A DNA stretch of 63,734 nt, counting the filler. It is 7 parts of 7 records of this genome, joined end to end, with 100 filler letters (N's around TTAATTAATTAA, not from the genome) between each part and the next. Parts side by side here need not be neighbours in the genome. Positions count along the whole stretch, not along the records: positions 22,351 to 40,415 come from SRR31156797_18194; 6 more parts are not named here. One strand, written 5' to 3'. Within the stretch, counting starts at the first letter, position 1. Each line of letters starts with the position of its first letter. Made by a program: the position numbers and the translations under genes. This document shows, in pieces, positions 1 through 63,734 of this stretch. Below the pieces are notes generated by a model that was not told the DNA's origin, did not search any database, and saw nothing but the letters and a program-made list of their open reading frames with translations.

Positions 1-251
1 CCCATGAACATTAAAAAGATCAGCTTTTTCCAGTCAGCCTAATCGATCTTGATCTTATTTCCTCGAATAAGGAGGATCGTGCCCAAAGCTAATATACCAA
101 TCACATATCTGAAAAAAGATATCACAAATGGGTCAAGCTCAAATGCTGCTTGTTTTGAAGCAATATTGGTAAAAGCGATAAGAACAGCCTGATTGATGAT
201 CAGTAAAATGGTAACTAATCGAGAACTGGATATTTTATTTGAATCGTAAAT
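1..251 (-). pseudogene. EamA/DMT family transporter, disrupted (in-frame TAG, no canonical start), 3' truncated by window edge
   Basis: Manual minus-strand translation from 251: IYDSNKISSSRLVTILLIINQAVLIAFTNIASKQAAFELDPFVISFFRYVIGILALGTILLIRGNKIKID*ADWKKLIFLMFMG. Typical EamA pattern (DPF..SFFRY...DWKKL). TAG at 41-39; only ATT at 251-249, 9 nt after a GAAGGG SD-like motif. Confidence 0.65.
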
Positions 252-280
252 TTAATTTAACCCTTCACTGGTCACTGAAT

Positions 281-1729
281 TCATTTCCACCACAACCACT
301 CAATATTCAACCCGGCATAAAAAACATTGCCAACATAGAAATCTGAAGATGTGAAAAACTCCAGAACTCCCGTATGATTAATTGGCACGGAAACCTCTGC
401 GGTTAATGCAAATGATTGGATCCTGGCAGTCAAATCAACATTGACCTTCCAGTCACCAATCAGATCGGCCGGTGCATTCAGGGTGTAAATGAGCTTTGAA
501 GGATCAAAGGAAACCATATCCGGATCATCGTGAAGGATATATTGTGCATTCAGACCACCGTTCAGCTGAAGCTTGCCTTTAACGGGCTCGGACCTGAAAG
601 TTAAGCCACCTGTCAGGATGGATCTTATCGGGTTGTAATAACCCTCTCTGGGGTTGACAGCATCTTGATATTGACCCTTGGCATATAGATCGATGGATTT
701 TGTTTTAAAACGATATTCACCACTTGCTTTAAACACTTCAAAGTCATTATTGATAACACTGTCTGCCACAGCAAGTCTTACTACATCGTAAGTATATGCT
801 ACATTTGCATTGAGATAGTGATGTTGGGAATTCAGTTTTAGACCCGATCTTATTCCATAGTATTGATTTGCCGACTGCTGCAGGTCCAATCTGCTTGAGC
901 GTGTCTTGGCGAATGCGTGGATATAAAATGGTCCCGGTTCAACAGCAAGTTCAAATATCGGGTGAATCGTCGTTTTAGCAATTCTAAGAGAAAAATGACT
1001 TTTTATAATTCCCGAGCCAAAGCGAAGGCCGGGATAGAATAGCCAGGCAGGTCCTTGTCTATCAACATTATGGTAATACCAGTAATGGAATTTACCATAA
1101 GCACTCAGTGATTTTAAAATAGAATAATTTAAGCCGATATGTTCGTGATGAATATCATAAACCCGTGTTTCGGTAGCATCCTTTTGATCTATCTGATTGA
1201 TATTGATCCCGCCATATAATTTAAATTTGTTGCTTAGCATGTAATCAAATTTCAATCCATGCGCCCGGATAAGGTGCTCCGTACTTGAGGATGTTAATTT
1301 TATCTTTTGAGTATTTGATGTATGAAAATACTCGATTTCGCCCTTTTGATGTTGGTAATGCAGAACGGCATCTGTTCTGTAGGTTGAATTCCCCCCTTTA
1401 TAATTCAAAAATCCCAATCCGGCACTCCATCGTTGAGGGTGCGAATACGGTGTATATTTAGCAACAATACGGTTGGACATTCCGAAATTGTAATTATTGC
1501 TTTCATCCGCTGTCAATATCTGTTCCCATCTTCCATATGTAGAAGAAGAATCCTGATAGTCGTGTTCAAAAAGCATGCTGCCCGGTTTTAACCAGGACGT
1601 TGGATAAGAAAGCAAGGCTTCCCGCTTATCAGGGTCAAAGGTCAAATAGTCTCCCCATGAATCAGCATTCAAACCATAAGCGGCCAAAGATGAAATTCCG
1701 AACAAAAGAACAAGCATTAGACGTTTCAT
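281..1729 (-). CDS. Secreted protein, probable outer-membrane beta-barrel
   Basis: N-terminal signal peptide MKRLMLVLLFGISSLAAYG; alternating amphipathic aromatic-rich strands; aromatic C-terminus (AGLNIEWLWWK). Confidence 0.6.
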   Translation of the reverse strand: MKRLMLVLLFGISSLAAYGLNADSWGDYLTFDPDKREALLSYPTSWLKPGSMLFEHDYQDSSSTYGRWEQILTADESNNYNFGMSNRIVAKYTPYSHPQRWSAGLGFLNYKGGNSTYRTDAVLHYQHQKGEIEYFHTSNTQKIKLTSSSTEHLIRAHGLKFDYMLSNKFKLYGGININQIDQKDATETRVYDIHHEHIGLNYSILKSLSAYGKFHYWYYHNVDRQGPAWLFYPGLRFGSGIIKSHFSLRIAKTTIHPIFELAVEPGPFYIHAFAKTRSSRLDLQQSANQYYGIRSGLKLNSQHHYLNANVAYTYDVVRLAVADSVINNDFEVFKASGEYRFKTKSIDLYAKGQYQDAVNPREGYYNPIRSILTGGLTFRSEPVKGKLQLNGGLNAQYILHDDPDMVSFDPSKLIYTLNAPADLIGDWKVNVDLTARIQSFALTAEVSVPINHTGVLEFFTSSDFYVGNVFYAGLNIEWLWWK

Positions 1730-2322
1730 TTGTTTTTCTCCAAATAGTGAGGATAGTGTTTACTTACATATCTTATGACTAGCGTTATAAGCACAGAAAA
1801 GGTGATCGTGTTCGCGATCATATTAATTAAATAAAATGGTACTCCACTAACAATACTTGCTATAGTTTGCTCAAAAGTAAAACCGGAAGGAATAGCATAA
1901 AAGATCGTGGTCATAACATTATAAAAGATCGTAAGCAGAAGGCCTGACAAACCAAAAAGGAATGCGGATAATCCCGGTTTTGACTTGATCATGCCGGGAA
2001 TAAAATGCCTGAATGAGGCTCCAACTAAAGCGAATACGGCAAAAGAGATCAATTGAGCTGCCAGCAGGGTGGGGAAGGCCAGACTTGAACCAAAAGGATT
2101 GGCTATGCTGAAAACAGCTTCACCTATCAGAGCAACGAAAAGGCCGCGTTTCCAACCGAGCATTAGTCCGGATAGAAAAGCGATCGCAGTTATGTATTCC
2201 AGATTAGGCACATATGAAAAAGCATACGCCAAGCCAAGGAACAAGGCCAGGAAGATACCGGTTTCAGCTATTTTACGATTTTTTTGAAGTGTTTTTTTTG
2301 TTCTGTTTTCCTGGTGTTCCAT
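1726..2322 (-). CDS. ECF transporter S-component (CbrT-like, possibly cobalamin)
   Basis: 198 aa, about 5-6 TM helices, YVPNLEYITAIAFLSG and G motifs typical of S-components; 4-nt overlap with the downstream gene. Confidence 0.65.
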   Translation of the reverse strand: MEHQENRTKKTLQKNRKIAETGIFLALFLGLAYAFSYVPNLEYITAIAFLSGLMLGWKRGLFVALIGEAVFSIANPFGSSLAFPTLLAAQLISFAVFALVGASFRHFIPGMIKSKPGLSAFLFGLSGLLLTIFYNVMTTIFYAIPSGFTFEQTIASIVSGVPFYLINMIANTITFSVLITLVIRYVSKHYPHYLEKNK

Positions 2323-3292
2323 CTGTGTCCTTTTGTGGTTTATATAAGGGTACTCTGAAATAATTTTTCATTGAAGTCCAATCGCCGTCATCCAACTCTT
2401 GGCTGATAGCTGTTTTCATCATATCCATTCTTGCATCAAGTTCATCCAAATAGTGAATGAGGAGTGCTTCAGGGAATACGGGCTTTTTGGGTGATTGGTT
2501 TTCATACTGTCCCTGATGTGACAAAAGAATATGTTTTAGTTTAAGAGCAAGTTCTTCTGGAAAACCGGGGATCTTTTCAATAGCTTTGTCAACCATGTTG
2601 TATCCCATGACAACATGTCCCAGAAAATTTCCTTCATCGGTATATAGATTATTCGGATATCCGCTTAATTCATCCAGTTTGCCAATATCATGAAGTAAGA
2701 TACCCGTAATAACAAGATCCTGATCCAGTTTATACTGCTTTGCGGCATGCGTTCCCAGATTCAGCATATAGGTCATATGCTCAAGAAATCCCCCCATGGT
2801 GGCATGATGAAGGCGTAAAGAAGCAGGATGTTTCAGTATTTTATCCCGATTATCTACGATTAGCAACTGCAATAAGGCTAATAAGCTCTGATTATTCACT
2901 TTTGCTATTGATTTTTCGACAAATCTCCACAATTTCTCGGAATTTGACTCGGATTGAGGTAAAATCAGCTCCCAAGAGAAGCCTTTTGAGGCAAAATCTT
3001 CCTCGTTTACCGGAACGATACGTTTGATATTGAGTTGACGGTTATTTCTGTATTCTTCAACAATAGCACGAACACCGACAGGTGCACCGGTCTCGATCAT
3101 AGGCTCGATCTCACCAGCATGTTCCCATATTTTGCCTATGATCGTACCTGAACGATCCGACAAAATTACGTCAAGATAAGGCTTCCCATCTCGTGTTAAA
3201 CGCAGATGCTTTTCCTTTAATAGTAGGTAGGCTCGCACTTCCTCATTGGTTTTAAAGTGCCGGATGGTAGTTAAAGGTATGTTTTTTTTCAT
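2273..3292 (-). CDS. yhaM: 3'-5' exoribonuclease YhaM family (OB fold + HD domain)
   Basis: GKPYL..LSDRSG..KIW OB region; PAS..LHH...GGFLEH, LLHDIGK, LSHQG..E, IHYLDELDA motifs. Confidence 0.85.
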   Translation of the reverse strand: MKKNIPLTTIRHFKTNEEVRAYLLLKEKHLRLTRDGKPYLDVILSDRSGTIIGKIWEHAGEIEPMIETGAPVGVRAIVEEYRNNRQLNIKRIVPVNEEDFASKGFSWELILPQSESNSEKLWRFVEKSIAKVNNQSLLALLQLLIVDNRDKILKHPASLRLHHATMGGFLEHMTYMLNLGTHAAKQYKLDQDLVITGILLHDIGKLDELSGYPNNLYTDEGNFLGHVVMGYNMVDKAIEKIPGFPEELALKLKHILLSHQGQYENQSPKKPVFPEALLIHYLDELDARMDMMKTAISQELDDGDWTSMKNYFRVPLYKPQKDTDGTPGKQNKKNTSKKS

Positions 3293-3403
3293 GTTTGTCC
3301 CCTGTTATGATGTAAAAAGATATAAAAAAAACTTTGTATTTTAAAGAAATGATTATAATTTCATTCAAACTAAGCAAGCGAAAAAAATATCATAGGAAAT
3401 AGT

Positions 3404-6187
3404 ATGAAAAAAACTACTATTGGGCGGCTGGTTTTAATCACCTTGTTTGTGACTTTTGGTGTTTCACTGCTTTTCGCCGGAACCACCGGAAAAATTTCAG
3501 GCACGGTCATTGATCAGTCAACCGGGGAACCGCTTCCGGGATGTAATATCCTGGTGGATGGAACGATCCTGGGCGCTGCGTCCGATCTGGACGGGAATTA
3601 CTATATTTTGAATATTCCTCCCGGAACTTACACATTGCGTTTCATGATGATCGGATACGGACAATTGCGGATGACCGACGTTGACGTTATGGTGGACTTT
3701 ACCACCAACATCGACGCTGAGTTGAGTGTTGAGGTTATGAAAGGCCAGGAAGTGACAGTTGTTGCTGAACGGGCGATGATCCAAAAGGATCTTACATCCA
3801 CAACGGCAGTTGTCGGTGCGAAAGAAATGGAAAACCTTCCTGTTACTGAAGTCGGGGACGTGCTTGCTATGCAGGCCGGTTATGTAGATGGCTCTTTACG
3901 CGGTGGTCGCCGCGGCGAGGTTATGTATATGATCGACGGTGTTCCTATGACCGATTCGTATGACCGTTCTTCAACGGTTGACGTTAATACGTCAATGGTT
4001 CAGGAATTGCAGGTTATCTCAGGAGCATTCAATGCTGAATACGGTCAAGCGATGTCCGGTATTGTCAATATTACCACTAAACAGGGGTCAGATGATTTTG
4101 GCGGACACATAGAAACCTATTTCGGTGATCATATCTCTTCGCATGAAGAGATCTTCCCACGAGTCAATAGGATCGAACCATTTGGTATTCGTAACCTTGA
4201 ATTAGGATTACATGGACCGATCATCCCCGGGAAACTCTATTACTATTTGAATGCCCGTAATATTTACTACGATGGTTATCATAAAGGTCAGAACAGATAT
4301 ACACCAACTGCCTATGGTGAGGAAGTTGGTTTTAATAATGTTCAATTGACTGATTCAACCACAATGCTGGGGGATGGTGAATGGGTTGATATGGGTTGGA
4401 ACCGGAAATACTATTTACAGGGTCAGTTGATCTACCGAATCAGTGATCAAGCGCGCATTTCTTATAATATGATCTATGACAATGTACGATCACAAGGTTA
4501 TGATCGTGGCTGGATGTACAGCCCCGATGGATTAGGTACCAGTGATAATGTCGGTCAAACACATATATTAAAATATCAGCATCAGCTTTCTCAAACCACA
4601 TTTTTTGATCTAGCTTACACGTATGGTAATAAGATGTACAGAGGCTATTATGATCATTTTGAATTGACTGAAGCTGACTCGAATTTACTCGTTCATCCCG
4701 AAATGCAAACAACCTTCCCGTATCAGTTTCATATTGGCGGTACACAGAATAGCTGGAATGAACGTAACAGTGGATATCATCTTGGCAAATTCACAATGAC
4801 CTCTCAATTGAATCAAACACATCAATTGAAGATCGGTGCCGAATTTAAACAAAATATGCTGGCTTGGGAATCGTGGGAATATCGCCCCGCTGCAAATGAA
4901 GAATCATTTAACCCGAATGATCCCTATATTACACCTACCAGACTTGCGGACACAACTGTTTACTCAAGTTCATTTGAAGTTTCTCCGGTTGAATTCTCTG
5001 CATTTATACAGGATAAGATCGAATTAAAGGATTTTATTGTGAACGTAGGTGTTCGCTTGGATTATTTTAATCCCAATTATGTTACTCTGGCTGATCCCAG
5101 CGATCCGGATATCTATAATCCGATCAAACCGGATAACCGCTTCAATGACATTAATGGCAATGGAGTTCAGGATGCGGGTGAAGCCGATAAGAGTATCGAA
5201 GATCGTGCACAATATTGGTATGTAGACGCATCACCTAAACTTGCCATATCACCCCGTGTCGGTTTCTCTTTTCCTATCTCCGAACAGGGTGTTTTTCATT
5301 TTTCATATGGACAATTTTTCCAGACGCCGAACTATACCTATTTATACATGAACCCGAATTTCCAATTGGGTTCGGGAACCGGACATCAGGGAACGATCGG
5401 GAATGCAGATCTTGAACCTGAAAAGACCATTGTCGGTGAGATAGGTTTACAACAGCAGTTAAGTTCAAATTTATCGGCCGATCTTACGATCTATCTAAAA
5501 GATGTACGCGACCTGACCGGTACGCGTGCTGACGTGATCGAAACATTCGGTGGGTCAAAATACTACTCAAAAGTTGTTAACTCGGACTTTGCTGTGATCA
5601 AGGGTGTTACATTTTCATTGAATCAACGTGATCCCAGCGGTTTTTATGCCGGTGCCGATTACACCTTTCAGATCGCTGAAGGTACAGCTTCCGATCCTTA
5701 TGCATACATGAATGCCGTTTCGGGTGGTTCAGATCCTGAAGTGCAGTTACTGTCACTTTCATGGGATCAACGCCACACGGTTAACGTTGTCGGTGGTTAC
5801 AACACACCATTTTGGGGTGTGAATGCCGTAGCATCTTATGGTAGTGGATTGCCGTATACGCCAAGAGCATCTGAAGATATCACATCTCTACTTGAGAACT
5901 CGGAAACCAAGCCACAAACTTTTAATTTGAATCTCCGTGGATTTTATCGTTTCAAATTATTTGGTTTGAATCCTGAGGCATTCATTCGTGTTACAAACGT
6001 TTTGGACATATTGAACGAAACAGGTGTTTATGATGATACGGGACGTGCAGGATTTACCGGTGATCAGGAAAGGATCGAAGCCTTGAATGTAGCTACTCCG
6101 GTCAATACCATTGCAGAGCTATTCAATTCACCATATAACTATTCTGAGCCTCGTCGTATAGAGATCGGATTGAGGATAAATTTATGA
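3404..6187 (+). CDS. TonB-dependent receptor with carboxypeptidase-regulatory-like N-domain
   Basis: Signal peptide; GTTGKISG.V.D..TGEPLPG; plug motifs LRGGR.GEV.YMIDG and GAFNAEYG.AMSGIVNI; barrel motifs GNADLEPEKT and C-terminal PRRIEIGLRINL. Confidence 0.9.
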   Translation: MKKTTIGRLVLITLFVTFGVSLLFAGTTGKISGTVIDQSTGEPLPGCNILVDGTILGAASDLDGNYYILNIPPGTYTLRFMMIGYGQLRMTDVDVMVDFTTNIDAELSVEVMKGQEVTVVAERAMIQKDLTSTTAVVGAKEMENLPVTEVGDVLAMQAGYVDGSLRGGRRGEVMYMIDGVPMTDSYDRSSTVDVNTSMVQELQVISGAFNAEYGQAMSGIVNITTKQGSDDFGGHIETYFGDHISSHEEIFPRVNRIEPFGIRNLELGLHGPIIPGKLYYYLNARNIYYDGYHKGQNRYTPTAYGEEVGFNNVQLTDSTTMLGDGEWVDMGWNRKYYLQGQLIYRISDQARISYNMIYDNVRSQGYDRGWMYSPDGLGTSDNVGQTHILKYQHQLSQTTFFDLAYTYGNKMYRGYYDHFELTEADSNLLVHPEMQTTFPYQFHIGGTQNSWNERNSGYHLGKFTMTSQLNQTHQLKIGAEFKQNMLAWESWEYRPAANEESFNPNDPYITPTRLADTTVYSSSFEVSPVEFSAFIQDKIELKDFIVNVGVRLDYFNPNYVTLADPSDPDIYNPIKPDNRFNDINGNGVQDAGEADKSIEDRAQYWYVDASPKLAISPRVGFSFPISEQGVFHFSYGQFFQTPNYTYLYMNPNFQLGSGTGHQGTIGNADLEPEKTIVGEIGLQQQLSSNLSADLTIYLKDVRDLTGTRADVIETFGGSKYYSKVVNSDFAVIKGVTFSLNQRDPSGFYAGADYTFQIAEGTASDPYAYMNAVSGGSDPEVQLLSLSWDQRHTVNVVGGYNTPFWGVNAVASYGSGLPYTPRASEDITSLLENSETKPQTFNLNLRGFYRFKLFGLNPEAFIRVTNVLDILNETGVYDDTGRAGFTGDQERIEALNVATPVNTIAELFNSPYNYSEPRRIEIGLRINL

Positions 6188-9100
6188 AAACTATGAAAAA
6201 ATTGATACTTGGTATTTTTATCGTTTCCCTGGTCTTCGCGCAAAGTGGCCCGGAATATCGCCGCTCTGCCGTACATAACGCTAACCTGGTACGTACCGTA
6301 TTCGGTAACTGGGGTGTAGTGGGCCAGCCTAGCTCTAAAGGACCTCGCGGTGCCTGGCTTTTCGATACCAATGGTTATGTTGGAGATATTTCTCCCATGG
6401 TTGGAGCAGAGGTTACATATTATGACGAGACCTTAGATTCAAATGTAACCTTCAATTCCGTTGTCGTATGTCCCATTGATCGTCCGCGTACACAAGCCGA
6501 AGAATCAAATGATGGAAAACTTTGGACATTTGAACCGGTCGGTGGCTATATTAATGCCAATCAGACCAGTATTGCCATCAGTACGAACCCGAATTCATGG
6601 CCGACTTCCTGGCCCGATAAATCAGTTGATTCGGATGATCCCGGTTGGAGAGGAGCATGGAACGGTTATTTTGGCAAGAATGTTTTTTCTGCGGATCAGG
6701 AAAGCTTCTATGTCATGGATGATAATAATGACGAAGAATATAATTATCGCTCAAATACAGCCGGACGATGGCTGGGTTTCCCGGGCTATTACTTTAAACC
6801 GGATTCTATGGACCATACCCGAAATGGGCTTGGACTGGAAGTCAGTGTCCGAGGCATGCAATGGCAACAGTTTTTGGCAGCAGACGTAATTTTCTGGCTG
6901 TATGAAGTAACCAATACCAGTACGACAGATTACAGTAAAGTGACCTTTGGTATGGTGTGTGGTACCTATCTTGGTGTGACCGGTACAGATGATTCACATG
7001 GTGAATATGATGATGACTGGTCTTTCTTTGACGTACAGAACGATATTACTTATACCGGAGACTTTGACAACAGTTGTGCCCGAAACCCCAAATGGCAGGG
7101 ACCGGTGGGTGTTGTGGGTTATGCTTTTCTTGAAAGTCCCGGAAACCAATATGACGGAATTGATAACGATGGCGATAATGATGTAGAAGTCAATCCGTCT
7201 TTGGGATTTTCCGCTCCAAAATTTACAGAAGATGATTTTGATACGGTCATCTATGATATAGGTGATCAGGTTGTGGTCATTGATAATGACTATAATCGTT
7301 CACTTGTTACCATCACTACAAATCCTCAGGTCATCAATACGCGCGGTGCATCTATTACGATCATACCGGGTGAAACAAAATTGATCGAGGGAAATACAGT
7401 CGATGAATTTTACAATGTTAACCAGAATGTATATGATGGTGTAGATAACGATCTTGACGGTTTGATCGATGAAAATTACATTTATCATTACCGTCAGATC
7501 CGTATGAAACAAGAAGCGGATAAGTATGATGTTGACCGTGATGGAAATGTCGACGAATTGATAAATGTTATCTTATACGATGAACTCAATCCCGTTTCAT
7601 ACATAGATTTTATTACAGGAGCCGGAGAGGGCGATCCTCTGATCGATGAAAAACGTGATGACGGGATCGATAATGACGGCGATTGGAATATGGAATTTGA
7701 TGATGTCGGAGCTGATGGTAAAGATAATACCAACGACTTTGGTGAAGGTGATGGCCTTCCCACTGCCGGTGAGCCCAATTTTGATGCAACGGATGTAGAT
7801 GAATCAGACCAGATCGGTTTGAGTTCATTCAATTATTTTACTCCATCCAACGAATATCCTATGGATGATGATGATGAACTTTGGGATTGGATGAAGCCCG
7901 GTTATTTCGATCTTCCCACCAATATCCAAAATGGTGAACCTATTGCAGGTGAAGATGGTGACTTTATTTACGGTTCGGGATACTTCCCATTGAGAGCCGG
8001 AGAAACCCAACGTTTCTCACTTGCCTTGGTTTACGGACATGATCTTGACGATCTTTATAAAAATCGCCAGACAGTGCAAAAAATATATGATTCCGATTAT
8101 CGTTTCCCATCTCCTCCCGAAAAACCGGTTCTTACGGTGGTTCCCGGCGATGGACAAGTAACGCTATACTGGGATCGTGGAGCAGAAAGTTCCATTGACC
8201 CTGTAACAAAAGAACAGGATTTTGAAGGTTACAAGATCTACAAAGCTACTGACTCTGATTTCAATGAAGTCTACACCGTTACGAATGCAAATGGTGTTGT
8301 TACCGGATATGATGCTTTGGAGCAATATGATCTTGTAAATGATATTTCCGGTATGTTCGAAGCCAGGTCGGAACTTTTTCAGGAAGCTGACGGCTACACT
8401 GTGAATCTTGGAAGCAATTCAGGCTTGCAACATTCCTATATTGATAACGATGTGGTTAACGGTAAGCAATATTATTACGCTGTGGTGGCATATGACCGTG
8501 GTGATGAAGATAATGATATTTATCCCTCAGAGAACACAAAATTCATTTCAGTTCAACCTGATGGAACCGTTATTACCGACGTTAATACAGCTGTCGTAAG
8601 GCCTCAGCCTGAAGTTGCAGGTTATGACGCACTGAACGAATCTACTACCCTGTATCATGAAGAAGGGCCGGCAACAGGTGAGATCGCGTATAATATTCTT
8701 GATGAATCCATGCTTACCGATCATACTTACAGAGTAAGCTTTATTGACACAAAAATGGATAGTGTTGACAATAACGATAACGATACGCTTGATCTTGAAG
8801 ATGCTTGGGAATATACTCCTATTACAACTACCTATACCGTTATGGATGTAACAGGTTATACGGAGACCCTTGAGATCGATACACAATATACTTTTCTGGA
8901 TAAAGAAAATCTGATCTATGGAAGTATCCTGATGTCAGAAAAAGATTATCCCGATGATTATATTGACATTGAAGAGTTTGTAATAGATACGGTACGCGGC
9001 AGGATCAAATTAGTCGATGGCAGTATCTATGAAAAAGCATATTATACTCTGAATTATCAATACTACCCGGTTTATCAAAGTCCGAACATCAAAGATTCAC

Positions 9101-10038
9101 CCTATGCGGCTGAAACAAAAGATTCCGATATCTTTGATGGTATTGAATTAGTCTTCGATAACGATTGGACCATACAGAAAGACGAAGATGCAACAAGCTG
9201 GAATAATAACGATGGCCGTTCAATGGATTTCTCGATGAAAGCTTTTACTTCATCCTTCGGTGACAAGATCATGTCGGGAATACCTTATCCAGCAAATTAT
9301 GAAATAAGGTTCACTGATTCCACTGTTGTAGGTTACAGTACACCACCGACACTGATCTCAAAGATCTATTCAACCCTACCATCATTCCTGAGACCGAGTC
9401 CGGTCAGTACCAATTTCTATCTGTACAATACTCTGGATTCTGTGGTAGTGCCGTTTATCTTCTCAGGTGGTGTAAAGAACAGTTCGGATATCTACGAGCT
9501 ATCCAATGGCGCCATGCTATCCACTTTCTTTTATCTGCCCGATGATACCGATTCCTCAGAGGCCTATTATTCATGGGTGATCAATTTCAGAGAGCCGGGA
9601 GAAGCAAGCAGATTTGGCAGTGGAGATATCCTTAGCATCGTAACAGAAAAACCATATCGACATGGTGATGTTTTTGAATTTACTACTGAAGCTCCAGTTG
9701 TTGATTCGGTTCTGGCTGAATCTTCACTTGATAATATACAGGTTGTTCCCAATCCCTATATCGTGGCAAATAATATGGAAGCTCCATTGCCACCTGCGGT
9801 GACGACCGGACGAGGGGAGCGAAGGATCGAATTCAGGAAACTGCCGACTGATGCAAAGGTTTATATCTTTACATCTGCCGGTGCACTGGTCAATACCTTG
9901 AATCATGAAGGAAACATTCATAATGGAACCCTTGCCTGGGATCTTAAAACCAATGAAAACCTGGATATTGCATTCGGTGTTTATTTCTATGTAGTAGAAT
10001 CAAGCGCCGGCAAGAAATCCGGAAAGGTTGCGGTGATC
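6184..10038 (+). CDS. Large secreted Asp-rich protein with DxDxDG-type Ca-binding motifs, FN3 domain and C-terminal PNP sorting-like domain (3' end cut by contig end)
   Basis: Signal peptide; DGIDNDGD, DGVDNDLDGLIDE, DVDRDGNVDE; FN3 PGDGQVTLYWD...YYYAVVAYD; C-terminal IQVVPNPY...WDLK...GVYFYVV; ATGA overlap with the TonB receptor. Confidence 0.8.
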
Positions 10039-10138
10039 NNNNNNNNNNNNNNNNNNNNNNNNNNNNNNNNNNNNNNNNNNNNTTAATTAATTAANNNNNN
10101 NNNNNNNNNNNNNNNNNNNNNNNNNNNNNNNNNNNNNN
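10039..10138. other. Artificial contig spacer 1
   Basis: N44 + TTAATTAATTAA (stops in all six frames) + N44; abrupt GC and style change across it. Confidence 0.97.
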
Positions 10139-11071
10139 GTCGGGCAGGGTCGTCCGGAATCCGAAGCGCTCATCCGCCTCGGGGACCTGCAGTCCCGGGG
10201 CGTTGTCCCTGATGATGACCATGCGGTTAGCCGGGCTGTGATAGTTCGTGCCGTCGGGCCGTCTGCCCGATATCCGCCAGTAGTAGGTTCCGGGAAGGGA
10301 GTTGAGGGAGATGGAATCGGACCCGTCTTCTATCTTGAAGTTGGAGAAGTTGTCGAAGTCCTTGTATTCGCCGATCTCAAGCCTGGCCCCGGTGAGGGGA
10401 GTGAGCTGCTGCCAGCCGAAGGTCATGGGGACCGCCGCGGAGGTGGTGACGATCAGGCGGTTGTTGGCCGGGGTCTTCAGCTTTACCGCATCCTGTTCCA
10501 CCTTAAGCTCTTCGGTGATGCTGGCTTTGAAGTTTTCGCCCACATTGGTGGTCTCCCCGCCGAAGGTTACCCCGACAGAGCCCTCGTCTACGGAGAGGTT
10601 TATGCCCTCCTCCCCCGACTTGTCCAGGGTGACGCTGGCGTCCCCCAGGTCGATCACCGTGTCCTCCGACTTGATCTGAAGATTGGACTCGCTTCCGCTT
10701 CCCGCCGCGGAGATGTTACCGCCCAGGAATTCGATGTTCTGAGAGTCCTCTCCCCACTCCAGTACGATATAGGTGTTGGCGGCCAGGGATATCTCCGTAC
10801 CGTCCAGAAGGCGGACTATGGCCTGTGAGTTCTCAATGGTTCTGAGGCTGTCGTAGTTGTAGACGGGGGTGCTGACCTCCAGCTCCCCCCACAGGGCCCT
10901 TCCCGAGAATTTTCTCTGGGCACCGTTTTCCACGAAGGTTATCTCCCCGATAACCTCTCCCCCCTCATGGCTGATCTGGCTGTTCAGGTCCTCATAGAAC
11001 TTCCAGCCGGCCCAGGCGAAAACGGAGACCAGGAGCAGGGTCAGGGTCGCGTCTCTAATCCATGATCTCAT
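10139..11071 (-). CDS. FecR-domain membrane-anchored protein (3' truncated)
   Basis: Single N-terminal TM; RKF..R..W, YNYDSLRT..NSQA.V.L.DGT.I.L..NT.I FecR pattern; GTYYWRI Ig/FN3-like segment. Confidence 0.8.
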
Positions 11072-13904
11072 ACTTGACTTCTTCTTTCTCCGTATTGACG
11101 TCCGCGATATTATCGAAATCCCCTGTGATGCCCACCTTGTCCCTGAGCTCCTTCATAGAGCGGGGCCGATCGGGATCGTCCAGCCGGCCAAGCACCGCGT
11201 ATATCTGCTGGGGCTCGCTCTTCCCCTTGACCATGATCTTGTTCATGGGAACCAGGTCGTAGATGCCCTCCACCTGGTCCGCCGTTCCCTGGGATATGAG
11301 GATATCCGATCCCATGGGCTTGTTCAGCGCCTCGATACGGGAGGCCAGGTTTACGGCGTCTCCGATTACCGTGTACTCCATCCGGTCGTTGGAGCCGATC
11401 TGCCCCGCCAGGACGTCCCCGCTGTTCAGGCCGCAGCCTATCTTGATGATGGGCTTCCGTTCGCCCCCCCGGTCCTGGTTGAACTTCCTCAGGGCCGTCC
11501 TCATCATCAGGGCCCCGTTGATGGCGTTCTCCGCATCGTTCCCCTTGGATATGGGGGTACCCCACACCGCCATGATGGCGTCGCCGATATACTTGTCAAC
11601 GACCCCCTGGGTCTGGTTGACGCACTCCACCATCAGGGTCATGTACTCGTTCAGGAAGGTAACCACCTCGCCAGGAGTCAGCTTCTCGGAGATGGCCGTG
11701 AAGGAGCGGATGTCCGAGAAGAAGATGGTGGCCGGCTTGATCTCGCCCCCCAGCTGTATCTCGCCCTTTTCCGCCATCTCGGCCATATCCTTGTTTACGA
11801 AGCGTCCGAAGGCGTCTTTGATCCTTTCCTTCTCCTCCAGGCCCATGCCCATGTTGACGAAGGCCCGGGTCAGGACCCCTATCTCGTCCTGGCTCTTCGG
11901 TTTGAGCCCCAGGTCGTAGCGGCCCTCTTCGATGTCCCGGGTCGCTCCCACCAGTTTGCGAATGGGGCCCGAAAGGGACTTGGAATAGTAATAGATCACC
12001 AGGATGGCCAGGGCGACGAACATGATCATCAGGAAGATGTTCCGCCTTTGGATGCGGTAGATCGCCTCGAAGGCCAGGTCCTCGGGAACCGTTGTGATGA
12101 CACCCAACCTGCCGAATCCCACCTTTTTATAGGATCCGAAATAGGAGCCGTCTTCCGCGTCGTAACGGATCTGCCCGGTGGAGACGGAGGAGGAGAAGAG
12201 CTCTTTCACGATGGGAAGGTCTCTCAGGTTTACCCCTGAGGTCAGGATGGTCATATCGGGATGGGCGATCAGATTCCCCGCTGAGTCTACGATGAAGGTG
12301 CTGGAGATCCCCCTGGAGCGGACGGCCCGCTGCAGACTCTCCCGGATATCGGTCAGGATGAACAGGGTCTTGATCCCTTCCTCCTGTTTATAGGGTACGC
12401 TGATGCCCAGCACGGGGACGCCGAAGTAGGTGGAGACGTTGAAAACAGAGGGGCTTCCGCCCTTGGCCATGCGGATTTGTTCGGGGTGATCGCTCACTAT
12501 CCCCCTGATAAAGGCCTCGGACACATCCAGTTCGGCCATCAGGTTTTCATTGTAGAAGAGGCGGTCCTCCTCGGGTATCCCTGCGAACAGGATGTTCCGT
12601 TCGCTGCGGAAGTAGTAATTTCTGTAGTTCAGCTGCTCGGCGCTTCTCTCGTCTCCCGCTCCCAGAAGGAGGAGGGAGGCGCTGTTCCCCACGGCCAGGA
12701 GGCTCTCCTCCACCTGGCTGGCGATGGTTTCCGATATCTTGAGGTTGTTCTCCTCCACCCGGACCTGGCTGTCCTGGAGGAAGAAGATTGTGGCCAGGAC
12801 GATCATTCCCGTCAGGGCCACGACGATGATCAGGGATGTGATAAAGCTCATCTTTATCCCTATGGGATAGCGGATCATGGTGCCCGGTTCGGGCTTTGTC
12901 CGCCTCTCCGATGCACTCTCCTCTCCCGTCAGCTCATCCACTTCGTCCTCGCCCGACGGAGAGCTTCCCTTCGCCTCCATGGGGAACTCCGACTCCTCCG
13001 CTTTCTCTGTCGGAAACAGTACGGTCTGGTCCTCCAGGTCCGCAGACTCCTCGGGATCGAATTCCAGGCGGCTTTCAGCCGGCTCCGCCGGCGCCGTAAG
13101 GGTTATCTTCTTGTCCGGAGCGGCCAGGGTGGTCAACAGCCGGACGGGTATCCTGTTTTTTTCCCAGAAGCGCTGGGGGTCTTCAGGGGTCTTCACTATG
13201 AAGTAGTAGGGCAGGGCGGGAGGGTCGGCTTCCTCGTCCAGCGCCAGCTCCAGGGGGCCGTGGAAGAGCAGGGTGCCCGCCTGTTTCCACTGTCTCAGAT
13301 CGTCTACCAGAAGCAGGGGATCCCGCCACTGGACCAGGTCAATGTAGGCGACCGAGATATACTCGCCCCTTCCGGCGTTCCTGTAAACCGGATCGGGCAG
13401 GGTCAGATCCCAGTCACCTCCCTCGGTCTTCTCCATGGAAAGGGATCTCAGGGGGAAGCGGGCGGGCATGCGGACGCCCTCTCTCCCCATGCGGCGGATG
13501 ATCCAGTTAAGGGCCTCCTGATTGACCCTTTCCACGGCGGGATAGATCATCTTCTTCGAGGGGGTTACGAAGCTGCCGTAGTCTTCGGCCAGGGATATGC
13601 TGTCGTAAGCCTGTCGTATCTGCTTCATAAGGGTCAGGAGCAGGGACTTCTCGGCCCGGGTCAGGCGGCGGGCGGCGGAAAGGCGCAGGGTGACGTACTG
13701 CCCCCCCATGAAGCTGAGGCGGCTGAGGGCCATCAGGTTCAGAAATCCGGCCAGGTAGTGCATCTCAGAGAAGGAGCGGATAAGCCCGCGGGCATTGGTT
13801 CCCTCCCGGCTGACGGATTGCCGGACCAGCCCTTCCGTATCTTCAATGAGCTCTTCCAGACTCTTCAGGTTCTTCTTGAAATAGGGTAATAGATTCTGAG
13901 ACAT
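11055..13904 (-). CDS. Class III adenylate cyclase: CheA-like N-terminus - TM - Cache - TM - HAMP - cyclase
   Basis: TIFFSDIRSFT, VDKYIGDAIMA, EYTVIGDAVNLASRIE, VKGK; HAMP PIRKL...DEIGVL..AF; two TM segments flanking a Cache-like domain (IVDSAGNLIAHPD). Confidence 0.9.
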   Translation of the reverse strand: MSQNLLPYFKKNLKSLEELIEDTEGLVRQSVSREGTNARGLIRSFSEMHYLAGFLNLMALSRLSFMGGQYVTLRLSAARRLTRAEKSLLLTLMKQIRQAYDSISLAEDYGSFVTPSKKMIYPAVERVNQEALNWIIRRMGREGVRMPARFPLRSLSMEKTEGGDWDLTLPDPVYRNAGRGEYISVAYIDLVQWRDPLLLVDDLRQWKQAGTLLFHGPLELALDEEADPPALPYYFIVKTPEDPQRFWEKNRIPVRLLTTLAAPDKKITLTAPAEPAESRLEFDPEESADLEDQTVLFPTEKAEESEFPMEAKGSSPSGEDEVDELTGEESASERRTKPEPGTMIRYPIGIKMSFITSLIIVVALTGMIVLATIFFLQDSQVRVEENNLKISETIASQVEESLLAVGNSASLLLLGAGDERSAEQLNYRNYYFRSERNILFAGIPEEDRLFYNENLMAELDVSEAFIRGIVSDHPEQIRMAKGGSPSVFNVSTYFGVPVLGISVPYKQEEGIKTLFILTDIRESLQRAVRSRGISSTFIVDSAGNLIAHPDMTILTSGVNLRDLPIVKELFSSSVSTGQIRYDAEDGSYFGSYKKVGFGRLGVITTVPEDLAFEAIYRIQRRNIFLMIMFVALAILVIYYYSKSLSGPIRKLVGATRDIEEGRYDLGLKPKSQDEIGVLTRAFVNMGMGLEEKERIKDAFGRFVNKDMAEMAEKGEIQLGGEIKPATIFFSDIRSFTAISEKLTPGEVVTFLNEYMTLMVECVNQTQGVVDKYIGDAIMAVWGTPISKGNDAENAINGALMMRTALRKFNQDRGGERKPIIKIGCGLNSGDVLAGQIGSNDRMEYTVIGDAVNLASRIEALNKPMGSDILISQGTADQVEGIYDLVPMNKIMVKGKSEPQQIYAVLGRLDDPDRPRSMKELRDKVGITGDFDNIADVNTEKEEVKYEIMD

Positions 13905-14187
13905 GCCCTTCCCGCTTCTTCTTATATTGAGACGGACCGCCCATGGCGATACCTATCTCTTATCTAATTATCTGCCGAAACGGGTGAAAATGTGAGGAAA
14001 AAATGGGCTGAGTTATGAGGAATCTGTGATGAACTCAGCACTGGAGAGCCATGGAATCAATCCGATTACCGGATTTCGAAGCCGTCCCTCTGGAGTTTTT
14101 TGCTTTCTCTATTATATTTATAAATGAGAGGATTTATCTGGCGGCGGATACTGCCGATAATATGTAAAAAACTCCCGGAGGCCGTTT

Positions 14188-14538
14188 ATCAAAGCGAGAG
14201 CCCTGATTATCGCAGTGGGATTGTCTCTATCGGTCCTGCTGATCTCCTGTGCCGAGAAATATCCCTACTTTGTTCAGGTCCCTGAATTTGAAGTTGAAAA
14301 TGCTGAGGATGAGTCGGGCGAGACCTATCCGGGGATCATGCTGTCCATCGTCTGCGAGGACAAAAATGCGACCATCCGCTATACCGTTGATGATTCGGAG
14401 CCTAGCGAATCCCATGGACTTGTCTACGAGAATCCTCTCTACCTGTCCTCAACCGAGTTGACGGTGAAGGCCGTAGCCGTAAGGGAGGGGTATGATGCCG
14501 GTCCCGTGGCGGAGTATCACTATGATCCGGAAAGCTGA
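14188..14538 (+). CDS. Lipoprotein with FN3-associated/chitobiase C-terminal-like domain (probable ATC start; ORF track starts at GTG 14215)
   Basis: Lipobox LLISC; ATIRYTVDDSEP...Y..P...TVKAVA motif; GGAGG at 14177-14181 is 6 nt before in-frame ATC 14188, giving an N-region IKARA. Confidence 0.7.
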   Translation: MKARALIIAVGLSLSVLLISCAEKYPYFVQVPEFEVENAEDESGETYPGIMLSIVCEDKNATIRYTVDDSEPSESHGLVYENPLYLSSTELTVKAVAVREGYDAGPVAEYHYDPES

Positions 14539-15264
14539 GCTCCTGCTCCCGACGTTTTTCCTGACACTGATGATCCTCTCGGGAGGCTGTTCTTTTTCCT
14601 CAGACCCCAGCGATGCGGATTCACTGGATAATGAGTTTATATCCTTTCAGATCCTCAGCTCCGATAACCCGGGCCTGACGTCCTCCATTACCGGACGGCT
14701 GACGGACACGGAGGTTCTGCTGGAAACGGCCGATACGGCGGCTCCCGATTATCTTATTCCCCGCTATGTGACTGACGCCGTCTCTGTCGAGGTGGACGGA
14801 GAAGAGCAGCAGAACGGAGTGACGGCTCAGGACTTTACGAACACGATTACCTATATTCTTACCGATAAGGCCGGCAATGTCCGCCGCTACGATGCCAGGC
14901 TGATGCTGGGCAGCGGCTGGTTCGATCTGGGAACCGCCCCTCTCCAGCCCGCCGCTACTGCGGTCAATAAGCTGAAGGCCGGAATTCTGAACGGCGTCGT
15001 TCCCTATGTGGTCAGCTTTGAGGGCGCGGGTGATCTGAAGGCCCATTTCTTTGACTCCATACTGGACACCTGGAATGAGTACAACGTCGGTCAGCCGGTG
15101 GTGACCAATGACTATGATGTCGTTTCCTGGGGCGGATCGCTGTGGGTTGTCTATGAGAATGGGGGGAATGTCTTTTCCGCATCTTCTGTGCCGCCCAACA
15201 CTTGGGCCGGTCTTGCCGGGTTTTCAGGAACCGTCGGAACCTGGGACCTTCAGATTGCGAAGAA
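14522..15264 (+). CDS. Lipoprotein with DUF5018-like Ig domain (3' truncated)
   Basis: MIRK...LSGGC lipobox-like; NEFISF...NPGL...QDFTNTITY motif; overlaps the previous stop. Confidence 0.6.
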
Positions 15265-15364
15265 NNNNNNNNNNNNNNNNNNNNNNNNNNNNNNNNNNNN
15301 NNNNNNNNTTAATTAATTAANNNNNNNNNNNNNNNNNNNNNNNNNNNNNNNNNNNNNNNNNNNN
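15265..15364. other. Artificial contig spacer 2
   Basis: N44-TTAATTAATTAA-N44. Confidence 0.97.
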
Positions 15365-16053
15365 GTACCAATACCGCCAAACACAAACAGCCCGGATACG
15401 CCATCGTCAATCTGTCGCTGAAACCCATCGGCGGCATTCCGGGCGATATAACGGCGGATCAGATGGACGCGGTTGCCGATCTTGCCGACCGCTTCAGCTT
15501 CGGCGAAATCCGGGCGACCCACGAACAGAACCTGGTGTTTGCCCATGTCCGCAAAAGCGACCTTGCTGATTTGTGGCGGGGGTTGGATACCATCGGCCTG
15601 GCGACGGCGAATGTCGGCCTGGTTACCGACATCATCGCGTGCCCCGGCATGGATTATTGCGCCCTGGCCAATGCCCGCTCGATCCCCATTTCGCAGCGCA
15701 TCGGCGAACGTTTCGCCGATCTTCGCCGGCAACACGACATCGGCGAACTGCGGGTCAAGATATCGGGCTGCATCAATGCCTGCGGGCATCATCACGTCGG
15801 CCACATCGGCATTCTCGGCGTCGACCGCAAGGGCGAGGAGTATTACCAGATCACGCTCGGCGGCAGCGCCGACGAAAACGCCGCCATCGGCAAGATCGTC
15901 GGCCCGGCTTTTTCCGGCGAAACCGTCGTCGATGCCGTCGAGACCATCGTCAATATCTATGTCGATCTGCGCGCCGACGGCGAACAGTTCATCGATACCT
16001 ACCGTCGGGTCGGTCCGGCGCCCTTCAAGGAGGTCCTCTATGCCGCTGCTTAA
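15365..16053 (+). CDS. cysI: Nitrite/sulfite reductase hemoprotein, C-terminal part (5' truncated)
   Basis: Siroheme/4Fe-4S motifs IIACPGMDYC and KISGCINACGHHH; frame open from the contig start. Confidence 0.9.
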
Positions 16054-16531
16054 AGGTGGAAAAGTCGCCGAAGATTTATGGCAAACGGTCGGTGACGGCG
16101 AAGACCTGCCGTTGAACGGGCAGGTCATCGTCAGCCTCGATCGTTGGATCGCCGAACGCGAAACCCTGATCGGCCAAAATTCGCCGCTGGGTATCCGGTT
16201 CAGAAGCGACCAGCGGCCCGACGATATATCGGACGATCTCGACCGGTTCGATCTGGTCGTGCTTGAATTTCTGACCTTTCGCGACGGCCGGGCCTATTCG
16301 CAGGCACGCCGTCTGCGCGACCGGTTCGGATACCACGGCGAGATCCGTGCCGTCGGCAACGTGCTGCGCGACCAATGGGCCTTCATGCGCCGTTGCGGCT
16401 TCGACAGTTTCGAAATCGACGCCGCCGATGCCGAAGCCGCCTGGGCCGTAGCCGACAACGAGATCAGCGTCTTTTATCAACCGGGAGCCGATCGTCGGCC
16501 CTCGGTCCTGGCCCTGCGGCAGGGTGATTGA
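16040..16531 (+). CDS. DUF934 family protein (sulfate assimilation associated)
   Basis: F..FRDGRAYSQARRLR...GEIRAVGNVLRDQ..FMRRCGFDSF; ATG 16040 behind AAGGAGG; the ORF track over-extends it to 15473. Confidence 0.88.
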   Translation: MPLLKGGKVAEDLWQTVGDGEDLPLNGQVIVSLDRWIAERETLIGQNSPLGIRFRSDQRPDDISDDLDRFDLVVLEFLTFRDGRAYSQARRLRDRFGYHGEIRAVGNVLRDQWAFMRRCGFDSFEIDAADAEAAWAVADNEISVFYQPGADRRPSVLALRQGD

Positions 16532-16624
16532 CCGAATTACCGCAAGGAAGTGTCCAGGGACAAACCGGCTGCCGGGTTCGGCGGCCGGTTTTTTCGTAGC
16601 CGGGATGTGTCCGGAAAGGCACGG

Positions 16625-17134
16625 TCACGGCCAGAGGTTCAATTCAAACCGTTGTTCGACGACGCCGCCCTGCCAGCGGTCGGTGTCGGATTCCCCAGTC
16701 AAAGTGAAACCGAAATCCTCGTACAGATGACGACTGGCCTCCAAACCCGAAAAGGTCGTCAGGTACAGCCGACCGATGCCGGCCCCTTGGGCGAAGCCGA
16801 CGGCACGTCGCATGAATTCCCGCCCCAATCCCCGACCCCGGTGTTCCGCGCCGACGACGAACCAGCGCAATCTGGCGAGATCGGCGTCGATGGCATTCAA
16901 AGCGATCGCTCCCTGGAGAATGGCCGACCGGTCGTAGGCGCCGATGAAAAGATCGCGTTCGGCTTTGAACTGCTGGAAGAAGCTTGCCAATTCGCCGGCC
17001 ACCGAGGTTTCAAATGCTAGGCCGAAGTTCCAGGCCGGTCCGTAATAGTCCATATGAAGCGATACCAGGCGTCCGATGGCGCCCGGATTGTAGCCGTCAA
17101 ATGTCAAACCATCGAATTCAACCGGTTCAGCCAT
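16625..17134 (-). CDS. GNAT N-acetyltransferase
   Basis: ARLRWFVV...RGRGLG acetyl-CoA loop; ASRHLYEDFGF. Confidence 0.88.
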   Translation of the reverse strand: MAEPVEFDGLTFDGYNPGAIGRLVSLHMDYYGPAWNFGLAFETSVAGELASFFQQFKAERDLFIGAYDRSAILQGAIALNAIDADLARLRWFVVGAEHRGRGLGREFMRRAVGFAQGAGIGRLYLTTFSGLEASRHLYEDFGFTLTGESDTDRWQGGVVEQRFELNLWP

Positions 17135-17702
17135 CGATCTGCGCTTTCAGCAAAAGGTCTACGATGCGTTCGGCTTCGCGATCGCCCGGTGGGGCCGGAA
17201 GGGTCAACAGGCGATGCCAAACCATTGCGACCAGCCCGTCGGCAATCAGGGCGATGTCGGCATTCGGAGGCAGTTCCCGACGCTTCGCGGCCCGTTCGAG
17301 CGGAGCCACAAGCAAATCGCGGCGCCCCGAAAACAAACCGTTCATCACAACTTCCCGGGCCGAATCGTCGACCTGCTCTTCGGCGATGAGACCGACCAGG
17401 ATTCGCCCCGCCGAGGTTTGCCTGAAGATACCGAACAATGACATCAGGATCGCCGAGAGGTCGTTTCGCAGGCTGCCGAGATCGGGCGATACGGTGTCGC
17501 GCGGAACCAGATTGCCGTAGACCTCGGCATACAGCGCCGCCTTCGACGGCCACCAGCGATACAGGGTTTGCTTGCCGACGCCGGCGCCCGCGGCGATGGC
17601 TTCCATCGAAATTTCCGGATAGTTCAGATCGGCGGCGAGCGACGCCGCCGTATCCAGGATGGCTTTGTGTTTGGTTGCGGATCGCGGGCGCATGGCATCC
17701 AT
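17127..17702 (-). CDS. TetR/AcrR family transcriptional regulator
   Basis: HTH SMEAIAAGAGVGKQTLYRWWPSK. Confidence 0.9.
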   Translation of the reverse strand: MDAMRPRSATKHKAILDTAASLAADLNYPEISMEAIAAGAGVGKQTLYRWWPSKAALYAEVYGNLVPRDTVSPDLGSLRNDLSAILMSLFGIFRQTSAGRILVGLIAEEQVDDSAREVVMNGLFSGRRDLLVAPLERAAKRRELPPNADIALIADGLVAMVWHRLLTLPAPPGDREAERIVDLLLKAQIDG

Positions 17703-17709
17703 AGAAAAT

Positions 17710-17731
17710 CAATACGAGACGTACTGTATTG
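17710..17731. promoter_or_regulatory. Candidate TetR operator (inverted repeat)
   Basis: CAATAC-N10-GTATTG, 8 nt upstream of the TetR start codon. Confidence 0.45.
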
Positions 17732-17847
17732 TTTTGAATCAATCCCGGTCTGTCAACCCTAACCGTGTTCAGGAAAACGGTTGCCGGAGCATCCGATGGA
17801 TTCCGACCGTCGATATTTCAATGACCCGAAGGGGGGGCGCGATAGCC

Positions 17848-18606
17848 TCAATCACCGCCGGCCGGCGGCGATGAGGCCAGGTGAATGCCGCATTCGGTTT
17901 TTTCCATCCCGGCCCATCGGGCCGAACGGACATCGGCCCCCGGCGCCACGCGGTCGGTGCAGGGCATGCACCCGATCGACAGGAAACCGTCTTTCACCAG
18001 CGGGTGACGCGGCAGATCGTTTTCGTCGAGATAGGCCTCGAGATCGGTCTCGGTCCAGCCGGCCAGGGGGTTGATTTTGACATGGGCCGAGGTCGCCTCG
18101 ATGGTCGCAAGGCGGCTGCGCGAGGCACCCTGGAACCGTTTGCGCCCGGTGATCCAGGCATCGAAGCCAACCAGCGCATCCTCGAGCGGACGGACCTTTC
18201 TTAGATAGCAGCAACGGTCCGGGTTGTGTTGCCAGAGCGTGCCGGCGGGATCTTCCGAATGCAATTGACCGGGATCCGGTTTGATCGAGATCACGCCGGT
18301 CAGACCGAGCCTGTCGATCAGGGCATCGCGATGTCGCAGCGTTTCGCCGAACAGCTTGCCGGTATCGAGGAACAGAACCGGCAGATTGGGATCGACCCCG
18401 GCGATCATGTGCAAAAGCACGGCCGATTCCGCCCCGAACGACGATGCCAGGGCAATCCGGCCGGGAAATTCGTTCAAAACCATCACGCCAACAAGATCGG
18501 ATGCCGCAAGATGGCCGTAGCGTTCGATCAGGCGGCGCGCCGTATCGTCGACGGATGCAGGGGACGTCGGTCGGTTCTTCCCGGTTTGTCGGGTGCGGTT
18601 GGTCAT
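17848..18606 (-). CDS. cysH: PAPS/APS reductase
   Basis: SSFGAES, FLDTG, CCYLRKV, ITGRKR, SIGCMPCT, KTECGIH. Confidence 0.92.
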   Translation of the reverse strand: MTNRTRQTGKNRPTSPASVDDTARRLIERYGHLAASDLVGVMVLNEFPGRIALASSFGAESAVLLHMIAGVDPNLPVLFLDTGKLFGETLRHRDALIDRLGLTGVISIKPDPGQLHSEDPAGTLWQHNPDRCCYLRKVRPLEDALVGFDAWITGRKRFQGASRSRLATIEATSAHVKINPLAGWTETDLEAYLDENDLPRHPLVKDGFLSIGCMPCTDRVAPGADVRSARWAGMEKTECGIHLASSPPAGGD

Positions 18607-18946
18607 GGTGCATGTCCTATCGTCAGCGACCCGCGGCTTATCGAAAAACGACTTTTATTCTGTATAAATAATATTAAGAGTCAATAAAAAATGTAATTTA
18701 AAAATATACACAAAAAAATAAAGTAAAATAATGACGTTGAGTTTGTGTTGACGCGGCTTACATACCGGACGGGCAAGCAATTGCCGCGACCGGCCTGTCA
18801 CCTGAGATTGGAAAACCGGCGGCAAACGCGACCAGGACGGGTGGCGCAGAACAGTGGCGGCGAAAGCCCGGTTATCCTATTCTTCGTCAGCGGGCGCTTA
18901 AGGCTGCGTCGGGGGCGGGCGGTAAACTGAACAGAGGAGGGGAAAC

Positions 18947-19951
18947 ATGGACCCGGTAAGATGGGGAATTATCAGCACTGCCAAAATCGGGCGGGAACGG
19001 GTCATTCCCGGAATGCAGGCCGGAAAGCTCTGCGATATCCGGGCGATGGCGTCACGGAACCTTGAATCGGCCGAGAGCGTTGCGGCTGATCTTGGTATTC
19101 CGAAGGCATACGGCTCCTACGAAGAACTGCTGGCCGATCCCGATATCGAGGCCGTCTATAATCCGCTGCCGAACCATTTGCACGTGCCCGTGACCATTCA
19201 GGCGGCCGAAGCCGGCAAGCATGTTCTATGCGAGAAACCGATCGCGATGACCGCGGCCGAGGCGGAAACCCTGGTTGCCGTGCGCGACCGTACCGGCGTT
19301 CGCATCGAAGAAGCCTTCATGGTTCGTCACCATCCGCAGTGGCGCAAAGCCCGCGAACTGGTTCGTGCGGGAAAAATCGGACGTTTGCGGGCGATCAACG
19401 GGTTCTTCAGTTTTTACAACGTCGATCCGGCCAACATCCGCAACATGGCGGATATCGGCGGCGGTGGAATTTACGACATCGGGGTCTATCCGGTCGTGAC
19501 GTCACGGTTCATTTTCGGCGCCGAGCCCAATCGCGTGGTTTCCTTGGTCGAACGCGATCCGGACATGAAGACCGACCGCCTGGCCAGCGTCATTCTCGAT
19601 TTCGACGAGGGGCAAGCGGTCTTCACCTGCTCGACCCAGGTGGCGCCTTATCAGCGCATGCAGATTTTCGGCACCGAAGGCCGGGTCGAGGTGAAAATTC
19701 CCTTCAATGCACCGCCGGACCAGCCCTGCCGGATCAGCCTCGATGTCGAAAACGCGCTGGGCGATGCCTCGGCGGTTGCCGAGGAGTTCGAAATCGTCAA
19801 TCAGTACACGCTGCAGGGCGACAATTTTTCCGCCGGCGTTCGCAACGGCACGCCGCCGGAATTCGGAATCGAGGACTCGGTTGCCAACATGCGGGTGATC
19901 GACGCCATCTTCCGCTCCGCCGAGACCGGCGGGTGGGTCGACGTCAAATGA
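18947..19951 (+). CDS. Gfo/Idh/MocA family oxidoreductase
   Basis: VRWGIISTAKIG, YNPLPNHLH, GKHVLCEKP, GGGGIYDIGVY; SD GAGGAGG. Confidence 0.9.
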   Translation: MDPVRWGIISTAKIGRERVIPGMQAGKLCDIRAMASRNLESAESVAADLGIPKAYGSYEELLADPDIEAVYNPLPNHLHVPVTIQAAEAGKHVLCEKPIAMTAAEAETLVAVRDRTGVRIEEAFMVRHHPQWRKARELVRAGKIGRLRAINGFFSFYNVDPANIRNMADIGGGGIYDIGVYPVVTSRFIFGAEPNRVVSLVERDPDMKTDRLASVILDFDEGQAVFTCSTQVAPYQRMQIFGTEGRVEVKIPFNAPPDQPCRISLDVENALGDASAVAEEFEIVNQYTLQGDNFSAGVRNGTPPEFGIEDSVANMRVIDAIFRSAETGGWVDVK

Positions 19952-20592
19952 CGGAGAGCGGTTCGACAAAGCCGAGCATCGTCGTCTTCGATTTCGGGGG
20001 CGTTTTGCTCGAATGGAATCCCCGCCACCTGTACCGCAAGATCTTCGGTGCCGACGAGGCGGCGATGGAACACTTCCTGACCCATGTCTGCTCGATCACC
20101 TGGAACCTGATGCAGGACGCCGGCCGGACCTTCGACGAGGCGGTGGCCGAGTTGACCGGCCGCTATCCGCAACATGCCGAATTGATCGCCGCCTACCATG
20201 CGCGCTGGGAGGAAATGGTGCCACACGCCTATGACGACACGGTCGCCATCCTCAAGGAACTGGCCGAGGGCGGAACCCGGGTTTTTGGCATAACCAATTT
20301 TTCGGCCGAGAAGTTCGCGCTGACCCGCAAGCGGTATGATTTTTTCGATCTGTTCGAAGGCATTGTCGTGTCCGGCGAAGCCCGCCTGATCAAACCCGAT
20401 CCGGGCATATTCCACCATTTCCTCGAACGCTTCGAATTGCGGGCCGGGGATTGCGCCTTCATCGACGATTCGCCGATCAATACCGAAGCTGCCGCCAGGG
20501 TCGGCCTTCACGGCATTCATTATCGAAGCGCACCGGAATTGCGCGAGGTCCTCTCGGGCTGGGGGTTGGTGGCGCCCGCCATCGCCGCCTGA
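19948..20592 (+). CDS. HAD-family phosphatase
   Basis: VFDFGGVL motif I, ITNFS, IKPDP, FIDDS; ATGA overlap at 19948 (ORF track over-extends to 19228). Confidence 0.88.
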   Translation: MTESGSTKPSIVVFDFGGVLLEWNPRHLYRKIFGADEAAMEHFLTHVCSITWNLMQDAGRTFDEAVAELTGRYPQHAELIAAYHARWEEMVPHAYDDTVAILKELAEGGTRVFGITNFSAEKFALTRKRYDFFDLFEGIVVSGEARLIKPDPGIFHHFLERFELRAGDCAFIDDSPINTEAAARVGLHGIHYRSAPELREVLSGWGLVAPAIAA

Positions 20593-20766
20593 AACATCTG
20601 CCGCTCCCGGACAATTGCTGTTGCGGGAGCGGAACGCCCCCCATTATCCTGGGGATCTTCAATTAGCGGATATCAATCCACGGGGTGCCGTTAGTGCGTT
20701 CGGCCGTGCCTTGCGGATAGTCCGGCAACAACCGCCGCGCAAGCGGGCGGATTAAAAGGAGACATC

Positions 20767-21750
20767 ATGAAGTATCGCGCGTTCGGTCGAACCGGTTTCA
20801 ATCTGTCCGAAATCGGATTTGGAGCATGGGCCATCGGCGGATCCTGGGGCAAGGTCAGCGATAACGACGCCACCGCGGCGCTTCATGCGGCGCTCGACGC
20901 CGGCGTCAACTTCATCGACACGGCGGACGTCTATGGCGACGGCAACAGCGAACGCATCATCGCCCGTGTCCTCAAGGACCGCTCGGAAGACGTTTTCGTC
21001 GCCACCAAGGCCGGTCGCCGGTCGAGCCCCCATGTCGCCGAGGCCTACAACCGCGAGAACCTGACGGGCTATATCGAACGCAGCCTGCAGAACCTGGATG
21101 TCGATGCGCTAGACCTGGTGCAGCTCCACTGCCCGCCGACCGAGGCCTATTACCGCCCGGAAGTCTTCACCATCCTCGACGACCTGAAGACGGCCGGCAA
21201 AATCAAACGCTACGGGGTCAGCGTCGAGAAGGTCGAAGAGGCCATCAAGGCGATCGAATATCCCGGTGTCGAATCCGTGCAGATCGTCTTCAACATTTTC
21301 CGCCAACGCCCGGCCGATCTTTTCTTCGACCTGGCCGCAGAACGCGGGGTCGCCATCATCGCGCGCATTCCCCTGGCCAGCGGCCTGCTTAGCGGTCGCA
21401 TGAACCGTGACACCCGGTTTGCCGCCGAAGACCATCGCACCTTCAACCGCAACGGCGAATTCTTCGATGTCGGCGAAACCTTTTCCGGCGTCCCGTTTGA
21501 TGTTGGGCTCGATGCCGTCGAGGAAATCCGGTCCTTGCTGCCGCAAGGGGTTTCGATGGCGCAGCTCGCGCTGCAATGGATTTTGGCGCACGAGGCGGTC
21601 AGTTCGGCAATTCCCGGCGCCAAAAACGCCGAGCAGGCGCGCGCCAATGTGGCGGCCTCGGATCTGCCGGATCTCGATCCGGAAGTCATGGAAAAATTGC
21701 GCCGGATTTACGATAAAAGCGTTCGCGGTCACGTCCATCACCGCTGGTAG
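20767..21750 (+). CDS. Aldo/keto reductase
   Basis: IGFGAWAIGG, FIDTADVYGDG, VATK, LDLVQLH, PLASGLL, IPGAK. Confidence 0.92.
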   Translation: MKYRAFGRTGFNLSEIGFGAWAIGGSWGKVSDNDATAALHAALDAGVNFIDTADVYGDGNSERIIARVLKDRSEDVFVATKAGRRSSPHVAEAYNRENLTGYIERSLQNLDVDALDLVQLHCPPTEAYYRPEVFTILDDLKTAGKIKRYGVSVEKVEEAIKAIEYPGVESVQIVFNIFRQRPADLFFDLAAERGVAIIARIPLASGLLSGRMNRDTRFAAEDHRTFNRNGEFFDVGETFSGVPFDVGLDAVEEIRSLLPQGVSMAQLALQWILAHEAVSSAIPGAKNAEQARANVAASDLPDLDPEVMEKLRRIYDKSVRGHVHHRW

Positions 21751-21831
21751 ATCGCCGGGGGGCGGTTGAAAGGGTTCAAGCGGTACGCGTTGGTTTTGCC
21801 GGGATGTCCGGCACTGGGGAGGAAAACGAAT

Positions 21832-22250
21832 ATGTACCTGGGAATCGATCTGGGAACATCGGGCGTCAAGGCCGTCTTGGCCGACGACGAGCAAAACATC
21901 ATTGCCCAAGGCAACGGTGCGCTTGATGTCAGCCGCCCGCAGCCGATGTGGTCCGAACAGGATCCGGAAACCTGGTGGCAGGCAATACTAACCGCCGTCG
22001 CCGAAATCAAGGCCGAAAAACCGGACGAACTGGCAAGCGTTCGCGGCATCGGTTTGTCGGGACAGATGCATGGGGCGACGCTGTTGGACGGGAATGACCG
22101 GATTTTACGGCCGGCCATCCTGTGGAACGACGGACGTAGCGCCGCCGAATGCACCGAGTTGGAAGCGCGCGTGCCGGACGTTCGCCGCATCACCGGCAAT
22201 CTGGTCATGCCCGGCTTTACGGCGCCGAAGGTCCAGTGGGTGCGCAACCA
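21832..22250 (+). CDS. xylB: Xylulokinase (3' truncated)
   Basis: MYLGIDLGTSGVK, WSEQDP, IGLSGQMHG, RPAILWNDGR, MPGFTAPK; SD GGGAGG. Confidence 0.9.
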
Positions 22251-22350
22251 NNNNNNNNNNNNNNNNNNNNNNNNNNNNNNNNNNNNNNNNNNNNTTAATT
22301 AATTAANNNNNNNNNNNNNNNNNNNNNNNNNNNNNNNNNNNNNNNNNNNN
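22251..22350. other. Artificial contig spacer 3
   Basis: N44-TTAATTAATTAA-N44. Confidence 0.97.
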
Positions 22351-23010
22351 GTGGATGCCGCTCATTTCGTAGATGCTTATCAAGTTTATGCGTCCCTGGA
22401 AAAGCAGATTGCCTCCTCCAGTGTGTTCATCATCAACAAAACGGATACGGCATCACGGGAAAAGATTGAAGAAACCAAAAAAATTATTGCCCGGTTTCAT
22501 CCTGAACCCCTTTTCTTTGAAACCACTTATGCGGATATCCCGCTGGAACGTTTTCTGGAACTGGATGCGGGAGGAAAATCTCCGTCAGCGCCTTTGAAGG
22601 GTCTCTCTTCGGACAGACCCAAGTTATCGGATGCGGAACTTGATCAGTTCCTGGACGATTTGCTCGACAGCCCGGACCTTGAGATCACGCCACCGGATAT
22701 GCTCATGTCGGTGGGGTACCGGTGGAAGGGCAACGACATCAGTGAAATAGAAAAAATTGCGGATGCTCTTCCATCTTCCGTTGTTCGGGCCAAAGGGTTT
22801 GTGGAAGATGAGACCGGTATGCATATTTTCAATTATGTCATGGGCGACTGGACCATGGAAAAAACGGATATTTCCCGCGATCGCATCAAGCACGAGAACA
22901 TTCTGGTTTTTATTGGGCCGCCCGAATCCATGGCAGGAATTGAGACCGCATCCGAAACCGGATCCTGGTCAAGCCTGGGGGTATTTCAGCCCTACTCGGA
23001 GGAATCATAA
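22351..23010 (+). CDS. CobW/COG0523 family metallochaperone GTPase, C-terminal part (5' truncated)
   Basis: VDA...QI...IINKTD (G4 NKxD); CobW_C features VVRAKGFV and LVFIG. Confidence 0.8.
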   Translation: MDAAHFVDAYQVYASLEKQIASSSVFIINKTDTASREKIEETKKIIARFHPEPLFFETTYADIPLERFLELDAGGKSPSAPLKGLSSDRPKLSDAELDQFLDDLLDSPDLEITPPDMLMSVGYRWKGNDISEIEKIADALPSSVVRAKGFVEDETGMHIFNYVMGDWTMEKTDISRDRIKHENILVFIGPPESMAGIETASETGSWSSLGVFQPYSEES

Positions 23011-23068
23011 TGATCACGGTAAATGAATAGGATTTGGCAAAAACTATAATTCAAGAAATGGGTTGATC

Positions 23069-23995
23069 ATGACTGAAGCCAATTCGTTTGATATGATTAT
23101 CATCGGTACGGGTCCTGCCGGTTTGACGGCCGCCCTTTACGGGCAGCGGTTGGGACTCCGTTGTGTTGTATTCGGTGATATTCCCGGGGGGAATTTGTAC
23201 ATGGTTGAGAACCTGGCTAATTTTCCGGGGTTTCCCGGAGGGATACCGGGAACCGAATGGGGGATTAAAACCTTTCAACAGGTCCAGACCGAAGGTGCCA
23301 TGTTTACCATGGGTCGTCTGGAATCCCTGGAACAAGACGGAAACGGTTTTTCCGGGACGGACGTTAACGGTATCCGGTATTCGGCGCCTTGCGCCATTGT
23401 GGCAAGCGGGCGGGTTCCCCGAAGACTCCCGGTGACCCATTCGGAAATGAAAGGCGTCAATTTCTGCTCGGTTTGCGACGGCCCTTTGTTCAGGGGAAAA
23501 AACGCCAAGTTGGTGGTTGTGGGCAGTGATAACGCCGCGGCCCAGCACGCCCTCACCCTGTCCGGGATTGCCCATAAGGTGATTGTGGTGTACCGGAGCC
23601 GTGAAATGATAATGGATGCGGCCCACCGGGAACGCATTATGGCCCGGGACAATATCGAGCTGATGCCTGAAACGGAAGTAACCGGGTATGTTGGGCTGGA
23701 CTTGGTGGAAGCACTGAAAATTAGGACGCCATCCGGGGATGCGGAAACGATTTCCGTGGATGGCGTTTTCCTGGCCATCGGGTGGTCCCCCAATACGGCG
23801 ATGATCAAACCATTCGTTGAAACCATTGATGGGGGATACCTTAAAACCGATGAAAAATTGATGACGTCCATCCCCGGGATGTTTGCCGCCGGAGATGTAA
23901 GGGACACCGATCTCTACCAGGTGTTGACCGGTTGTGCGGATGGGGCCAGGTGTGCACTCTACGCCTCTGAGTTTATTAAAAGATCCTTGCCTTAA
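23069..23995 (+). CDS. Thioredoxin reductase-like flavoprotein with atypical NAD(P)H-binding motifs
   Basis: IIGTGPAGLTAALY, GVNFCSVCDG redox motif, FLAIG, TSIPGMFAAGDV; GSDNAA replaces GGGxxA and YRSRE replaces HRRxx. Confidence 0.85.
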   Translation: MTEANSFDMIIIGTGPAGLTAALYGQRLGLRCVVFGDIPGGNLYMVENLANFPGFPGGIPGTEWGIKTFQQVQTEGAMFTMGRLESLEQDGNGFSGTDVNGIRYSAPCAIVASGRVPRRLPVTHSEMKGVNFCSVCDGPLFRGKNAKLVVVGSDNAAAQHALTLSGIAHKVIVVYRSREMIMDAAHRERIMARDNIELMPETEVTGYVGLDLVEALKIRTPSGDAETISVDGVFLAIGWSPNTAMIKPFVETIDGGYLKTDEKLMTSIPGMFAAGDVRDTDLYQVLTGCADGARCALYASEFIKRSLP

Positions 23996-24143
23996 CCCGT
24001 CAAATTATATATTTTCTAAATCACATAAACACATTAATAAAAATGGGAATTTTCCGGGATTGTGTTGAACGATTCCTTTGGAGGGGACCGGTTCAGATCC
24101 TGGAAAATCAGCAATTCTTATAAATATGTGATGGAGGTGCCTT

Positions 24144-24497
24144 TTGTCGGATTCAGAAAATATTATTATCGAAGTCATGTACAAGGCGAGTTACTGCCTG
24201 CCCTGTTTGTATATGGATGAAACCGTCCTTGAAATACTTCCCGAATACGACGGATATATCGACTATAGGAGAGTCGATTTCATGCATAGCCCCGGAAAAG
24301 AAAGGTTTTTGGAGATTTCCTGCGAGCTTTTTGGCGAAGAGGCAGTTCGGAAGCATTGCCGTGTTGCGCCGGTTCCGTCCCTTTTTATTGACGGGGAGCT
24401 CTTTTTTGATGCCATACCCCCAATGTTCGAACTGAAAGAGGCCATTGAGGAGGTGCTTGCAAAAAAAGGCTTAAAGCAGGCGGGAGAGTCATCATGA
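24144..24497 (+). CDS. Thioredoxin-fold protein, CxxCxYM (Cys paralog)
   Basis: IEVMYKASYCLPCLYM; cis-Pro segment APVPSLFIDGELFFDAIP; SD GGAGGTG before TTG. Confidence 0.8.
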   Translation: MSDSENIIIEVMYKASYCLPCLYMDETVLEILPEYDGYIDYRRVDFMHSPGKERFLEISCELFGEEAVRKHCRVAPVPSLFIDGELFFDAIPPMFELKEAIEEVLAKKGLKQAGESS

Positions 24498-24793
24498 CAC
24501 CGAGAATCATTCATATCGAAGTACTCCATGAAGGCGCCCATTGAATTCCGTGTGAATACATGGCCAGTCTGGTCGAATCGGTGGTCGCTGGATACGGCGA
24601 AACGGTGCGATGGGAAAAGGTAGTTACCAAAGATCTTACAGGGGCGAAGCGTTTATTGACACTGTCAAAGGAATTGGGTCGTCCCGCACCGGTTCCCTCC
24701 ATATATGTGGATGGCAAGCTTGCTTTTGATAGTACCCCGGGAGGTGACGAACTCAAGGAATTCTTAGACAGACTGATAAATACCGATCCATGA
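24494..24793 (+). CDS. Thioredoxin-fold selenoprotein (UxxC), 99 aa; Sec at TGA 24542-24544
   Basis: ATG 24494 overlaps the upstream stop (ATGA); reads MTPRIIHIEVLHEGAH-TGA-IPCEYMASLV... in frame with ORF 24560-24793; TGA aligns with the first Cys of paralog CLPCLYM. Confidence 0.85.
24545..24578 (+). promoter_or_regulatory. Candidate bacterial SECIS element 1
   Basis: GGCCA-GTC-TGGTC hairpin (24562-24574) with a G-initiated loop 22 nt after UGA; ATTC/GAAT could form a lower stem. Weak stem. Confidence 0.4.
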
Positions 24794-24878
24794 TTGCCCA
24801 GCAATTTTTTGGACCATACCTGAAGAGACCACCGGAATCGAGACCCCAGCCCCCATAGTTGTTGAGATCATTTTGTAC

Positions 24879-24907
24879 TTGACCCAAACCGAAGGCCTCT
24901 CTATACT
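24879..24907 (+). promoter_or_regulatory. Sigma70-type promoter for the arnT block
   Basis: TTGACC-N17-TATACT. Confidence 0.6.
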
Positions 24908-24998
24908 TTGCGCTCGAAAGTTCACCTTCTTATCACCTATTGCCCCACCTTTCTATAGAAGGTGCGCTTAATTAAGGAATCGAATTTATTCTCCTCTC

Positions 24999-26663
24999 AT
25001 GAAAAAAGTTTCCATTACACTTTTTGTTCTTTTCGTATTTATCTATATCCTTCCCCTTGGTTTCCGACCTCTGACCATTCCGGATGAATCCCGGTATGGG
25101 GAGATCCCCAGGGAAATGTTGAATTCGGGAGATTGGGTGGTTCCCCGCCTGAACGGATTGAAATACTTTGAAAAACCCCCCTTTGGATACTGGGCGAATG
25201 CCGTTAGTATGGCCACGTTCGGTGAAAATGCCTTTGCCTTGCGGATACCATCGGCGCTGTCCGTAATGATTTCCGCCCTCATGATTTTTCTGCTGGTACG
25301 AAAATATTTACCAAGGGGGGCGGCCTCCGTCCTGGCCCCGGCCATCTTTTTAACCTCTCCTCTCGTGCTGGCCATAGGCCACATCAGTCTTCTGGACAGC
25401 CTGCTTTCCATGCTGTTAACCGGTTCTCTGGTTTGCTTCTTCTTTGCGCACATGGCTGAAAATATGCGGCGGAAGGCGCTTTTTCTCGCTTTCATGGGGG
25501 TATTCTGCGGACTGGCTTTTCTTACCAAGGGATTCCTGGCCTTCGCCGTACCGGTACTGGCGGTGGTGCCGTTTCTGCTCTGGGAGGGCCGTTATAAAGA
25601 TTTATTCAGAATACCATGGATTCCCATGATAACGGCCCTTGTGATCGTTTTGCCCTGGTCTCTGATGATCCATCTTCGCGAAGGGGATTTCTGGAACTAT
25701 TTTTTCTGGACGGAGCATGTGGCAAGATTTTTAGAACCGGTCCGGGGACAACATCCCAAGCCTTTTTGGTATTTTCTACCTGTCCTGGTGGGTGGTGCGC
25801 TGCCATGGATGGTTCAAAGTCCGGCTGCCATCCCCATGGTTCTCAAATTCCAAATGAAAAAACCGCTCATACGTTTTGCCATGTGCTGGTTCTTTTTCCC
25901 CTTTCTTTTTTTCTCCGTGTGCAGCGGTAAACTTATCCCGTATATCCTGCCGTGTTTTCCTCCCTTGGCAATGGTTTTTGCCATCGGTCTTGCCGGATAC
26001 TTTGAAGCCGGAAAAAAACGGGCTTTTTCCGTTTCCGCCTGGGCTCTGGCCATCTTTATCGGTCTCGGGGGTCTTTTTTTTCTGGTCTCCGGCCTAGTGC
26101 AACTGAACTGGGACGTCTTTGAGGCGACCAGGATTTATGATATTGACGAAAGGCGTAAATGGCTGCTGGGTTCCCTGGGGGCCCTTTTATGGGCTTTTCT
26201 GGTGATTTGGTCCACCCGGATGAAAGACTACCGGAAAAAATTGGCTTTTTACTGCTCCGCTTTCCTGGCGTTTTTTTTTATGGCGAATTTTGCCGTTCCC
26301 AACAGTGCCATGGATCGCAGAACGCCAGGAAAACTTCTTGAGCGCAATCTTTCAAGGGCGTCCCCCGATGCCATACTGGTATCCAATGACAATGTGATTC
26401 GTGCCGTCTGCTGGTTTTTCAAACGGGATGATGTGAAAGTACTGGAAAAAGCCGGCGAACTCACCTATGGTTTGAAACATGACCACAACAAACCGGTGAA
26501 ATTTCTGACTGTTGACGCGTTAAGGACAATAATCCGGGAAAACGAAGGGAAACGTCCGGTGATTTTGGTTTTGATCAGGGATCACCATGACAACTACAGG
26601 GACCACTTACCCGCTCCCATCTTTATGGATACCGATAACCATTTCATCTTTGCGGTCTATTAA
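24999..26663 (+). CDS. arnT: ArnT/GT83 family phospholipid-carrier-dependent glycosyltransferase
   Basis: PDESRYGEIPREM..SGDWVVPRLNGLKYFEKPP.GYW; FLTKGF; EH..RF; H..PFWYF; KLIPYILPCF.P. Confidence 0.85.
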   Translation: MKKVSITLFVLFVFIYILPLGFRPLTIPDESRYGEIPREMLNSGDWVVPRLNGLKYFEKPPFGYWANAVSMATFGENAFALRIPSALSVMISALMIFLLVRKYLPRGAASVLAPAIFLTSPLVLAIGHISLLDSLLSMLLTGSLVCFFFAHMAENMRRKALFLAFMGVFCGLAFLTKGFLAFAVPVLAVVPFLLWEGRYKDLFRIPWIPMITALVIVLPWSLMIHLREGDFWNYFFWTEHVARFLEPVRGQHPKPFWYFLPVLVGGALPWMVQSPAAIPMVLKFQMKKPLIRFAMCWFFFPFLFFSVCSGKLIPYILPCFPPLAMVFAIGLAGYFEAGKKRAFSVSAWALAIFIGLGGLFFLVSGLVQLNWDVFEATRIYDIDERRKWLLGSLGALLWAFLVIWSTRMKDYRKKLAFYCSAFLAFFFMANFAVPNSAMDRRTPGKLLERNLSRASPDAILVSNDNVIRAVCWFFKRDDVKVLEKAGELTYGLKHDHNKPVKFLTVDALRTIIRENEGKRPVILVLIRDHHDNYRDHLPAPIFMDTDNHFIFAVY

Positions 26664-26702
26664 GAATAAGGACGGCTGAAATTAAAACTGACTGATAACA
26701 CA

Positions 26703-27929
26703 ATGGAAATCGAGCTTCAACGAAAAATTGACAGGATCGCAGGCAAAGCAATTTGCCGACTGCTTTCCCTGTTTCCTCGAAAGAAAGATAACGCGGGGAT
26801 TACAACCTCATCGCCAAATATTCTGGTTATACTCCTCTCCGAAATGGGGAGCCTTGTGCTGGCCCACCCCATGTTCACATATTTGAAAAAAAATCATCCC
26901 GGCGGGGAAATCTTTGTACTGGTGTTTGAAAAGAACAGAGAATGCCTGGAAACCCTGAAGCTGGTTCCCAAAAGGAACATTTTGACAGTCAATGGGGATT
27001 CGTTCACGGCATTGGTAAAGGATAGTATCCGTTTCATATTCCGGATGCGAAAAGAAAAAATTCATGCGGTAATTGACTGTGAACTCTTTTCAAGGATCAG
27101 CAGCATTTACGCATTTCTAAGCGGTGCCGGGTTGCGTGTGGGATTTCATCCCCATACCCAGGAGGGCCTTTACAGGGGCGGTTTTATTAATCGGCCCGTT
27201 CTCTACAACCCCTACCGCCATATATCCAGACAGTTTGTGGCTTTGGCCCAGGCAACGGAAAATGGGAATGACTTCCCCATGGTAAAACGAAACGTGGATG
27301 CGGATATTTTTTGTATCCCAACCCTGAAGCCGGATGCGGATCAACAGGAAGACTTGGAGAACCGGCTGAAAAGCGATTTTCCGGAAACAATCGGAAAAGA
27401 ACTGGTCCTGCTTTATCCGGGGGGCGGCCTGCTTCCCATAAGAGCATGGCCTTTGAACAATTTTTGCCGAATTGCCATGAACCTGCTTGAAAAAGGGTAT
27501 ACCGTGGGTATTATCGGAATGAAAGAGGATGCACCCCTGGCGGAACTCATCTCGTCACGGTGTCAAAGCAAATATTGTATTGATCTAACCGGTTATACCA
27601 GAAACATCATGGAGTTGATCACTCTTTTTCATTTTGCATCCCTACTCATCACCAACGATGGGGGGCCTGGGCATTTTGCTTCGTTGACGCCGATTCCGTC
27701 CATAATTTTCTTCGGCCCGGAAACCCCGGATCTGTATGGTCCCTTAGGTGAAAAGGCTGTAAGTCTTTATGAACCATTGCCCTGTTCTCCTTGCCTTACC
27801 GCCTATAACCACAGAAAATCTCCCTGTGACGGGAACAACGTCTGCCTTGAAGCCATTGGCCCGGAAGAAGTGTTTGAAAAGGCCGGTGAATTGCTTAAAA
27901 GAAACAGCATTTCTCATATCATCTCATGA
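26703..27929 (+). CDS. Glycosyltransferase family 9 (heptosyltransferase-like)
   Basis: LSEMGSLVL, IDLTG, LITNDGGPGHFAS, FGPE.P, CSPC...C....C tail. Confidence 0.85.
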   Translation: MEIELQRKIDRIAGKAICRLLSLFPRKKDNAGITTSSPNILVILLSEMGSLVLAHPMFTYLKKNHPGGEIFVLVFEKNRECLETLKLVPKRNILTVNGDSFTALVKDSIRFIFRMRKEKIHAVIDCELFSRISSIYAFLSGAGLRVGFHPHTQEGLYRGGFINRPVLYNPYRHISRQFVALAQATENGNDFPMVKRNVDADIFCIPTLKPDADQQEDLENRLKSDFPETIGKELVLLYPGGGLLPIRAWPLNNFCRIAMNLLEKGYTVGIIGMKEDAPLAELISSRCQSKYCIDLTGYTRNIMELITLFHFASLLITNDGGPGHFASLTPIPSIIFFGPETPDLYGPLGEKAVSLYEPLPCSPCLTAYNHRKSPCDGNNVCLEAIGPEEVFEKAGELLKRNSISHIIS

Positions 27930-30079
27930 ACAGACCCCTGTATTTCAATCATTCAGCAATCTCGTGGAGCTGGAACCAGCGTTACCGCTTTTTCAAGTTC
28001 GGCATGGTGGGCGTCAGTGGTATCGTCATTAATCAGGCGGTCATCTGGATGTGTTACGCCCATGTGTTCACGACCGTTCAGAACCTTTCTTTACGTCTCA
28101 ACCTGTCCATGGCGGTCGGAATTTTGTTGAGCATGACCAACAATTTCCACTGGAACCGCCGGTGGACCTGGAAGGATCGCGAGCGTGCGCAAAAACTGCC
28201 CATTGTTCATCAGTACCTGCAGTACGCCGCTGCCAACTGGGTAGCCATCGTGATGCAGGTGACCATCACCAATCTGCTCACACGGTGGATGCCCTACCTG
28301 ATGGCCAATATGTTCGGCATCAGTGTGGCATGTGTGGCCAACTTTATTTTGAATGACCTGTGGACCTACCGCCATGTGAACACCGAGGGGATCAACCCCC
28401 AAAACAAAAACCTGGAGCGCGCGGTGCAGGCGGTGCCGCTGGCCATCAGCGGACTCATTTTCGCTTTGTGCACCTATCTGTATGGTCTGGCTTCTCTGCA
28501 CATTCTACGTAACGGGGATGAATTGGTGTACATGCACATCACGCGCGTGACCGGTATGGCCAAACAGTGGCTGCCCTTGCAGGGCATTCCGGGTATGCGA
28601 AACACCAAACCGCCTCTGCTGTTCTGGCAGGGGCTGGTGAGTACGGATTGGGGAAATCACTGGTCGGTGGTAGCGTTGCGCTGGCCCAGCGTGGTGTGGA
28701 CTTTCGGTACGGCGCTGCTCTGCGGCCTGCTCGGGTGGCGACTGTCCGGGCGTGATGTATTCAAGGGGGTGCTGGCGGCGCTTTTCTATCTGGCCTTTTT
28801 CAGCACCTACCGTTATGGACGGCCATATCTTACCAATCCACCTGAAACATTCTGGGTGTTCGCGTGCTTCTTCACCCTGCTGTGGTGGAAGCCGCGATCC
28901 TTCGATTCGCGATTCCTTTTCCCGACCATCCTGGGTGTGCTGGCAGGCATGGCGCTCTTGACCAAAAGTTTCGCCCAACTACTCCCCATCGGCGTGGGAT
29001 TGTCATGCTGGCACCTGCATGTGCGGGGGTGGGGGGGCCTGGCCTCATTCGTGCGTAAGTCATTTTCGGGGATCGTTTGGGCCGCTCTGGTTTCGCTGAG
29101 CATGTTCTCCTTGTGGTTCCTGTTGGATCCGGAACCCGGTGCCATCTGGCGCGAATTCGTGGTGGGGGAAAATGTGGGCAAAATGGCGGGCAGCGTGGGC
29201 TCCTGGTTCGCTGGGTTGTTGTGGAACGGCGACACTGTCTGGTCCCTTGCCGGCAGCTGGTTCTTTAACGCCGGTCTCTTGGCCTTTCCCTTGTTCAGTT
29301 TGATGGTGGAATGCTGGAAACACCGTCGCACCTTGTCCCATGAGGAGCGGCTGCTGTGGATCTGGGTGTTTGCCATTTTCATCGTCTTCTGCATTCCCAG
29401 TCAGCGGAGCGGACGTTATTTGCTGGAAGGCATGCCTGCGCTGGCGGTGTTGTTGGCGACGCGTTGCCATCATGTTGGGCGCTACGCCTTCGTGTTGACC
29501 CTGGCCGGCGTCATTGCGGTACTGCTGTCCCTGGGATGGATTTCATTCTTACTGGCCAACGAGGTAGGCATACAGGCTTTCCCCTGGTGGCATTTTCCCC
29601 TGGTGGTTGCTGCCATCGCCTTTGCCGTGACCGCCATCGCACGGCCGCCATGGACCGCCATGTGTGCACCAATTGCAGCACTGTCGGTATTCCTGGCGCT
29701 GTCCAGCTTTTTGTCTGTTTTTGATGCGCCGCTGGGAACTTACGACTCTGCTGTCGTCAAGGCCACCGCTGATCGTGTGGTGTGGGCACCGGAGAAATTT
29801 CGCTCGAAGGCGGAAAATCATCGCTTCCTGCTGCCTCTGGCGGTGGTGCGGGGCTACCCCGCCGGGGGGAATGTACCAGCCGATCGTGGGCCCGATGACT
29901 TGATGGTGATTCAGCGGCCCCTTGATGCCCCTGCGCCTGCCGGTGCCATGGGTAGCCGCATCAATATCACCAGTCGCCACAAGGCATGGCAGATCCGGGA
30001 AATGGCCACCGGCAATGTGAAGAAACACCTGTTCGCCCGTGAGTGGATCGTCCCCGCGGGTTCGTTGCCGGCGCGCTGA
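27926..30079 (+). CDS. GtrA-like flippase domain fused to ArnT/PMT-like GT-C glycosyltransferase
   Basis: N-terminal RFFKFGMVGVSG...NNFHWNRRWTW...NFILNDLWTY (GtrA); then NGDELVY, RNTKPPLLFWQ and many TMs. Confidence 0.75.
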   Translation: MNRPLYFNHSAISWSWNQRYRFFKFGMVGVSGIVINQAVIWMCYAHVFTTVQNLSLRLNLSMAVGILLSMTNNFHWNRRWTWKDRERAQKLPIVHQYLQYAAANWVAIVMQVTITNLLTRWMPYLMANMFGISVACVANFILNDLWTYRHVNTEGINPQNKNLERAVQAVPLAISGLIFALCTYLYGLASLHILRNGDELVYMHITRVTGMAKQWLPLQGIPGMRNTKPPLLFWQGLVSTDWGNHWSVVALRWPSVVWTFGTALLCGLLGWRLSGRDVFKGVLAALFYLAFFSTYRYGRPYLTNPPETFWVFACFFTLLWWKPRSFDSRFLFPTILGVLAGMALLTKSFAQLLPIGVGLSCWHLHVRGWGGLASFVRKSFSGIVWAALVSLSMFSLWFLLDPEPGAIWREFVVGENVGKMAGSVGSWFAGLLWNGDTVWSLAGSWFFNAGLLAFPLFSLMVECWKHRRTLSHEERLLWIWVFAIFIVFCIPSQRSGRYLLEGMPALAVLLATRCHHVGRYAFVLTLAGVIAVLLSLGWISFLLANEVGIQAFPWWHFPLVVAAIAFAVTAIARPPWTAMCAPIAALSVFLALSSFLSVFDAPLGTYDSAVVKATADRVVWAPEKFRSKAENHRFLLPLAVVRGYPAGGNVPADRGPDDLMVIQRPLDAPAPAGAMGSRINITSRHKAWQIREMATGNVKKHLFAREWIVPAGSLPAR

Positions 30080-30130
30080 AGGTGTGTTAGCCGCCGCTTT
30101 GGCCGAATCTTCATGATTCCTCCGAAAGAA

Positions 30131-30162
30131 TGTTTTCACCAACCTTTCCGGTGGTGAAAACA
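30131..30162 (+). terminator. Hairpin, probable terminator after the glycosylation block
   Basis: Perfect 11-bp inverted repeat TGTTTTCACCA-N10-TGGTGAAAACA. Confidence 0.5.
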
Positions 30163-30197
30163 ATTTGGAAAAGTTTGTTGTTTTGATTCCTTTTTGC

Positions 30198-30227
30198 TTG
30201 ACGATCGTGTGACAATTTTCATATGAC
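30198..30227 (+). promoter_or_regulatory. Promoter with overlapping Rex/CRP-like operator
   Basis: TTGACG (-35) followed by TCGTGTGACAATTTTCATATGA (TGTGA-N6-TCATA core). Confidence 0.4.
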
Positions 30228-30301
30228 CTTCAAAAATAGTTACGCTGCGAAAAAGGAATTTCTTATGATTAAGATACTTAAATGTGATTCTCAGGCTAAC
30301 C

Positions 30302-31249
30302 ATGAAACCCAAAAATGAGTTACATCGATTTATTTTTCATACCCGCGGGGTGTGCCCGCCCGAAATTCATTTTCAACTCAACCATTCAGTACTGGAGGAG
30401 GTCCGGTTTGTGGGCGGGGGATGCCCTGGAAACGCTCAGTTGGTCTCCAGACTCATCAAGGGGCGGACTGTGGATCATATCCTTCCCCTGTTGGAAGGCA
30501 TTGAATGTCGCGAACAAACGTCCTGTGCGGATCAGCTTGCAGATGCCCTGGAATCCGCCCTAAGTGGAACTCTCTTGCCGGCGGATACCGTGCGGTTCAT
30601 GGATGATCAGCCCCCTCGGGGGAGAGTCGGCCTCCTGGGTGTTCTGAATGGGAATCCGGATATTTTAGAAAAAATCATTTCGGGTATGAAATCCCGAAAT
30701 GTAGAGACCGCCTATTGTGTTGGTAATTTTACGGGAAAAATAACGACCGACCCGGATGTTATCCGGTTGCTCCGGCGTGATAAGAAGGTGGTCTGTATTC
30801 TGGGGGAAAGGGACTGGTCATATGCCGATTATCATGAAAGCGGAGTTTCGTCTTTGACGCCCAGAGATCGCGACTGGGTCGCCATGCTTCCGCAGGTCAT
30901 CACATTTCGGTTGGGAAACCGAAACGCGGTCGCATTTTATGGGGATTATCTTCAGAATTTGCCGGGCTTTTCGGATTTCGCGCCATACGCCCTCGAAATC
31001 AATATGGTTTGTGGCCTGACGGATTTCATGCGGGACGAAACGGTTTTCCCCGCACTTGAGGCCATGATCCCGCAATTTCAGGCCGACCTCATTTTGTTCG
31101 GCCAAAGAAGAGATTGGGGGCACTGGTGTATCGGTGAAAAGGACTTTTTAAGTGTGGGGCGCTCTGAAGAGAACGGCAATGCAAAATGGGGAATTCTGGA
31201 AACCGCATCCGATGGTATCCGGTTCGAGATAATTGAAGAGCCCCCATGA
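30302..31249 (+). CDS. TIGR03905/TSCPD-like 4-Cys domain fused to degenerate metallophosphoesterase fold
   Basis: TRGVC...VRFVGGGCPGN...LEGIEC...TSCADQLA; C-terminal part follows the YfcE-like layout but with GVLNGN, GNFTG, GERD, FYG, GQRR at the metal-ligand motifs. Confidence 0.7.
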   Translation: MKPKNELHRFIFHTRGVCPPEIHFQLNHSVLEEVRFVGGGCPGNAQLVSRLIKGRTVDHILPLLEGIECREQTSCADQLADALESALSGTLLPADTVRFMDDQPPRGRVGLLGVLNGNPDILEKIISGMKSRNVETAYCVGNFTGKITTDPDVIRLLRRDKKVVCILGERDWSYADYHESGVSSLTPRDRDWVAMLPQVITFRLGNRNAVAFYGDYLQNLPGFSDFAPYALEINMVCGLTDFMRDETVFPALEAMIPQFQADLILFGQRRDWGHWCIGEKDFLSVGRSEENGNAKWGILETASDGIRFEIIEEPP

Positions 31250-31277
31250 GATTAGAAATAACCATGAGGAGAACCGC

Positions 31278-31562
31278 ATGACAAAGAAGGTGCTCGTGGA
31301 TGTACTCTTGACCGATTTCAACCAGTGAATTGCGTGTGTCTATATGGCGGAATCGGTAAAGGTTTTACCGAAAGAAATCCAAGATATTATAGAGGTTAAT
31401 GAATGGGATATGCGAACCCGTGAAGGTGTGGAACGTTTCAGAGAACTGAAAGCGAAATCCCTCCCGAGTGTCGCACTGGATGGCGATCTCGTCTATGAAT
31501 CCATTATTCCGGGCCAGGAAGAGTTGATTGAAGAACTCCAACGGCGGTACCGGGAAAAATAG
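31278..31562 (+). CDS. Thioredoxin-fold selenoprotein (UxxC), 94 aa; Sec at TGA 31326-31328
   Basis: SD GAGGAG 31266-31271, ATG 31278; MTKKVLVDVLLTDFNQ-TGA-IACVYMAESV... in frame with ORF 31344-31562; cis-Pro segment SLPSVALDGDLVYESIIPG. Confidence 0.88.
31353..31371 (+). promoter_or_regulatory. Candidate bacterial SECIS element 2
   Basis: 8-bp perfect stem TCGGTAAA-GGT-TTTACCGA with a G-rich loop 32 nt downstream of the in-frame UGA. Confidence 0.6.
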
Positions 31563-31574
31563 GGAACAGCCAAT

Positions 31575-32555
31575 ATGCATTTGGAAGAGGTCAATATCGA
31601 GGGGTTTAAATCGTTTTCCGAAACCACAAACATGGGCTTTCAGCCGGGTATAGGGGTGATTATCGGAAACAACGGCGCGGGCAAATCCAACATCCTGGAT
31701 GCCATCGTCTGGGCCATGGGAGAAGATGATATGGCAAGGCTCAGATGCTACGGCCGCGATGAACTGTTTTTCAGCGGCAGCAACGCCTATTCACCCGCCG
31801 ATAGAGTACGGGTAGAGCTGTTGTTCAAAGAAGATTCCACCGACGACAAACCCGTTTTTAAATTATCGAGGGAGATATCCTGTAACGGACGGAGTCGGTT
31901 CCGGATTGATGATAAGCCCTGCAGCAGGATTGATTTTTCAAAAAAGCTGGCGTCACTTCAGCTCGGGCATTCCTTGAAAACCATTATTCGGCAGGAAGAG
32001 ATCAACGATCTCATCCTGCTTTCCCCACAGAAGCGTTTCTCCTCTATCCAGGGTCTCCTTGAAATGGAAACGGGAGCAGAGCTGAGCAAACATATCCGGG
32101 AGAATATCACACCCCTTTTTCAACGTTATATGTCTTATCTCATGCCCCAAGCGGAAGTTCGGATGGAGGTCCTGTCACAAAACGGCAAGCCCGGAATTCA
32201 CATAGGGGTAACCCTGCCGGGGAACAGGATCAGGCGGGCACACCAGCTTTCCGGAGGAGAAAAGGCGATCACCAGTTTAGCGTTCAAACTGGCGGTTTTC
32301 CATATGCTCGACAGCCAGTTTTACCTTCTCGATGAAGTGGAGCCTTCCCTTGATTATACCAATCACAAATCTATGCAGGCGTTTTTGAAAGATGTGGCGG
32401 CTGATAAGCAGCTTATTATGATTACCCACCTGCGCAGTACCATCGAACTGGCAGATACCGTTCATGGGGTCAGAACCCGATTCGATGGATCTTCTTTCAT
32501 GAAATTTTATTTTCTCATGGATGAACGGTTGCTGCGGCTTTATAAATGTTGCTGA
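31575..32555 (+). CDS. Head-only SMC-family ABC ATPase (no long coiled coil or hinge), C-terminal Cys-Cys
   Basis: GFKSF, Walker A GNNGAGKSNILDAI, Q-loop IIRQ, signature LSGGEK, Walker B/D-loop LLDEVEPSLD, ITH; only 326 aa. Confidence 0.85.
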   Translation: MHLEEVNIEGFKSFSETTNMGFQPGIGVIIGNNGAGKSNILDAIVWAMGEDDMARLRCYGRDELFFSGSNAYSPADRVRVELLFKEDSTDDKPVFKLSREISCNGRSRFRIDDKPCSRIDFSKKLASLQLGHSLKTIIRQEEINDLILLSPQKRFSSIQGLLEMETGAELSKHIRENITPLFQRYMSYLMPQAEVRMEVLSQNGKPGIHIGVTLPGNRIRRAHQLSGGEKAITSLAFKLAVFHMLDSQFYLLDEVEPSLDYTNHKSMQAFLKDVAADKQLIMITHLRSTIELADTVHGVRTRFDGSSFMKFYFLMDERLLRLYKCC

Positions 32556-32590
32556 AACCTGGCTCAACAGGCATATAAAAGGGCGAAATA

Positions 32591-33349
32591 ATGATTGATT
32601 TTAAAATGCTGGAAGATGCGTCGGAAAAAACTGAAAAGTCGTTTCAAATGCTGTTGAAAACCTACGAAAAACTTCCCGAGACCATTTGTGGTTGCGACAA
32701 TATCGGTGTCTGTTGTGTGTCCTTGCCTGAAATGACGGTTCTGGAAGCCCTATCGTGGATCGGAACCATTACGGAATTGCCTCCCGGTGAACGGACGGTA
32801 CTTTTGCGAAAATTCGTGTATTTCTATCTGACCAATCCCATCCGCCGCCCCGGTTGCCCCTTTCGCAGGGAAGGATCCTGTACCATCTATTCCCGAAGAC
32901 CGTTTGCATGCAGGGCGTACGGTTTGTGGAGCCGGGAAAACGGAGCGGAACAGACCAATAAAAACCGTGAACTTCAGAAAACCATGCTTGAAATGTGGAA
33001 ACAGTTTGGCGTGACCATCCCGGCGAAATGCCTGGTAACCGAGATGGATTACTGCCGTGAGGTGACAACCCGTGAATCGTCGTCCATATCGGACAACGAT
33101 CTGCTCAAGGTTTTGGAGGAGGTATATCTGCTCAGCACACCCGTGGCCGACCTGCAGCAATCGTTTGAGAACGAGTATCAGTCAGATTTCAGCTTTCTCA
33201 TCACATCCCTGATTTTGGGTCAGAAAAAAGCATTCCTAGGCAAATATGCCGTTGTAAAAGAAATGGTCACCAAAGGATCGGAAACGCGCCTTGACAAATT
33301 TTTGAAAGCAGCGTCTTCGGAGGCATGGCAACTTAATTTCCCCAAATGA
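32591..33349 (+). CDS. YkgJ/CxxCxxCC family cysteine-cluster protein
   Basis: ICGCDNIGVCC, GCPF, CTIYSRRPFACRAYG. Confidence 0.8.
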   Translation: MIDFKMLEDASEKTEKSFQMLLKTYEKLPETICGCDNIGVCCVSLPEMTVLEALSWIGTITELPPGERTVLLRKFVYFYLTNPIRRPGCPFRREGSCTIYSRRPFACRAYGLWSRENGAEQTNKNRELQKTMLEMWKQFGVTIPAKCLVTEMDYCREVTTRESSSISDNDLLKVLEEVYLLSTPVADLQQSFENEYQSDFSFLITSLILGQKKAFLGKYAVVKEMVTKGSETRLDKFLKAASSEAWQLNFPK

Positions 33350-33536
33350 TCTGCCGGTTAACTCCGCTTTTCCTCTTTTCTAATAAACCATCTTAATTTC
33401 CGAAAAAATCAGCCAATGGGTTATGGAAAATCAACCTTTGGACTATATTCAATTAATGATGCTTCCGATAAAAACAGCCATCTACTAACCACCAGTTTGT
33501 TAAAGGCGATAATTTCAAACCACAGAGGAGGGCAGC

Positions 33537-34487
33537 ATGTTTCAGTTAAGCACGGAGCAAAAAGTGTGTGAGATAGGCGGTGTGAAGTTTGGTGGCCAGC
33601 CGGGCGATTACCCTTGTGTATGTGTCAGCTCGATTTTTCAGAAGGGCGACAAGGTTTTTACCGGGAAACGTAAGGAAGGTTTTGATGAAGCGCGGGCCGA
33701 AATGCTTTTGAAAACCCAGGACAAGTATACGGAAGATTGCGGTGTCCCCGGGATGGCGGATATCGTCGCCAATACCGGCAAGGAGTTTCAATCTTTTATT
33801 GATTTTGTCGTGGAAAAAAGCGACATGCCCTTTTGTATCGACGCCTGGGTTATGAAACCCAAACTGGAAGGCGCGGCTTATTGTGCCGAAAAAGGTCTGC
33901 TGGACCGGATGTTCTACAACAGCCTGACCGTCTGGGAAGCGGATCTGGAAACCGAGATTAAGGAAATTGCCGATATCGGCGTTAAGCATGTGCTTCTGGT
34001 GTCCTTTGACCAGGAAGACCAGATGCCTTCCGGACGTGTGACCGGCACACAGAAACTTCTGGATGCCATTGAGAAAGTAGGCGCCGAATTCGAGAGCATC
34101 TTTGTGGACAGTTCCGTCATGAATGGCCCGGCTACGGCCTTTTGCGGCGTTGCCAACAAGATGATCAAGGAAAAATGGGGATTTCCCACCGCGAGCGCAC
34201 CCAGCAACGGAAGCTACATGGATTTGAAACGCTTTAAGGAGATGTGGGATTTCAAAGGATGGTCTTCCACGGATGCTGCTTTGGAAGCGCTTTCCGCCTT
34301 CAATTATCACGACATGATCTTTTCCGGTCCCATGGCCGGCGCAACACGTATCCTGCCCGCAGTGGCTGAGGCTGAGGCATTTCTGGCAACCATGGTATTC
34401 GCCGAGACCAAAAAGCTGCCTGTTTGTGAAACGCATCCTTTGTACAAGCTCTTCCCGGATTTCGTGGAGCAACTGAAGGGAATGTAG
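33537..34487 (+). CDS. MtrH/MtgA-like methylcorrinoid:tetrahydrofolate(pterin) methyltransferase
   Basis: MF...EQKV.EIGGVKFGGQPG.YP...SIF..GDK; PFCID; YNS; KEKWGFPT.SAP.N; SD GAGGAGG. Confidence 0.85.
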   Translation: MFQLSTEQKVCEIGGVKFGGQPGDYPCVCVSSIFQKGDKVFTGKRKEGFDEARAEMLLKTQDKYTEDCGVPGMADIVANTGKEFQSFIDFVVEKSDMPFCIDAWVMKPKLEGAAYCAEKGLLDRMFYNSLTVWEADLETEIKEIADIGVKHVLLVSFDQEDQMPSGRVTGTQKLLDAIEKVGAEFESIFVDSSVMNGPATAFCGVANKMIKEKWGFPTASAPSNGSYMDLKRFKEMWDFKGWSSTDAALEALSAFNYHDMIFSGPMAGATRILPAVAEAEAFLATMVFAETKKLPVCETHPLYKLFPDFVEQLKGM

Positions 34488-34578
34488 TCATCAGGCATCA
34501 TCAAAAAGGCAAGTGAAAAGCCAGGAAACAGATGAAGATAAGGAACCAAACAACAAAAATTTCGAAAGGAGCTCAAGG

Positions 34579-35631
34579 ATGGCGGAACTTACACCCAAAG
34601 AACGCGTGATGCGTTTGCTCAGAAAAGAACCCATTGACATCATGCCGTTTTTCAGTGGTATGGGGATGGTGGTCATGCCGGGGATCAAAGAGGCGGGTTT
34701 CAACTTCCCCACGATTCATACCAGTGCGGAAAGAATGGCCTGGTCGGCAATCCATTCGGCAAGGCTGATGAATTTTGACTGCGTGGTGATTCCCTATGAC
34801 ATGACCATGGAGTCCGAGGCCATGGGTAACACCATCAGTCTGTACGAAGAATCCGAGGATATTCTCTATCCCACGATTCCCAACAAAATGTGGTCTACCC
34901 TGGACGAAGTGGTTGTCCCGGACGATATTCTGGAGCGGGGTCGTCTTCCGATCCTCAAGGATGCCATCAAGATTATCAAAGAGGAAGCTCCTGATCTTCC
35001 CATCGGATGCTGGCAGCTCGGTCCTTTTACCCAGTCCGGTCAGATTCTGGAACTTGACCTGATGTTGAAAGGCGTTTTCAAACAGAAGGAAAAAGTAGGA
35101 GAAGTTCTTGACCTCATGACCGATATGATCATCAAGATCGGTAATTATCTCCAGGAAAGCGGATGTGATTATATCGTCTTGAGGGAGCCCGGTGTTGCGG
35201 CGGATCTCCTGAGCCCCAGAACCTTCAAGGAATTCATTCAACCCAGGCTGACGAAGATTTTGAATGCCTGGGAATCCCCCAAACTGCTCCACATCTGCGG
35301 TCAAACGGAACCGCTGCTCCCCATGATGGCGCAATGTGGCGCCGACGGTATTACCGTTGACATCAAGTGTGATGTGAGGAAGGGTCGTGAGATATTGGGC
35401 CCGGATGTCCTCTTTATGGGCAACATTGACACCTATACCATGACCTGCGATCCAAAAACACCGGTACAAGCGTCCATCGACCATATCAAAGATATGATCG
35501 ACGGCGGTGTCGATGCCGTCATGCCCGGCTGCGATCTCTGGCCGGACATTAAGGAAGAGAATATGAAAGCCTGTGTGGATACATGCCACGAGTATGGTAC
35601 TAAGCCCAGCCCGGCGGTGGGTCGCCTTTAG
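34579..35631 (+). CDS. MtaA/CmuA (UroD-fold) zinc methyltransferase
   Basis: MAELTPKER, LGPFT, Zn-ligand pattern LLHICG ... MPGCDL; ATG 34579 behind AAGGAG (ORF track starts at 34513). Confidence 0.85.
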   Translation: MAELTPKERVMRLLRKEPIDIMPFFSGMGMVVMPGIKEAGFNFPTIHTSAERMAWSAIHSARLMNFDCVVIPYDMTMESEAMGNTISLYEESEDILYPTIPNKMWSTLDEVVVPDDILERGRLPILKDAIKIIKEEAPDLPIGCWQLGPFTQSGQILELDLMLKGVFKQKEKVGEVLDLMTDMIIKIGNYLQESGCDYIVLREPGVAADLLSPRTFKEFIQPRLTKILNAWESPKLLHICGQTEPLLPMMAQCGADGITVDIKCDVRKGREILGPDVLFMGNIDTYTMTCDPKTPVQASIDHIKDMIDGGVDAVMPGCDLWPDIKEENMKACVDTCHEYGTKPSPAVGRL

Positions 35632-35696
35632 GGATAAGTCGTAACGGTAGCAGTTTTATTTTTAAATGAAGTTACTTTGAAAAGGAGAGAAAAAAC

Positions 35697-36365
35697 ATGG
35701 CAACACAAGAAGAACTGTTAGAAAAATTGAAAGAAGGCGTTATCGAGTATGAAGATGATACGGTCAAAGAGGCTTCACAGCAGTGGCTTGATGAGGGATA
35801 TGTAGCCCTGGACGGTATTATGGACGGCCTGGCCGCCGGTATGGAAGTTGTTGGCGATCTCTATGACAAAAATGAGTATTTCGTGCCTGAAGTTCTGATG
35901 TGTGCCGATGCCCTGTATGGCGGCCTTGATATCCTGCGTCCGCACGTACCTAAAGATTCAGAAGGCGTCAATGCACAGGTGGTTATCGGAAGTATTCAGG
36001 GCGATGTCCATGATATCGGTAAAAACCTTGTGAAGATGATGTTTGACGTTGCCGGTTGGGAAGTGCATGACCTGGGTCGTGACGTACCGCTGGAAAACTT
36101 CGTGGAAAAACAGCTTAAGACCGATTCCGAAGTGGTGGCCATGTCTGCCATGATGACCACGACCATGCTGGGAATGAAAAAGGTTATCAACATGATCAAG
36201 GAGAAGAATCCCGATGTGGCGATCATGCTGGGCGGCGCACCCGTAACCAAGGACGTGGCCAACCTTTTCGGCGCTGACGGTTACGCTGAATCCGCTGGTA
36301 ACGCCGTATCCGAAGGTATCAAAATGATCGGTCGTCTGCGTGAAATGCGGGCCAAAGAAAAATAA
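35697..36365 (+). CDS. Methyltransferase cognate corrinoid protein
   Basis: GLAAGM..VG.LY...EYFVPE cap domain; GDVHDIGKN (DxHxxG); SAMMTTT; MLGGAP. Confidence 0.93.
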   Translation: MATQEELLEKLKEGVIEYEDDTVKEASQQWLDEGYVALDGIMDGLAAGMEVVGDLYDKNEYFVPEVLMCADALYGGLDILRPHVPKDSEGVNAQVVIGSIQGDVHDIGKNLVKMMFDVAGWEVHDLGRDVPLENFVEKQLKTDSEVVAMSAMMTTTMLGMKKVINMIKEKNPDVAIMLGGAPVTKDVANLFGADGYAESAGNAVSEGIKMIGRLREMRAKEK

Positions 36366-36409
36366 TAGAGGGAAAATCAAGGGAAACTTTTCCTTAGAAA
36401 ACTTAATCC

Positions 36410-36446
36410 CCCCCTATCAGAAGCTTTTATGGCTTCTGATAGAGGG
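36410..36446 (+). terminator. Hairpin after the corrinoid protein gene
   Basis: CTATCAGAAGC-TTTTATG-GCTTCTGATAG perfect 11-bp stem. Confidence 0.55.
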
Positions 36447-36752
36447 TGTTTCGAATCAGAAAATGTTTTTAACAAATAACGGTATCTCAAAATAGAGACC
36501 TAACGATTACGCCGTCTGACTGTTTTATATTATGAGTGTATTCGAGGCACGATGATACCTCGGGTTCGCTAGGATTTATCCCATTTAGACTGAGGTCTGC
36601 TGTAAGAAAGCTAATTTTTGTTGCTTTTCATTAGGGCTGGATTGCTAACTTTTATTTCCGAGAAAAAACGGAACCACCCGGCGGCCGCTATTTATTGACT
36701 GGCATATTCGTGTAGATCGCATCATAATTTTATTTGAGGAGGATTATATCGC

Positions 36753-38807
36753 ATGAGTGACGAAAAGGTCATGGTCATTTTTCAGCCTTCGGGACGAAGA
36801 GGTGAAGTTCCTAAAGGCGTTAATATTATTGAGGCTTCTCGGCTTCTGGGTGTTGATATCGAGGCGCTTTGCGGAGAGAAGAAAGTTTGCGGAAAATGCA
36901 TTGTGCGGGTTGAGGAAGGCCGTTTTGAAAAATATGGCATCACCTCCAGCATGGACCATTGTTCCCCGTGGGCCGTAGAAGAAGAAAAATTCATCAATCA
37001 GGAACGCCAAGAGAAGGGTTTTCGTCTGGGTTGTGTGGCCACCATTGAAGACGACGTCCTGGTGTTTGTTCCGGAAGAATCGAGAGCCGGAAAACAGGTG
37101 GTCAGCAAGGCGGCCCGCGATATCGATATTGAATTCAATCCGGCTATTAAGCTCTACACCGTGCAGGTTGACAAACCCACATTTGAAGACCCCACCGGCG
37201 ATTTTGAAAGGGTCTGCAATGCATTGGAGCAGAACTATGCGCTCACGGATCTGACCATTGATATCGAAACCCTGCGTGAGCTTCCCGACGCCCTTCGTAA
37301 CGGAAAATGGGAGTGTACGGTGAGTGTCTGGAACGATAAGGAAATCATTCGGGTCCGCTCCGGTAAGGTGGAGCACGCCTACGGCATGGCCATTGATGTG
37401 GGGACCACCACGGTAGCGGGATATTTTTGTGATCTCACCACCATGGAAGTTATCGACACCGTATCCATGATGAACCCCCAGTGTAAATACGGTGAAGACG
37501 TCATGGCAAGGATTACCTATCACATGATGACAGAAGGCGGGTTGAAGCGCATGAGCGACGACATCATCGAGGGTCTGAATGAACTCCTCGCAAAAGCCAT
37601 CAAACAGACCTTCCCGCCCATGAAGAAGAAAAAAGGGAAAAAGGGCGAAAAAGCCGAGATGGTGGAAGTCCCGGAAGAGGGCAAGACATATCTCCGCCTT
37701 AAAATGGAAGATATCGAAGACATTACCATCGGTTTTAATACGGCCATGCACCATATCCTTCTCGGGCTTAACCCCGAGTATGTGGGCCTCGCGCCTTTCC
37801 CACCGGTCATTCACCACAGTATGAATATCAGGGCCAGGGATCTGGGTGTTAAGATCAACCCGTCTTCATACATGTTCGTCCTTCCCAACGAGGCCGGATT
37901 TGTGGGCGCTGACAACGTTGGCGTGCTCATTGCTGAAGCCCCCTACAAGGGCGAAGAAAATCAGTTAATCATCGATATCGGTACCAACGGCGAGCTGGTG
38001 TTGGGTAACCGCCACAAACTGATATCTTCCTCTTGCGCCACCGGTCCCGCCCTTGAGGGCGCCCAGTTGGCTTACGGCATGCGTGCGGCGCCAGGCGCCA
38101 TCGAGCGCATCACCATTGACCCCGATACCAAGGAAGTGGATTACAAGGTTATCGGTCGGGATGCCTTTAGGAAATTTTCCGATCCCAAGGAGATGGGTGT
38201 TAAAGGGATTTGCGGTTCCGGTATTCTGGATGTGCTGGCCGAACTCTACAGTTCCGGTGTCATCACCAAAACCGGCGCTTTCGCCAAAAAGAAACTGAAG
38301 GACCATCCACGTTTCCGCAAGAACGCTGATACGAAACAGCCTGAATTTGTTCTGGCCTGGGCTGAGGAATCGAGCATCGACCAGGATATCGTGATCACCC
38401 AGAAGGATGTCCGACAGATCCAGCTTGCCAAGGGCGCGCTCTATGCCGGGTGTAAACTGATGGTCAAACGGATGGGTCTTGACAAGGTGGATACGGTGAA
38501 GATTGCCGGTGCCTTCGGAACCCATGTGGATCGCGAAAAGGCTCTGACCATGGGTCTGTTCCCCGACTGCGAAATCGAGATGATCAAGGGGATTGGTAAC
38601 GCGGCTGGTGATGGTTGCCGCGCAGCACTTCTGAATACCAAAAAACGGACTGAAGCGGACTGGTGTTCAAGAAACGTGGAATATGTTGAACTGACCGTTG
38701 AACCTACCTTTGAGCAGGACTTTATGGAAGCAATGCAGCTTCCCCATATGACGGATAAATTCCCCCATCTGGAAGGGATTGTCCGTGACGAGATCTTAAA
38801 CCAGTAA
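36753..38807 (+). CDS. ASKHA/DUF4445 reductive activator of corrinoid enzymes (RACE) with N-terminal 2Fe-2S domain
   Basis: CGEKKVCGKC...RLGC; AIDVGTTT; NPQ..YGEDVMARI; GFVGAD; IDIGTNGE; GICGSG; QLAKGA; AGAFG; GNAAG.G. Confidence 0.92.
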   Translation: MSDEKVMVIFQPSGRRGEVPKGVNIIEASRLLGVDIEALCGEKKVCGKCIVRVEEGRFEKYGITSSMDHCSPWAVEEEKFINQERQEKGFRLGCVATIEDDVLVFVPEESRAGKQVVSKAARDIDIEFNPAIKLYTVQVDKPTFEDPTGDFERVCNALEQNYALTDLTIDIETLRELPDALRNGKWECTVSVWNDKEIIRVRSGKVEHAYGMAIDVGTTTVAGYFCDLTTMEVIDTVSMMNPQCKYGEDVMARITYHMMTEGGLKRMSDDIIEGLNELLAKAIKQTFPPMKKKKGKKGEKAEMVEVPEEGKTYLRLKMEDIEDITIGFNTAMHHILLGLNPEYVGLAPFPPVIHHSMNIRARDLGVKINPSSYMFVLPNEAGFVGADNVGVLIAEAPYKGEENQLIIDIGTNGELVLGNRHKLISSSCATGPALEGAQLAYGMRAAPGAIERITIDPDTKEVDYKVIGRDAFRKFSDPKEMGVKGICGSGILDVLAELYSSGVITKTGAFAKKKLKDHPRFRKNADTKQPEFVLAWAEESSIDQDIVITQKDVRQIQLAKGALYAGCKLMVKRMGLDKVDTVKIAGAFGTHVDREKALTMGLFPDCEIEMIKGIGNAAGDGCRAALLNTKKRTEADWCSRNVEYVELTVEPTFEQDFMEAMQLPHMTDKFPHLEGIVRDEILNQ

Positions 38808-38830
38808 CGGGTGAGAATTTGAATCAAACC

Positions 38831-39154
38831 ATGAATGACGCATGTATTACCGTGGATCCCGGAGTGTGTGGTTTTACATGCGTCATCCGGGCGCGGCAAA
38901 CGGAAAAGAGATCGGTTGCCATTGAAATCGTAGGTTCTGAGTGCAAACAGATTAAGCGATTTGCCGGCCGTCTCGAAACCGTTTCTTTACGGGAATTGTT
39001 CATGCCTTTGACCAGCAACCCGGTCTACAAGGCAGCTCAGGCATCGGGTTGCCATGCCTCATGCGCAATCCCTTCCGCGGTCTTGAAGGCCGCGGAGGTT
39101 GCCATGGGCATGGCCGTTGCCCGTCCGGTTAGTTTCGATTTTGATTGTGAATAG
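38831..39154 (+). CDS. DUF6951-like small Cys-rich protein
   Basis: VDPGVCGF, SEC..I, CHASC.IP..VLKA.EV..G. Confidence 0.65.
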   Translation: MNDACITVDPGVCGFTCVIRARQTEKRSVAIEIVGSECKQIKRFAGRLETVSLRELFMPLTSNPVYKAAQASGCHASCAIPSAVLKAAEVAMGMAVARPVSFDFDCE

Positions 39155-39166
39155 GGGAGGGGTTAA

Positions 39167-39763
39167 ATGCATGTTCCGAAAGTAGTACCCTTCAGGAATG
39201 AAGCGGGCATCTCTCAGACGTTTTTGAGAAGTTTGGAGGAAAACGGAAAAAAATACGGATTAACCTCTATTCTCCCCTTTTCCACTGAAAAGATCAATGT
39301 TGCCGAATGGGTTCATCTTAAGTGCCGTTACGGCTGTCACAATTACAATACCAACTGGTGCTGTCCGCCGGCCACACCGAAACCCGATAAGGTGCGGTCT
39401 ATTCTGGCCGAATATAAAAGAGCACTATTGCTTGAGGGCAGCAAAAGCTGTAAGGATTTTTACCTGAACAATGGCCGAAAAAGAGCGGGGCAGGTACGGT
39501 GCTGGAAAGGAACTTTGAGCATTGAGCGCATGCTGTTCCTTGAAGGTTATTATAAAACCTTCAGCCTTGTGGGAGAGTGCTGCGCATTGTGTAAAGAATG
39601 TGCATTCCCTGAAAGTTGCCGGTTCCCCATGGAAAAACGACCTTCAGTGGAATCATTTTCCATTGATGTCATCGGGACCTTGAAAAATCTGGGCACATCG
39701 CCAACCGTAGCAACCGATAAATCGGGTACTTACAATTACTACGGTATTATTCTTCTTGAATGA
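39167..39763 (+). CDS. DUF2284 family metal-binding protein
   Basis: KCRYGC..Y..NWCCPP; C..C..C...C.FP...RPSVE...IDV. Confidence 0.85.
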   Translation: MHVPKVVPFRNEAGISQTFLRSLEENGKKYGLTSILPFSTEKINVAEWVHLKCRYGCHNYNTNWCCPPATPKPDKVRSILAEYKRALLLEGSKSCKDFYLNNGRKRAGQVRCWKGTLSIERMLFLEGYYKTFSLVGECCALCKECAFPESCRFPMEKRPSVESFSIDVIGTLKNLGTSPTVATDKSGTYNYYGIILLE

Positions 39764-39893
39764 TAAATGTGTTACACCATTCCCTCCCAAATAAAGTTTT
39801 TTCTTTTATTTTAAATATTCGATAATTTATTTATTCAAATTCATTATTTTGCTTGACTTGATAATGAATGTTCCTTTAACATATTTTCTTGAA

Positions 39894-40054
39894 TCCAGGT
39901 GCTCTTAACGAGCTTAATAGGGAACCCCGTTAGAATCGGGGATGGACCCGCCGCTGTGATCGGGGACGAAACCTGTAATATGCCACTGTCTGAAGGTTGA
40001 GGATGGGAAGGCGCAGGGAGTAGGATGATCCGTTAGTCAGAAGACCTGCCTGGA
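39894..40054 (+). ncRNA. Cobalamin (B12) riboswitch
   Basis: AGGTG...TTAATAGGGAA...CCCGCCGCTGT...GCCACTG...GGGAAGGC...AGTCAGAAGACCTGCC; P1 TCCAGG/CCTGGA. Confidence 0.93.
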
Positions 40055-40115
40055 GAGCACGATACCCTTTCGAGGACAAAAAGGGCGCCGTATGACTCTG
40101 AGGATAAAAATGGGT

Positions 40116-40157
40116 AATCCCCGGGTCGGAATTTTTCCGATCCGGGGATTTTTTTTT
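40116..40157 (+). terminator. Intrinsic terminator, likely riboswitch expression platform
   Basis: AATCCCCGGGTCGGA...TCCGATCCGGGGATT stem (about 15 bp) followed by a T-run. Confidence 0.8.
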
Positions 40158-40162
40158 GCAGG

Positions 40163-40321
40163 CCGGGTTGGTGTGTGCCCACGATCGAAGACGACATCCT
40201 GGTGTTCGGTACGGAAGAGAACAGTGGAAAGGACTTAATGGAAACGATGCAAATGCCCAATATTACGGATAAAATTCCGCATCTTGAGTGGAATGTCCGT
40301 GAAGAGATATTGAATCAGTAA
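40163..40321 (+). pseudogene. Internally deleted relic of an ASKHA/RACE gene
   Basis: Frame reads PGWCVPTIEDDILVFGTEENSGKDLMETMQMPNITDKIPHLEWNVREEILNQ*, matching RLGCVATIEDDVLVFVPEE and QDFMEAMQLPHMTDKFPHLEGIVRDEILNQ* of 36753-38807. Confidence 0.85.
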
Positions 40322-40415
40322 TGGGAGAAAGGAGGTGCCGACTTAAGACATTAGATTCATGCGTAAATCCTTAATAAGGTCAACCGTAAGAAAGGAGAGT
40401 CCAAATGGCTAAGCA

Positions 40416-40515
40416 NNNNNNNNNNNNNNNNNNNNNNNNNNNNNNNNNNNNNNNNNNNNTTAATTAATTAANNNNNNNNNNNNNNNNNNNNNNNNNNNNN
40501 NNNNNNNNNNNNNNN
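40416..40515. other. Artificial contig spacer 4
   Basis: N44-TTAATTAATTAA-N44. Confidence 0.97.
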
Positions 40516-40803
40516 CCGGCATGATCCGAAAAGATGAAAAATAATTGATTGCTTTTACTTTATATCTGTATTAAAATGAGGGATTCTACAAACCCATAAT
40601 GTCTGCTGAATTTAACATAGAAAATCGTTTCAGTTTACAAAAAATATCAAAGAAAATATGGCATCGGGCTCCCTTGTTTAGGAAGGATAACGATAAGTTT
40701 TTATCCCAGTTCTGTTATGATAGAGTGTAGAGTTCTACTAATATACTGTAGACTAATATACAAAACAAGGAAACTTGTATGCAACAAAAGGAGCTAAAAC
40801 AAA

Positions 40804-40980
40804 ATGGTAGCAATTATTACTGTCGATGAATGTGTCGGTTGTGGAACATGTATAGATGAATGCCCAGCAGAGGCAATTACACTCAACGGTGACAACATCG
40901 CAATCGTAGAAGCAGGAGACTGCCTCGACTGCGCTGCATGTATCGATGTCTGTCCAACAGACGCAATCGCAATGGAATAA
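40804..40980 (+). CDS. 2x[4Fe-4S] ferredoxin, 58 aa (absent from ORF track)
   Basis: [25 protein letters not shown]...[20 protein letters not shown]; two CxxCxxCxxxCP motifs; SD AAGGAG. Confidence 0.95.
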
Positions 40981-41126
40981 GATTTACTCTTTATTCCACA
41001 TATTTTTCTTTTCTATTCTTTTTTATCTGGAAGTTTTTGCATCGGCTACTTGCATAATTAATATTTGATGCAAAATATATATAACTCAATAACTTAATTA
41101 GTATTGAAATATAATCAGGTGAGACT

Positions 41127-41864
41127 ATGTCAAATGTCAGTATGATAAGAACAATATTCATGGCAATACTGTTACTGAGTTGTACTGCCACAACCGTGTA
41201 TGCATCGATGTTCGAGCTTGAAATAGTACCAATTTCCACGGTAAATGAAGATCCCACTGTCTATGACAGTACAATGGCATACCGAAAGATCAGTGTGATT
41301 GGTAATTTAACGGAACTTAGCAAACAGTCCGCTATTCTTACTGAAAACAGCGATTCTTTAAAGATCGATATTTCCAAAATAGAGCTTTTTGACGGATTCA
41401 ACGTTACTGAGCAGGTGCTTATGACAGGGGAGTTCATATATGACCCACTGGGGGAGAGCACATTCATTCCTAATTACGTTTTGCGTTATCCTATCGTTGA
41501 CATGGGACTTGTGAATATAACTGACGTCAATGCGGCTGAATCATACCACAATGGGAAATACATCACAGTTACCGGAAACCTTAGCAGATTGGAAATGAGC
41601 ATGGGCAGATATACTGCGATCATTGAAGACGAAGAAGGTAATTCCATGAAAGTATTTTACTACGGGTCCACTGAACTGGAAACAGGACACATTGTAAAAG
41701 TGTCCGGCCTCTATAATGGAAACATCCTGCATAGTGAAAACATGGCCATTAACAAGTCACCTCTTTCACTTACCACACTTGTACCAGGATTCTCCCTGGT
41801 CCTGGGTGCAATTGCAATTCTATCCGTGGCGTTACTTTTAAAAACAGGACAGCGTAACGACTAG
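41127..41864 (+). CDS. Archaeal surface protein with OB-fold-like domains and PGF-CTERM-like sorting signal
   Basis: Signal peptide; C-terminal VPGF + TM helix + basic residues. Confidence 0.65.
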   Translation: MSNVSMIRTIFMAILLLSCTATTVYASMFELEIVPISTVNEDPTVYDSTMAYRKISVIGNLTELSKQSAILTENSDSLKIDISKIELFDGFNVTEQVLMTGEFIYDPLGESTFIPNYVLRYPIVDMGLVNITDVNAAESYHNGKYITVTGNLSRLEMSMGRYTAIIEDEEGNSMKVFYYGSTELETGHIVKVSGLYNGNILHSENMAINKSPLSLTTLVPGFSLVLGAIAILSVALLLKTGQRND

Positions 41865-41872
41865 AGATCATC

Positions 41873-42577
41873 ATGTTAATCATATTATCAGTCGGTGGAT
41901 CTATACTGGCAAAAGAACTTAAACCTGACAGCTTTATGGCATATGCTGAAGCCCTTAAAGAACTCTCAAAGGACCATGATATTCTAGTCGTAACCGGTGG
42001 CGGTGCAGCTGCAAGAGATTACATTGGAGTAGTACGCAGCTGCGGTGCCAACGAGGTCGAGTGTGATTATATAGGCATAGACATAACCCGCCTGAATGCA
42101 AAGCTCCTCATTTCTGCATTGGGCGATGCTGCATACCCGGAACCTCCAAAGGATTACAAAGAGGCACAGAAGGTACTCTCATCTGGAAAGATAATTGTAA
42201 TGGGTGGCGTTATTCCCGGGCAGACAACAGATGCCGTAGGAGCCATACTCACTGAATACCTGGGCGCAGACCTCTTAGTAATACCAACAGCTGTTGACGG
42301 TGTTTATTCTGCTGATCCCCGTGAGAATCCGGATGCTGTAAAGTACGAAACAATGACAGCAAAGGAACTTGTTAACACAGTAATAACAACTGAAATGAAA
42401 GCAGGATCAAAATCGCCCGTGGACCCCCTTGCCGCAAAGATAATAGAGCGTTGTAACATTGAAACAATTGTAATGGATGGAAGCGATCCGCAGAATGTCC
42501 TGAAGGTCATAATGCAGGAAAGCGAAAACCACGGAGAGAAAAAAAGCGTTTACCTGGGTACACGCATCGTTAATTAA
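41873..42577 (+). CDS. pyrH: UMP kinase (archaeal type)
   Basis: LSVGGS, VTGGG..ARDYI, MGGV.PGQTTDAV, VDGVYSADP, DPLAAKIIER. Confidence 0.93.
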   Translation: MLIILSVGGSILAKELKPDSFMAYAEALKELSKDHDILVVTGGGAAARDYIGVVRSCGANEVECDYIGIDITRLNAKLLISALGDAAYPEPPKDYKEAQKVLSSGKIIVMGGVIPGQTTDAVGAILTEYLGADLLVIPTAVDGVYSADPRENPDAVKYETMTAKELVNTVITTEMKAGSKSPVDPLAAKIIERCNIETIVMDGSDPQNVLKVIMQESENHGEKKSVYLGTRIVN

Positions 42578-42599
42578 AATAAAAACTTTTTGTGGCTTT

Positions 42600-42938
42600 T
42601 TAGATATAAGCCACAAGATACTCTGTTTCTTCTTCCTTTGGAGAAACAACATTTTCTAGTTTATCAGTGGACACCTTGAGGGACTCGATGGTCTGCTCAA
42701 ACTTTGCCATCTTCTCTTTTGCCTGCCTTACCTTCTCGTTTTCAGCTTCAAGTTTATCCATGAGAACCTTGCGCTGATCTTCAGGGATATCAGCATTGTC
42801 GATTTGTTTTTGATAATTCAAAGACAGTTTTAGATATTTCCTGAACATTTCATTCATTAGATCAAGGTCGTTTTCCAATTCTTCTATTGTTTTTACCATA
42901 CGAGAATTCACACTCCTTAAAATGAACGGAATGTCCAT
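42600..42938 (-). CDS. Hypothetical coiled-coil protein
   Basis: 112-aa E/K-rich heptad pattern; no recognised motif. Confidence 0.55.
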   Translation of the reverse strand: MDIPFILRSVNSRMVKTIEELENDLDLMNEMFRKYLKLSLNYQKQIDNADIPEDQRKVLMDKLEAENEKVRQAKEKMAKFEQTIESLKVSTDKLENVVSPKEEETEYLVAYI

Positions 42939-43096
42939 TCATTTAATCTGCAGGCTTAGTGTGCCATTAGTCTACACTTAAAAGGATTGGATACTACTAT
43001 ATAAGAATATCTATTCTTTACGATATAATCACAATCATCATAATGATATATTGCAATAGAAAAAAGAACAAAACTATTAACAGACCATGTTATCTG

Positions 43097-43615
43097 TCAG
43101 ATCATACACAACTGGAAAGTCGTTACATCCGGGTTTGCTGCCTGTGCAGCCTTGATTTCCTCTTTATATGAGATTAGAAGATCTACAAAATCCCCATCTG
43201 CTTCAAGATAGTCAACTATAGGAACGTCATCAGGAATCTCCACAACGTCATAACCATTTATTTTGAACATTGCTTCAAGTATCTCTAACTTTTCGTCCCT
43301 CGGACCTTCTTTTATCAGTTCAATTGCCATGTTATCTTTTACTCTTTCACACCTGTCGCTTCCCTCAAAGACAGACAGGCCTGCTTTCATGGCATTAGAT
43401 GCTGCAAAAATGTGAAGGAGACATGCATTTCCCTCTTCGAACATGTCTCCAACTGCTTTCATGCCTTCTAAAAATCCCTTCTTGATAAATTCGTTTATGT
43501 CCAAACCCATTTTGAGAGCATCTACAGCTACTTTTTCTGCACATTTCTCATCAAAATTAAGAATCGAATCCTTTGCTTTTTGCATGAGTGATTTTGAATC
43601 TGATTCCTGAGACAA
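43097..43615 (-). CDS. Degenerate corrinoid-protein homolog (B12-binding cap domain, no DxHxxG)
   Basis: GFLEGMKAVGDMFEEG...AMKAG cap; EGPRDEK at the GDIHDIG position followed by MFKINGYDV.....DVP; truncated. Confidence 0.65.
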   Translation of the reverse strand: MSQESDSKSLMQKAKDSILNFDEKCAEKVAVDALKMGLDINEFIKKGFLEGMKAVGDMFEEGNACLLHIFAASNAMKAGLSVFEGSDRCERVKDNMAIELIKEGPRDEKLEILEAMFKINGYDVVEIPDDVPIVDYLEADGDFVDLLISYKEEIKAAQAANPDVTTFQLCMI

Positions 43616-43916
43616 TGTATCAGCCCTTTATGTTGGATTTGCTGCATTTAGAGCTGCATTTCTGAATGCAACCAGTAGCAAAATGCACTGATATTACATA
43701 ATATATAAATTCGTCGATTAAAATAACCAGATTTATAATGAATATACATAATTAAATAATAAAATATTAGATAAATATCAGATCGTGTTTTGAGGAATAA
43801 AATATGACATATATAGAAATAAAATAGACACAGAATACGAAATTCAAATCAAAATAAGATCACTTTGAAAATTAAAAAGATAAGAAATGCATCCACAATG
43901 GATGCAAAATACAAAT

Positions 43917-45044
43917 TTACTTTCCAAGGACTATTCTTGCGATATCATCACCGACATCAGATGTGCCTGCAGAACCGCCCATATCGTAGGTCTGTACCTT
44001 AGCATTAAGGATGTTTGTCTCAATTGCAGAAACAATGGAATCTGCAGCTTCCTTCTCACCCATCTGTTCAATGAGCATTGCACCTGCCCAGATAGTTGCG
44101 ATAGGATTGACCTTGTTCTGGTTCTTGTACTTTGGAGCTGAACCATGAATTGGCTCGAACATACTTGTACCTTCAGGATTGATGTTTCCACCAGGAGCAA
44201 GACCAAGTCCGCCCTGTACCATTGCACCAAGGTCTGTGATGATGTCACCGAACATGTTCGGGGTTACCACGATATCGAACCATTCAGGGTTCTTGACAAA
44301 CCACATGGTCATTGCATCTACGTAATTGAAGTCTGTAGTGACATCAGGATGCTTTGCAGCAATTGCATTGAACTCTTCTCTCCAGAATCCATAGATATCT
44401 GAAAGAACGTTTGCCTTGTCCACAGATGATACATGTTTCTTGCTTTTCTCAGCAAGGTCGAATGAATAGTTGATAACTCTCTGTGTTCCTTCTTTTGAGA
44501 TCATACCGACCTGATAACCAATCTCTTCGCTGTCAGTCTCGATATCAAGTCCGAACTTAGCGTTGTAGAGTGTCCTGTGAACTTCAAGAAGGTCCTTGCT
44601 GGCACCCTTCTTTGCGCGTCCACCAATTCCAATATAGAAGTCCTCGGTGTTTTCCCTGACAACTGTGAAATCAATATCTGCTGGAGTCTTGTCCTTAATA
44701 GGGGTCCATACACCTTCAAGCAACTTGATAGGACGGAGGTTGATGTACTGGTCGAAATAGAACCTTGCAGCAAGCAGGATACCTTTCTCAAGCACACCTG
44801 GTGCTATTCTGTCATCACCAATTGAACCAAGGTAGATTCCCTTGTAACCTGAAAGTTCTTTCAGGGAATCCTCAGAGATAAGTTCCCCTGTTTCAAGATA
44901 GTGGTCTGCACCGTGTGGGAACTCTACCCAATCAACATCAAATCCAAATTTCTCTCCTGCAGCATCGATAACCTTACGACCTTCGGCTATGATCTCAGGA
45001 CCTATACCGTCTCCTGGAATTACAGGTATTTTATACTGTGTCAT
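43917..45044 (-). CDS. leuB: 3-isopropylmalate dehydrogenase (isocitrate/isopropylmalate family)
   Basis: [45 protein letters not shown]; adjacent leuD. Confidence 0.85.
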
Positions 45045-45094
45045 GAATTACTCCTAATATAGTATTTTGATAATATTCGAATATTCGTGACCGA

Positions 45095-45574
45095 TCAGAT
45101 GATCTGTCTTGTGTACTCGATCAGTCCGCCGGCATCCATGATGCCCCTAACGAACTCAGGCAGAGGTGTTGCCTGATACTCTTCGCCTTTTGTGACGTTC
45201 TTTATCACACCTGATGCAAAGTCAACATCAAGCTCATCCCCATCATCTATATTGTCGGTATCAGGACACTCAAGCAGTGCAACACCGATGTTGATGGAAT
45301 TCCTGAAAAAGATACGTGCGAATGACTTGGCAATCACACAGCTGATCTTTGTTCCTTTCAATGCAATTGGAGCGTGCTCTCTTGAAGAACCGCATCCAAA
45401 GTTGTTACCGGCAACGATGATGTCACCTTCTTTGACCTCTGTAGGGAATTCAGGCCTAACGCCTTCAAAAGCATGTGCTGCAAGTTCCTCCGGGGTATTC
45501 ATTACCAGATACCTTCCAGGGATCACAGCATCAGTATCAATGTCGTCTCCGAATTTCCAGACTCTTCCGCTCAT
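45095..45574 (-). CDS. leuD: 3-isopropylmalate dehydratase small subunit
   Basis: GDDIDTDAVIP, NFGCGSSREHA, SFARIFFRNSINIG. Confidence 0.88.
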   Translation of the reverse strand: MSGRVWKFGDDIDTDAVIPGRYLVMNTPEELAAHAFEGVRPEFPTEVKEGDIIVAGNNFGCGSSREHAPIALKGTKISCVIAKSFARIFFRNSINIGVALLECPDTDNIDDGDELDVDFASGVIKNVTKGEEYQATPLPEFVRGIMDAGGLIEYTRQII

Positions 45575-45764
45575 GTTTACACCTAATTAGTATTATTTGA
45601 TAAATATCATTAATGGAATTGAAACTATACCTTAGATAGCATCATCCTAAATAATACTACTGGCAAATCAATAATAGTAGAAATATCTTGCAGAGTAAGA
45701 ACTGCAAAAACTGCAAAGGACTATAACAGAGATCATTAATAGTAGCAACCCTAAGTTTAAGGCA

Positions 45765-46208
45765 ATGGTCAGCAAAAAGGATCAGCTCATATTGTCCATA
45801 CTGCAAGAAGGAGCCAGGACCCCGATATCAGAGATAGCAAAAGAAGTAGATCTCAGCGAGAACGGAGTCAGATACAGGCTTGAAAAACTGGAAGATGAAG
45901 GATACATCAAGAACTATACAGTATTGCTGAACCCTAAAAAATTCGGAAAAAGCACTTTTGCGATCATCAATCTGGAAATGGAACCTAAAAAGACAAGAGA
46001 GAGCATCAAAAAACTGATACTTATAGATGAGTTCATCAAGATATACCAGACGACCGGTCAATATTCGATCAAAGCATTCGGACTTTTCAATGATGAAGAA
46101 GAGATGACCAATTTCATAAACAATCGTCTTCTATATGAGATACCGGTCCAGAATTACAGTGTTGAGATAGTAACTAAAAGTATCAAGGACAGCATATATC
46201 TTATTTGA
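45765..46208 (+). CDS. Lrp/AsnC family transcriptional regulator
   Basis: D..ILSILQE.AR....EIA..V.LS...VRYRL.KL...GYI..YT; divergent from leuD. Confidence 0.9.
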   Translation: MVSKKDQLILSILQEGARTPISEIAKEVDLSENGVRYRLEKLEDEGYIKNYTVLLNPKKFGKSTFAIINLEMEPKKTRESIKKLILIDEFIKIYQTTGQYSIKAFGLFNDEEEMTNFINNRLLYEIPVQNYSVEIVTKSIKDSIYLI

Positions 46209-47040
46209 TCAAACGTTTGTACCAGACATTCATACTTTCAATACCACCTGAGATGTTGGTGTTGTTCACAAGAGTGCCTGCATAGACGTAGGAGTTACGT
46301 GAAAATACTGTGTTCATACCATAGGATCTCGCCCTTGCGATCGTATACGCTGTTATGGTATTCATTTCACGCATCTGTTCTTCCATCTTACCCAGAAGAT
46401 AGTAGGAATAGCCTTTACCCCTGAATTCAGGCAATGTTGCAAAATCAGTCATCTCAACATTACAGCTGGCAACATCCACCTCACAGGATGCTATCGCAAC
46501 GAGTTCCCCATCCTTTCTAATGCCAAAATAGATCAGGTTTTCATGCATCGTCCTTAGAAGATATGCAGGATCGTGTATAGGGAACGGATAGCTCGAAAAT
46601 ACATGACCATAGATCCCTGCCATCTCCTCAATATCATTTTCATTGCAAACAGAACACTCTTCGTCATCTGATAGTTTCACTTCCTTAGGAATTCCAAGCT
46701 TTGACAGAGCGGAACTCAGAACATCTTCAATCACTTCTGGAGACTGCTCCCTTGCACGTTCTTTTGAAAGGAACTTTGACATAAAACTTGCACCTTCGTC
46801 ACCATTATACATCCCGGGCACATGAGCCTCTTCAACATGACCCATATCCTGAAAATGTTTCCTTGCAGATTCGGGTATCTTAGAGAATATCTTTGAATAA
46901 CCACTATCTTCGGCCAGCCTCTCCACATAAACAGGTACTTCCTGACTATCACCGGGTGCAAGTTTGATCAGATAGATGCGATCATTGAAAGGACCATGCT
47001 GGATGACGGAATTGCTGATCTTAAGAATCTGGTCATTCAA
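46201..47040 (-). CDS. ablB: beta-lysine N6-acetyltransferase
   Basis: [56 protein letters not shown]; likely TTG start at 47040 overlapping the ablA stop. Confidence 0.9.
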
Positions 47041-48346
47041 CGTTTCTTCTCTCCATACGCTCAGTATCTTCAGGTACAAGACTTGTCGCATCATCAAAAT
47101 CAGACAGTAATTTTGCTATACCTACCGATTTGGATTCCTGGGCATCATCAAGTTTCAATTGTAGCTTGCAATCATCGCATTCACGGTCACAATAAACAGC
47201 TTCATACGAATCAGGTTCTGAATAAGTAGTTATCACACCTTCATAGTTCCTCAGAATAACCTTGTTAGTGGACCATGATAACAGATAGTTCGGCATCACA
47301 GGTATCTTACCTCCACCACCCGGAGCATCAATAACGTAGGAAGGGATGGCAAAACCACTTGTATGACCTATAAGGTGCTCCATGACCTCCATACCTTTAC
47401 CCACAGATGTCCTGAAATGAGTCAGACCTTCCGAAAGGTCGCACTGGTACAGGTAATATGGCCTGACCCTATTCTCAACCAGCTTATGGAAGAGTTTCTT
47501 CAATATCCTATAACAGTCGTTCACACCTGCAAGTAGAACGGTCTGGTTCCCAAGAGGAACACCTGCATCAGCAAGTGTTCTCAGTGCCTGTCTGGAGGAA
47601 TTGGTCACTTCACGAGGATGATTGAAGTGAGTATTCACCCATACTGGATGATGTTTTTTCAATACATTCACTAAATTGTCAGTAATACGATAAGGCAATA
47701 CCACAGGCATCCTGCTCCCTATTCGTATAACTTCCACGTGAGGAATAGCCCTCAGTTCGGTCAGTATCCAGTCAAGATACTCATCCGAAAGCATGAACGG
47801 GTCACCGCCAGAGAGCAGTACATCCCTGACCTCCGGAGTGTTTGCTATGTACTCGATACCTTTGAGCACCTCGTCCCTGTCAGGTATGGAATCAACATCT
47901 CCTACCTTTCTTTTTCTGGTACAATGCCTGCAATACATCGAACAAACATTGCTTATGTGGAAAAGTACCCTATCAGGATACCTATGAGTAATCCCAGGGA
48001 CAGGACTATCGTGGTCCTCACTTAACGGATCCTCCATTTCATTGCAGGATACCATGAGTTCATGAGGAGAAGGGAAGGATTGCATGAAGATCGGATCGTT
48101 CCTGAAATCCTCGGCTTCAATCAATGATAAGTAATAAGGAGTGATGGATAAAGGAAATGTATCAAGTGTTCTTTCAAGTGCTTTCCTTTCTTCCGGTTCA
48201 AATTTAATATTAAGAAGAGTCTCGAATGTATCGATATTTGTGACTGAATGTCGTAATTGCCATTTCCAGTCATTCCATTTTGTAAGAGGTTCTTCAGATT
48301 CAATTCTATCAACAATGCTTTGTTGCCTGTTCTCGTATGATCTCAT
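47033..48346 (-). CDS. ablA: Lysine 2,3-aminomutase
   Basis: [15 protein letters not shown], radical [36 protein letters not shown] 48346. Confidence 0.93.
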
Positions 48347-48574
48347 TAAATCACTTACTCGTATGATGTACAGAAGATGATGGAAAAACAGAATGCTACA
48401 GGGAAAGACAGATTCTGCCAAATGCAATGATCATTAAAAGCAATCTGCCGTAGATGATCTTCTGTATTTATATATATGTTCTAACCGTCCCAAACAACTA
48501 TTTGAGACAATATATAATTTGTTTTAAGATACTGCAGAAAATAGCCATGATATTTGCAGATACACAATAAAAAC

Positions 48575-49831
48575 TTATCGAATAATTGCCGGATCATCGC
48601 CTCCGTGCCAGCTAAGACGTGGCCTCATCCTGATTATGTGGGAAGCTTCGGTATTGTCATCAACAACAAATGCCACACCTTTTTCAGAACCCATTTTCAT
48701 GATAGAGTCACCAAAATTATCTTTCATGTAAGTTGGCCGGACTGATTCAAGTACACCGATATCATCCTGGGATGTGAGACGATGACAGATTATTATGTCC
48801 GACTGCGAAAGCACATCTGGATGGATAGATGAAGGACGCTGTGTAGCAAGCACCAGTGAGAGACCAGGTTGACGGCCCTGTTTTAGCCATTCGTTTAGCA
48901 GAGCATCAGATGCAAGGGTTCTTCCTTCAGGTGGGAGGAACTGCTGGGCCTCATCAATGAATAACCAGACCATAGGGATCCCTTTTTCAACATTTTCATC
49001 TCCCATCATAATTCGCTCATAGGAACGCCTGGCTTCAAGCCTTAAATGATAGATACTCTTTGCTATGGAACTGACCAGTGCAGATCTAACTGACTCACTC
49101 TTTATGGTACTTACATCAATAACTGATGTAGAACCACCTTTGACTATTTCCCCGATGCCTTCAATTTTCCTTGAAAATATACCCCATGATGCTGCAGTGA
49201 TGAAATTATTTTCAGCTGCGCCTTTTGCAACTGCATCGGAGTACTTGTCTTCTGTAATTTGCCCGAGAATATCATCAAATGAAAAATCTGTTTTCTCTTT
49301 CAGACTCTCAATTGTCCTGACTATAAGAACACCAGAAGGAGAAACAGCATCAATTCCAAAGAGCCTGCACCACTCATAGCCATCGACCTGGGACAGGGGA
49401 ATTGAAAGTGGCTTTACTTCAATATGCCTTTCCTCATAACTTTTCAGGCTGCCTGCAGGTACAAAAACCTCAACTTCGAAAGCTTTTGCATCCATTCCCC
49501 ATTCACCAATGACCGAGCTTTGTGCCTCATTGCTTTTGCCAAGTGTCCAGAAAATACCCATGGTGTCAATAACGACTGAAGAAACTCCGTTCCTGGCATT
49601 TTCAGGAAGCATCATTAGTCCTTCCATAAGAACCGCCATGGTGTAGGACTTGCCATACCCTCTTTTTCCTGCAATGAACACCGCATGAGGTTTGTTCACA
49701 TTAAGGGAAACATGGGAACCTGAAGACCTGTCACGTGCAAGATACCTTCCAAGATAAAGGAGAACATCGTCACCATCTCCACCAAGAATATACTGTTGTT
49801 TGGACACACCTGCATTTAAAGAGCCTGACAT
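48575..49831 (-). CDS. HerA/DUF87-like P-loop ATPase
   Basis: Walker A GKRGYGKS, Walker B LFIDEAQ, GRQPG, LATQRP. Confidence 0.8.
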   Translation of the reverse strand: MSGSLNAGVSKQQYILGGDGDDVLLYLGRYLARDRSSGSHVSLNVNKPHAVFIAGKRGYGKSYTMAVLMEGLMMLPENARNGVSSVVIDTMGIFWTLGKSNEAQSSVIGEWGMDAKAFEVEVFVPAGSLKSYEERHIEVKPLSIPLSQVDGYEWCRLFGIDAVSPSGVLIVRTIESLKEKTDFSFDDILGQITEDKYSDAVAKGAAENNFITAASWGIFSRKIEGIGEIVKGGSTSVIDVSTIKSESVRSALVSSIAKSIYHLRLEARRSYERIMMGDENVEKGIPMVWLFIDEAQQFLPPEGRTLASDALLNEWLKQGRQPGLSLVLATQRPSSIHPDVLSQSDIIICHRLTSQDDIGVLESVRPTYMKDNFGDSIMKMGSEKGVAFVVDDNTEASHIIRMRPRLSWHGGDDPAIIR

Positions 49832-49960
49832 AATGATGTGCAAAGCAAACTAACACTATATATTACTTTTTATTTTGACTTAACTTTTAAAAAGTACAGT
49901 TTAATATATTAAAAGAAGGGGGCTGCAATACACTTTGATAAATATTAGGAGAGGGAAATT

Positions 49961-49977
49961 GAAAAGCTATATATATA
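49961..49977 (+). promoter_or_regulatory. Archaeal BRE/TATA promoter
   Basis: GAAAAG followed by TATATATATA, with the TATA starting about 27 nt before the structured element. Confidence 0.55.
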
Positions 49978-49994
49978 GCCATTCATATGTAGAT

Positions 49995-50111
49995 GTCGAG
50001 GAATCTCCGCCATCACATCATTCCCCTCTGATACATTACTTCTTTTGACAAATGTATCATACCCCAAACTTCACCCAAACCATCATTATGCGAGGTTCCT
50101 CGTTACTTTTT
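49995..50111 (+). ncRNA. Candidate small RNA (about 115 nt)
   Basis: Closing stem CGAGGAATCTC(C)GC 49997-50010 / GCGAGGTTCCTCG 50090-50102; inner 9-bp stem TGATACATT/AATGTATCA; C-rich G-poor linkers; T-tract 50107-50111. Confidence 0.55.
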
Positions 50112-50617
50112 ACCAATACATGAAAGTATGCCTCTGGCAGCCAGTATGCCAGTTGCCGAGGAATTCACAAGATCCCATGAAAGACCTGCACCGTCCTCTG
50201 CAACAAAGAAATCAGGAATACTTGTTTGTATGGTCCGGTCAACATCTGTTTTCAGGAAGTAGAACTTCACCTCAAGAGTGTAGAGTAGCGTAGAATCTGG
50301 ATCACCCCTGGGATGATCTTGCTCAGCACATCCTACCTTCAATTATATCCGTTACCATCCTGTGAGGCAGTGCCATGGATATCCGGCCTCAGGTTCAATG
50401 TTCCGTCAGAATAAGCTCCTGAACCACCAACACCACACAGTATGGAACAGAGAGTACAATGGTCACATGCGACCATCGAGAACATAGGGCAATGTCTTTT
50501 GTCTATATCCTTGCCCGTGTCAACTATAAGTACCTGCAAACTCCGGCATGAAAACTCATAGGCTATAAAAAGTCCGGCAGGGCCAGCACCCACAATAACA
50601 ACATCATATTCATTCGT
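50103..50617 (-). pseudogene. FAD-dependent oxidoreductase relic (large internal deletion and frameshift)
   Basis: N-part (T)NEYDVVIVGAGPAGL...CP...C..C..C.ILCGVGG.GAYSDGTLNLRPDI; C-part in another frame DSTLLY..EVKFY...TSIPDFFVAEDGAGLS...ATGILAARGI; ACG at the expected start. Confidence 0.75.
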
Positions 50618-50678
50618 GCCAGAAATAGTATCAAATCCATGGCCCCCTAAAGATGACCACAGATTATTATAAGATGTG

Positions 50679-51192
50679 TTAAGATAAAATTTTATCCAGT
50701 TGACCTGTAGTACTTGCAAGCCGGATCTCCTGTGCGATCCTCTTGCCTGTGGAAAGGTCTGGCTCGACAAGATCAGAATATGGAGAACCAGCAAGATACA
50801 GGTTAGTACCTGCAACTATACGTGCGGATATCTCGAAGACCTTGATCTCAAGTTTGTCAGTAACCACAGTCTCAAGACAGAAAGGACCGATCATACCATC
50901 AAACAGCTCCAGAGACTGCTCTACCACCTTTTCACCAAGAGTAAAGATCTTTGGAAGAAGGGATTCCCTTGCAACAAGGGGAACATTTCCGGTTACCACA
51001 TAGGATGGAATGATGTCTGCCTCTTCGAGTTCCTTTGGAGAACCGAGCCTGAATATCTCATCCGCATTGGACTCCACCCTGCGGTCCATACTAAGCATCT
51101 CAAGGATACCTGTACTGAGCTTGTAGCCTTCTTCCCTCAATGGTGAATAGAAGAAATGAAGATAATATCTTGTACCTACGATGAATTCCTGA
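50679..51192 (-). CDS. purP: Formate-dependent FAICAR synthetase PurP family (5' truncated)
   Basis: DRRVESNAD, VVTGN.P...RESLL, GPFCLE, FEISARIVAGTN, SPYS. Confidence 0.85.
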
Positions 51193-51292
51193 NNNNNNNN
51201 NNNNNNNNNNNNNNNNNNNNNNNNNNNNNNNNNNNNTTAATTAATTAANNNNNNNNNNNNNNNNNNNNNNNNNNNNNNNNNNNNNNNNNNNN
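51193..51292. other. Artificial contig spacer 5
   Basis: N44-TTAATTAATTAA-N44. Confidence 0.97.
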
Positions 51293-51330
51293 TGACAAAG
51301 GAAGATATTGAATATATTTTGGGGGAATAA
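51293..51330 (+). CDS. C-terminal fragment of upstream gene, possibly an SNF2-family helicase
   Basis: TKEDIEYILGE* resembles the LTxEDIxxL tail of bacterial SNF2 proteins; only 11 codons visible. Confidence 0.35.
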
Positions 51331-51331
51331 T

Positions 51332-53113
51332 ATGAGTGTTAGTAAAGAGAGTTTAAGAGAAGCTTTAGACAGATTTTATTCAAAGGAAACATTACTGATC
51401 CTGTTTAAAAAATATTTTTTAAACTGGATTGCAGACGGTTATATTGGAAGCAATTTAGGCTTGTTTGAAGTTTCACTAATTGGGCAGAATACAAAGAAAC
51501 AAACTTTCTTAGATTTAACGTATCAATTGTATTCTAAAGAAGACATATTTTTTACACTTTATGAATCACTTGATCCTGAAGTTAAAGCAATTTTTCATGA
51601 AATTGCTTGGAATGATAAATACTTTTTGACTGAAGAGGAACAAGAGGAGTATTTAGAAGAGGTAATGAGAAGTTATAAAACAGTTCTTGTACCAAAAGAT
51701 AAATATAGGTTTTTTTCATACAGAGAGGATAATAAGTGGTCTGATGTAAAGGGAAACTACTTTTATTTGAATAATGAAATAATAAAGATGATAAGAAAGG
51801 CTCTTCCAAAACCAAAAGAGTATTTCTTAAATCCTGTAAAAGAACCGGAAACTTTATTTAGACTAAATAGTGAAGAGGAGATTTTAGACAAAATTTCAGT
51901 ATATTATAATTTTTATAATATGGGTGGAATTGAGCTTTCTTCAAGTAATAAACTGTTAAAAAAATCTAAAAATGAAATGAAAAAATATTGTGGCATTAAC
52001 GAGTATTACCAAGATAAAGGAGATCTGGATTTTCTTAAAACAGAAACAGCTGCTTTATTCTTGTTAGCGATAAAAGAAGATTATAGAACTGCAGAGTTTT
52101 TTCAACCTGCAGCACTAAAAAAACTTTTTGTTGATTTTTTAGACGGAAAACTACTTTCTGATGAGAATTTTAACTATACAACTAAATTTCTTAATTATCT
52201 AAAAGGTGTTAAGAACATTTGGGATGAAAAAGAACAAACTAAAAAAGTGTTTGAAACATTAAAAAAAGTATTAGAGGATATACCGATTGATAAAGTAATT
52301 AGTATCGATAATATTCTAAAATATATAACATATAGAGATGAGTTTATTGAGATTATGAAATTTCAAAATGCTTCTGATTATATTTATATTAATGAGGCTG
52401 ATTATGGTAGAACACGTATAGGTGCTCATGAAACTTATTATAACTATATAACGGTTCCGTTAGTTAAATCTTTGATGGCAATACTTGGAACTTTTGGAAT
52501 GTTGGAACTATATTATGATCTTCCGTCTGATAAAAATGGATTATACTTAAAAAATGGATATTTAACAAAATATGATGGAATTAAGTATATCAAGTTAACT
52601 AAACTTGGTGAATATGTTATCGGAAAAAGAAAAAATTATGATCTTGGAGAAGTTGCTGAGGAAGCAGAAATATATCTGGATGAGGATAGGCTTATTGTTA
52701 CTATACTTGGAACAGCACCTGTTAAGGAGATGTTCCTTGAACAGATAGGATCAAGAATAGCGAGTAATAAGTTTAAAGTTGATTATGAAACATTCCTTAA
52801 AAATATAGATACAGAAGATGACTTATATAATAGAATAAAATTATTTAAAACTAAGATATCTGATAAACCTGGCCAGATATGGGAAGATTTCTTCACTGAA
52901 GTACTTTCAAAAGTTAACTGTGTAAATCTAATCGAGGATATGCAGATACTTAAATTAAAAGAAGATAAAGAGCTTATAAGAACAGTTGCCTCTGATGAAG
53001 TATTAAAAAAACTTATTTATAAGGCAGAAGGTTTTTATGTTATTGTAAAAAAAGAAAATTTAAGAACAGTAATGAAAAGGTTAAGAGAATTCGGATATTT
53101 AAACGAGTGTTAA
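51332..53113 (+). CDS. Conserved hypothetical protein, possibly helicase-associated
   Basis: 593-aa ORF from ATG 51332, 1 nt after the upstream stop; YDGIKYIKLTKLGEYVIG winged-helix-like motif. Confidence 0.65.
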   Translation: MSVSKESLREALDRFYSKETLLILFKKYFLNWIADGYIGSNLGLFEVSLIGQNTKKQTFLDLTYQLYSKEDIFFTLYESLDPEVKAIFHEIAWNDKYFLTEEEQEEYLEEVMRSYKTVLVPKDKYRFFSYREDNKWSDVKGNYFYLNNEIIKMIRKALPKPKEYFLNPVKEPETLFRLNSEEEILDKISVYYNFYNMGGIELSSSNKLLKKSKNEMKKYCGINEYYQDKGDLDFLKTETAALFLLAIKEDYRTAEFFQPAALKKLFVDFLDGKLLSDENFNYTTKFLNYLKGVKNIWDEKEQTKKVFETLKKVLEDIPIDKVISIDNILKYITYRDEFIEIMKFQNASDYIYINEADYGRTRIGAHETYYNYITVPLVKSLMAILGTFGMLELYYDLPSDKNGLYLKNGYLTKYDGIKYIKLTKLGEYVIGKRKNYDLGEVAEEAEIYLDEDRLIVTILGTAPVKEMFLEQIGSRIASNKFKVDYETFLKNIDTEDDLYNRIKLFKTKISDKPGQIWEDFFTEVLSKVNCVNLIEDMQILKLKEDKELIRTVASDEVLKKLIYKAEGFYVIVKKENLRTVMKRLREFGYLNEC

Positions 53114-53155
53114 AAAGCATAATTAATTAAAAATTAATAAAATTAAATTACTATT

Positions 53156-53196
53156 ATTAGCAGGATAATCTTTATGAAAATCCTGCTAATGTTTTA
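53156..53196 (+). terminator. Hairpin/terminator upstream of dnaE
   Basis: ATTAGCAGGAT-N13-ATCCTGCTAAT followed by GTTTT. Confidence 0.5.
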
Positions 53197-53222
53197 TAAG
53201 TTTCAGAATTTGGAGGAGTACT

Positions 53223-56200
53223 ATGGCTGAAAATTTTGTTCATCTTCATCTACATACCGAGTATAGTCTGCTTGATGGAGTAGGAAAAATAGATGAATAT
53301 TTAAATAGAGCAAAAGAGCTTGGGATGAAAGCTATGGCTGTAACTGATCATGGAAATATGTTTGCAGCTGTGGAGTTTTATCAAAAAGCTCTTAAGCGTG
53401 GAATAAAACCAATTATTGGACTTGAAGCATATTTAGCCGAATTCGGAATGGAAGAAAAAAGCGGAACCAATTTTCACCTTATTCTTCTTGCAAAAAATGA
53501 AATTGGATATAAAAATTTATTAAAACTTACTTCTGTTTCGTATGAAAAAGGTTTTTATTACAGACCAAGAATAGATAAGAAATTACTTTCCCAACATAGT
53601 GAAGGTTTAGTAGTTCTTTCTGCTTGTATGAAGGGTGAAATATCTCAGGCCTTAATGGAGTTAGATGAGGAAAAAGCTCTAGCTGCCCTTAAATGGTATA
53701 AAGAACTGTTCGGAGAGGATTTTTATGTAGAACTCCAAGATAACGGTGTTCCTGAGCAATATGAGTTGAATGATCAATTATATGAACTAGCTAAAAAAGA
53801 GAATGTAGAAGTAGTCGGAACAAATGATGTACACTATGCTTATCATGGTGATAATGTACTTCAGGATGTTCTGTTATGTGTTCAAACAGGAAAAAAATTA
53901 TCTGATGAAAATAGAATGAGAATTGAAACAGATGAACTGTTTTTTAAAAGTCATGAACAAATTAGATCTAAATTAGGAAAATATGATAATGCGATCAAAA
54001 ATACAGAATTAATTGCAGACAAATGTAATGTAGATATAGAGTTCGGAATATTTAAATTTCCTGAGTATAAACTACCTGAGGGAAAAAATAGTATTGAAAA
54101 GTTTCTTGGTGAATTAACTGAGCAGGGCTTAATAAAACGATATGGTGAAAACATTACAGATGAGATTCGGGAAAGAGTAAAGTATGAGCTGGGTGTAATA
54201 AATAAAATGGGATATGCAGCGTATTTTGTTGTAGTATGGGATTTTATAGATTATGCCAAGAGAAGTGGTATACCTGTCGGACCTGGTAGAGGATCGGCAG
54301 CAGGAAGTATTGTTGCGTATTTATTAGGTATCACCGATTTAGATCCTCTTAAATATAATTTGATCTTTGAGAGATTTTTAAATCCCGAAAGAATATCAAT
54401 GCCGGATATTGATATAGATATTTGTCAAGAAAGAAGACATGAAGTAATAGAGTATGTTGGAGAGAAATATGGTAAAGATCATGTAGCTCAGATTATAACA
54501 TTTGGAACAATGAAAGCCAGAGCAGCTATTAGAGATGTTGGTAGAGTAATGGATGTTCCTATCTCTAAAGTTGATAAAATAGCTAAAATGATTACTGGAT
54601 TAGGAGCAACAATTGATAGCTCGTTAGTGGATTCGCCAGAGTTACATAAACTTTATAATGAAGACCTGCAAGTTCAGGAGTTAATGGATTATTCACGTAG
54701 ACTTGAGGGTAAGGTAAGACATGCCTCTATACATGCAGCGGGAGTTGTAATTACCAAACGGCCTATTGTAGAAGAAGTTCCAATTTATTTTGATTCGAAA
54801 AATGCTATATTTTCAACTCAATATCAGATGAAAGAACTAGAGGATCTAGGACTTCTGAAAATGGATTTTCTGGGCTTAAGAAATCTAACTGTTCTTCAAA
54901 GAACAATTGATTACATAAAAACTGATACAGGCAAAACTATAGAATTAAACAGTATTGACTTGGAAGATAAAGAAGTATATAAATTATTTCAAAGCGGAGA
55001 TACACTAGGAGTATTCCAGCTTGAATCATCAGGAATGATAAAATTAATAAAAAAAATGCGACCGGATAGGTTTGAAGACATAATTGCTTTGCTTGCACTT
55101 TATCGACCGGGACCTCTGGGTAGTGGAATGGTTGATGATTATATCAATGTTAAAAACGGTTTTGCAAGAGCAAAATATCCAGATGACTCTTTGAAAGATA
55201 TATTAGAAGAGACATACGGAGTTATTCTTTATCAGGAACAGGTAATGAAGATTGCCAGTAAAATGGCAAACTACTCAATGGGAGAAGCTGACCTGCTTCG
55301 TAGAGCGATGGGGAAAAAGAAAGTTGAAATAATGGAGGAAAATAGAGAGAAATTTGTTAAGCGGTCAATGGAAAATGGTTATACTGAAGATAAAGCTCAG
55401 GAGCTATTTAGCTTAATTGATAAGTTTGCAGGTTATGGATTTAATAAGTCCCATTCTGCGGCATATGCTCTTATCGCTTATTGGACAGCTTATTTCAAAA
55501 CTCACTATACTTCATACTATTTTGCTGCGCTTATGACGTCAGAGATGCATAATATTGATAAACTTGCGATTTATATAGAGAATGCTAAAAAACATCAACT
55601 AAAAGTCCTGCCACCTGATGTAAATAAACCATCACTTAAATTTAACGTAAAAGATGGAGCCTTAACATTTGGAATGACTGCTATTAAAAACATGGGTGAA
55701 GGAATAGTAAACGGCCTTATTGAAGAGAGAGAGAAAAATGGCGAATATAAAGATTTTGAGACTTTTGTAAATAGAGCTAAAAAAGCAGGATTAAATAAAA
55801 AATCTTTAGAAGCTCTAATTTTTTCAGGAAGTTTGGATTCATTACCGGGGAATAGAAAACAAAAATTTTCTTCAATAAGTACTGTACTTGATAATGCAAC
55901 TAAATTTCTCAAGAAAGATGAAATTCAACAAATGAATCTGTTTGGAGAAGCTCAATTAATAATAAACAAATTTGAACTTCCTAATGTAAGTGAATTTGAA
56001 CTTGACCAAATGCTTAGAGGAGAGAAAGAGTTTATAGGTTTATATCTTTCCGGACATCCACTGGATAAATACAGCGATATTTTAAACGTATATAATTTGA
56101 ACTCAATAACAGAACTAAAAAAAGAGAATATTAACCACCCTAAAACATTTGGCATAATAAAAAATCTAAAAAAGCTTGTAACCAAGAGAACTAAAGAAGC

Positions 56201-56636
56201 TATGGCGGTATTTGACCTAGAAGGTTACGATGGTCAAATAGCAGTGACGGTTTTCCCTAAAGAATACAAGAGGTTTAGTCATTATTTGTTGGAAAATGAA
56301 ATAATATTTGTCGAGGGAAGTTCGACTATAGATACCTTCTCAGGACATGAAGAAAAAAAAATATTATCAAAAACTATAAAAAGTTTGGATGAAATTGAGG
56401 AAATCGAGAAATTTAGAGTATATATCTTAGTAGAAGAAGAAAATAAAAAAAATATGAATGAACTTAAGAGAGTGATAATGAATCACTATGGAAATCATAG
56501 AGTGTTTATTGCTATGAAAGAGAGTGAAGGTAAAAAGCTTGTTGAACTTCCTGAAAAATATAAAGTTTCACCATCTATTCAGTTTATCAAAGAGGTTCAT
56601 TCTCTGTTAGGAGATGGAACTCTTAAGATTAAATAA
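53223..56636 (+). CDS. dnaE: DNA polymerase III alpha subunit
   Basis: FVHLHLHTEYSLLDG, TDHGN, GPGRGSAAGS, FERFLNPER.SMPDIDID, KMDFLGL, RPGP, YGFNKSH. Confidence 0.97.
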   Translation: MAENFVHLHLHTEYSLLDGVGKIDEYLNRAKELGMKAMAVTDHGNMFAAVEFYQKALKRGIKPIIGLEAYLAEFGMEEKSGTNFHLILLAKNEIGYKNLLKLTSVSYEKGFYYRPRIDKKLLSQHSEGLVVLSACMKGEISQALMELDEEKALAALKWYKELFGEDFYVELQDNGVPEQYELNDQLYELAKKENVEVVGTNDVHYAYHGDNVLQDVLLCVQTGKKLSDENRMRIETDELFFKSHEQIRSKLGKYDNAIKNTELIADKCNVDIEFGIFKFPEYKLPEGKNSIEKFLGELTEQGLIKRYGENITDEIRERVKYELGVINKMGYAAYFVVVWDFIDYAKRSGIPVGPGRGSAAGSIVAYLLGITDLDPLKYNLIFERFLNPERISMPDIDIDICQERRHEVIEYVGEKYGKDHVAQIITFGTMKARAAIRDVGRVMDVPISKVDKIAKMITGLGATIDSSLVDSPELHKLYNEDLQVQELMDYSRRLEGKVRHASIHAAGVVITKRPIVEEVPIYFDSKNAIFSTQYQMKELEDLGLLKMDFLGLRNLTVLQRTIDYIKTDTGKTIELNSIDLEDKEVYKLFQSGDTLGVFQLESSGMIKLIKKMRPDRFEDIIALLALYRPGPLGSGMVDDYINVKNGFARAKYPDDSLKDILEETYGVILYQEQVMKIASKMANYSMGEADLLRRAMGKKKVEIMEENREKFVKRSMENGYTEDKAQELFSLIDKFAGYGFNKSHSAAYALIAYWTAYFKTHYTSYYFAALMTSEMHNIDKLAIYIENAKKHQLKVLPPDVNKPSLKFNVKDGALTFGMTAIKNMGEGIVNGLIEEREKNGEYKDFETFVNRAKKAGLNKKSLEALIFSGSLDSLPGNRKQKFSSISTVLDNATKFLKKDEIQQMNLFGEAQLIINKFELPNVSEFELDQMLRGEKEFIGLYLSGHPLDKYSDILNVYNLNSITELKKENINHPKTFGIIKNLKKLVTKRTKEAMAVFDLEGYDGQIAVTVFPKEYKRFSHYLLENEIIFVEGSSTIDTFSGHEEKKILSKTIKSLDEIEEIEKFRVYILVEEENKKNMNELKRVIMNHYGNHRVFIAMKESEGKKLVELPEKYKVSPSIQFIKEVHSLLGDGTLKIK

Positions 56637-56780
56637 TGAACAGCTTTCTAACTATTATTTTAATGTAAAAGTTTAGAAAAAGAAACACTTGAAAAAATGT
56701 GTGAAAAGTTATATCATAACGTGTGTTACTATAAAGTTGCAAAGTTCTACTAATCCTGAATTACAAGGCATCTTTATAAT

Positions 56781-56809
56781 TTGCATAGTGAAAAAAATTG
56801 TGATAAAAT
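56781..56809 (+). promoter_or_regulatory. Sigma70 promoter with extended -10 for the accB-like/accC operon
   Basis: TTGCAT-N17-TAAAAT with TGn extension. Confidence 0.6.
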
Positions 56810-56887
56810 GTAGTGTGGTATATCCATTTGAAAGCAGAAATATCTGTTAACTAATGCCAGACTACGAAGACCTAAGGAGGAAAAGGC

Positions 56888-57304
56888 TTGGAGCTAAAAG
56901 ATATTAAAGATATTATGAAAATTCTTAAGGAAACGGATCTAAAAGAGGTTGCACTTGAAAATTCTGATATAAAGATTAAAATGAAAAAAGCATTAAGTGT
57001 GAATAATTTAATCGTAAATAAAGAGTCTTCTGAACAAGAGCCTGAAGTACAGGAACCGGTTGTTCAACTTGCTGAAATTAAATCTCAAAATGTAGGTAAA
57101 TTTTACTTTACAGATAATAAAGGAAATATCTTAATTAAAAAAGGAGATAAAATTAAAAAAGGGCAAGTTATTGGACATATTGATTCTGTTGGAGTGAGTG
57201 CTCAAATCAAAAGCGAATTAGCAGGTACTGTAAATGATATTCTAGTTGAAAACGGTGGAATAGCAGATTTCGGAAAAGTACTTGTAACACTAGAGAAAGA
57301 GTAG
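56888..57304 (+). CDS. BCCP-like protein lacking the biotinylated lysine
   Basis: AccB-type N-terminus (IKDIMKIL.ETDLKEV.LE) and biotinyl domain (IKS..VGKFY...GD.IKKGQVIG.I....IKS..AG.V..ILVENG...DFG), but DSVGV replaces EAMKM; SD AAGGAGG + TTG. Confidence 0.8.
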   Translation: MELKDIKDIMKILKETDLKEVALENSDIKIKMKKALSVNNLIVNKESSEQEPEVQEPVVQLAEIKSQNVGKFYFTDNKGNILIKKGDKIKKGQVIGHIDSVGVSAQIKSELAGTVNDILVENGGIADFGKVLVTLEKE

Positions 57305-57321
57305 TTTAGGAGGCTAATTTA

Positions 57322-57367
57322 ATGTTTGAAAAAATACTAATTGCAAATAGAGGAGAAATAGCGGTAA
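57322..57367 (+). CDS. accC: Biotin carboxylase N-terminus (truncated by contig end)
   Basis: MFEKILIANRGEIAV; SD AGGAGG. Confidence 0.8.
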
Positions 57368-57467
57368 NNNNNNNNNNNNNNNNNNNNNNNNNNNNNNNNN
57401 NNNNNNNNNNNTTAATTAATTAANNNNNNNNNNNNNNNNNNNNNNNNNNNNNNNNNNNNNNNNNNNN
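57368..57467. other. Artificial contig spacer 6
   Basis: N44-TTAATTAATTAA-N44. Confidence 0.97.
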
Positions 57468-58142
57468 CAGAAGGGCACAGGCAAGTGGACGGGCATCGCC
57501 GCTCTGGACGCGGGCATCCCCCTCACCCTGATCGCCGAGGCCGTGTTCAGCCGCTGCCTCTCCTCCCTCAAGGACGAGCGCATCCGGGCGGGCGAGCTCT
57601 ACAAGGCTCCCGAGATGGAGAAGGTGGATGACGCCGACGCCTTTCTGAAGGATCTGGAGCAGGCCCTCCTGGCCTCCAAGGTCATCTCCTACGCCCAGGG
57701 TTTTATGCTTCTGCGCCAGGCGGCCGCGGAGAACGGATGGAAGCTCAACTACGGAGCCATCGCCCTGATGTGGCGCGGCGGCTGCATCATCCGCAGCACC
57801 TTCCTGGGGGATATCAAGAAGGCCTTCGACGACGAAGCCGCCCTGGAGAACCTCCTGCAGGCCCCCTACTTCCGGAAGATCATGGAAGAGAGTCAGGCCG
57901 CCTGGCGGAGGGTGGTGGGACAGGCCGTCCGCTGGGGCGTGCCGGTGCCCGCCATGAGCTCGGCCCTGGCCTTCTTCGACGGCTACAGGAGTCCCCGCCT
58001 GCCGGCCTCGCTGCTGCAGGCCCAGAGGGATTACTTCGGGGCCCACAGCTACGAGAGGCTGGACAGACCGGCGGGAGAGTTCTTCCATACCGACTGGACA
58101 GGCGAAGGTGGCGGGGTCGCGGCCTCGACCTACAACGCCTGA
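57468..58142 (+). CDS. gnd: 6-phosphogluconate dehydrogenase, decarboxylating (5' truncated)
   Basis: QKGTGKWT, SYAQGF, MWRGGCIIRS, QAQRDYFGAH.YER. Confidence 0.95.
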   Translation, partial: QKGTGKWTGIAALDAGIPLTLIAEAVFSRCLSSLKDERIRAGELYKAPEMEKVDDADAFLKDLEQALLASKVISYAQGFMLLRQAAAENGWKLNYGAIALMWRGGCIIRSTFLGDIKKAFDDEAALENLLQAPYFRKIMEESQAAWRRVVGQAVRWGVPVPAMSSALAFFDGYRSPRLPASLLQAQRDYFGAHSYERLDRPAGEFFHTDWTGEGGGVAASTYNA

Positions 58143-58211
58143 TCACCTGAAAAACGAAAGGGAAAACCCCTGAAACAGCTGTTTTAAACCCCTCTCATCC
58201 TCTGTGGCGGT

Positions 58212-58241
58212 TTGACCTAAAAGACCGTCGCAGGGTATACT
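58212..58241 (+). promoter_or_regulatory. Sigma70 promoter positioned for a leaderless carD transcript
   Basis: TTGACC-N18-TATACT; ATG begins 8 nt after the -10 hexamer; no SD. Confidence 0.6.
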
Positions 58242-58248
58242 GGCTAGT

Positions 58249-58752
58249 ATGGAAAAAAATGCGAAGACTCTGTTCAAAGCCAAACAGGAAGTGGTTTATC
58301 CCACCCAGGGAGTCGGCAGAGTAGAGAAGATTGAAGAGAAGGAATTCAAGGGCAACAAGATCCTCTACTACGTGATCTACCTTGAGGTTTCTGATATGAC
58401 GGTTATGGTCCCCGTAGACAAGGCTGAAGAGCTGGGTCTGAGAGCCATTGTTTCACCCGCCGAGTCCAAGAAGGCTCTGGAGATCATCACCAAAGAGTAC
58501 GAGCCCGTACCCACTGACTGGAAGATGCGCTACCAGATGAACGTGGACCTGCTGAAGAAGGGAAGCGTTACCGATATCGCCACCGTCGTGACCACCCTCT
58601 ACCACAGAAGCAAGATAAAGGAGCTCCCCATCCTGGAGAGAAAGCTCTATGACAACGCCCTGAAGCTTCTGATTGACGAGGTTTCCTTCTCACTTGGAAA
58701 ATCCAAGGACGACGTGGAGCAGCTGATCTTCAGTAAACTGGAATCTGAATGA
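58249..58752 (+). CDS. carD: CarD family transcription factor
   Basis: VVYP.QGVG.V..IE, MTVMVPV..A..LGLR, WK.RY..N; carD-ispD-ispF synteny. Confidence 0.92.
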   Translation: MEKNAKTLFKAKQEVVYPTQGVGRVEKIEEKEFKGNKILYYVIYLEVSDMTVMVPVDKAEELGLRAIVSPAESKKALEIITKEYEPVPTDWKMRYQMNVDLLKKGSVTDIATVVTTLYHRSKIKELPILERKLYDNALKLLIDEVSFSLGKSKDDVEQLIFSKLESE

Positions 58753-59420
58753 TAAAATCCGCCATCATCACCGCCGCCGGTTCGAGCAACCGGATGAAGG
58801 GCAGAGGCAAGAAAGAACTGAAATCCATCAAAGGGAGAACCGTCCTGGAAAGGGCCGTTCTTCCTTTTGTTCTTTCTGAAGAGTTCGACAACATCCTGGT
58901 GACCTATCCCGAGGGCAGGATCGAGGAGCTCAAGAAGGCCCTCCACAGGATTAACTTTCCCATACGCTTCATCCAGGGCGGAAAGACGAGACAGGCCTCG
59001 GTCTACAACGCCCTCGAAGAGCTGAAAAAGACGGGAAGCGACCTGGTCCTGATCCATGACGGCGCCCGTCCCCATATCTCGGAAGAACTGATCCGGAGGG
59101 TTCTCCTCGGAACGGAGGAACGGGGCAACAGCACGCCCGTCACCCCCTCGGTCAGCGCCATGAAGGTCATCAACCCCATGGGAGACATCGAACAGCATCT
59201 GATCAGGACCACCACCGTCAGCGCCCAGACCCCGCAGGGATTCTCCTTTCCCGAGATCATGGAGGCCCATGAAAAGGCCCGGGAAGAAGACAGCCTCTAC
59301 ATAGACGATTCGGAAATCTGGTCCGTTTACATCGGGCCCGCCCATACGGTGGAGGGAGATCCGGACAATATCAAGATCACCTATCCGGGAGATCTGAAAA
59401 CAGAGGATTCAAAGAAATGA
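58749..59420 (+). CDS. ispD: 2-C-methyl-D-erythritol 4-phosphate cytidylyltransferase
   Basis: AAGSSNRM, GGKTRQASV, LIHDGARP, AQTPQGF, NIKITYP.D. Confidence 0.93.
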   Translation: MIKSAIITAAGSSNRMKGRGKKELKSIKGRTVLERAVLPFVLSEEFDNILVTYPEGRIEELKKALHRINFPIRFIQGGKTRQASVYNALEELKKTGSDLVLIHDGARPHISEELIRRVLLGTEERGNSTPVTPSVSAMKVINPMGDIEQHLIRTTTVSAQTPQGFSFPEIMEAHEKAREEDSLYIDDSEIWSVYIGPAHTVEGDPDNIKITYPGDLKTEDSKK

Positions 59421-59902
59421 TGCGCATCGGTCAGGGCTGCGATATCCACCGCCTTGTGGAGGGCCGCCCCCTGGTGATCGGCGGGGTAACCATCCCCTTC
59501 GAGAAGGGGGAGGACGCCCATTCGGACGGTGACGTCCTGATCCATGCCATGATAGACAGCCTGCTGGGCGCCCTTGCCCAGGGAGATATCGGAACGCATT
59601 ACCCCCCCTCCGATCCCCGATGGAAGGGCGTGGACAGCCGCCGTCTCCTCAGGGAGACGGTCGCCCGGGTGGAAGAGGCGGGCTATACAATCGGCAACAT
59701 AGACACCACCGTGATCCTGGAGCGCCCCAAGCTGGGCCCCCACAGAGAATCCATAAGAAAGACCCTGCAGGAAGACCTGGGCATCCCCCTGGGCCGCATC
59801 TCCTTCAAGGCCAAGACCAATGAGAAGCAGGGCCCCGTCGGACGGGGCGACGCCGTTGAGGCCCGGGCCGCCGTCCTTCTCCTGAAAAAGACGGCTCCAT
59901 GA
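59417..59902 (+). CDS. ispF: 2-C-methyl-D-erythritol 2,4-cyclodiphosphate synthase
   Basis: RIGQG.DIH, HSDGDV..HA..D.LLGA, GDIG, KAKTNE. Confidence 0.95.
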   Translation: MMRIGQGCDIHRLVEGRPLVIGGVTIPFEKGEDAHSDGDVLIHAMIDSLLGALAQGDIGTHYPPSDPRWKGVDSRRLLRETVARVEEAGYTIGNIDTTVILERPKLGPHRESIRKTLQEDLGIPLGRISFKAKTNEKQGPVGRGDAVEARAAVLLLKKTAP

Positions 59903-60561
59903 AATCCGGAACGCCGGACTGGAAAACCATATTCAAGATCCTTAACGAATTCAAAGGGGGCTTCGAGCTTCCCTCTGTCTCCCTGATCGGAGTGGAGAGC
60001 GGCACCCCCTTCCGTATCCTGATCTCCACACTCATCTCCCTGAGAACCAGGGACGAGGTGACCCTGGCGGCCTCGCGCCGCCTTTTCGAGGTCGCAGACA
60101 CAGCCGAAAAACTGCGCGCCCTGAGGCGAGAGAGGGTTGAGGAGCTGATCTATCCCTGCGGTTTTTACAGAACCAAGGCGGAAAATATGCACAGGATCTG
60201 CGATTCCATCCTGAACGAGCACGGAGGGGAGGTTCCCGATACTCTGGATGAACTGCTCGCCTTTCCGGGAGTGGGCCTGAAAACGGCCAACCTGGTGCTC
60301 AGCCTGGGCTTCGCCATCCCCGCCATCTGCGTGGACACCCATGTCCACAGGATCTCGAACCGGATGGGCTGGATCAGAACGTCCAAGCCCGACGACTCGG
60401 TAGCAGCGCTGGAGGCCGTGCTGCCCGGGGAGCACTGGATAGAGATCAACGAGCTGCTGGTCCTCTACGGACAGCAGGTCTGCACCCCCCGCAATCCGAT
60501 CTGCTCGCAGTGCCCTCTCTCTATGCACTGCGGCCGCGTCGGCGTGGAACAGTCGCGCTGA
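59899..60561 (+). CDS. nth: Endonuclease III
   Basis: HhH PGVGLKTAN, VDTHVHRI, 4Fe-4S C-x6-C-x2-C-x5-C. Confidence 0.93.
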   Translation: MKSGTPDWKTIFKILNEFKGGFELPSVSLIGVESGTPFRILISTLISLRTRDEVTLAASRRLFEVADTAEKLRALRRERVEELIYPCGFYRTKAENMHRICDSILNEHGGEVPDTLDELLAFPGVGLKTANLVLSLGFAIPAICVDTHVHRISNRMGWIRTSKPDDSVAALEAVLPGEHWIEINELLVLYGQQVCTPRNPICSQCPLSMHCGRVGVEQSR

Positions 60562-60579
60562 AAGCGCGCCCTTCCGGGC

Positions 60580-62199
60580 TTAATTCGTCAGCTCGGAGGG
60601 CAGTTTCTTCCGGCTGAACCGGGACGTTTTGAGAGGATTGCCCCTGTTATCGTATTCGAAGACAGCCGCCGCTGTCCCCTCGCGGTTTTCCACGGGCTGC
60701 TCGTCGATGCCGTAATAGGTCTCGCTCAGGGGATTCCCGTACTTGTCATAGGTCCAGTGGTAGATGGCAACGCCTTCGGCATTGGCCTTGTACTGACCGA
60801 AGAGGCCGAACTGGCTCTGGCTGACGGCGTTATCGTCCTCGTCATAGTCCCAGCTATAGGAGGCGATGCCCTCGCTGTTCTCCACAGGCCTCTCCTCCTC
60901 GTTATAGTGAAGCTCCTCCAGCTTGTTTCCGCTCAGGTCATAGTTCCAGCGGTAGAGAGCGACGCCCGTATCATCCGCCTTGAGCTGATCGTAATCGGAG
61001 TAGCTGCGGGACTCGATCATATTCCCCGCCTCATCGTACTCGTAACGGTACATGGAGATGCCCCAGGTATCCTCCTTCAGGGAGTCGTCCACATCGTAGT
61101 ACTTCTGCTCGGTGATGTTGCCTCTCTCATCGAAGACCCAGCGATAAGAGGCGAAGCCGTTGTTGTCGTTCACCTGCTCACCGGCGACGCCGAAGTTCTT
61201 CTGCTCCAGCTCGTTGCCCTGGGGATAGTGGATCCAATGATAGACGGCCACGCCCTGCCTGTCCGTGGTGAGACGGCCGGCTTCGTCGTAGTGCTCTTCC
61301 CGAATGCGATTGCCCATCCCGTCATAGAACCACTGATAGCGGACCACCCCGTTGCTGTCGCTGCGGGGCTCCCCGGAGCTGCCGAAGTTCAGACGGGAGA
61401 GCTTGTTGCCGTCGTCGTCCCAACGGTAGACGACAAAAGAGACGTCCTCATCGTTCAGGACGGGACGCTCGGAGCTGTCGAACCAGCTTTCCCGAACCAG
61501 GTTGCCCTGCTCGTCCCACTCCCTGCGCACCGCCGCGGGACGGCCTCCCGAATCCACGGGGACGCCCCGCTCGTCCAGCTGCAGGGTCATGGCCAGGTTA
61601 CCGCGCTCATCATAAAGGTAGCGCAGCTCGAACACGCCGTCATCCCCCACCCTGTTCCCGTCGGGATCGAAATAAAGCTCCGAAACCTTGCGGCCCATCT
61701 TGTCCACGTCCCACATGATGGAGGCGATGCCCTTCCGGTCGGCCTTCAGGTTGTCATAGCGGTCGTAGTGAAAGGCCGCCGTCACGTTCCCAGAGGAATC
61801 CTGCCGCAGGCGGACAGAGTAGACGCCCTGTTCGTCGGGGACGGGTTTCCCAGACGAATCCAGATGATTCCGGCGGATGTAGTTGCCGTTGTAAGCGAAC
61901 TGCATGACCGGGACGCCCAGAAGGGGATCCTTCAGGGTGGTGCCTCTCCGAAGGTACTCGATCCTGCTGATCCTGCCGTCATCCAGGGCGGAGAACTTAT
62001 AACAGTTCACCCCGAGGGCTTCCGACTCGTCCAGAGGATAAAGCCCCTGGATCCGCTCATCCTGTCCGATCCTGATCTTTCTGAAGTAGGACACCATCTC
62101 TCCGGCGCTCAGAAAGGATGCGGAAATGAATATCAACAGCGTCAGCAACGGGATCCTCAAGCTTATATTGATCGTTTTCATACTCTCTCTCTTAAACAT
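60580..62199 (-). CDS. Secreted protein made of about 13-14 tandem 32-aa YD-like repeats (alternative start 62181)
   Basis: Signal peptide; repeat unit approx. xY.W.YD..GN..E..Y/F...G.P.....G[VI]A. Confidence 0.8.
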   Translation of the reverse strand: MFKRESMKTINISLRIPLLTLLIFISASFLSAGEMVSYFRKIRIGQDERIQGLYPLDESEALGVNCYKFSALDDGRISRIEYLRRGTTLKDPLLGVPVMQFAYNGNYIRRNHLDSSGKPVPDEQGVYSVRLRQDSSGNVTAAFHYDRYDNLKADRKGIASIMWDVDKMGRKVSELYFDPDGNRVGDDGVFELRYLYDERGNLAMTLQLDERGVPVDSGGRPAAVRREWDEQGNLVRESWFDSSERPVLNDEDVSFVVYRWDDDGNKLSRLNFGSSGEPRSDSNGVVRYQWFYDGMGNRIREEHYDEAGRLTTDRQGVAVYHWIHYPQGNELEQKNFGVAGEQVNDNNGFASYRWVFDERGNITEQKYYDVDDSLKEDTWGISMYRYEYDEAGNMIESRSYSDYDQLKADDTGVALYRWNYDLSGNKLEELHYNEEERPVENSEGIASYSWDYDEDDNAVSQSQFGLFGQYKANAEGVAIYHWTYDKYGNPLSETYYGIDEQPVENREGTAAAVFEYDNRGNPLKTSRFSRKKLPSELTN

Positions 62200-63734
62200 T
62201 CAGACTCACTCCTCCGGAAGAGACGACCTCTTTCAGGATCTCGGTAAACTCGCCGAACTGCTCCAGGGTTCTGCTCTTCTTCTCCTCTTCCTGCCGCTTC
62301 AGAAGAAGCTCCCGGTAGCGAAAGATTTCGGATTGGACCGTCATGGGCCGGGCCACGGAGAAAAACTCCAGGGTGCCACTGTCGCCTGGGGTCTCGACAA
62401 TGACGTCCCCGTAGTTCAGAAGGATGCGGAGCAGGCCCTTCTGGTAAACCCTGACGTTCAGAACGCCTGCCAGATCGGTCTGGGTTCTCTCTTCTTTCGT
62501 CGCAAAGGGCTTGCGTTCGATATCCCAGATATAGGGCAGTTCAATCTTATAGATATCGTTCCACCAGTCAATACTGAGCCAGAGGCAGCGGAACAGCAGG
62601 GCGAGACGCAGCGCCCAGAACAGTGCCGACAGCGCTGCGGGGAGCCCTTCATCGGCCAGAAGAACGGGGAAGAGGGTCAGAACCAGGGCCGAAAGGGGCA
62701 TCAGCAACTGGAGCACCAGTACGGCGGGAGACTTCCGGAACACCCGGCTTCCCGCGCCCTCCGTCCCAGCCGGGGGAAGAGCCCCCTCTCCCCTGTAGGC
62801 AGGCCTTGAAGCGCTGTGTATCTTTTCTCTGACCAGCTCCCTGAAGATCTCCTTCTCCCGGGCTTCCGATTCGTTTTTCCGTCCGCTCTTCAGCTCCATA
62901 AGGGTTTTCTGCAGGGCGGCGGGGTGGTCGATGCCTCTGAAGACCAGTCCCCTGCCGGCGGTCTGTATGGTCAGATCGCCGATGCCGAGGATCTTCCTCA
63001 AGGGGCCCCGGACGCCCAGCTGCACGCTCTTGATCTGATCCAGGGGCAGCTCGTCCTGTTCCCTGCGAAAGCTTCGCCAGTTAAAGTAGCGCCTGAGCGC
63101 CGTCGTATCCCCGACCCGGTAGAGGGTCATGGAACGGAGGAAAAGCTCACAGCCCGCCAGGATCAGTCCCGCCGCTGCCAGGGGAGCGAACCAGAGGGAA
63201 CGGGACATGCCCGCAAGCCCTGCCGTTATCAGAACGGCGGGGAGAACCATGAAGAGGGAGAAGCTCTTCCGGCTGCTCCGTCCCTGATAGTGCCAGGGGC
63301 TTCCCTTTCTGCGCTGCACGCCCTTGAGCAGCTTCCACAGGTCGGACGGGAAACCGGAAAGCAGATGCCCCTCTCCGTCCATAAGGGGCTTCAGGCTGAT
63401 CCTTACGGAGGGGCGGGCCTTCCGGAAACGGCGAAACCCTTCGGCCCGCAACCTGAAGACGACCGCATCCTCCCTGGCCACATAAGAACCTTCTTCCCTG
63501 CGGGCCGTATGGAGGGCTTCGGCACCCCAGAAATCACCGCTGAAGTAGGTTCTCACAGGTCGTCCTTCGCGCATAAAGGAGACCGAGCCTGAAAGCACGA
63601 TATAAAGGCTATCCAGAATGTCCGATTCAAAGAGGATCTGCTCTCCCTTCAAAAAATCCTGCAGGAAGTAGAATTCCCTGAAGCTCGCCCGCTCGGAGGC
63701 GGTCATCCTGCGAAACAGGGGATGGGAGAACAAT
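62192..63734 (-). CDS. Membrane protein with cNMP-binding domain and two bacterial PH-like domains (5' truncated)
   Basis: LYIVLSGSV...GDFWG..AL cNMP fold; PLDQIKSV...ILGIGDLTIQTAG and LLNYGDVIVET PH-like motifs. Confidence 0.75.
   Translation of the reverse strand, partial: LFSHPLFRRMTASERASFREFYFLQDFLKGEQILFESDILDSLYIVLSGSVSFMREGRPVRTYFSGDFWGAEALHTARREEGSYVAREDAVVFRLRAEGFRRFRKARPSVRISLKPLMDGEGHLLSGFPSDLWKLLKGVQRRKGSPWHYQGRSSRKSFSLFMVLPAVLITAGLAGMSRSLWFAPLAAAGLILAGCELFLRSMTLYRVGDTTALRRYFNWRSFRREQDELPLDQIKSVQLGVRGPLRKILGIGDLTIQTAGRGLVFRGIDHPAALQKTLMELKSGRKNESEAREKEIFRELVREKIHSASRPAYRGEGALPPAGTEGAGSRVFRKSPAVLVLQLLMPLSALVLTLFPVLLADEGLPAALSALFWALRLALLFRCLWLSIDWWNDIYKIELPYIWDIERKPFATKEERTQTDLAGVLNVRVYQKGLLRILLNYGDVIVETPGDSGTLEFFSVARPMTVQSEIFRYRELLLKRQEEEKKSRTLEQFGEFTEILKEVVSSGGVSLNV

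Follow-up and report, generated by a model that had tools for sequence, protein, structure and literature searches.

The available part of one study gives genetic evidence for a role of DUF1638 proteins in B12 reactivation: Phaeobacter DUF1638 mutants require methionine, as do RamA-like mutants, and DUF1638 and the RamA-like gene have a common phylogenetic profile (PMC5764234). A gene set matching the one described here is listed for Desulfofundulus, with no function offered in the available part of that paper (PMC10907483).

The contig analysed here, from a sulfate-reducer-like bacterium, is a corrinoid methyltransferase operon joined to a conserved accessory module (Table 1). The operon encodes a MtrH-type pterin methyltransferase, a MtaA-like URO-D enzyme with a Zn motif, a corrinoid protein, RACo, DUF6951 and DUF2284. 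The module contains an invariant triad, consisting of a TSCPD(4-Cys)/pseudo-phosphoesterase fusion, the selenoprotein TrxU2 and a head-only SMC ATPase, together with two to four more C/UxxCxYM thioredoxin-fold (Trx) paralogs, a thioredoxin reductase (TrxR)-like flavoprotein, CobW-type GTPases and a YkgJ-like protein. Conservation of its gene order far exceeds chance. We infer that the module supports the corrinoid cofactor or corrinoid protein and is not directed at the methyl substrate, and assign a role in activation or maintenance of the cofactor a probability of about 0.45.

Organization of the contig

The window, the whole stretch of 63,734 nucleotides (filler included) that was analysed, is a concatenation in which six N44-TTAATTAATTAA-N44 linkers divide the pieces, whose GC contents range from 0.29 to 0.61. 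Positions 22351-40415 coincide exactly with a single 18,065-bp contig; genes beyond them are therefore not genomic neighbours of those described here. Pfam and NCBIfam profiles confirm all of the genes named in an earlier, sequence-only reading of this contig, in the order that it gave and on the + strand. The CobW gene is truncated by the contig start with only its C-terminal part present; a close relative (L099) has the full gene (345 aa), with a Cys-type Trx paralog and a 311-aa URO-D-like gene ahead of it.

The sequence-only reading had included a glycosylation block and a B12 riboswitch in the system. The former was rejected as a component, as its genes are rare among 101 loci (GtrA in three, PMT and GT9 in two each); GC content is 0.58 at 28-30 kb compared with 0.47-0.50 in the flanking regions. 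The riboswitch is present as claimed, but it is situated downstream of the last operon gene (DUF2284) with its own promoter-like site and terminator, and therefore heads the next transcription unit.

Table 1. Features of the contig, with positions in the window.
Feature	Coordinates	Strand	Evidence or remarks
CobW/COG0523-type GTPase, 3' part only	22351..23010	+	PF02492 positions 122-175 and PF07683 (CobW_C)
Low-molecular-weight TrxR-like flavoprotein	23063..23995	+	Pyr_redox_2 7.9e-33; divergent NADPH site
TrxC, CxxC thioredoxin-fold protein (YCLPCLYM)	24144..24497	+	NF047660 68.8 bits, below cut-off
TrxU1, HUIPC-motif thioredoxin-like selenoprotein	24494..24793	+	NF047660 139.3 bits, cut-off 105
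TrxU1 Sec codon TGA	24542-24544	+	in-frame
ArnT/PMT-like, GT9 and GtrA-fusion genes	24999..30079	+	Pfam/NCBIfam; lineage-specific insertion
TSCPD (4-Cys) domain and degenerate metallophosphoesterase fold	30284..31249	+	PF12637; TIGR03905 78.5, cut-off 67.7
TrxU2, UxxC thioredoxin-like selenoprotein (QUIACVYM)	31278..31562	+	NF047660 50.2 bits, below cut-off
TrxU2 Sec codon TGA	31326-31328	+	in-frame
SECIS-like hairpin of TrxU2	31353-31371	+	conserved, compensatory change
Head-only SMC-type ABC ATPase, 326 aa	31575..32555	+	SMC_N 3e-46
Cys-rich YkgJ-like protein	32591..33349	+	PF03692 20 bits, below cut-off 23
MtrH-family methyltransferase (methyl-corrinoid to pterin)	33537..34487	+	PF02007 5.4e-44
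URO-D-fold MtaA-like methyltransferase, HxC...C motif	34513..35631	+	PF01208 1.2e-58
Corrinoid protein (B12-binding_2 and B12-binding)	35697..36365	+	TIGR02370 196.8, below cut-off 215.3
RACo-type reductive activator	36753..38807	+	PF14574 1e-92 and three further RACo domains
DUF6951, Cys-rich	38819..39154	+	PF22263 6.3e-28
DUF2284, predicted metal-binding protein	39167..39763	+	PF10050 2.4e-43
Promoter-like site at riboswitch	39853-39887	+	belongs to the next transcription unit
Cobalamin riboswitch aptamer	39880-40067	+	RF00174 111 bits, gathering score 31.5
Intrinsic terminator of riboswitch	40116-40150	+	16-bp stem and T run

Thioredoxin-like proteins and the TrxR-like flavoprotein

Two of the three thioredoxin-like genes have an in-frame TGA at codon 17. 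TrxU1 belongs, judged by its profile score, to NCBIfam NF047660; the HUIPC family was reportedly defined by Haft and Tolstoy in 2025. Its Sec is retained in eight loci, with Cys at this position in L098 and in fusion proteins, and the Cys form is joined to TrxC as a tandem fusion in P0400-P0402. TrxU2 retains both TGA and hairpin in 17/17 aligned loci, with compensatory change in two pairs. TrxC models as an ordinary thioredoxin (pLDDT 85.6; best PDB matches in a structure search are thioredoxins) with a conserved cis-Pro loop region. A CxxC or UxxC motif is conserved across four Trx paralog groups.

The flavoprotein had been called an atypical TrxR, and this description holds. It retains the redox CxxC (CSVC) and scores below the TIGR01292 cut-off (237.8 vs 343.45); where two solved TrxRs have GGGDxA and HRRDxLRA, the aligned positions read GSDNAA and YRSREMIM, and the protein probably does not use NADPH. 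It is encoded alongside Trx genes here and in several other loci.

Replacement of coenzyme M by the Trx-like proteins, acting as protein-bound methyl acceptors, is the least likely of the explanations considered. The URO-D enzyme is indeed closest in type to methylcobamide:CoM methyltransferases, but there is no apparent route for removing a methyl group from Cys or Sec, the CxxC/UxxC pair and adjacent reductase point to disulfide exchange, and MtrH already gives a soluble methyl acceptor/donor. Fusions of MtaA to Trx, which the sequence-only reading had proposed as a check, were absent among eight longer proteins examined, of which six or seven are Trx-Trx tandem fusions.

The TSCPD fusion and the SMC-type ATPase

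The model of the TSCPD fusion (pLDDT 82.7) has Foldseek matches to PH1004, SapH, Vps29 and MJ0936. C24, C47, C75 and C81 are invariant among nine orthologs, which share no invariant His. The ATPase lacks a coiled coil, and in the PDB it matches engineered SMC heads best (1e69 at 6.6e-43). All nucleotide-binding motifs are retained, with invariant P-loop, LSGGE, DE and H positions, as are C58 and an invariant C-terminal CC. Only three full-length 50%-identity clusters represent the family among 1.84 billion representatives. The YkgJ-like protein encoded downstream is a weak match of the CxxCxxCC type.

Conservation and linkage of the module

Because the carriers are related to one another and redundancy among the metagenome loci was not removed, the following counts overstate independence: TrxU2 is directly upstream of the ATPase at 10/10 genome loci, and at further genome loci where sequence is covered, and both genes follow the TSCPD fusion as an unbroken triad in 47/47 metagenome loci found via that fusion and having 1.4 kb or more downstream. 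The module stays next to MtrH, URO-D, corrinoid protein and RACo genes in at least five gene orders. Where a genome locus extends 7 kb or more to each side (11 loci), genes of these types are always present; they are also present at 9 of 11 metagenome loci, the other two having more distant URO-D genes. In a second phylum, G791, which shares its phylum with a MAG labelled Bacillota, carries Trx paralogs, the TSCPD fusion, TrxU2, the ATPase, CobW, corrinoid protein, RACo, MtrH, URO-D and DUF6951 within 20 kb; identities are 71% for TrxU2 (with Sec and hairpin retained), 52% for RACo, 46% for the ATPase and 43% for MtrH. The co-occurrence of Trx, SMC-head and TSCPD homologs with corrinoid methyltransferase genes, on which the sequence-only reading depended, is thus found in genomes, metagenomes and a second phylum. 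The module is shown to be a genuine unit under selection, accompanying B12-handling genes and a single clade of URO-D methyltransferases.

All carriers found fall into two lineages, and islands can move as blocks; the higher identity of TrxU2 than of RACo and MtrH fits transfer as a unit. It is nevertheless improbable that the triad simply has an unrelated redox or ATP-dependent job within a B12 gene island. The linkage survives at least five rearrangements and a change of phylum and persists though the nearby methyltransferase genes differ, and 55/65 upstream and 47/55 downstream neighbours of the triad belong to one small group of B12- or methyltransferase-linked families.

Neighbouring genes and a proposed role in cofactor maintenance

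Upstream of the triad (65 loci) the neighbours include DUF1638 (24), a Trx paralog (12), CobO (5), BtuF or BtuF-CbiZ (4) and an FNR-like gene (3); downstream (55 loci) they include YkgJ (17), the most frequent neighbour of the ATPase on that side, and CobW (13). One locus (L106) also has CbiZ and a CobS/T-like AAA_5 plus VWA pair. Because the commonest neighbours are DUF1638, CobO, BtuF/CbiZ and CobW, a cofactor role is favoured over disulfide chemistry, and this context does not favour the reduction of methylated disulfides or the Trx methyl-carrier chemistry suggested previously. Triad invariance, linkage through rearrangement, the second phylum and the genome profile also count for a cofactor role, as does redox competence, seen in the TrxC thioredoxin model, the conserved CxxC/UxxC motifs, the four invariant TSCPD cysteines, and the nucleotide-binding motifs and Cys of the ATPase.

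In such a role, electrons from the flavoprotein would enter a thiol/selenol relay of Trx paralogs and then the TSCPD Cys centre, while the ATPase, dimerising in an ATP-driven manner, may gate or scaffold a step in corrinoid conditioning, loading or reactivation; together with RACo and DUF1638 the module could keep cob(I)amide available for the methyltransferases. Reduction of Co(II) to Co(I) is beyond thiol/disulfide couples, which are too weak as reductants, and a redox contribution by the module would have to lie at another step. This point, and the presence of the TrxR-like gene near the triad in only 10/101 loci, count against a cofactor role.

CobW-family genes are present in 51/101 loci, a single locus having as many as four, many of the partners are Cys-rich, and a conserved Met follows the CxxC motif in all four Trx paralog groups. 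These features would suit a metal-delivery set in which CobW/COG0523, the C/UxxCxYM Trx-fold proteins, the TSCPD 4-Cys protein, YkgJ, DUF2284 and DUF6951 are chaperones bringing Zn to URO-D enzymes, or Co or Fe-S to partners, in sulfidic habitats poor in free metal. This is rather unlikely, given the thioredoxin-like model of TrxC, the reductase that accompanies the Trx genes, and the existence of module-free methyltransferase operons with the same Zn-motif family. Still less likely, and very doubtful, is an organometal(loid) chemistry in which the selenol/thiol proteins would shuttle As, Hg or Se species to a corrinoid methyl donor or away from it. DUF2284 matches the C-terminal domains of ArsM/DUF2284 and MbdU selenoproteins, a MIP channel gene is present in 5/101 loci, and the available part of a selenoproteome review associates a number of families of this kind with metal handling (PMC13188914); however, no annotated locus contains an ArsM, MerB or HgcA-type gene, and DUF2284, like DUF6951, also occurs in module-free operons.

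The methyltransferase operon and comparison with known systems

The MtrH gene falls under every NCBIfam equivalog cut-off, and RACo has the architecture 2Fe-2S ferredoxin, linker, middle region and ASKHA domain. Sampling of 401 Desulfobacterota genomes found the ATPase in 10 and the URO-D clade of the window (at least 54% identity) in nine, all of them ATPase carriers. Matches to Trx, TrxR, TSCPD and ATPase were found in 0/8 related MtrH-URO-D-corrinoid protein-RACo loci of ATPase-free genomes, some of which have CobO, CobW, DUF1638, DUF6951 or DUF2284. The module is thus tied to one URO-D clade and not to B12 use generally, and general corrinoid upkeep does not need it; these loci fit a role in the chemistry or substrate of that clade at least as well as a cofactor role.

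The distribution also counts for a substrate-level redox arm, in which Trx paralogs fed by the TrxR-like protein would reduce an S/Se methyl donor (a methylated disulfide or sulfoxide) or clear a thiol product, after which the Zn-motif URO-D enzyme could transfer the methyl group to the corrinoid protein, with tetrahydrofolate as the next acceptor. The MIP channel, SsuA/NMT1-type ABC transporter genes and additional URO-D paralogs of some loci also speak for such an arm. It is a less probable explanation, though the foremost of the alternatives: no Msr, DMSO reductase or similar substrate-specific enzyme is conserved with the module, the closest neighbours are B12-handling genes, the ATPase, pseudo-phosphoesterase and several CobW copies are given no role, and no MtaA-Trx fusion occurs among the eight longer proteins. 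Under the preferred cofactor reading, this conserved, uncharacterised set probably works as a helper system for the B12 cofactor.

The URO-D enzyme narrowly exceeds the NF004889 cut-off (246.5 vs 244) and aligns with MtaA (4ay7) at 7.3e-56, with LHICG and PGC common to both, and it retains the HxC...C motif of this thiol-methylating enzyme, which counts for the substrate-level arm. The Desulfofundulus operon, as given in the available part of its description, favours the same arm, with the matching gene set taking the place of MtaB/MtaC (PMC10907483).

Organization of the contig and gene assignments

The window is split by six linkers of the form N44-TTAATTAATTAA-N44 into pieces with GC contents from 0.29 to 0.61, one of which coincides exactly with the 18,065-bp contig containing the genes described here. 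Because the window consists of joined pieces, sequence outside this contig is unusable as context. Pfam and NCBIfam searches confirm each gene call of the sequence-only reading, together with the gene order and the uniform placement on the + strand. The CobW GTPase gene is correctly identified but incomplete, being a 3′ fragment truncated at the contig start. In a close relative (locus L099) a member of a fourth thioredoxin-like (Trx) ortholog group and a 311-aa URO-D-like gene are located just upstream of the position corresponding to the break point. The glycosylation block (ArnT/PMT-like, GT9 and GtrA genes), which had been listed in brackets within the gene order, does not belong to the system: these genes lie within a GC-rich stretch, are restricted to the window plus its nearest relatives (GtrA in 3, PMT in 2 and GT9 in 2 of 101 loci), and are an insertion outside the module.

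The predicted B12 riboswitch is real, matching RF00174 over the full length of the covariance model (111.1 bits; gathering threshold 31.5), but it does not control the listed genes. It is sited after the last of them, between a promoter-like site and the contig's only strong terminator, and is followed by a RACo (reductive activator) gene remnant and a new ORF starting shortly before the contig end; it therefore heads the next unit. The remnant consists of the end of the ferredoxin domain fused to the final ~25 residues (tblastn 7e-13 and 6.5e-6). In a promoter and terminator scan of the contig, the riboswitch terminator alone rises above background.

Coordinates of features in the window and in homologous loci
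Sequence	Coordinates	Feature
Window	1-22250; 40516-63734	Pieces of strongly different GC content (0.29-0.61); the record may be a mixed bin
Window	22351-40415	Contig under study (SRR31156797_18194)
Window	24144-24497	TrxC
Window	24494-24793	TrxU1
Window	30284-31249	TSCPD/pseudo-phosphoesterase fusion
Window	31278-31562	TrxU2
Window	31575-32555	Head-only SMC ATPase
Window	36366-36752	Gap between corrinoid protein and RACo genes
Window	about 36410-36447	Inverted repeat in that gap
Window	40169-40318	RACo gene remnant, 3′ of the riboswitch terminator
Window	40406	Start of new ORF
Window	41873-42577	ORF with by-eye likeness to archaeal-type UMP kinase
L001	12938-14899	653-aa iron-sulfur flavoprotein
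L004	12266-14493	Two GCS2-family genes
L010	3679-5689	RACo gene in pieces
L010	7440-8459	Split ATPase gene
L083	2358-4933	SsuA/NMT1-type ABC transporter
L084	7394-8236	MIP channel adjoining CobW
L088	10001-10979	Split ATPase gene
L098	9705-9950	Second TrxU2-like gene
L106	7426-9459; 15017-18152	BtuF-like-CbiZ fusion, divergent from the triad, and AAA_5 plus VWA pair nearby

The corrinoid methyltransferase core

The methyltransferase core is of an already known kind. The corrinoid protein (CP) has a B12-binding domain with a helical cap (PF02310, 5e-27; PF02607, 3.7e-20), and there are two methyltransferases, an MtrH-family protein (PF02007, 5.4e-44) and a URO-D protein (PF01208, 1.2e-58), one of them pterin-directed. 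The description of the URO-D protein as MtaA-like is borne out by its closest match, the methylcobamide:CoM methyltransferase MtaA (4ay7, 7.3e-56), and the two align at the HxC...C positions, presumably the Zn ligands. All four domains of the ATP-dependent reductive activator RACo are found (PF14574, 1e-92). Judged by gene content, the contig thus has the genes expected of a three-component corrinoid methyltransferase system with its activator. None of the methyltransferase genes reaches an NCBIfam equivalog cut-off (MtgA 149.6, cut-off 550; MtaA 213, cut-off 400), and all substrate-specific equivalogs are missed.

An unusually long gap of 387 nt separates the CP gene from the RACo gene, compared with roughly 70-140 nt in L004 and L010. 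By-eye inspection shows a long inverted repeat in it, which could act as an attenuator that sets the CP:RACo ratio.

Linkage of the module to corrinoid methyltransferase genes

The proposed association of the Trx, TSCPD and SMC-head genes with corrinoid methyltransferases is real, and is seen in genome, metagenome and second-phylum loci. In ten genome loci located through the head-only SMC ATPase, TrxU2 is directly upstream in all ten, and the TSCPD fusion precedes it in eight, completing a triad. Of 401 sampled Desulfobacterota genomes, 10 have the ATPase, and their loci show the same pattern. MtrH, URO-D, CP or RACo genes are found in 14 of 21 genome loci, including all 11 whose flanks extend 7 kb or more in both directions; in each of the seven negative loci the contig stops no more than 5 kb away. 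Gene order varies, with at least five different arrangements between loci.

Searching metagenomes with the TSCPD fusion as seed yielded 80 loci, which are not de-replicated and include plain duplicates. TrxU2 is present in 71/71 of those with at least 330 bp downstream, and TrxU2 plus the ATPase in 47/47 with at least 1.4 kb downstream (both counts not de-replicated). Among the 11 loci with 7 kb of sequence to either side, nine contain close methyltransferase genes; the other two have more distant URO-D genes, in one case directly upstream of the TSCPD fusion.

The linkage extends to a second phylum, sampled as 401 genomes from the phylum of a metagenome-assembled genome labelled Bacillota. 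One of these (G791, locus L098) has the ATPase, at 46% identity. The locus begins with CobO, CobW, two CPs, a URO-D-like gene and several Trx paralogs, continues with a TrxU1 containing cysteine (HCIPC), the TSCPD fusion, TrxU2 (71% identity, with selenocysteine and hairpin kept) and a second selenocysteine paralog, and ends with the ATPase, CobW, CP, RACo, MtrH, URO-D and two DUF6951 genes.

The URO-D genes themselves fall into two tiers. Nine of the 401 Desulfobacterota genomes have a match at 54% identity or more, and all nine carry the ATPase; in the tenth ATPase genome the ATPase is on a 2.3-kb contig. A further 15 genomes lack the ATPase, and their URO-D matches are at 37-51% identity. 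Eight of these second-tier loci contain URO-D, CP and RACo, seven with MtrH, often together with DUF6951, DUF2284, CobO, CobW or DUF1638, and Trx, TrxR, TSCPD fusion and ATPase genes are found in none of the eight within 10 kb. Sister operons of this module-free type are common in Desulfobacterota. That such operons manage without the module is the strongest point against assigning it to upkeep of the corrinoid cofactor, and fits the main rival explanation, in which the module may serve the chemistry of one URO-D clade. This is a substrate-level role close to the one first proposed from sequence.

Selenoproteins and other thioredoxin-like proteins

Both in-frame TGA codons, in TrxU1 and TrxU2, are predicted to encode selenocysteine. 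The TrxU2 codon is kept in 18 of 20 genome loci scanned, the remaining two not covering the site, and also in the second phylum (L098). A hairpin 27-45 nt after it is present in 17/17 aligned sequences, with compensatory changes at two pairs, and cysteine at this position is found only in paralogs. The TrxU1 codon is kept in eight loci, and single-sequence folds gave no clear common hairpin; homologs have cysteine instead, as HCIPC in L098 and as HCMPC or HCVPC in three tandem TrxC-TrxU1 fusion proteins (P0400-P0402). SelB is above cut-off in four of four module-carrying relatives. In L098 a second TrxU2-like gene directly follows the first; its active site is U-A-S-G, the resolving cysteine being lost, and it keeps its own downstream hairpin.

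Across the genome loci scanned there are four Trx ortholog groups with a common C/UxxCxYM motif, two always with selenocysteine and two always with cysteine. TrxU1 is a member of NF047660 (HUIPC motif thioredoxin-like (seleno)protein), scoring 139.3 bits against a curated cut-off of 105 and containing the HUIPC motif, whereas TrxC (68.8 bits) and TrxU2 (50.2 bits) fall below that cut-off and form separate orthologous groups. This family is already curated and is listed in the accessible text of a 2026 review (PMC13188914), which cites Haft & Tolstoy 2025. TrxC is modeled as an ordinary thioredoxin (pLDDT 85.6; top PDB matches are thioredoxins).

The label "atypical" is fair for the TrxR-like flavoprotein. 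Its redox CxxC is kept, but the NADPH fingerprint is not, with GSDNAA and YRSREMIM at the GGGDxA and HRRDxLRA positions of two solved TrxRs, and it misses the cut-off of TIGR01292 (NADPH-dependent thioredoxin reductase; 237.8, cut-off 343.45). The suggested MtaA-Trx fusions did not materialize: none is present among the eight longer proteins found, and a 360-aa match from a contig of 1.1 kb seems artefactual.

The TSCPD fusion and the head-only SMC ATPase

The N-terminal 90 residues of the TSCPD fusion form a TIGR03905/TSCPD domain with four invariant cysteines. The remainder is predicted to adopt a metallophosphoesterase fold of the PH1004/SapH/Vps29/MJ0936 kind (pLDDT 82.7; Foldseek 1e-9 to 1e-6). 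No histidine is invariant among nine orthologs, so this part is most likely a non-catalytic scaffold.

The ATPase is 326 aa long, with PF02463 spanning residues 3-302, and its N- and C-terminal halves form an ABC-type head that matches engineered SMC head constructs end to end (1e69, 6.6e-43). The halves are contiguous, with no SMC coiled coil or hinge. The nucleotide-binding positions, C58 and the C-terminal CC are invariant among 13 relatives. Within word-search reach there are 868 relatives, the best 120 of which have 64-88% identity and lengths of 324-368 aa. In a library of 1.84 billion representatives the family constitutes only three full-length clusters at 50% identity, and the matches that follow are true SMCs of ~1,100-1,200 aa in which the match is split in two. 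A predicted complex of the ATPase with the TSCPD fusion scored 0.02, which counts neither for nor against binding.

In two relatives (L010 and L088) the ATPase gene is split into two ORFs, or has one internal TGA or frameshift, and the RACo gene is also in pieces; these could reflect decay or assembly error. A role in anti-phage defence was considered and rejected: PADLOC matches only the ATPase head, through generic models (mad3, 131 bits), and gives no match for the TSCPD fusion, YkgJ, TrxC or TrxR.

Gene neighbors and proposed function

The genes flanking the triad point towards the corrinoid cofactor. Directly upstream, in the 65 loci with room, are DUF1638 (24), a Trx paralog (12), CobO (5), BtuF or a BtuF-CbiZ fusion (4), URO-D (4) and an FNR-like gene (3); directly downstream, in 55 loci, are YkgJ-like (17), CobW (13) and Trx (9) genes. 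One locus (L106) has a BtuF-like gene fused to CbiZ (cobinamide amidohydrolase), with a CbbQ/NorQ-type AAA_5 and VWA pair nearby that is reminiscent of CobS/CobT. Three loci (L001-L003) hold BtuF/ABC uptake genes and an NfnB/GltD-like iron-sulfur flavoprotein of 653 aa with a NuoF-type 4Fe-4S region, a DPD-type 4Fe-4S domain and a GltD-like part. This flavoprotein, a candidate electron donor, is repeatedly found next to CobW and MtrH (24 of 101 loci).

Extra genes in individual module loci include two glutamate-cysteine-ligase-like genes of the GCS2 family, a MIP channel gene and an SsuA/NMT1-type ABC transporter. They may hint at a small thiol or small neutral substrate.

The accessible text of Price et al. 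2018 reports that Phaeobacter DUF1638 mutants need methionine, as do RamA-like mutants, and that the two genes have a common phylogenetic profile (PMC5764234); a later paper, in its relevant passage, treats the pair as cobalamin-recharging proteins (PMC12478193). Together with the DUF1638, CobO, BtuF/CbiZ and CobW neighbors, these genetics lead us to read the module, from its gene context, as a putative accessory that would activate, condition or load the corrinoid. In this scheme a thiol/selenol relay, supplied by a flavoprotein, would pass along the Trx paralogs and end at the TSCPD cysteine center, and an ATPase dimer would serve as gate or scaffold. A metal-chaperone role, an organometal(loid) role and plain hitch-hiking have lower odds.

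In its strongest form, to which we give a probability of about 0.3, the triad, Trx paralogs and CobW would be an unrecognised ATP- and selenol-dependent corrinoid-processing or loading machine for methyltransferases, or else a new cassette replacing the substrate-activating methyltransferase, as is hinted by the position of similar genes in a Desulfofundulus operon.

In sediments, methylated compounds are turned over anaerobically in large part through corrinoid methyltransferases. Bacterial delivery, reduction and repair of their cofactor are only partly known, with RACo characterised and DUF1638 genetically implicated. To this problem the module contributes an obligate selenoprotein, an SMC head that naturally has no coil, and a putatively dead phosphoesterase fold, and it has real potential beyond the known kind of methyltransferase.

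Comparison with known systems

Like SMC/Rad50 heads and Mre11-Rad50/SbcCD, the ATPase is an ABC head whose frequent neighbor has a metallophosphoesterase fold. However, it lacks a coiled coil, a hinge and a zinc hook, the fusion has a phosphoesterase fold of the YfcE/Vps29/PH1004 kind, not that of Mre11, without an invariant histidine, and no DNA-related gene is linked to the ATPase; an Mre11/Rad50 identity is ruled out by the lack of both the catalytic histidine and the coiled coil.

B12-dependent class II ribonucleotide reductase uses a thioredoxin relay to a Cys-rich C-terminal (TSCPD) tail. The module likewise combines a TSCPD domain with neighboring thioredoxins in a B12 context, but no ribonucleotide reductase is seen and the likeness is one of logic only. 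The same applies to CblC/CblD/MMAA, the eukaryotic B12 trafficking set, where a G3E-family GTPase and an adenosyltransferase stand beside thiol chemistry on cobalamin and no CblC/CblD homolog is seen here. If the proposed machine exists, it would be the bacterial counterpart, in logic, of that chain, operating via Co-Se or Co-S chemistry.

The B12-reactivation pair formed by a RamA-like (DUF4445/RACo) protein and DUF1638, which belongs to split methionine synthases (Price et al. 2018, PMC5764234), has RACo in common with the window, and in relatives the triad is most often immediately preceded by DUF1638. The window contig itself lacks DUF1638, and the accessible text of that paper gives neither a Trx, TSCPD or SMC-like partner nor a mechanism for DUF1638.

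The statement that no pathway with this combination has been described stands insofar as no description of the module was found in the full-text literature, but the gene set has been noted, uninterpreted, in Desulfofundulus. According to the accessible text of PMC10907483, the central MtaB/MtaC part of the methanol methyltransferase operon is replaced in D. kuznetsovii TPOSR, D. thermosubterraneus and D. australicus ("incomplete MT operon"), and the authors say that they can propose no function for the insert. Its listed genes match, by text description, L098 and the MIP channel of L084. That the insert is a module of the L098 type is therefore a strong lead, as is the explanation that L098 offers for the "short hypothetical ORFs": there they are thioredoxin-like genes, two truncated in ORF calls by a selenocysteine codon read as a stop. 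The main text of further D. kuznetsovii papers does not mention TSCPD, CobW or thioredoxin. If the gene-list match holds, the presence of the module in these cultured strains makes its function testable at the bench (PMC10907483).

The closest described relatives of the core are the bacterial O-demethylase, MtgABC and Mto type systems with RACo, which likewise combine MtrH-family, URO-D-fold, corrinoid protein and RACo genes in one operon. Among those found in the literature none is described with a selenocysteine-Trx, TSCPD and head-only SMC module, and it is this module that the window adds to a familiar methyltransferase operon.

Follow-up and report, generated by a model that had tools for sequence, protein, structure and literature searches.

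A natural head-only SMC-type ATPase with a terminal Cys-Cys pair, encoded next to a selenocysteine-containing thioredoxin-like protein

The window analyzed here, a stretch of 63,734 nucleotides, encodes at positions 31575..32555 (plus strand, ATG start, TGA stop) a natural 326-residue ATPase of the SMC type that consists of the head only and has its motifs intact. A Cys-Cys tail is the hallmark of the head-only family to which it belongs, and a thioredoxin-like protein with selenocysteine (Sec) is the obligate genomic partner of its gene. The SMC head, the Cys-Cys end, the selenoprotein partner and the neighboring genes of B12-type methyl transfer together suggest that a DNA motor has been put to new use in redox or metal handling.

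Architecture and conservation of the head protein

The N lobe (approximately residues 1-150) and the C lobe (approximately residues 190-312) are joined by a helical hairpin linker (approximately residues 151-189) and followed by a tail (residues 313-326). An earlier note on this DNA had described both lobes as SMC-like with intact catalytic motifs, and every motif it quoted is present in the translation: EGFKSF (residues 9-14), GAGKSNILDAIVWAMGE (residues 34-50), FSGS (residues 66-69), LSGGEKA (residues 225-231), LDEVEPSLDYTN (residues 252-263), QLIMITH (residues 279-285), and the C-terminal FYFLMDERLLRLYKCC (residues 311-326). Walker A, GNNGAGKSN (residues 31-39), is encoded at 31665..31691, and the region from the signature LSGGEK (residues 225-230) to the Walker B motif with the catalytic glutamate, YLLDEVE (residues 250-256), spans 32247..32342, both on the plus strand, as are all features described below. 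Pfam SMC_N (PF02463) matches residues 3-302 in a single stretch (E 3e-46; 158 bits, gathering score 40) and covers profile positions 2-214 of 220.

The NCBIfam model SMC_prok_B matches the head in two stretches, with the N lobe at model positions 2-157 of 1181; since the second stretch in the head of a relative with a complete chromosome (G001) falls at positions 1057-1168, the coiled coil and the hinge, approximately 900 model positions, are missing. In the AF2 model, the linker of approximately 40 residues forms a hairpin of two helices (residues 151-161 and 167-189), in agreement with the earlier description of a short linker in place of the coiled coil and hinge. No hinge family occurs among the nine Pfam matches of the head, which is too short to fit one, and the NCBIfam profile search and the AF2 model place neither a zinc hook nor a coiled-coil neck for kleisin in the protein. 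Scores of the full-length models stay below their cut-offs for TIGR02168 (200.8 bits, cut-off 567.35), TIGR02169 (149.9 bits, cut-off 729.4), RecF TIGR00611 (44.4 bits, cut-off 172), RecN TIGR00634 (51 bits, cut-off 407.85), and the Rad50 models (at most 66.9 bits, cut-offs of at least 700). The top Foldseek matches of the head model are SMC head structures, the best being 5h68_B (E 1.7e-24, TM 0.75), an ATP-engaged head dimer of Geobacillus SMC (PDB); head residues 1-305 align to residues 1-299 of the linked Thermotoga head construct 1e69 (E 6.6e-43).

Homologs of the same length, for which the earlier note had proposed a search, are abundant. The 120 best cluster representatives are all 324-368 residues long, share 64-88% identity, and all end in Cys-Cys, which bears out the view of an intact gene free of decay. 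The Walker A pattern, the signature and the H-loop are each found in 120/120 representatives, and the strict Walker B pattern in 116/120. The head gene is carried at 30 independent genome loci. A separate full-length SMC was sought in the complete chromosome of G001 rather than in the bin of the window, and a normal SMC of 1238 residues was found there. Family members are named 'chromosome segregation ATPase/protein' or 'AAA family ATPase' in existing databases; the profile libraries scanned hold no dedicated model for this lineage with its tail and partnership, and full-text searches of the literature returned no paper describing the family. An apparent N-terminal heavy-metal-associated domain in the fragment P0132 was discarded, as Pfam finds none there, and P0125, in which a solute-binding-protein-like N-terminus is fused to the C lobe, is probably a chimeric fragment.

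The family-specific tail (32511..32552) comprises a short predicted helix and the terminal Cys325-Cys326 (codons at 32547-32552, ending ...YKCC), followed by the TGA stop. The earlier note had drawn the extra tail longer: Geobacillus head 5h68 aligns through head residue 316, and the FYFLM segment corresponds to the last β-strand of ordinary SMC heads, so only approximately DERLLRLYKCC counts as extra. A terminal Cys-Cys is found in 120/120 of the best family representatives versus 0/136 full-length SMCs, and the head gene ends in ...KCC and a stop in 28 of the 30 loci, with the remaining two broken or cut. The C-terminus of one diverged relative, P0122, reads ...YKCF and has just one cysteine. 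Residues 300-326 have pLDDT below 50 in the AF2 monomer model. A further cysteine, Cys58 (31746..31748), directly follows the conserved Arg57, the SMC 'arginine finger' position. Arg55, Arg57 and Cys58 are conserved in the head-family alignment, where Cys58 is invariant, and R-x-R-C occurs in 119/120 members; at the equivalent position of the 136 full-length SMCs, cysteine occurs in one and Gly, Ser or Ala in 129.

Genomic neighborhood

The window is built of seven contigs joined by N44-TTAATTAATTAA-N44 spacers, and the nearest joins are 9 kb and 8 kb from the head gene. As the gene lies inside the piece 22351-40415, its true neighbors are the genes of that piece only.

Directly upstream, at 31278..31562, a 94-residue thioredoxin-like selenoprotein is obtained by reading through one in-frame TGA (31326-31328) within ...TDFNQ-U-IAC..., giving the motif Q-U-I-A-C. 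Its stop at 31562 confirms the earlier placement of a selenoprotein gene 12 nt before the head gene. A thioredoxin-like gene occupies this position in 30/30 loci, with TGA (Q-U-x-x-C) in all 30 and cysteine in none; the neighborhood, like the tail, is conserved. The protein matches NF047660, 'HUIPC motif thioredoxin-like (seleno)protein', with E 2e-13 and 50.2 bits; as the cut-off is 105, it is a relative of that family rather than a member. The NF047660 family is reportedly described by Haft and Tolstoy (2025); that paper and Haft and Gwadz (2023) may also cover the thioredoxin-like selenoproteins and their gene neighbors. A candidate bacterial SECIS hairpin (31354..31370) with a 7-bp stem and a GGU loop begins 28 nt after the UGA; its stem is nearly invariant in nucleotides across 19 folded sequences and shows no covariation by which to test it.

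The gene preceding that of the Sec-thioredoxin in 25/30 loci encodes a two-domain protein (30284..31249), with a 4-Cys TSCPD domain in its N-terminal part (PF12637, E 7.5e-15; TIGR03905, 78.5 bits versus 67.7) and a calcineurin-like metallophosphoesterase fold in its C-terminal part. Foldseek matches of its AF2 model (pLDDT 88.2) include 2gju, 3qfm, 3rqz, Vps29, LpxH, and MJ0936. As in Vps29, the phosphoesterase metal ligands are replaced (GD by GN, GNHD by GE-x-D, GH by GQ), and D-x-H is absent. Among 401 genomes, 22 carry both the head and TSCPD genes, five the head gene alone, and one the TSCPD gene alone. A complex prediction for the head and the TSCPD-phosphoesterase protein, run without alignments, gave ipSAE values of 0.02 and 0.01 against a mark of 0.34 and is uninformative either way.

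Downstream of the head gene, where the earlier note had placed a Cys-cluster gene, a 252-residue protein is encoded (32591..33349) that is Cys-rich, as claimed, and resembles CxxCxxCC/YkgJ proteins weakly (PF03692, E 0.0011, 20 bits, under the cut-off of 23). A homolog was found in 12/30 loci; in 11 of them it immediately follows the head gene, and in one it precedes it. It is followed by a set of corrinoid methyltransferase genes recognized by Pfam: MtrH-like (33537-34487), URO-D/MtaA-like (34513-35631), a B12-binding corrinoid protein (35697-36365), and a RACo/RamA-type reductive activase (36753-38807). At least one of these four occurs within 10 kb of the head gene in 22/30 loci, at distances of 2-10 kb; none was found within 10 kb in 8/30 loci, four of which have short flanks. 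Pfam also identifies DUF6951 (38819-39154; ORF cluster c28, 3/31 loci) and the predicted metal-binding DUF2284 (39167-39763; c20, 5/31 loci). At the other end of the piece are a CobW/COG0523-type GTPase whose 5' end is cut by the contig join (22351-23010; Pfam cobW/CobW_C; c2, 25/31 loci), a thioredoxin-reductase-like flavoprotein (23063-23995; Pfam Pyr_redox_2; c12, 8/31 loci), and a CxxC thioredoxin-like protein (24144-24497; c19, 6/31 loci). Neither ScpA nor ScpB appears among the annotated recurrent neighbor clusters of the 31 loci. The earlier statement that the gene lies inside a metabolic operon is correct for this contig; across relatives, the constant unit is the Sec-thioredoxin and the head. 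The tie of the family to methyl transfer is one of gene position only.

Origin and possible function

The head-only family descends from bacterial SMC. In a quick tree search, in which a single, very long RecN branch served as root and SMC was sampled by its best-scoring representatives only, the family is nested among bacterial SMCs on a long stem; it is not sister to the normal SMC of G001, whose RecN is a distant outgroup. Its sister group (97 SH-aLRT) consists of SMC-like proteins of approximately 620 residues that also end in Cys-Cys. Like the head family, these proteins (P0128, P0140, and one at locus L143) have a helix after the last strand and a terminal CC or CCC, placed in their case after a long low-complexity stretch, which fits a swinging arm. 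They keep a coiled-coil-like insert of approximately 200 residues and a low-complexity spacer, both absent from the head-only family, and Pfam finds SMC_N alone in them, with no hinge. The single locus of this group that was seen adjoins a LysR regulator and serA/ilv genes, with thioredoxin, TSCPD and corrinoid genes absent nearby; the Cys-Cys end is therefore older than the partnership with the Sec-thioredoxin and may serve another purpose.

The reading that we favor, with a probability somewhat short of even, is an ATP-gated homodimer of SMC heads: its flexible Cys-Cys arms would hold a thiophilic ligand or hand it on, and the Sec-thioredoxin would maintain the arms. The protein would be a soluble nucleotide-gated ABC switch of SMC origin that, having shed both coiled coil and hinge, has given up chromosome work. 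Two heads would sandwich two ATP molecules through Walker A, the Q-loop, the signature, the Walker B glutamate, the D-loop and the H-loop, all of which are intact. Head closure could gather the two Cys-Cys-COOH arms, perhaps with Cys58 beside Arg57, into one multi-thiolate site holding a soft metal or metalloid, a selenium species, or a labile metal center; upon ATP hydrolysis, the dimer would open and the ligand would be passed on. The Sec-thioredoxin might keep the vicinal cysteines reduced, or resolve S-S, Se-S or metal adducts, with reducing power supplied by the thioredoxin-reductase/thioredoxin pair of the same contig. Along with the CobW-type GTPase and the Cys-rich scaffold proteins, the module could serve or protect the corrinoid methyltransferase system. 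The analysis establishes the anatomy of the protein, the conservation of its family, the tail, the gene partnership and the descent from SMC; that the heads dimerize and hydrolyze ATP, that they bind a ligand and interact with the Sec-thioredoxin, and that the module is tied to methyl transfer is inferred. The earlier proposal of an ATP-driven dimer switch or a metallo/redox chaperone is consistent with the Cys-Cys end, the Sec-thioredoxin, the CobW GTPase and the Cys-rich neighbors.

A bolder form of the chaperone idea is rather unlikely. The protein would be the first SMC-derived metallo- or seleno-chaperone, in which four terminal thiolates of an ATP-closed dimer, reduced by the Sec-thioredoxin, capture the reactive product of corrinoid-dependent demethylation (selenide, methylselenol, or a soft metal or metalloid from an organometal) and pass it onward, e.g., towards selenophosphate synthesis in selenoprotein-rich sulfate reducers. 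If so, an SMC head would have been converted from a DNA clamp into a small-ligand clamp. Corrinoid methyltransferase clusters have been proposed to salvage methyl-selenium (PMC10418091), and the present cluster may be of that type.

ATP-coupled electron transfer, which we consider unlikely, assumes that a [4Fe-4S] or [2Fe-2S] cluster bridges two tails through their four cysteines, and that ATP binding lowers the potential of the cluster or docks it, so that low-potential electrons are delivered (e.g., to an inactive Co(II) corrinoid or to another cluster protein). Bridging clusters have precedents in the nitrogenase Fe protein, Nbp35/ApbC, and dehydratase activators. The terminal Cys pair, invariant in a protein that should dimerize with ATP, would suit such a role, as would the Fe-S or Cys-rich neighbors and a corrinoid system that needs reductive activation; the faint match of the TSCPD profile to the IscU/NifU scaffolds (E 0.23-0.73) points the same way but is non-significant and too weak to use. 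The gene cluster, however, already encodes a dedicated ATP-dependent activase of the RACo/RamA type, a selenol/thiol oxidoreductase partner suits disulfide or adduct chemistry better than cluster chemistry, and adjacent cysteines would be an unusual ligand set. It is slightly less probable still that the head acts on DNA, either as a decoy or regulator of full-length SMC heads or as a miniature Rad50/SbcC paired with the upstream phosphoesterase-fold protein, as in Mre11-Rad50. By sequence as well as by fold, true SMC heads come closest to it (34-39% identity), Arg55/Arg57 are retained, and the gene two positions upstream shares its superfamily fold with Mre11/SbcD; yet the phosphoesterase domain, without the canonical metal ligands, resembles small YfcE/Vps29-type proteins rather than Mre11, the head has neither a coiled-coil neck for kleisin nor a zinc hook, its genomic partners are redox, metal and corrinoid genes instead of DNA genes, and the family is not sister to the SMC of the host lineage.

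An anti-phage defense ATPase paired with a nuclease, in the manner of MAD3, OLD/Gabija GajA or Septu PtuA, is very improbable. The PADLOC mad3 model does match the head (E 1.5e-38, 131 bits), and the GajA, AriA and PtuA models match its N-terminal P-loop region, but SMC models score higher (200.8 bits), PADLOC gives no match for the two flanking proteins, and no Toprim or other nuclease occurs among the named ORF clusters, with most ORFs of those loci unannotated. The neighborhood is conserved and metabolic over 30 genomes, unlike a variable island, and the selenoprotein partner is without counterpart in the MAD3, OLD, GajA and PtuA systems. A role in an ABC-type transporter or export system, as its cytoplasmic ATPase subunit, has a slimmer chance again: the weak matches to ABC_tran (E 3.3e-06) and, in the signature/Walker B region, to many models of ABC transporter ATPases reflect the core common to ABC proteins, the scores of SMC-specific models are far higher, and no permease gene recurs next to the head among the ORF clusters of 31 loci. 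Finally, since the window joins contigs of one bin, one might suspect an smc gene that is decayed or misassembled, through an internal deletion or a chimeric contig; the probability of this is negligible. It is refuted by the same architecture with conserved motifs in 120/120 best matches, by the 30 independent genome loci, and by contigs that run from one lobe into the other: the likely source sample, in an independent assembly, covers 30284-33349 with 0 differences, diverged contigs of other studies cross the lobe junction (e.g., X2 record 10 at 31691-32378), against the misassembly that the earlier note had allowed for, and the contig joins are as distant as given above.

The ATP-gated homodimer with Cys-Cys arms would point to a step, ATP-dependent and so far undescribed, that maintains corrinoid methyl-transfer systems or takes part in selenium or metal handling; the always-Sec thioredoxin is a ready partner for testing it. 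The current 'chromosome segregation' and 'AAA family' names mislead metabolic reconstructions of sulfate-reducing Desulfobacterota.

Comparison with known systems

SMC proteins are defined by a long coiled coil and a hinge, which enable DNA entrapment and extrusion. Like bacterial SMC, the head family keeps both lobes, the ABC motifs and the conserved arginine, with 34-39% identity over the lobes and TM scores of 0.71-0.76 against SMC head structures (1e69, 5h68, and 4i99 constructs). In length and topology, the natural protein equals the linked SMC head constructs made for crystallography, and as a minimal SMC head it provides material for the structural study of head engagement. Unlike canonical SMC, it has no long coiled coil, hinge or kleisin neck, adds a helix, the Cys-Cys end and Cys58, and is encoded among redox, metal and corrinoid genes beside a separate normal SMC. 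A lineage nested in SMC that has no coiled coil or hinge, gained a Cys-Cys end and became linked to a selenoprotein suggests that the SMC head may be re-usable as a stand-alone ATP switch outside chromosome biology.

ATPases of the SMC/Rad50 type without a coiled coil are already known (RecF, MAD3, and OLD). SufC, of the SufBC2D Fe-S assembly system, is a soluble ABC ATPase without a transporter, whose ATP-driven dimerization remodels a Cys-rich scaffold; it belongs to the transporter-type ABC branch, not to SMC, and has neither a Cys-Cys tail nor a selenoprotein partner. MerA and HgcB carry C-terminal Cys-Cys arms. MAD3 and OLD/GajA/PtuA resemble the head family in being compact ABC ATPases of the SMC/Rad50 family that lack a long coiled coil, and MAD3 of the MADS system forms a head-to-head dimer with two nucleotides (PMC13662399). 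In contrast to the MAD3/OLD types, which pair with Toprim or other nucleases in defense operons, the head family has Cys-rich proteins and a thioredoxin with selenocysteine as its partners, and the Cys-Cys tail sets it apart.

The Sec-assisted organometallic (SAO) system (SaoC, SaoT) combines a Cys-Cys-COOH end with a UxxC thioredoxin-like selenoprotein in the context of methyl or organometal chemistry (PMC13188914), and to that extent the head locus is alike, with its terminal vicinal Cys pair and UxxC thioredoxin-like selenoprotein. SaoT and other Sao models are absent among the NCBIfam matches listed (all three for the thioredoxin, the best 25 of 106 for the head). SaoC (NF040734) is defined by a terminal Cys-Cys or Cys-Sec; the head ends in Cys-Cys, and NF040734 is absent from those best 25 of 106 matches. 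Unlike in SaoC/SaoT, MerA and HgcB, the Cys pair is here located on an ABC ATPase.

An SMC head without coiled coil or hinge

The head gene (31575..32555, + strand, ATG start) encodes 326 residues, and its translation contains all the SMC-head motifs quoted in the earlier note. The Pfam SMC_N model matches in a single stretch (residues 3-302, E 3e-46, 158 bits, cut-off 40). The NCBIfam bacterial SMC model aligns in two separate stretches (200.8 bits vs the cut-off of 567.35): the N lobe corresponds to model positions 2-157 of 1181, and in the head-only protein of G001, a relative with a complete chromosome, the second stretch corresponds to positions 1057-1168. The protein thus consists of two SMC head lobes, with about 900 coiled-coil and hinge positions absent. 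In a comparison with solved structures, it aligns end-to-end with a linked head construct engineered from Thermotoga SMC (1e69; residues 1-305 on 1-299 of 322, E 6.6e-43) and also with the Geobacillus head construct 5h68. In an AlphaFold2 model built from 20 family members (mean pLDDT 76.8), the lobes are joined by a helical hairpin (helices 151-161 and 167-189); a Foldseek search with this model returned SMC heads at the top (5h68_B first, E 1.7e-24, TM 0.75, followed by 4i99, 1e69, and cohesin SMC1A heads). Judged by its motifs, the protein is an SMC-type ABC head with intact catalytic machinery. Of the extra tail described previously, approximately the segment DERLLRLYKCC is new, whereas FYFLM is the ordinary last head strand in the solved-structure alignment. 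Residues 300-326 are modeled with low confidence (pLDDT <50), and the terminal vicinal cysteine pair is probably flexible.

A search of 5.8 billion proteins yielded 3298 candidates, 868 of which matched at E <= 0.001. The top 120 of these matches come from Deltaproteobacteria/Desulfobacterales MAGs, are all 324-368 aa long (64-88% identity, 99-100% coverage), and bear no source name beyond "AAA family ATPase", "chromosome segregation ATPase", or "chromosome segregation protein". Every one of the 120 terminates in Cys-Cys (YKCC in 118, YRCC and FKCC in one each) and possesses Walker A, signature, and H-loop; the R-x-R-C motif, in which Cys58 directly follows the conserved Arg57, is present in 119, and the strict Walker B and Q-loop patterns in 116 and 114, respectively. 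Among 136 full-length SMC representatives, none has a CC end, two have any cysteine within the last ten residues, and the residue after the conserved arginine is Gly, Ser, or Ala in 129 and Cys in one. The family is compact: in an exhaustive search of 50%-identity representatives, three head-length clusters rank first (P0121, P0122, and P0124 with 62%, 48%, and 41% identity), together with some fragments; the score then falls to 177.8 bits for P0128, a mid-size protein of about 620 aa, and to 172.5 bits for full-length SMCs (34-39% identity). The C-terminus reads ...YKCF in P0122 and ...YRCCG in P0124. Among 401 genomes sampled from the class of G001, 27 were found to carry the head gene, one copy each, and among 401 sampled from the phylum, 10 were (G001 counted); the named records carrying it are Desulfobacterales-type MAGs.

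Descent and CC-ended relatives

The separate full-length smc envisaged earlier was found in the relative: the complete chromosome of G001 encodes, in addition to the head-only protein, a normal SMC with an open frame of 1238 aa, which scores above the cut-off (1009.9 bits). Head lobes were compared in a quick maximum-likelihood tree (60 rows, 277 columns, G001 RecN as root, with long-branch warnings). In this tree, the 13 head-only rows form one group (SH-aLRT 99), with two 620-aa CC-ended proteins as its sister (SH-aLRT 97). Together they branch among bacterial SMCs on a long stem (0.83), not beside the SMC of G001 itself; because the SMC rows are best-scoring representatives only, no donor lineage can be named.

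The mid-size SMC-like proteins of about 620 aa (P0128, P0140, and L143:10001-11830) carry a short insert resembling coiled coil, and their long low-complexity C-terminal spacer ends in CC or CCC; Pfam detects no hinge in them. The sole locus found for this form, L143 (61% identical to P0128, ending in ...GKTCC), is high in GC and adjoins a LysR regulator and serA/ilvC/ilvN/ilvB-like genes. This one locus lacks nearby genes for thioredoxin, TSCPD, or corrinoid proteins, so the Cys-Cys end appears to be older than the present gene partnership.

A selenoprotein partner and a redox neighborhood

Across 30 loci from 30 genomes (L001, L002, L004, L005, and L115-L140), the gene for a thioredoxin-like selenoprotein (Sec-thioredoxin) lies directly 5' of the head gene in every case, at a spacing of 12-17 nt, and its redox motif has TGA in 30 loci and a Cys codon in none. 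It is the obligate, always-selenocysteine UxxC partner of the head gene. The protein is related to the NCBI "HUIPC motif thioredoxin-like (seleno)protein" (50.2 bits, below the cut-off of 105). In 19 aligned sequences (window 31329-31370 and 18 loci), the nucleotides 3' of the UGA are nearly invariant, and the 45 nt past the Sec codon remain almost unchanged between genomes whose proteins differ elsewhere. A predicted 7-bp hairpin with a GGU loop (CGGUAAA-GGU-UUUACCG), beginning 28 nt past the UGA, is a likely bacterial SECIS element, its stem showing no covariation since it is invariant. The head gene ends in ...KCC and a stop in 28 loci; the exceptions are L140, cut by a contig end, and L128, with an in-frame TGA at codon 184, which could reflect a decaying cluster or sequencing errors and, less likely, a second Sec codon. 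The RamA-type activase of L128 (G121:C23) also matches in three frame-shifted pieces.

The TSCPD protein is encoded 5' of the head gene in 25 of the 30 loci. It occurs in 23 of 401 class genomes, 22 of which also carry the head gene; five have the head gene without it and one the reverse, these counts being phylogenetically non-independent. Its N-terminal four-cysteine TSCPD domain scores above both curated cut-offs (Pfam, NCBIfam), and the C-terminal 220 residues have no match in Pfam. In a confident structure model (pLDDT 88.2), this C-terminal part resembles calcineurin-like metallophosphoesterases (2gju, E 4.6e-10; further matches include SapH 3qfm, 3rqz, Vps29, lambda phosphatase, LpxH, and MJ0936). 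The protein is a fusion of TSCPD with a pseudo-phosphoesterase-like domain for which Pfam has no model. Profile-to-sequence and family alignments place substitutions at the canonical metal ligands (GDxHG to G-x-L-x-G, GNHD to G-E-x-D, GHxH to G-Q); therefore, the protein is probably not a phosphoesterase. The "GD" has become C-x-G-N, as in the non-catalytic scaffold Vps29; Cys145 at this position is nearly invariant.

A metallochaperone-type GTPase, Cys-rich proteins, a thioredoxin-reductase/thioredoxin pair, and a corrinoid methyltransferase system frequently accompany the head gene. The Cys-cluster protein was found in 12 of 30 loci, and one or more of MtrH, URO-D, corrinoid protein, and RamA within 10 kb in 22 (two of them at just 30-31% identity); the other eight, four with short flanks, had no such match within 10 kb. 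Clustering of ORFs from the 30 loci and the window gave lower bounds, as the greedy choice of ORFs retained an antisense frame in some cases: CobW-type GTPase in at least 25 of 31 loci (often directly 3' on the opposite strand), PAS histidine kinase in at least 14, LuxR-type regulator in at least nine, and thioredoxin-reductase-like protein and CobO-like adenosyltransferase in at least eight each. Further neighbors recur 2-6 kb 3' of the head gene (L001, L122, L123, L131, L132, L136, and others). Judged by eye on representative sequences, the clusters include a glutamate-synthase-small-subunit-like Fe-S flavoprotein of about 650 aa (c16), a PAS histidine kinase with a Cys-rich N-terminus and a LuxR-type regulator (c4, c10), a CobO-like corrinoid adenosyltransferase (c11), an FNR-like reductase (c14), and a DUF1638-like protein (c15).

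The window joins seven contigs of a bin at six N44-TTAATTAATTAA-N44 spacers (10039-10138, 15265-15364, 22251-22350, 40416-40515, 51193-51292, and 57368-57467), which contain stop codons in every frame; genes from separate pieces need not be genomic neighbors. The join at 22251-22350 cuts a sugar-kinase-like gene (to 22250) and a gene for a CobW/COG0523-type GTPase (from 22351). On piece 22351-40415, every listed gene around the head gene is on the + strand. ORF and family searches yielded the GTPase, a thioredoxin-reductase-like flavoprotein, a CxxC thioredoxin-like protein with a C-L-P-C motif (24144-24497), three glycosyltransferase-like membrane proteins (24999-30079), the TSCPD protein (30284-31249), and the Cys-cluster protein (32591-33349). 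Read-through translation gave the Sec-thioredoxin (31278-31562, in-frame TGA, ...TDFNQ-U-IAC...), ending 12 nt before the head gene, and family searches gave MtrH-like, URO-D/MtaA-like, B12-binding corrinoid, and RACo/RamA-type activase proteins together with DUF6951 and DUF2284. The C-L-P-C protein of the window represents a second, more distant thioredoxin-like paralog of the island (27-47% identity to the Sec-thioredoxin across its occurrences), which recurs in L004, L125, L127, L129, L130, L137, L139, and L140, often 3' of the CobW-like and thioredoxin-reductase-like genes. The glycosyltransferase-type trio (PMT/GT39-like, 554 aa; a 408-aa ORF; a GC-richer 717-aa ORF, GC 0.577) separates the redox triad from the cassette in the window contig only. 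The 30 related loci contain no counterpart of the two proteins queried (408 and 717 aa), so the block looks like an insertion into the island.

Possible function and relation to known ATPases

As is established for heads of ABC and SMC proteins, ATP should join two copies of the head protein as a closed dimer. This would bring the Cys-Cys arms together in a thiolate site that serves a thiophilic ligand or a redox relay and is reset by the Sec-thioredoxin; this general mechanism is tentatively put forward as plausible, at slightly under even chances. A 2026 review offers a precedent in the Sec-assisted organometallic (SAO) system, where a terminal vicinal Cys pair (SaoC) and a UxxC thioredoxin-like selenoprotein (SaoT) occur in connection with methyl or organometal chemistry (PMC13188914). 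A preprint proposes that corrinoid methyltransferase clusters of anaerobes salvage methyl-selenium (PMC10418091).

Less likely alternatives are that the arms hold an Fe-S cluster that bridges them and supports ATP-coupled electron transfer, that the protein has a residual DNA role, that it is a defense ATPase, or that it is a transporter subunit. The replaced ligands and probable lack of phosphoesterase function make an Mre11-Rad50-like pair with the TSCPD protein unattractive. A defense ATPase is suggested by the PADLOC mad3 model, which matches the head protein at 1.5e-38; however, neither neighbor protein matches a defense model. That the gene is an artefact of misassembly or decay is ruled out by same-length homologs and independent contigs: an independent assembly of the likely source sample covers 30284-33349 with 0 differences, and diverged contigs of other studies span the lobe junction (e.g., X2 record 10, 31691-32378).

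SMC/Rad50-family ATPases without a coiled coil are already known: RecF is among them, as are the defense ATPases MAD3, OLD, GajA, and PtuA. The solved MAD3 structure is a head-to-head dimer with Geobacillus SMC, Rad50, and PtuA as the closest folds (PMC13662399). No dedicated Pfam or NCBIfam model matched the head protein, and no description of the family was found in the literature searched in full text. Compared with these systems, the new features are the loss of coiled coil and hinge in a lineage nested among true bacterial SMCs, the invariant Cys-Cys end and Cys58, and the fixed pairing with a selenoprotein in a redox/metal/corrinoid neighborhood.
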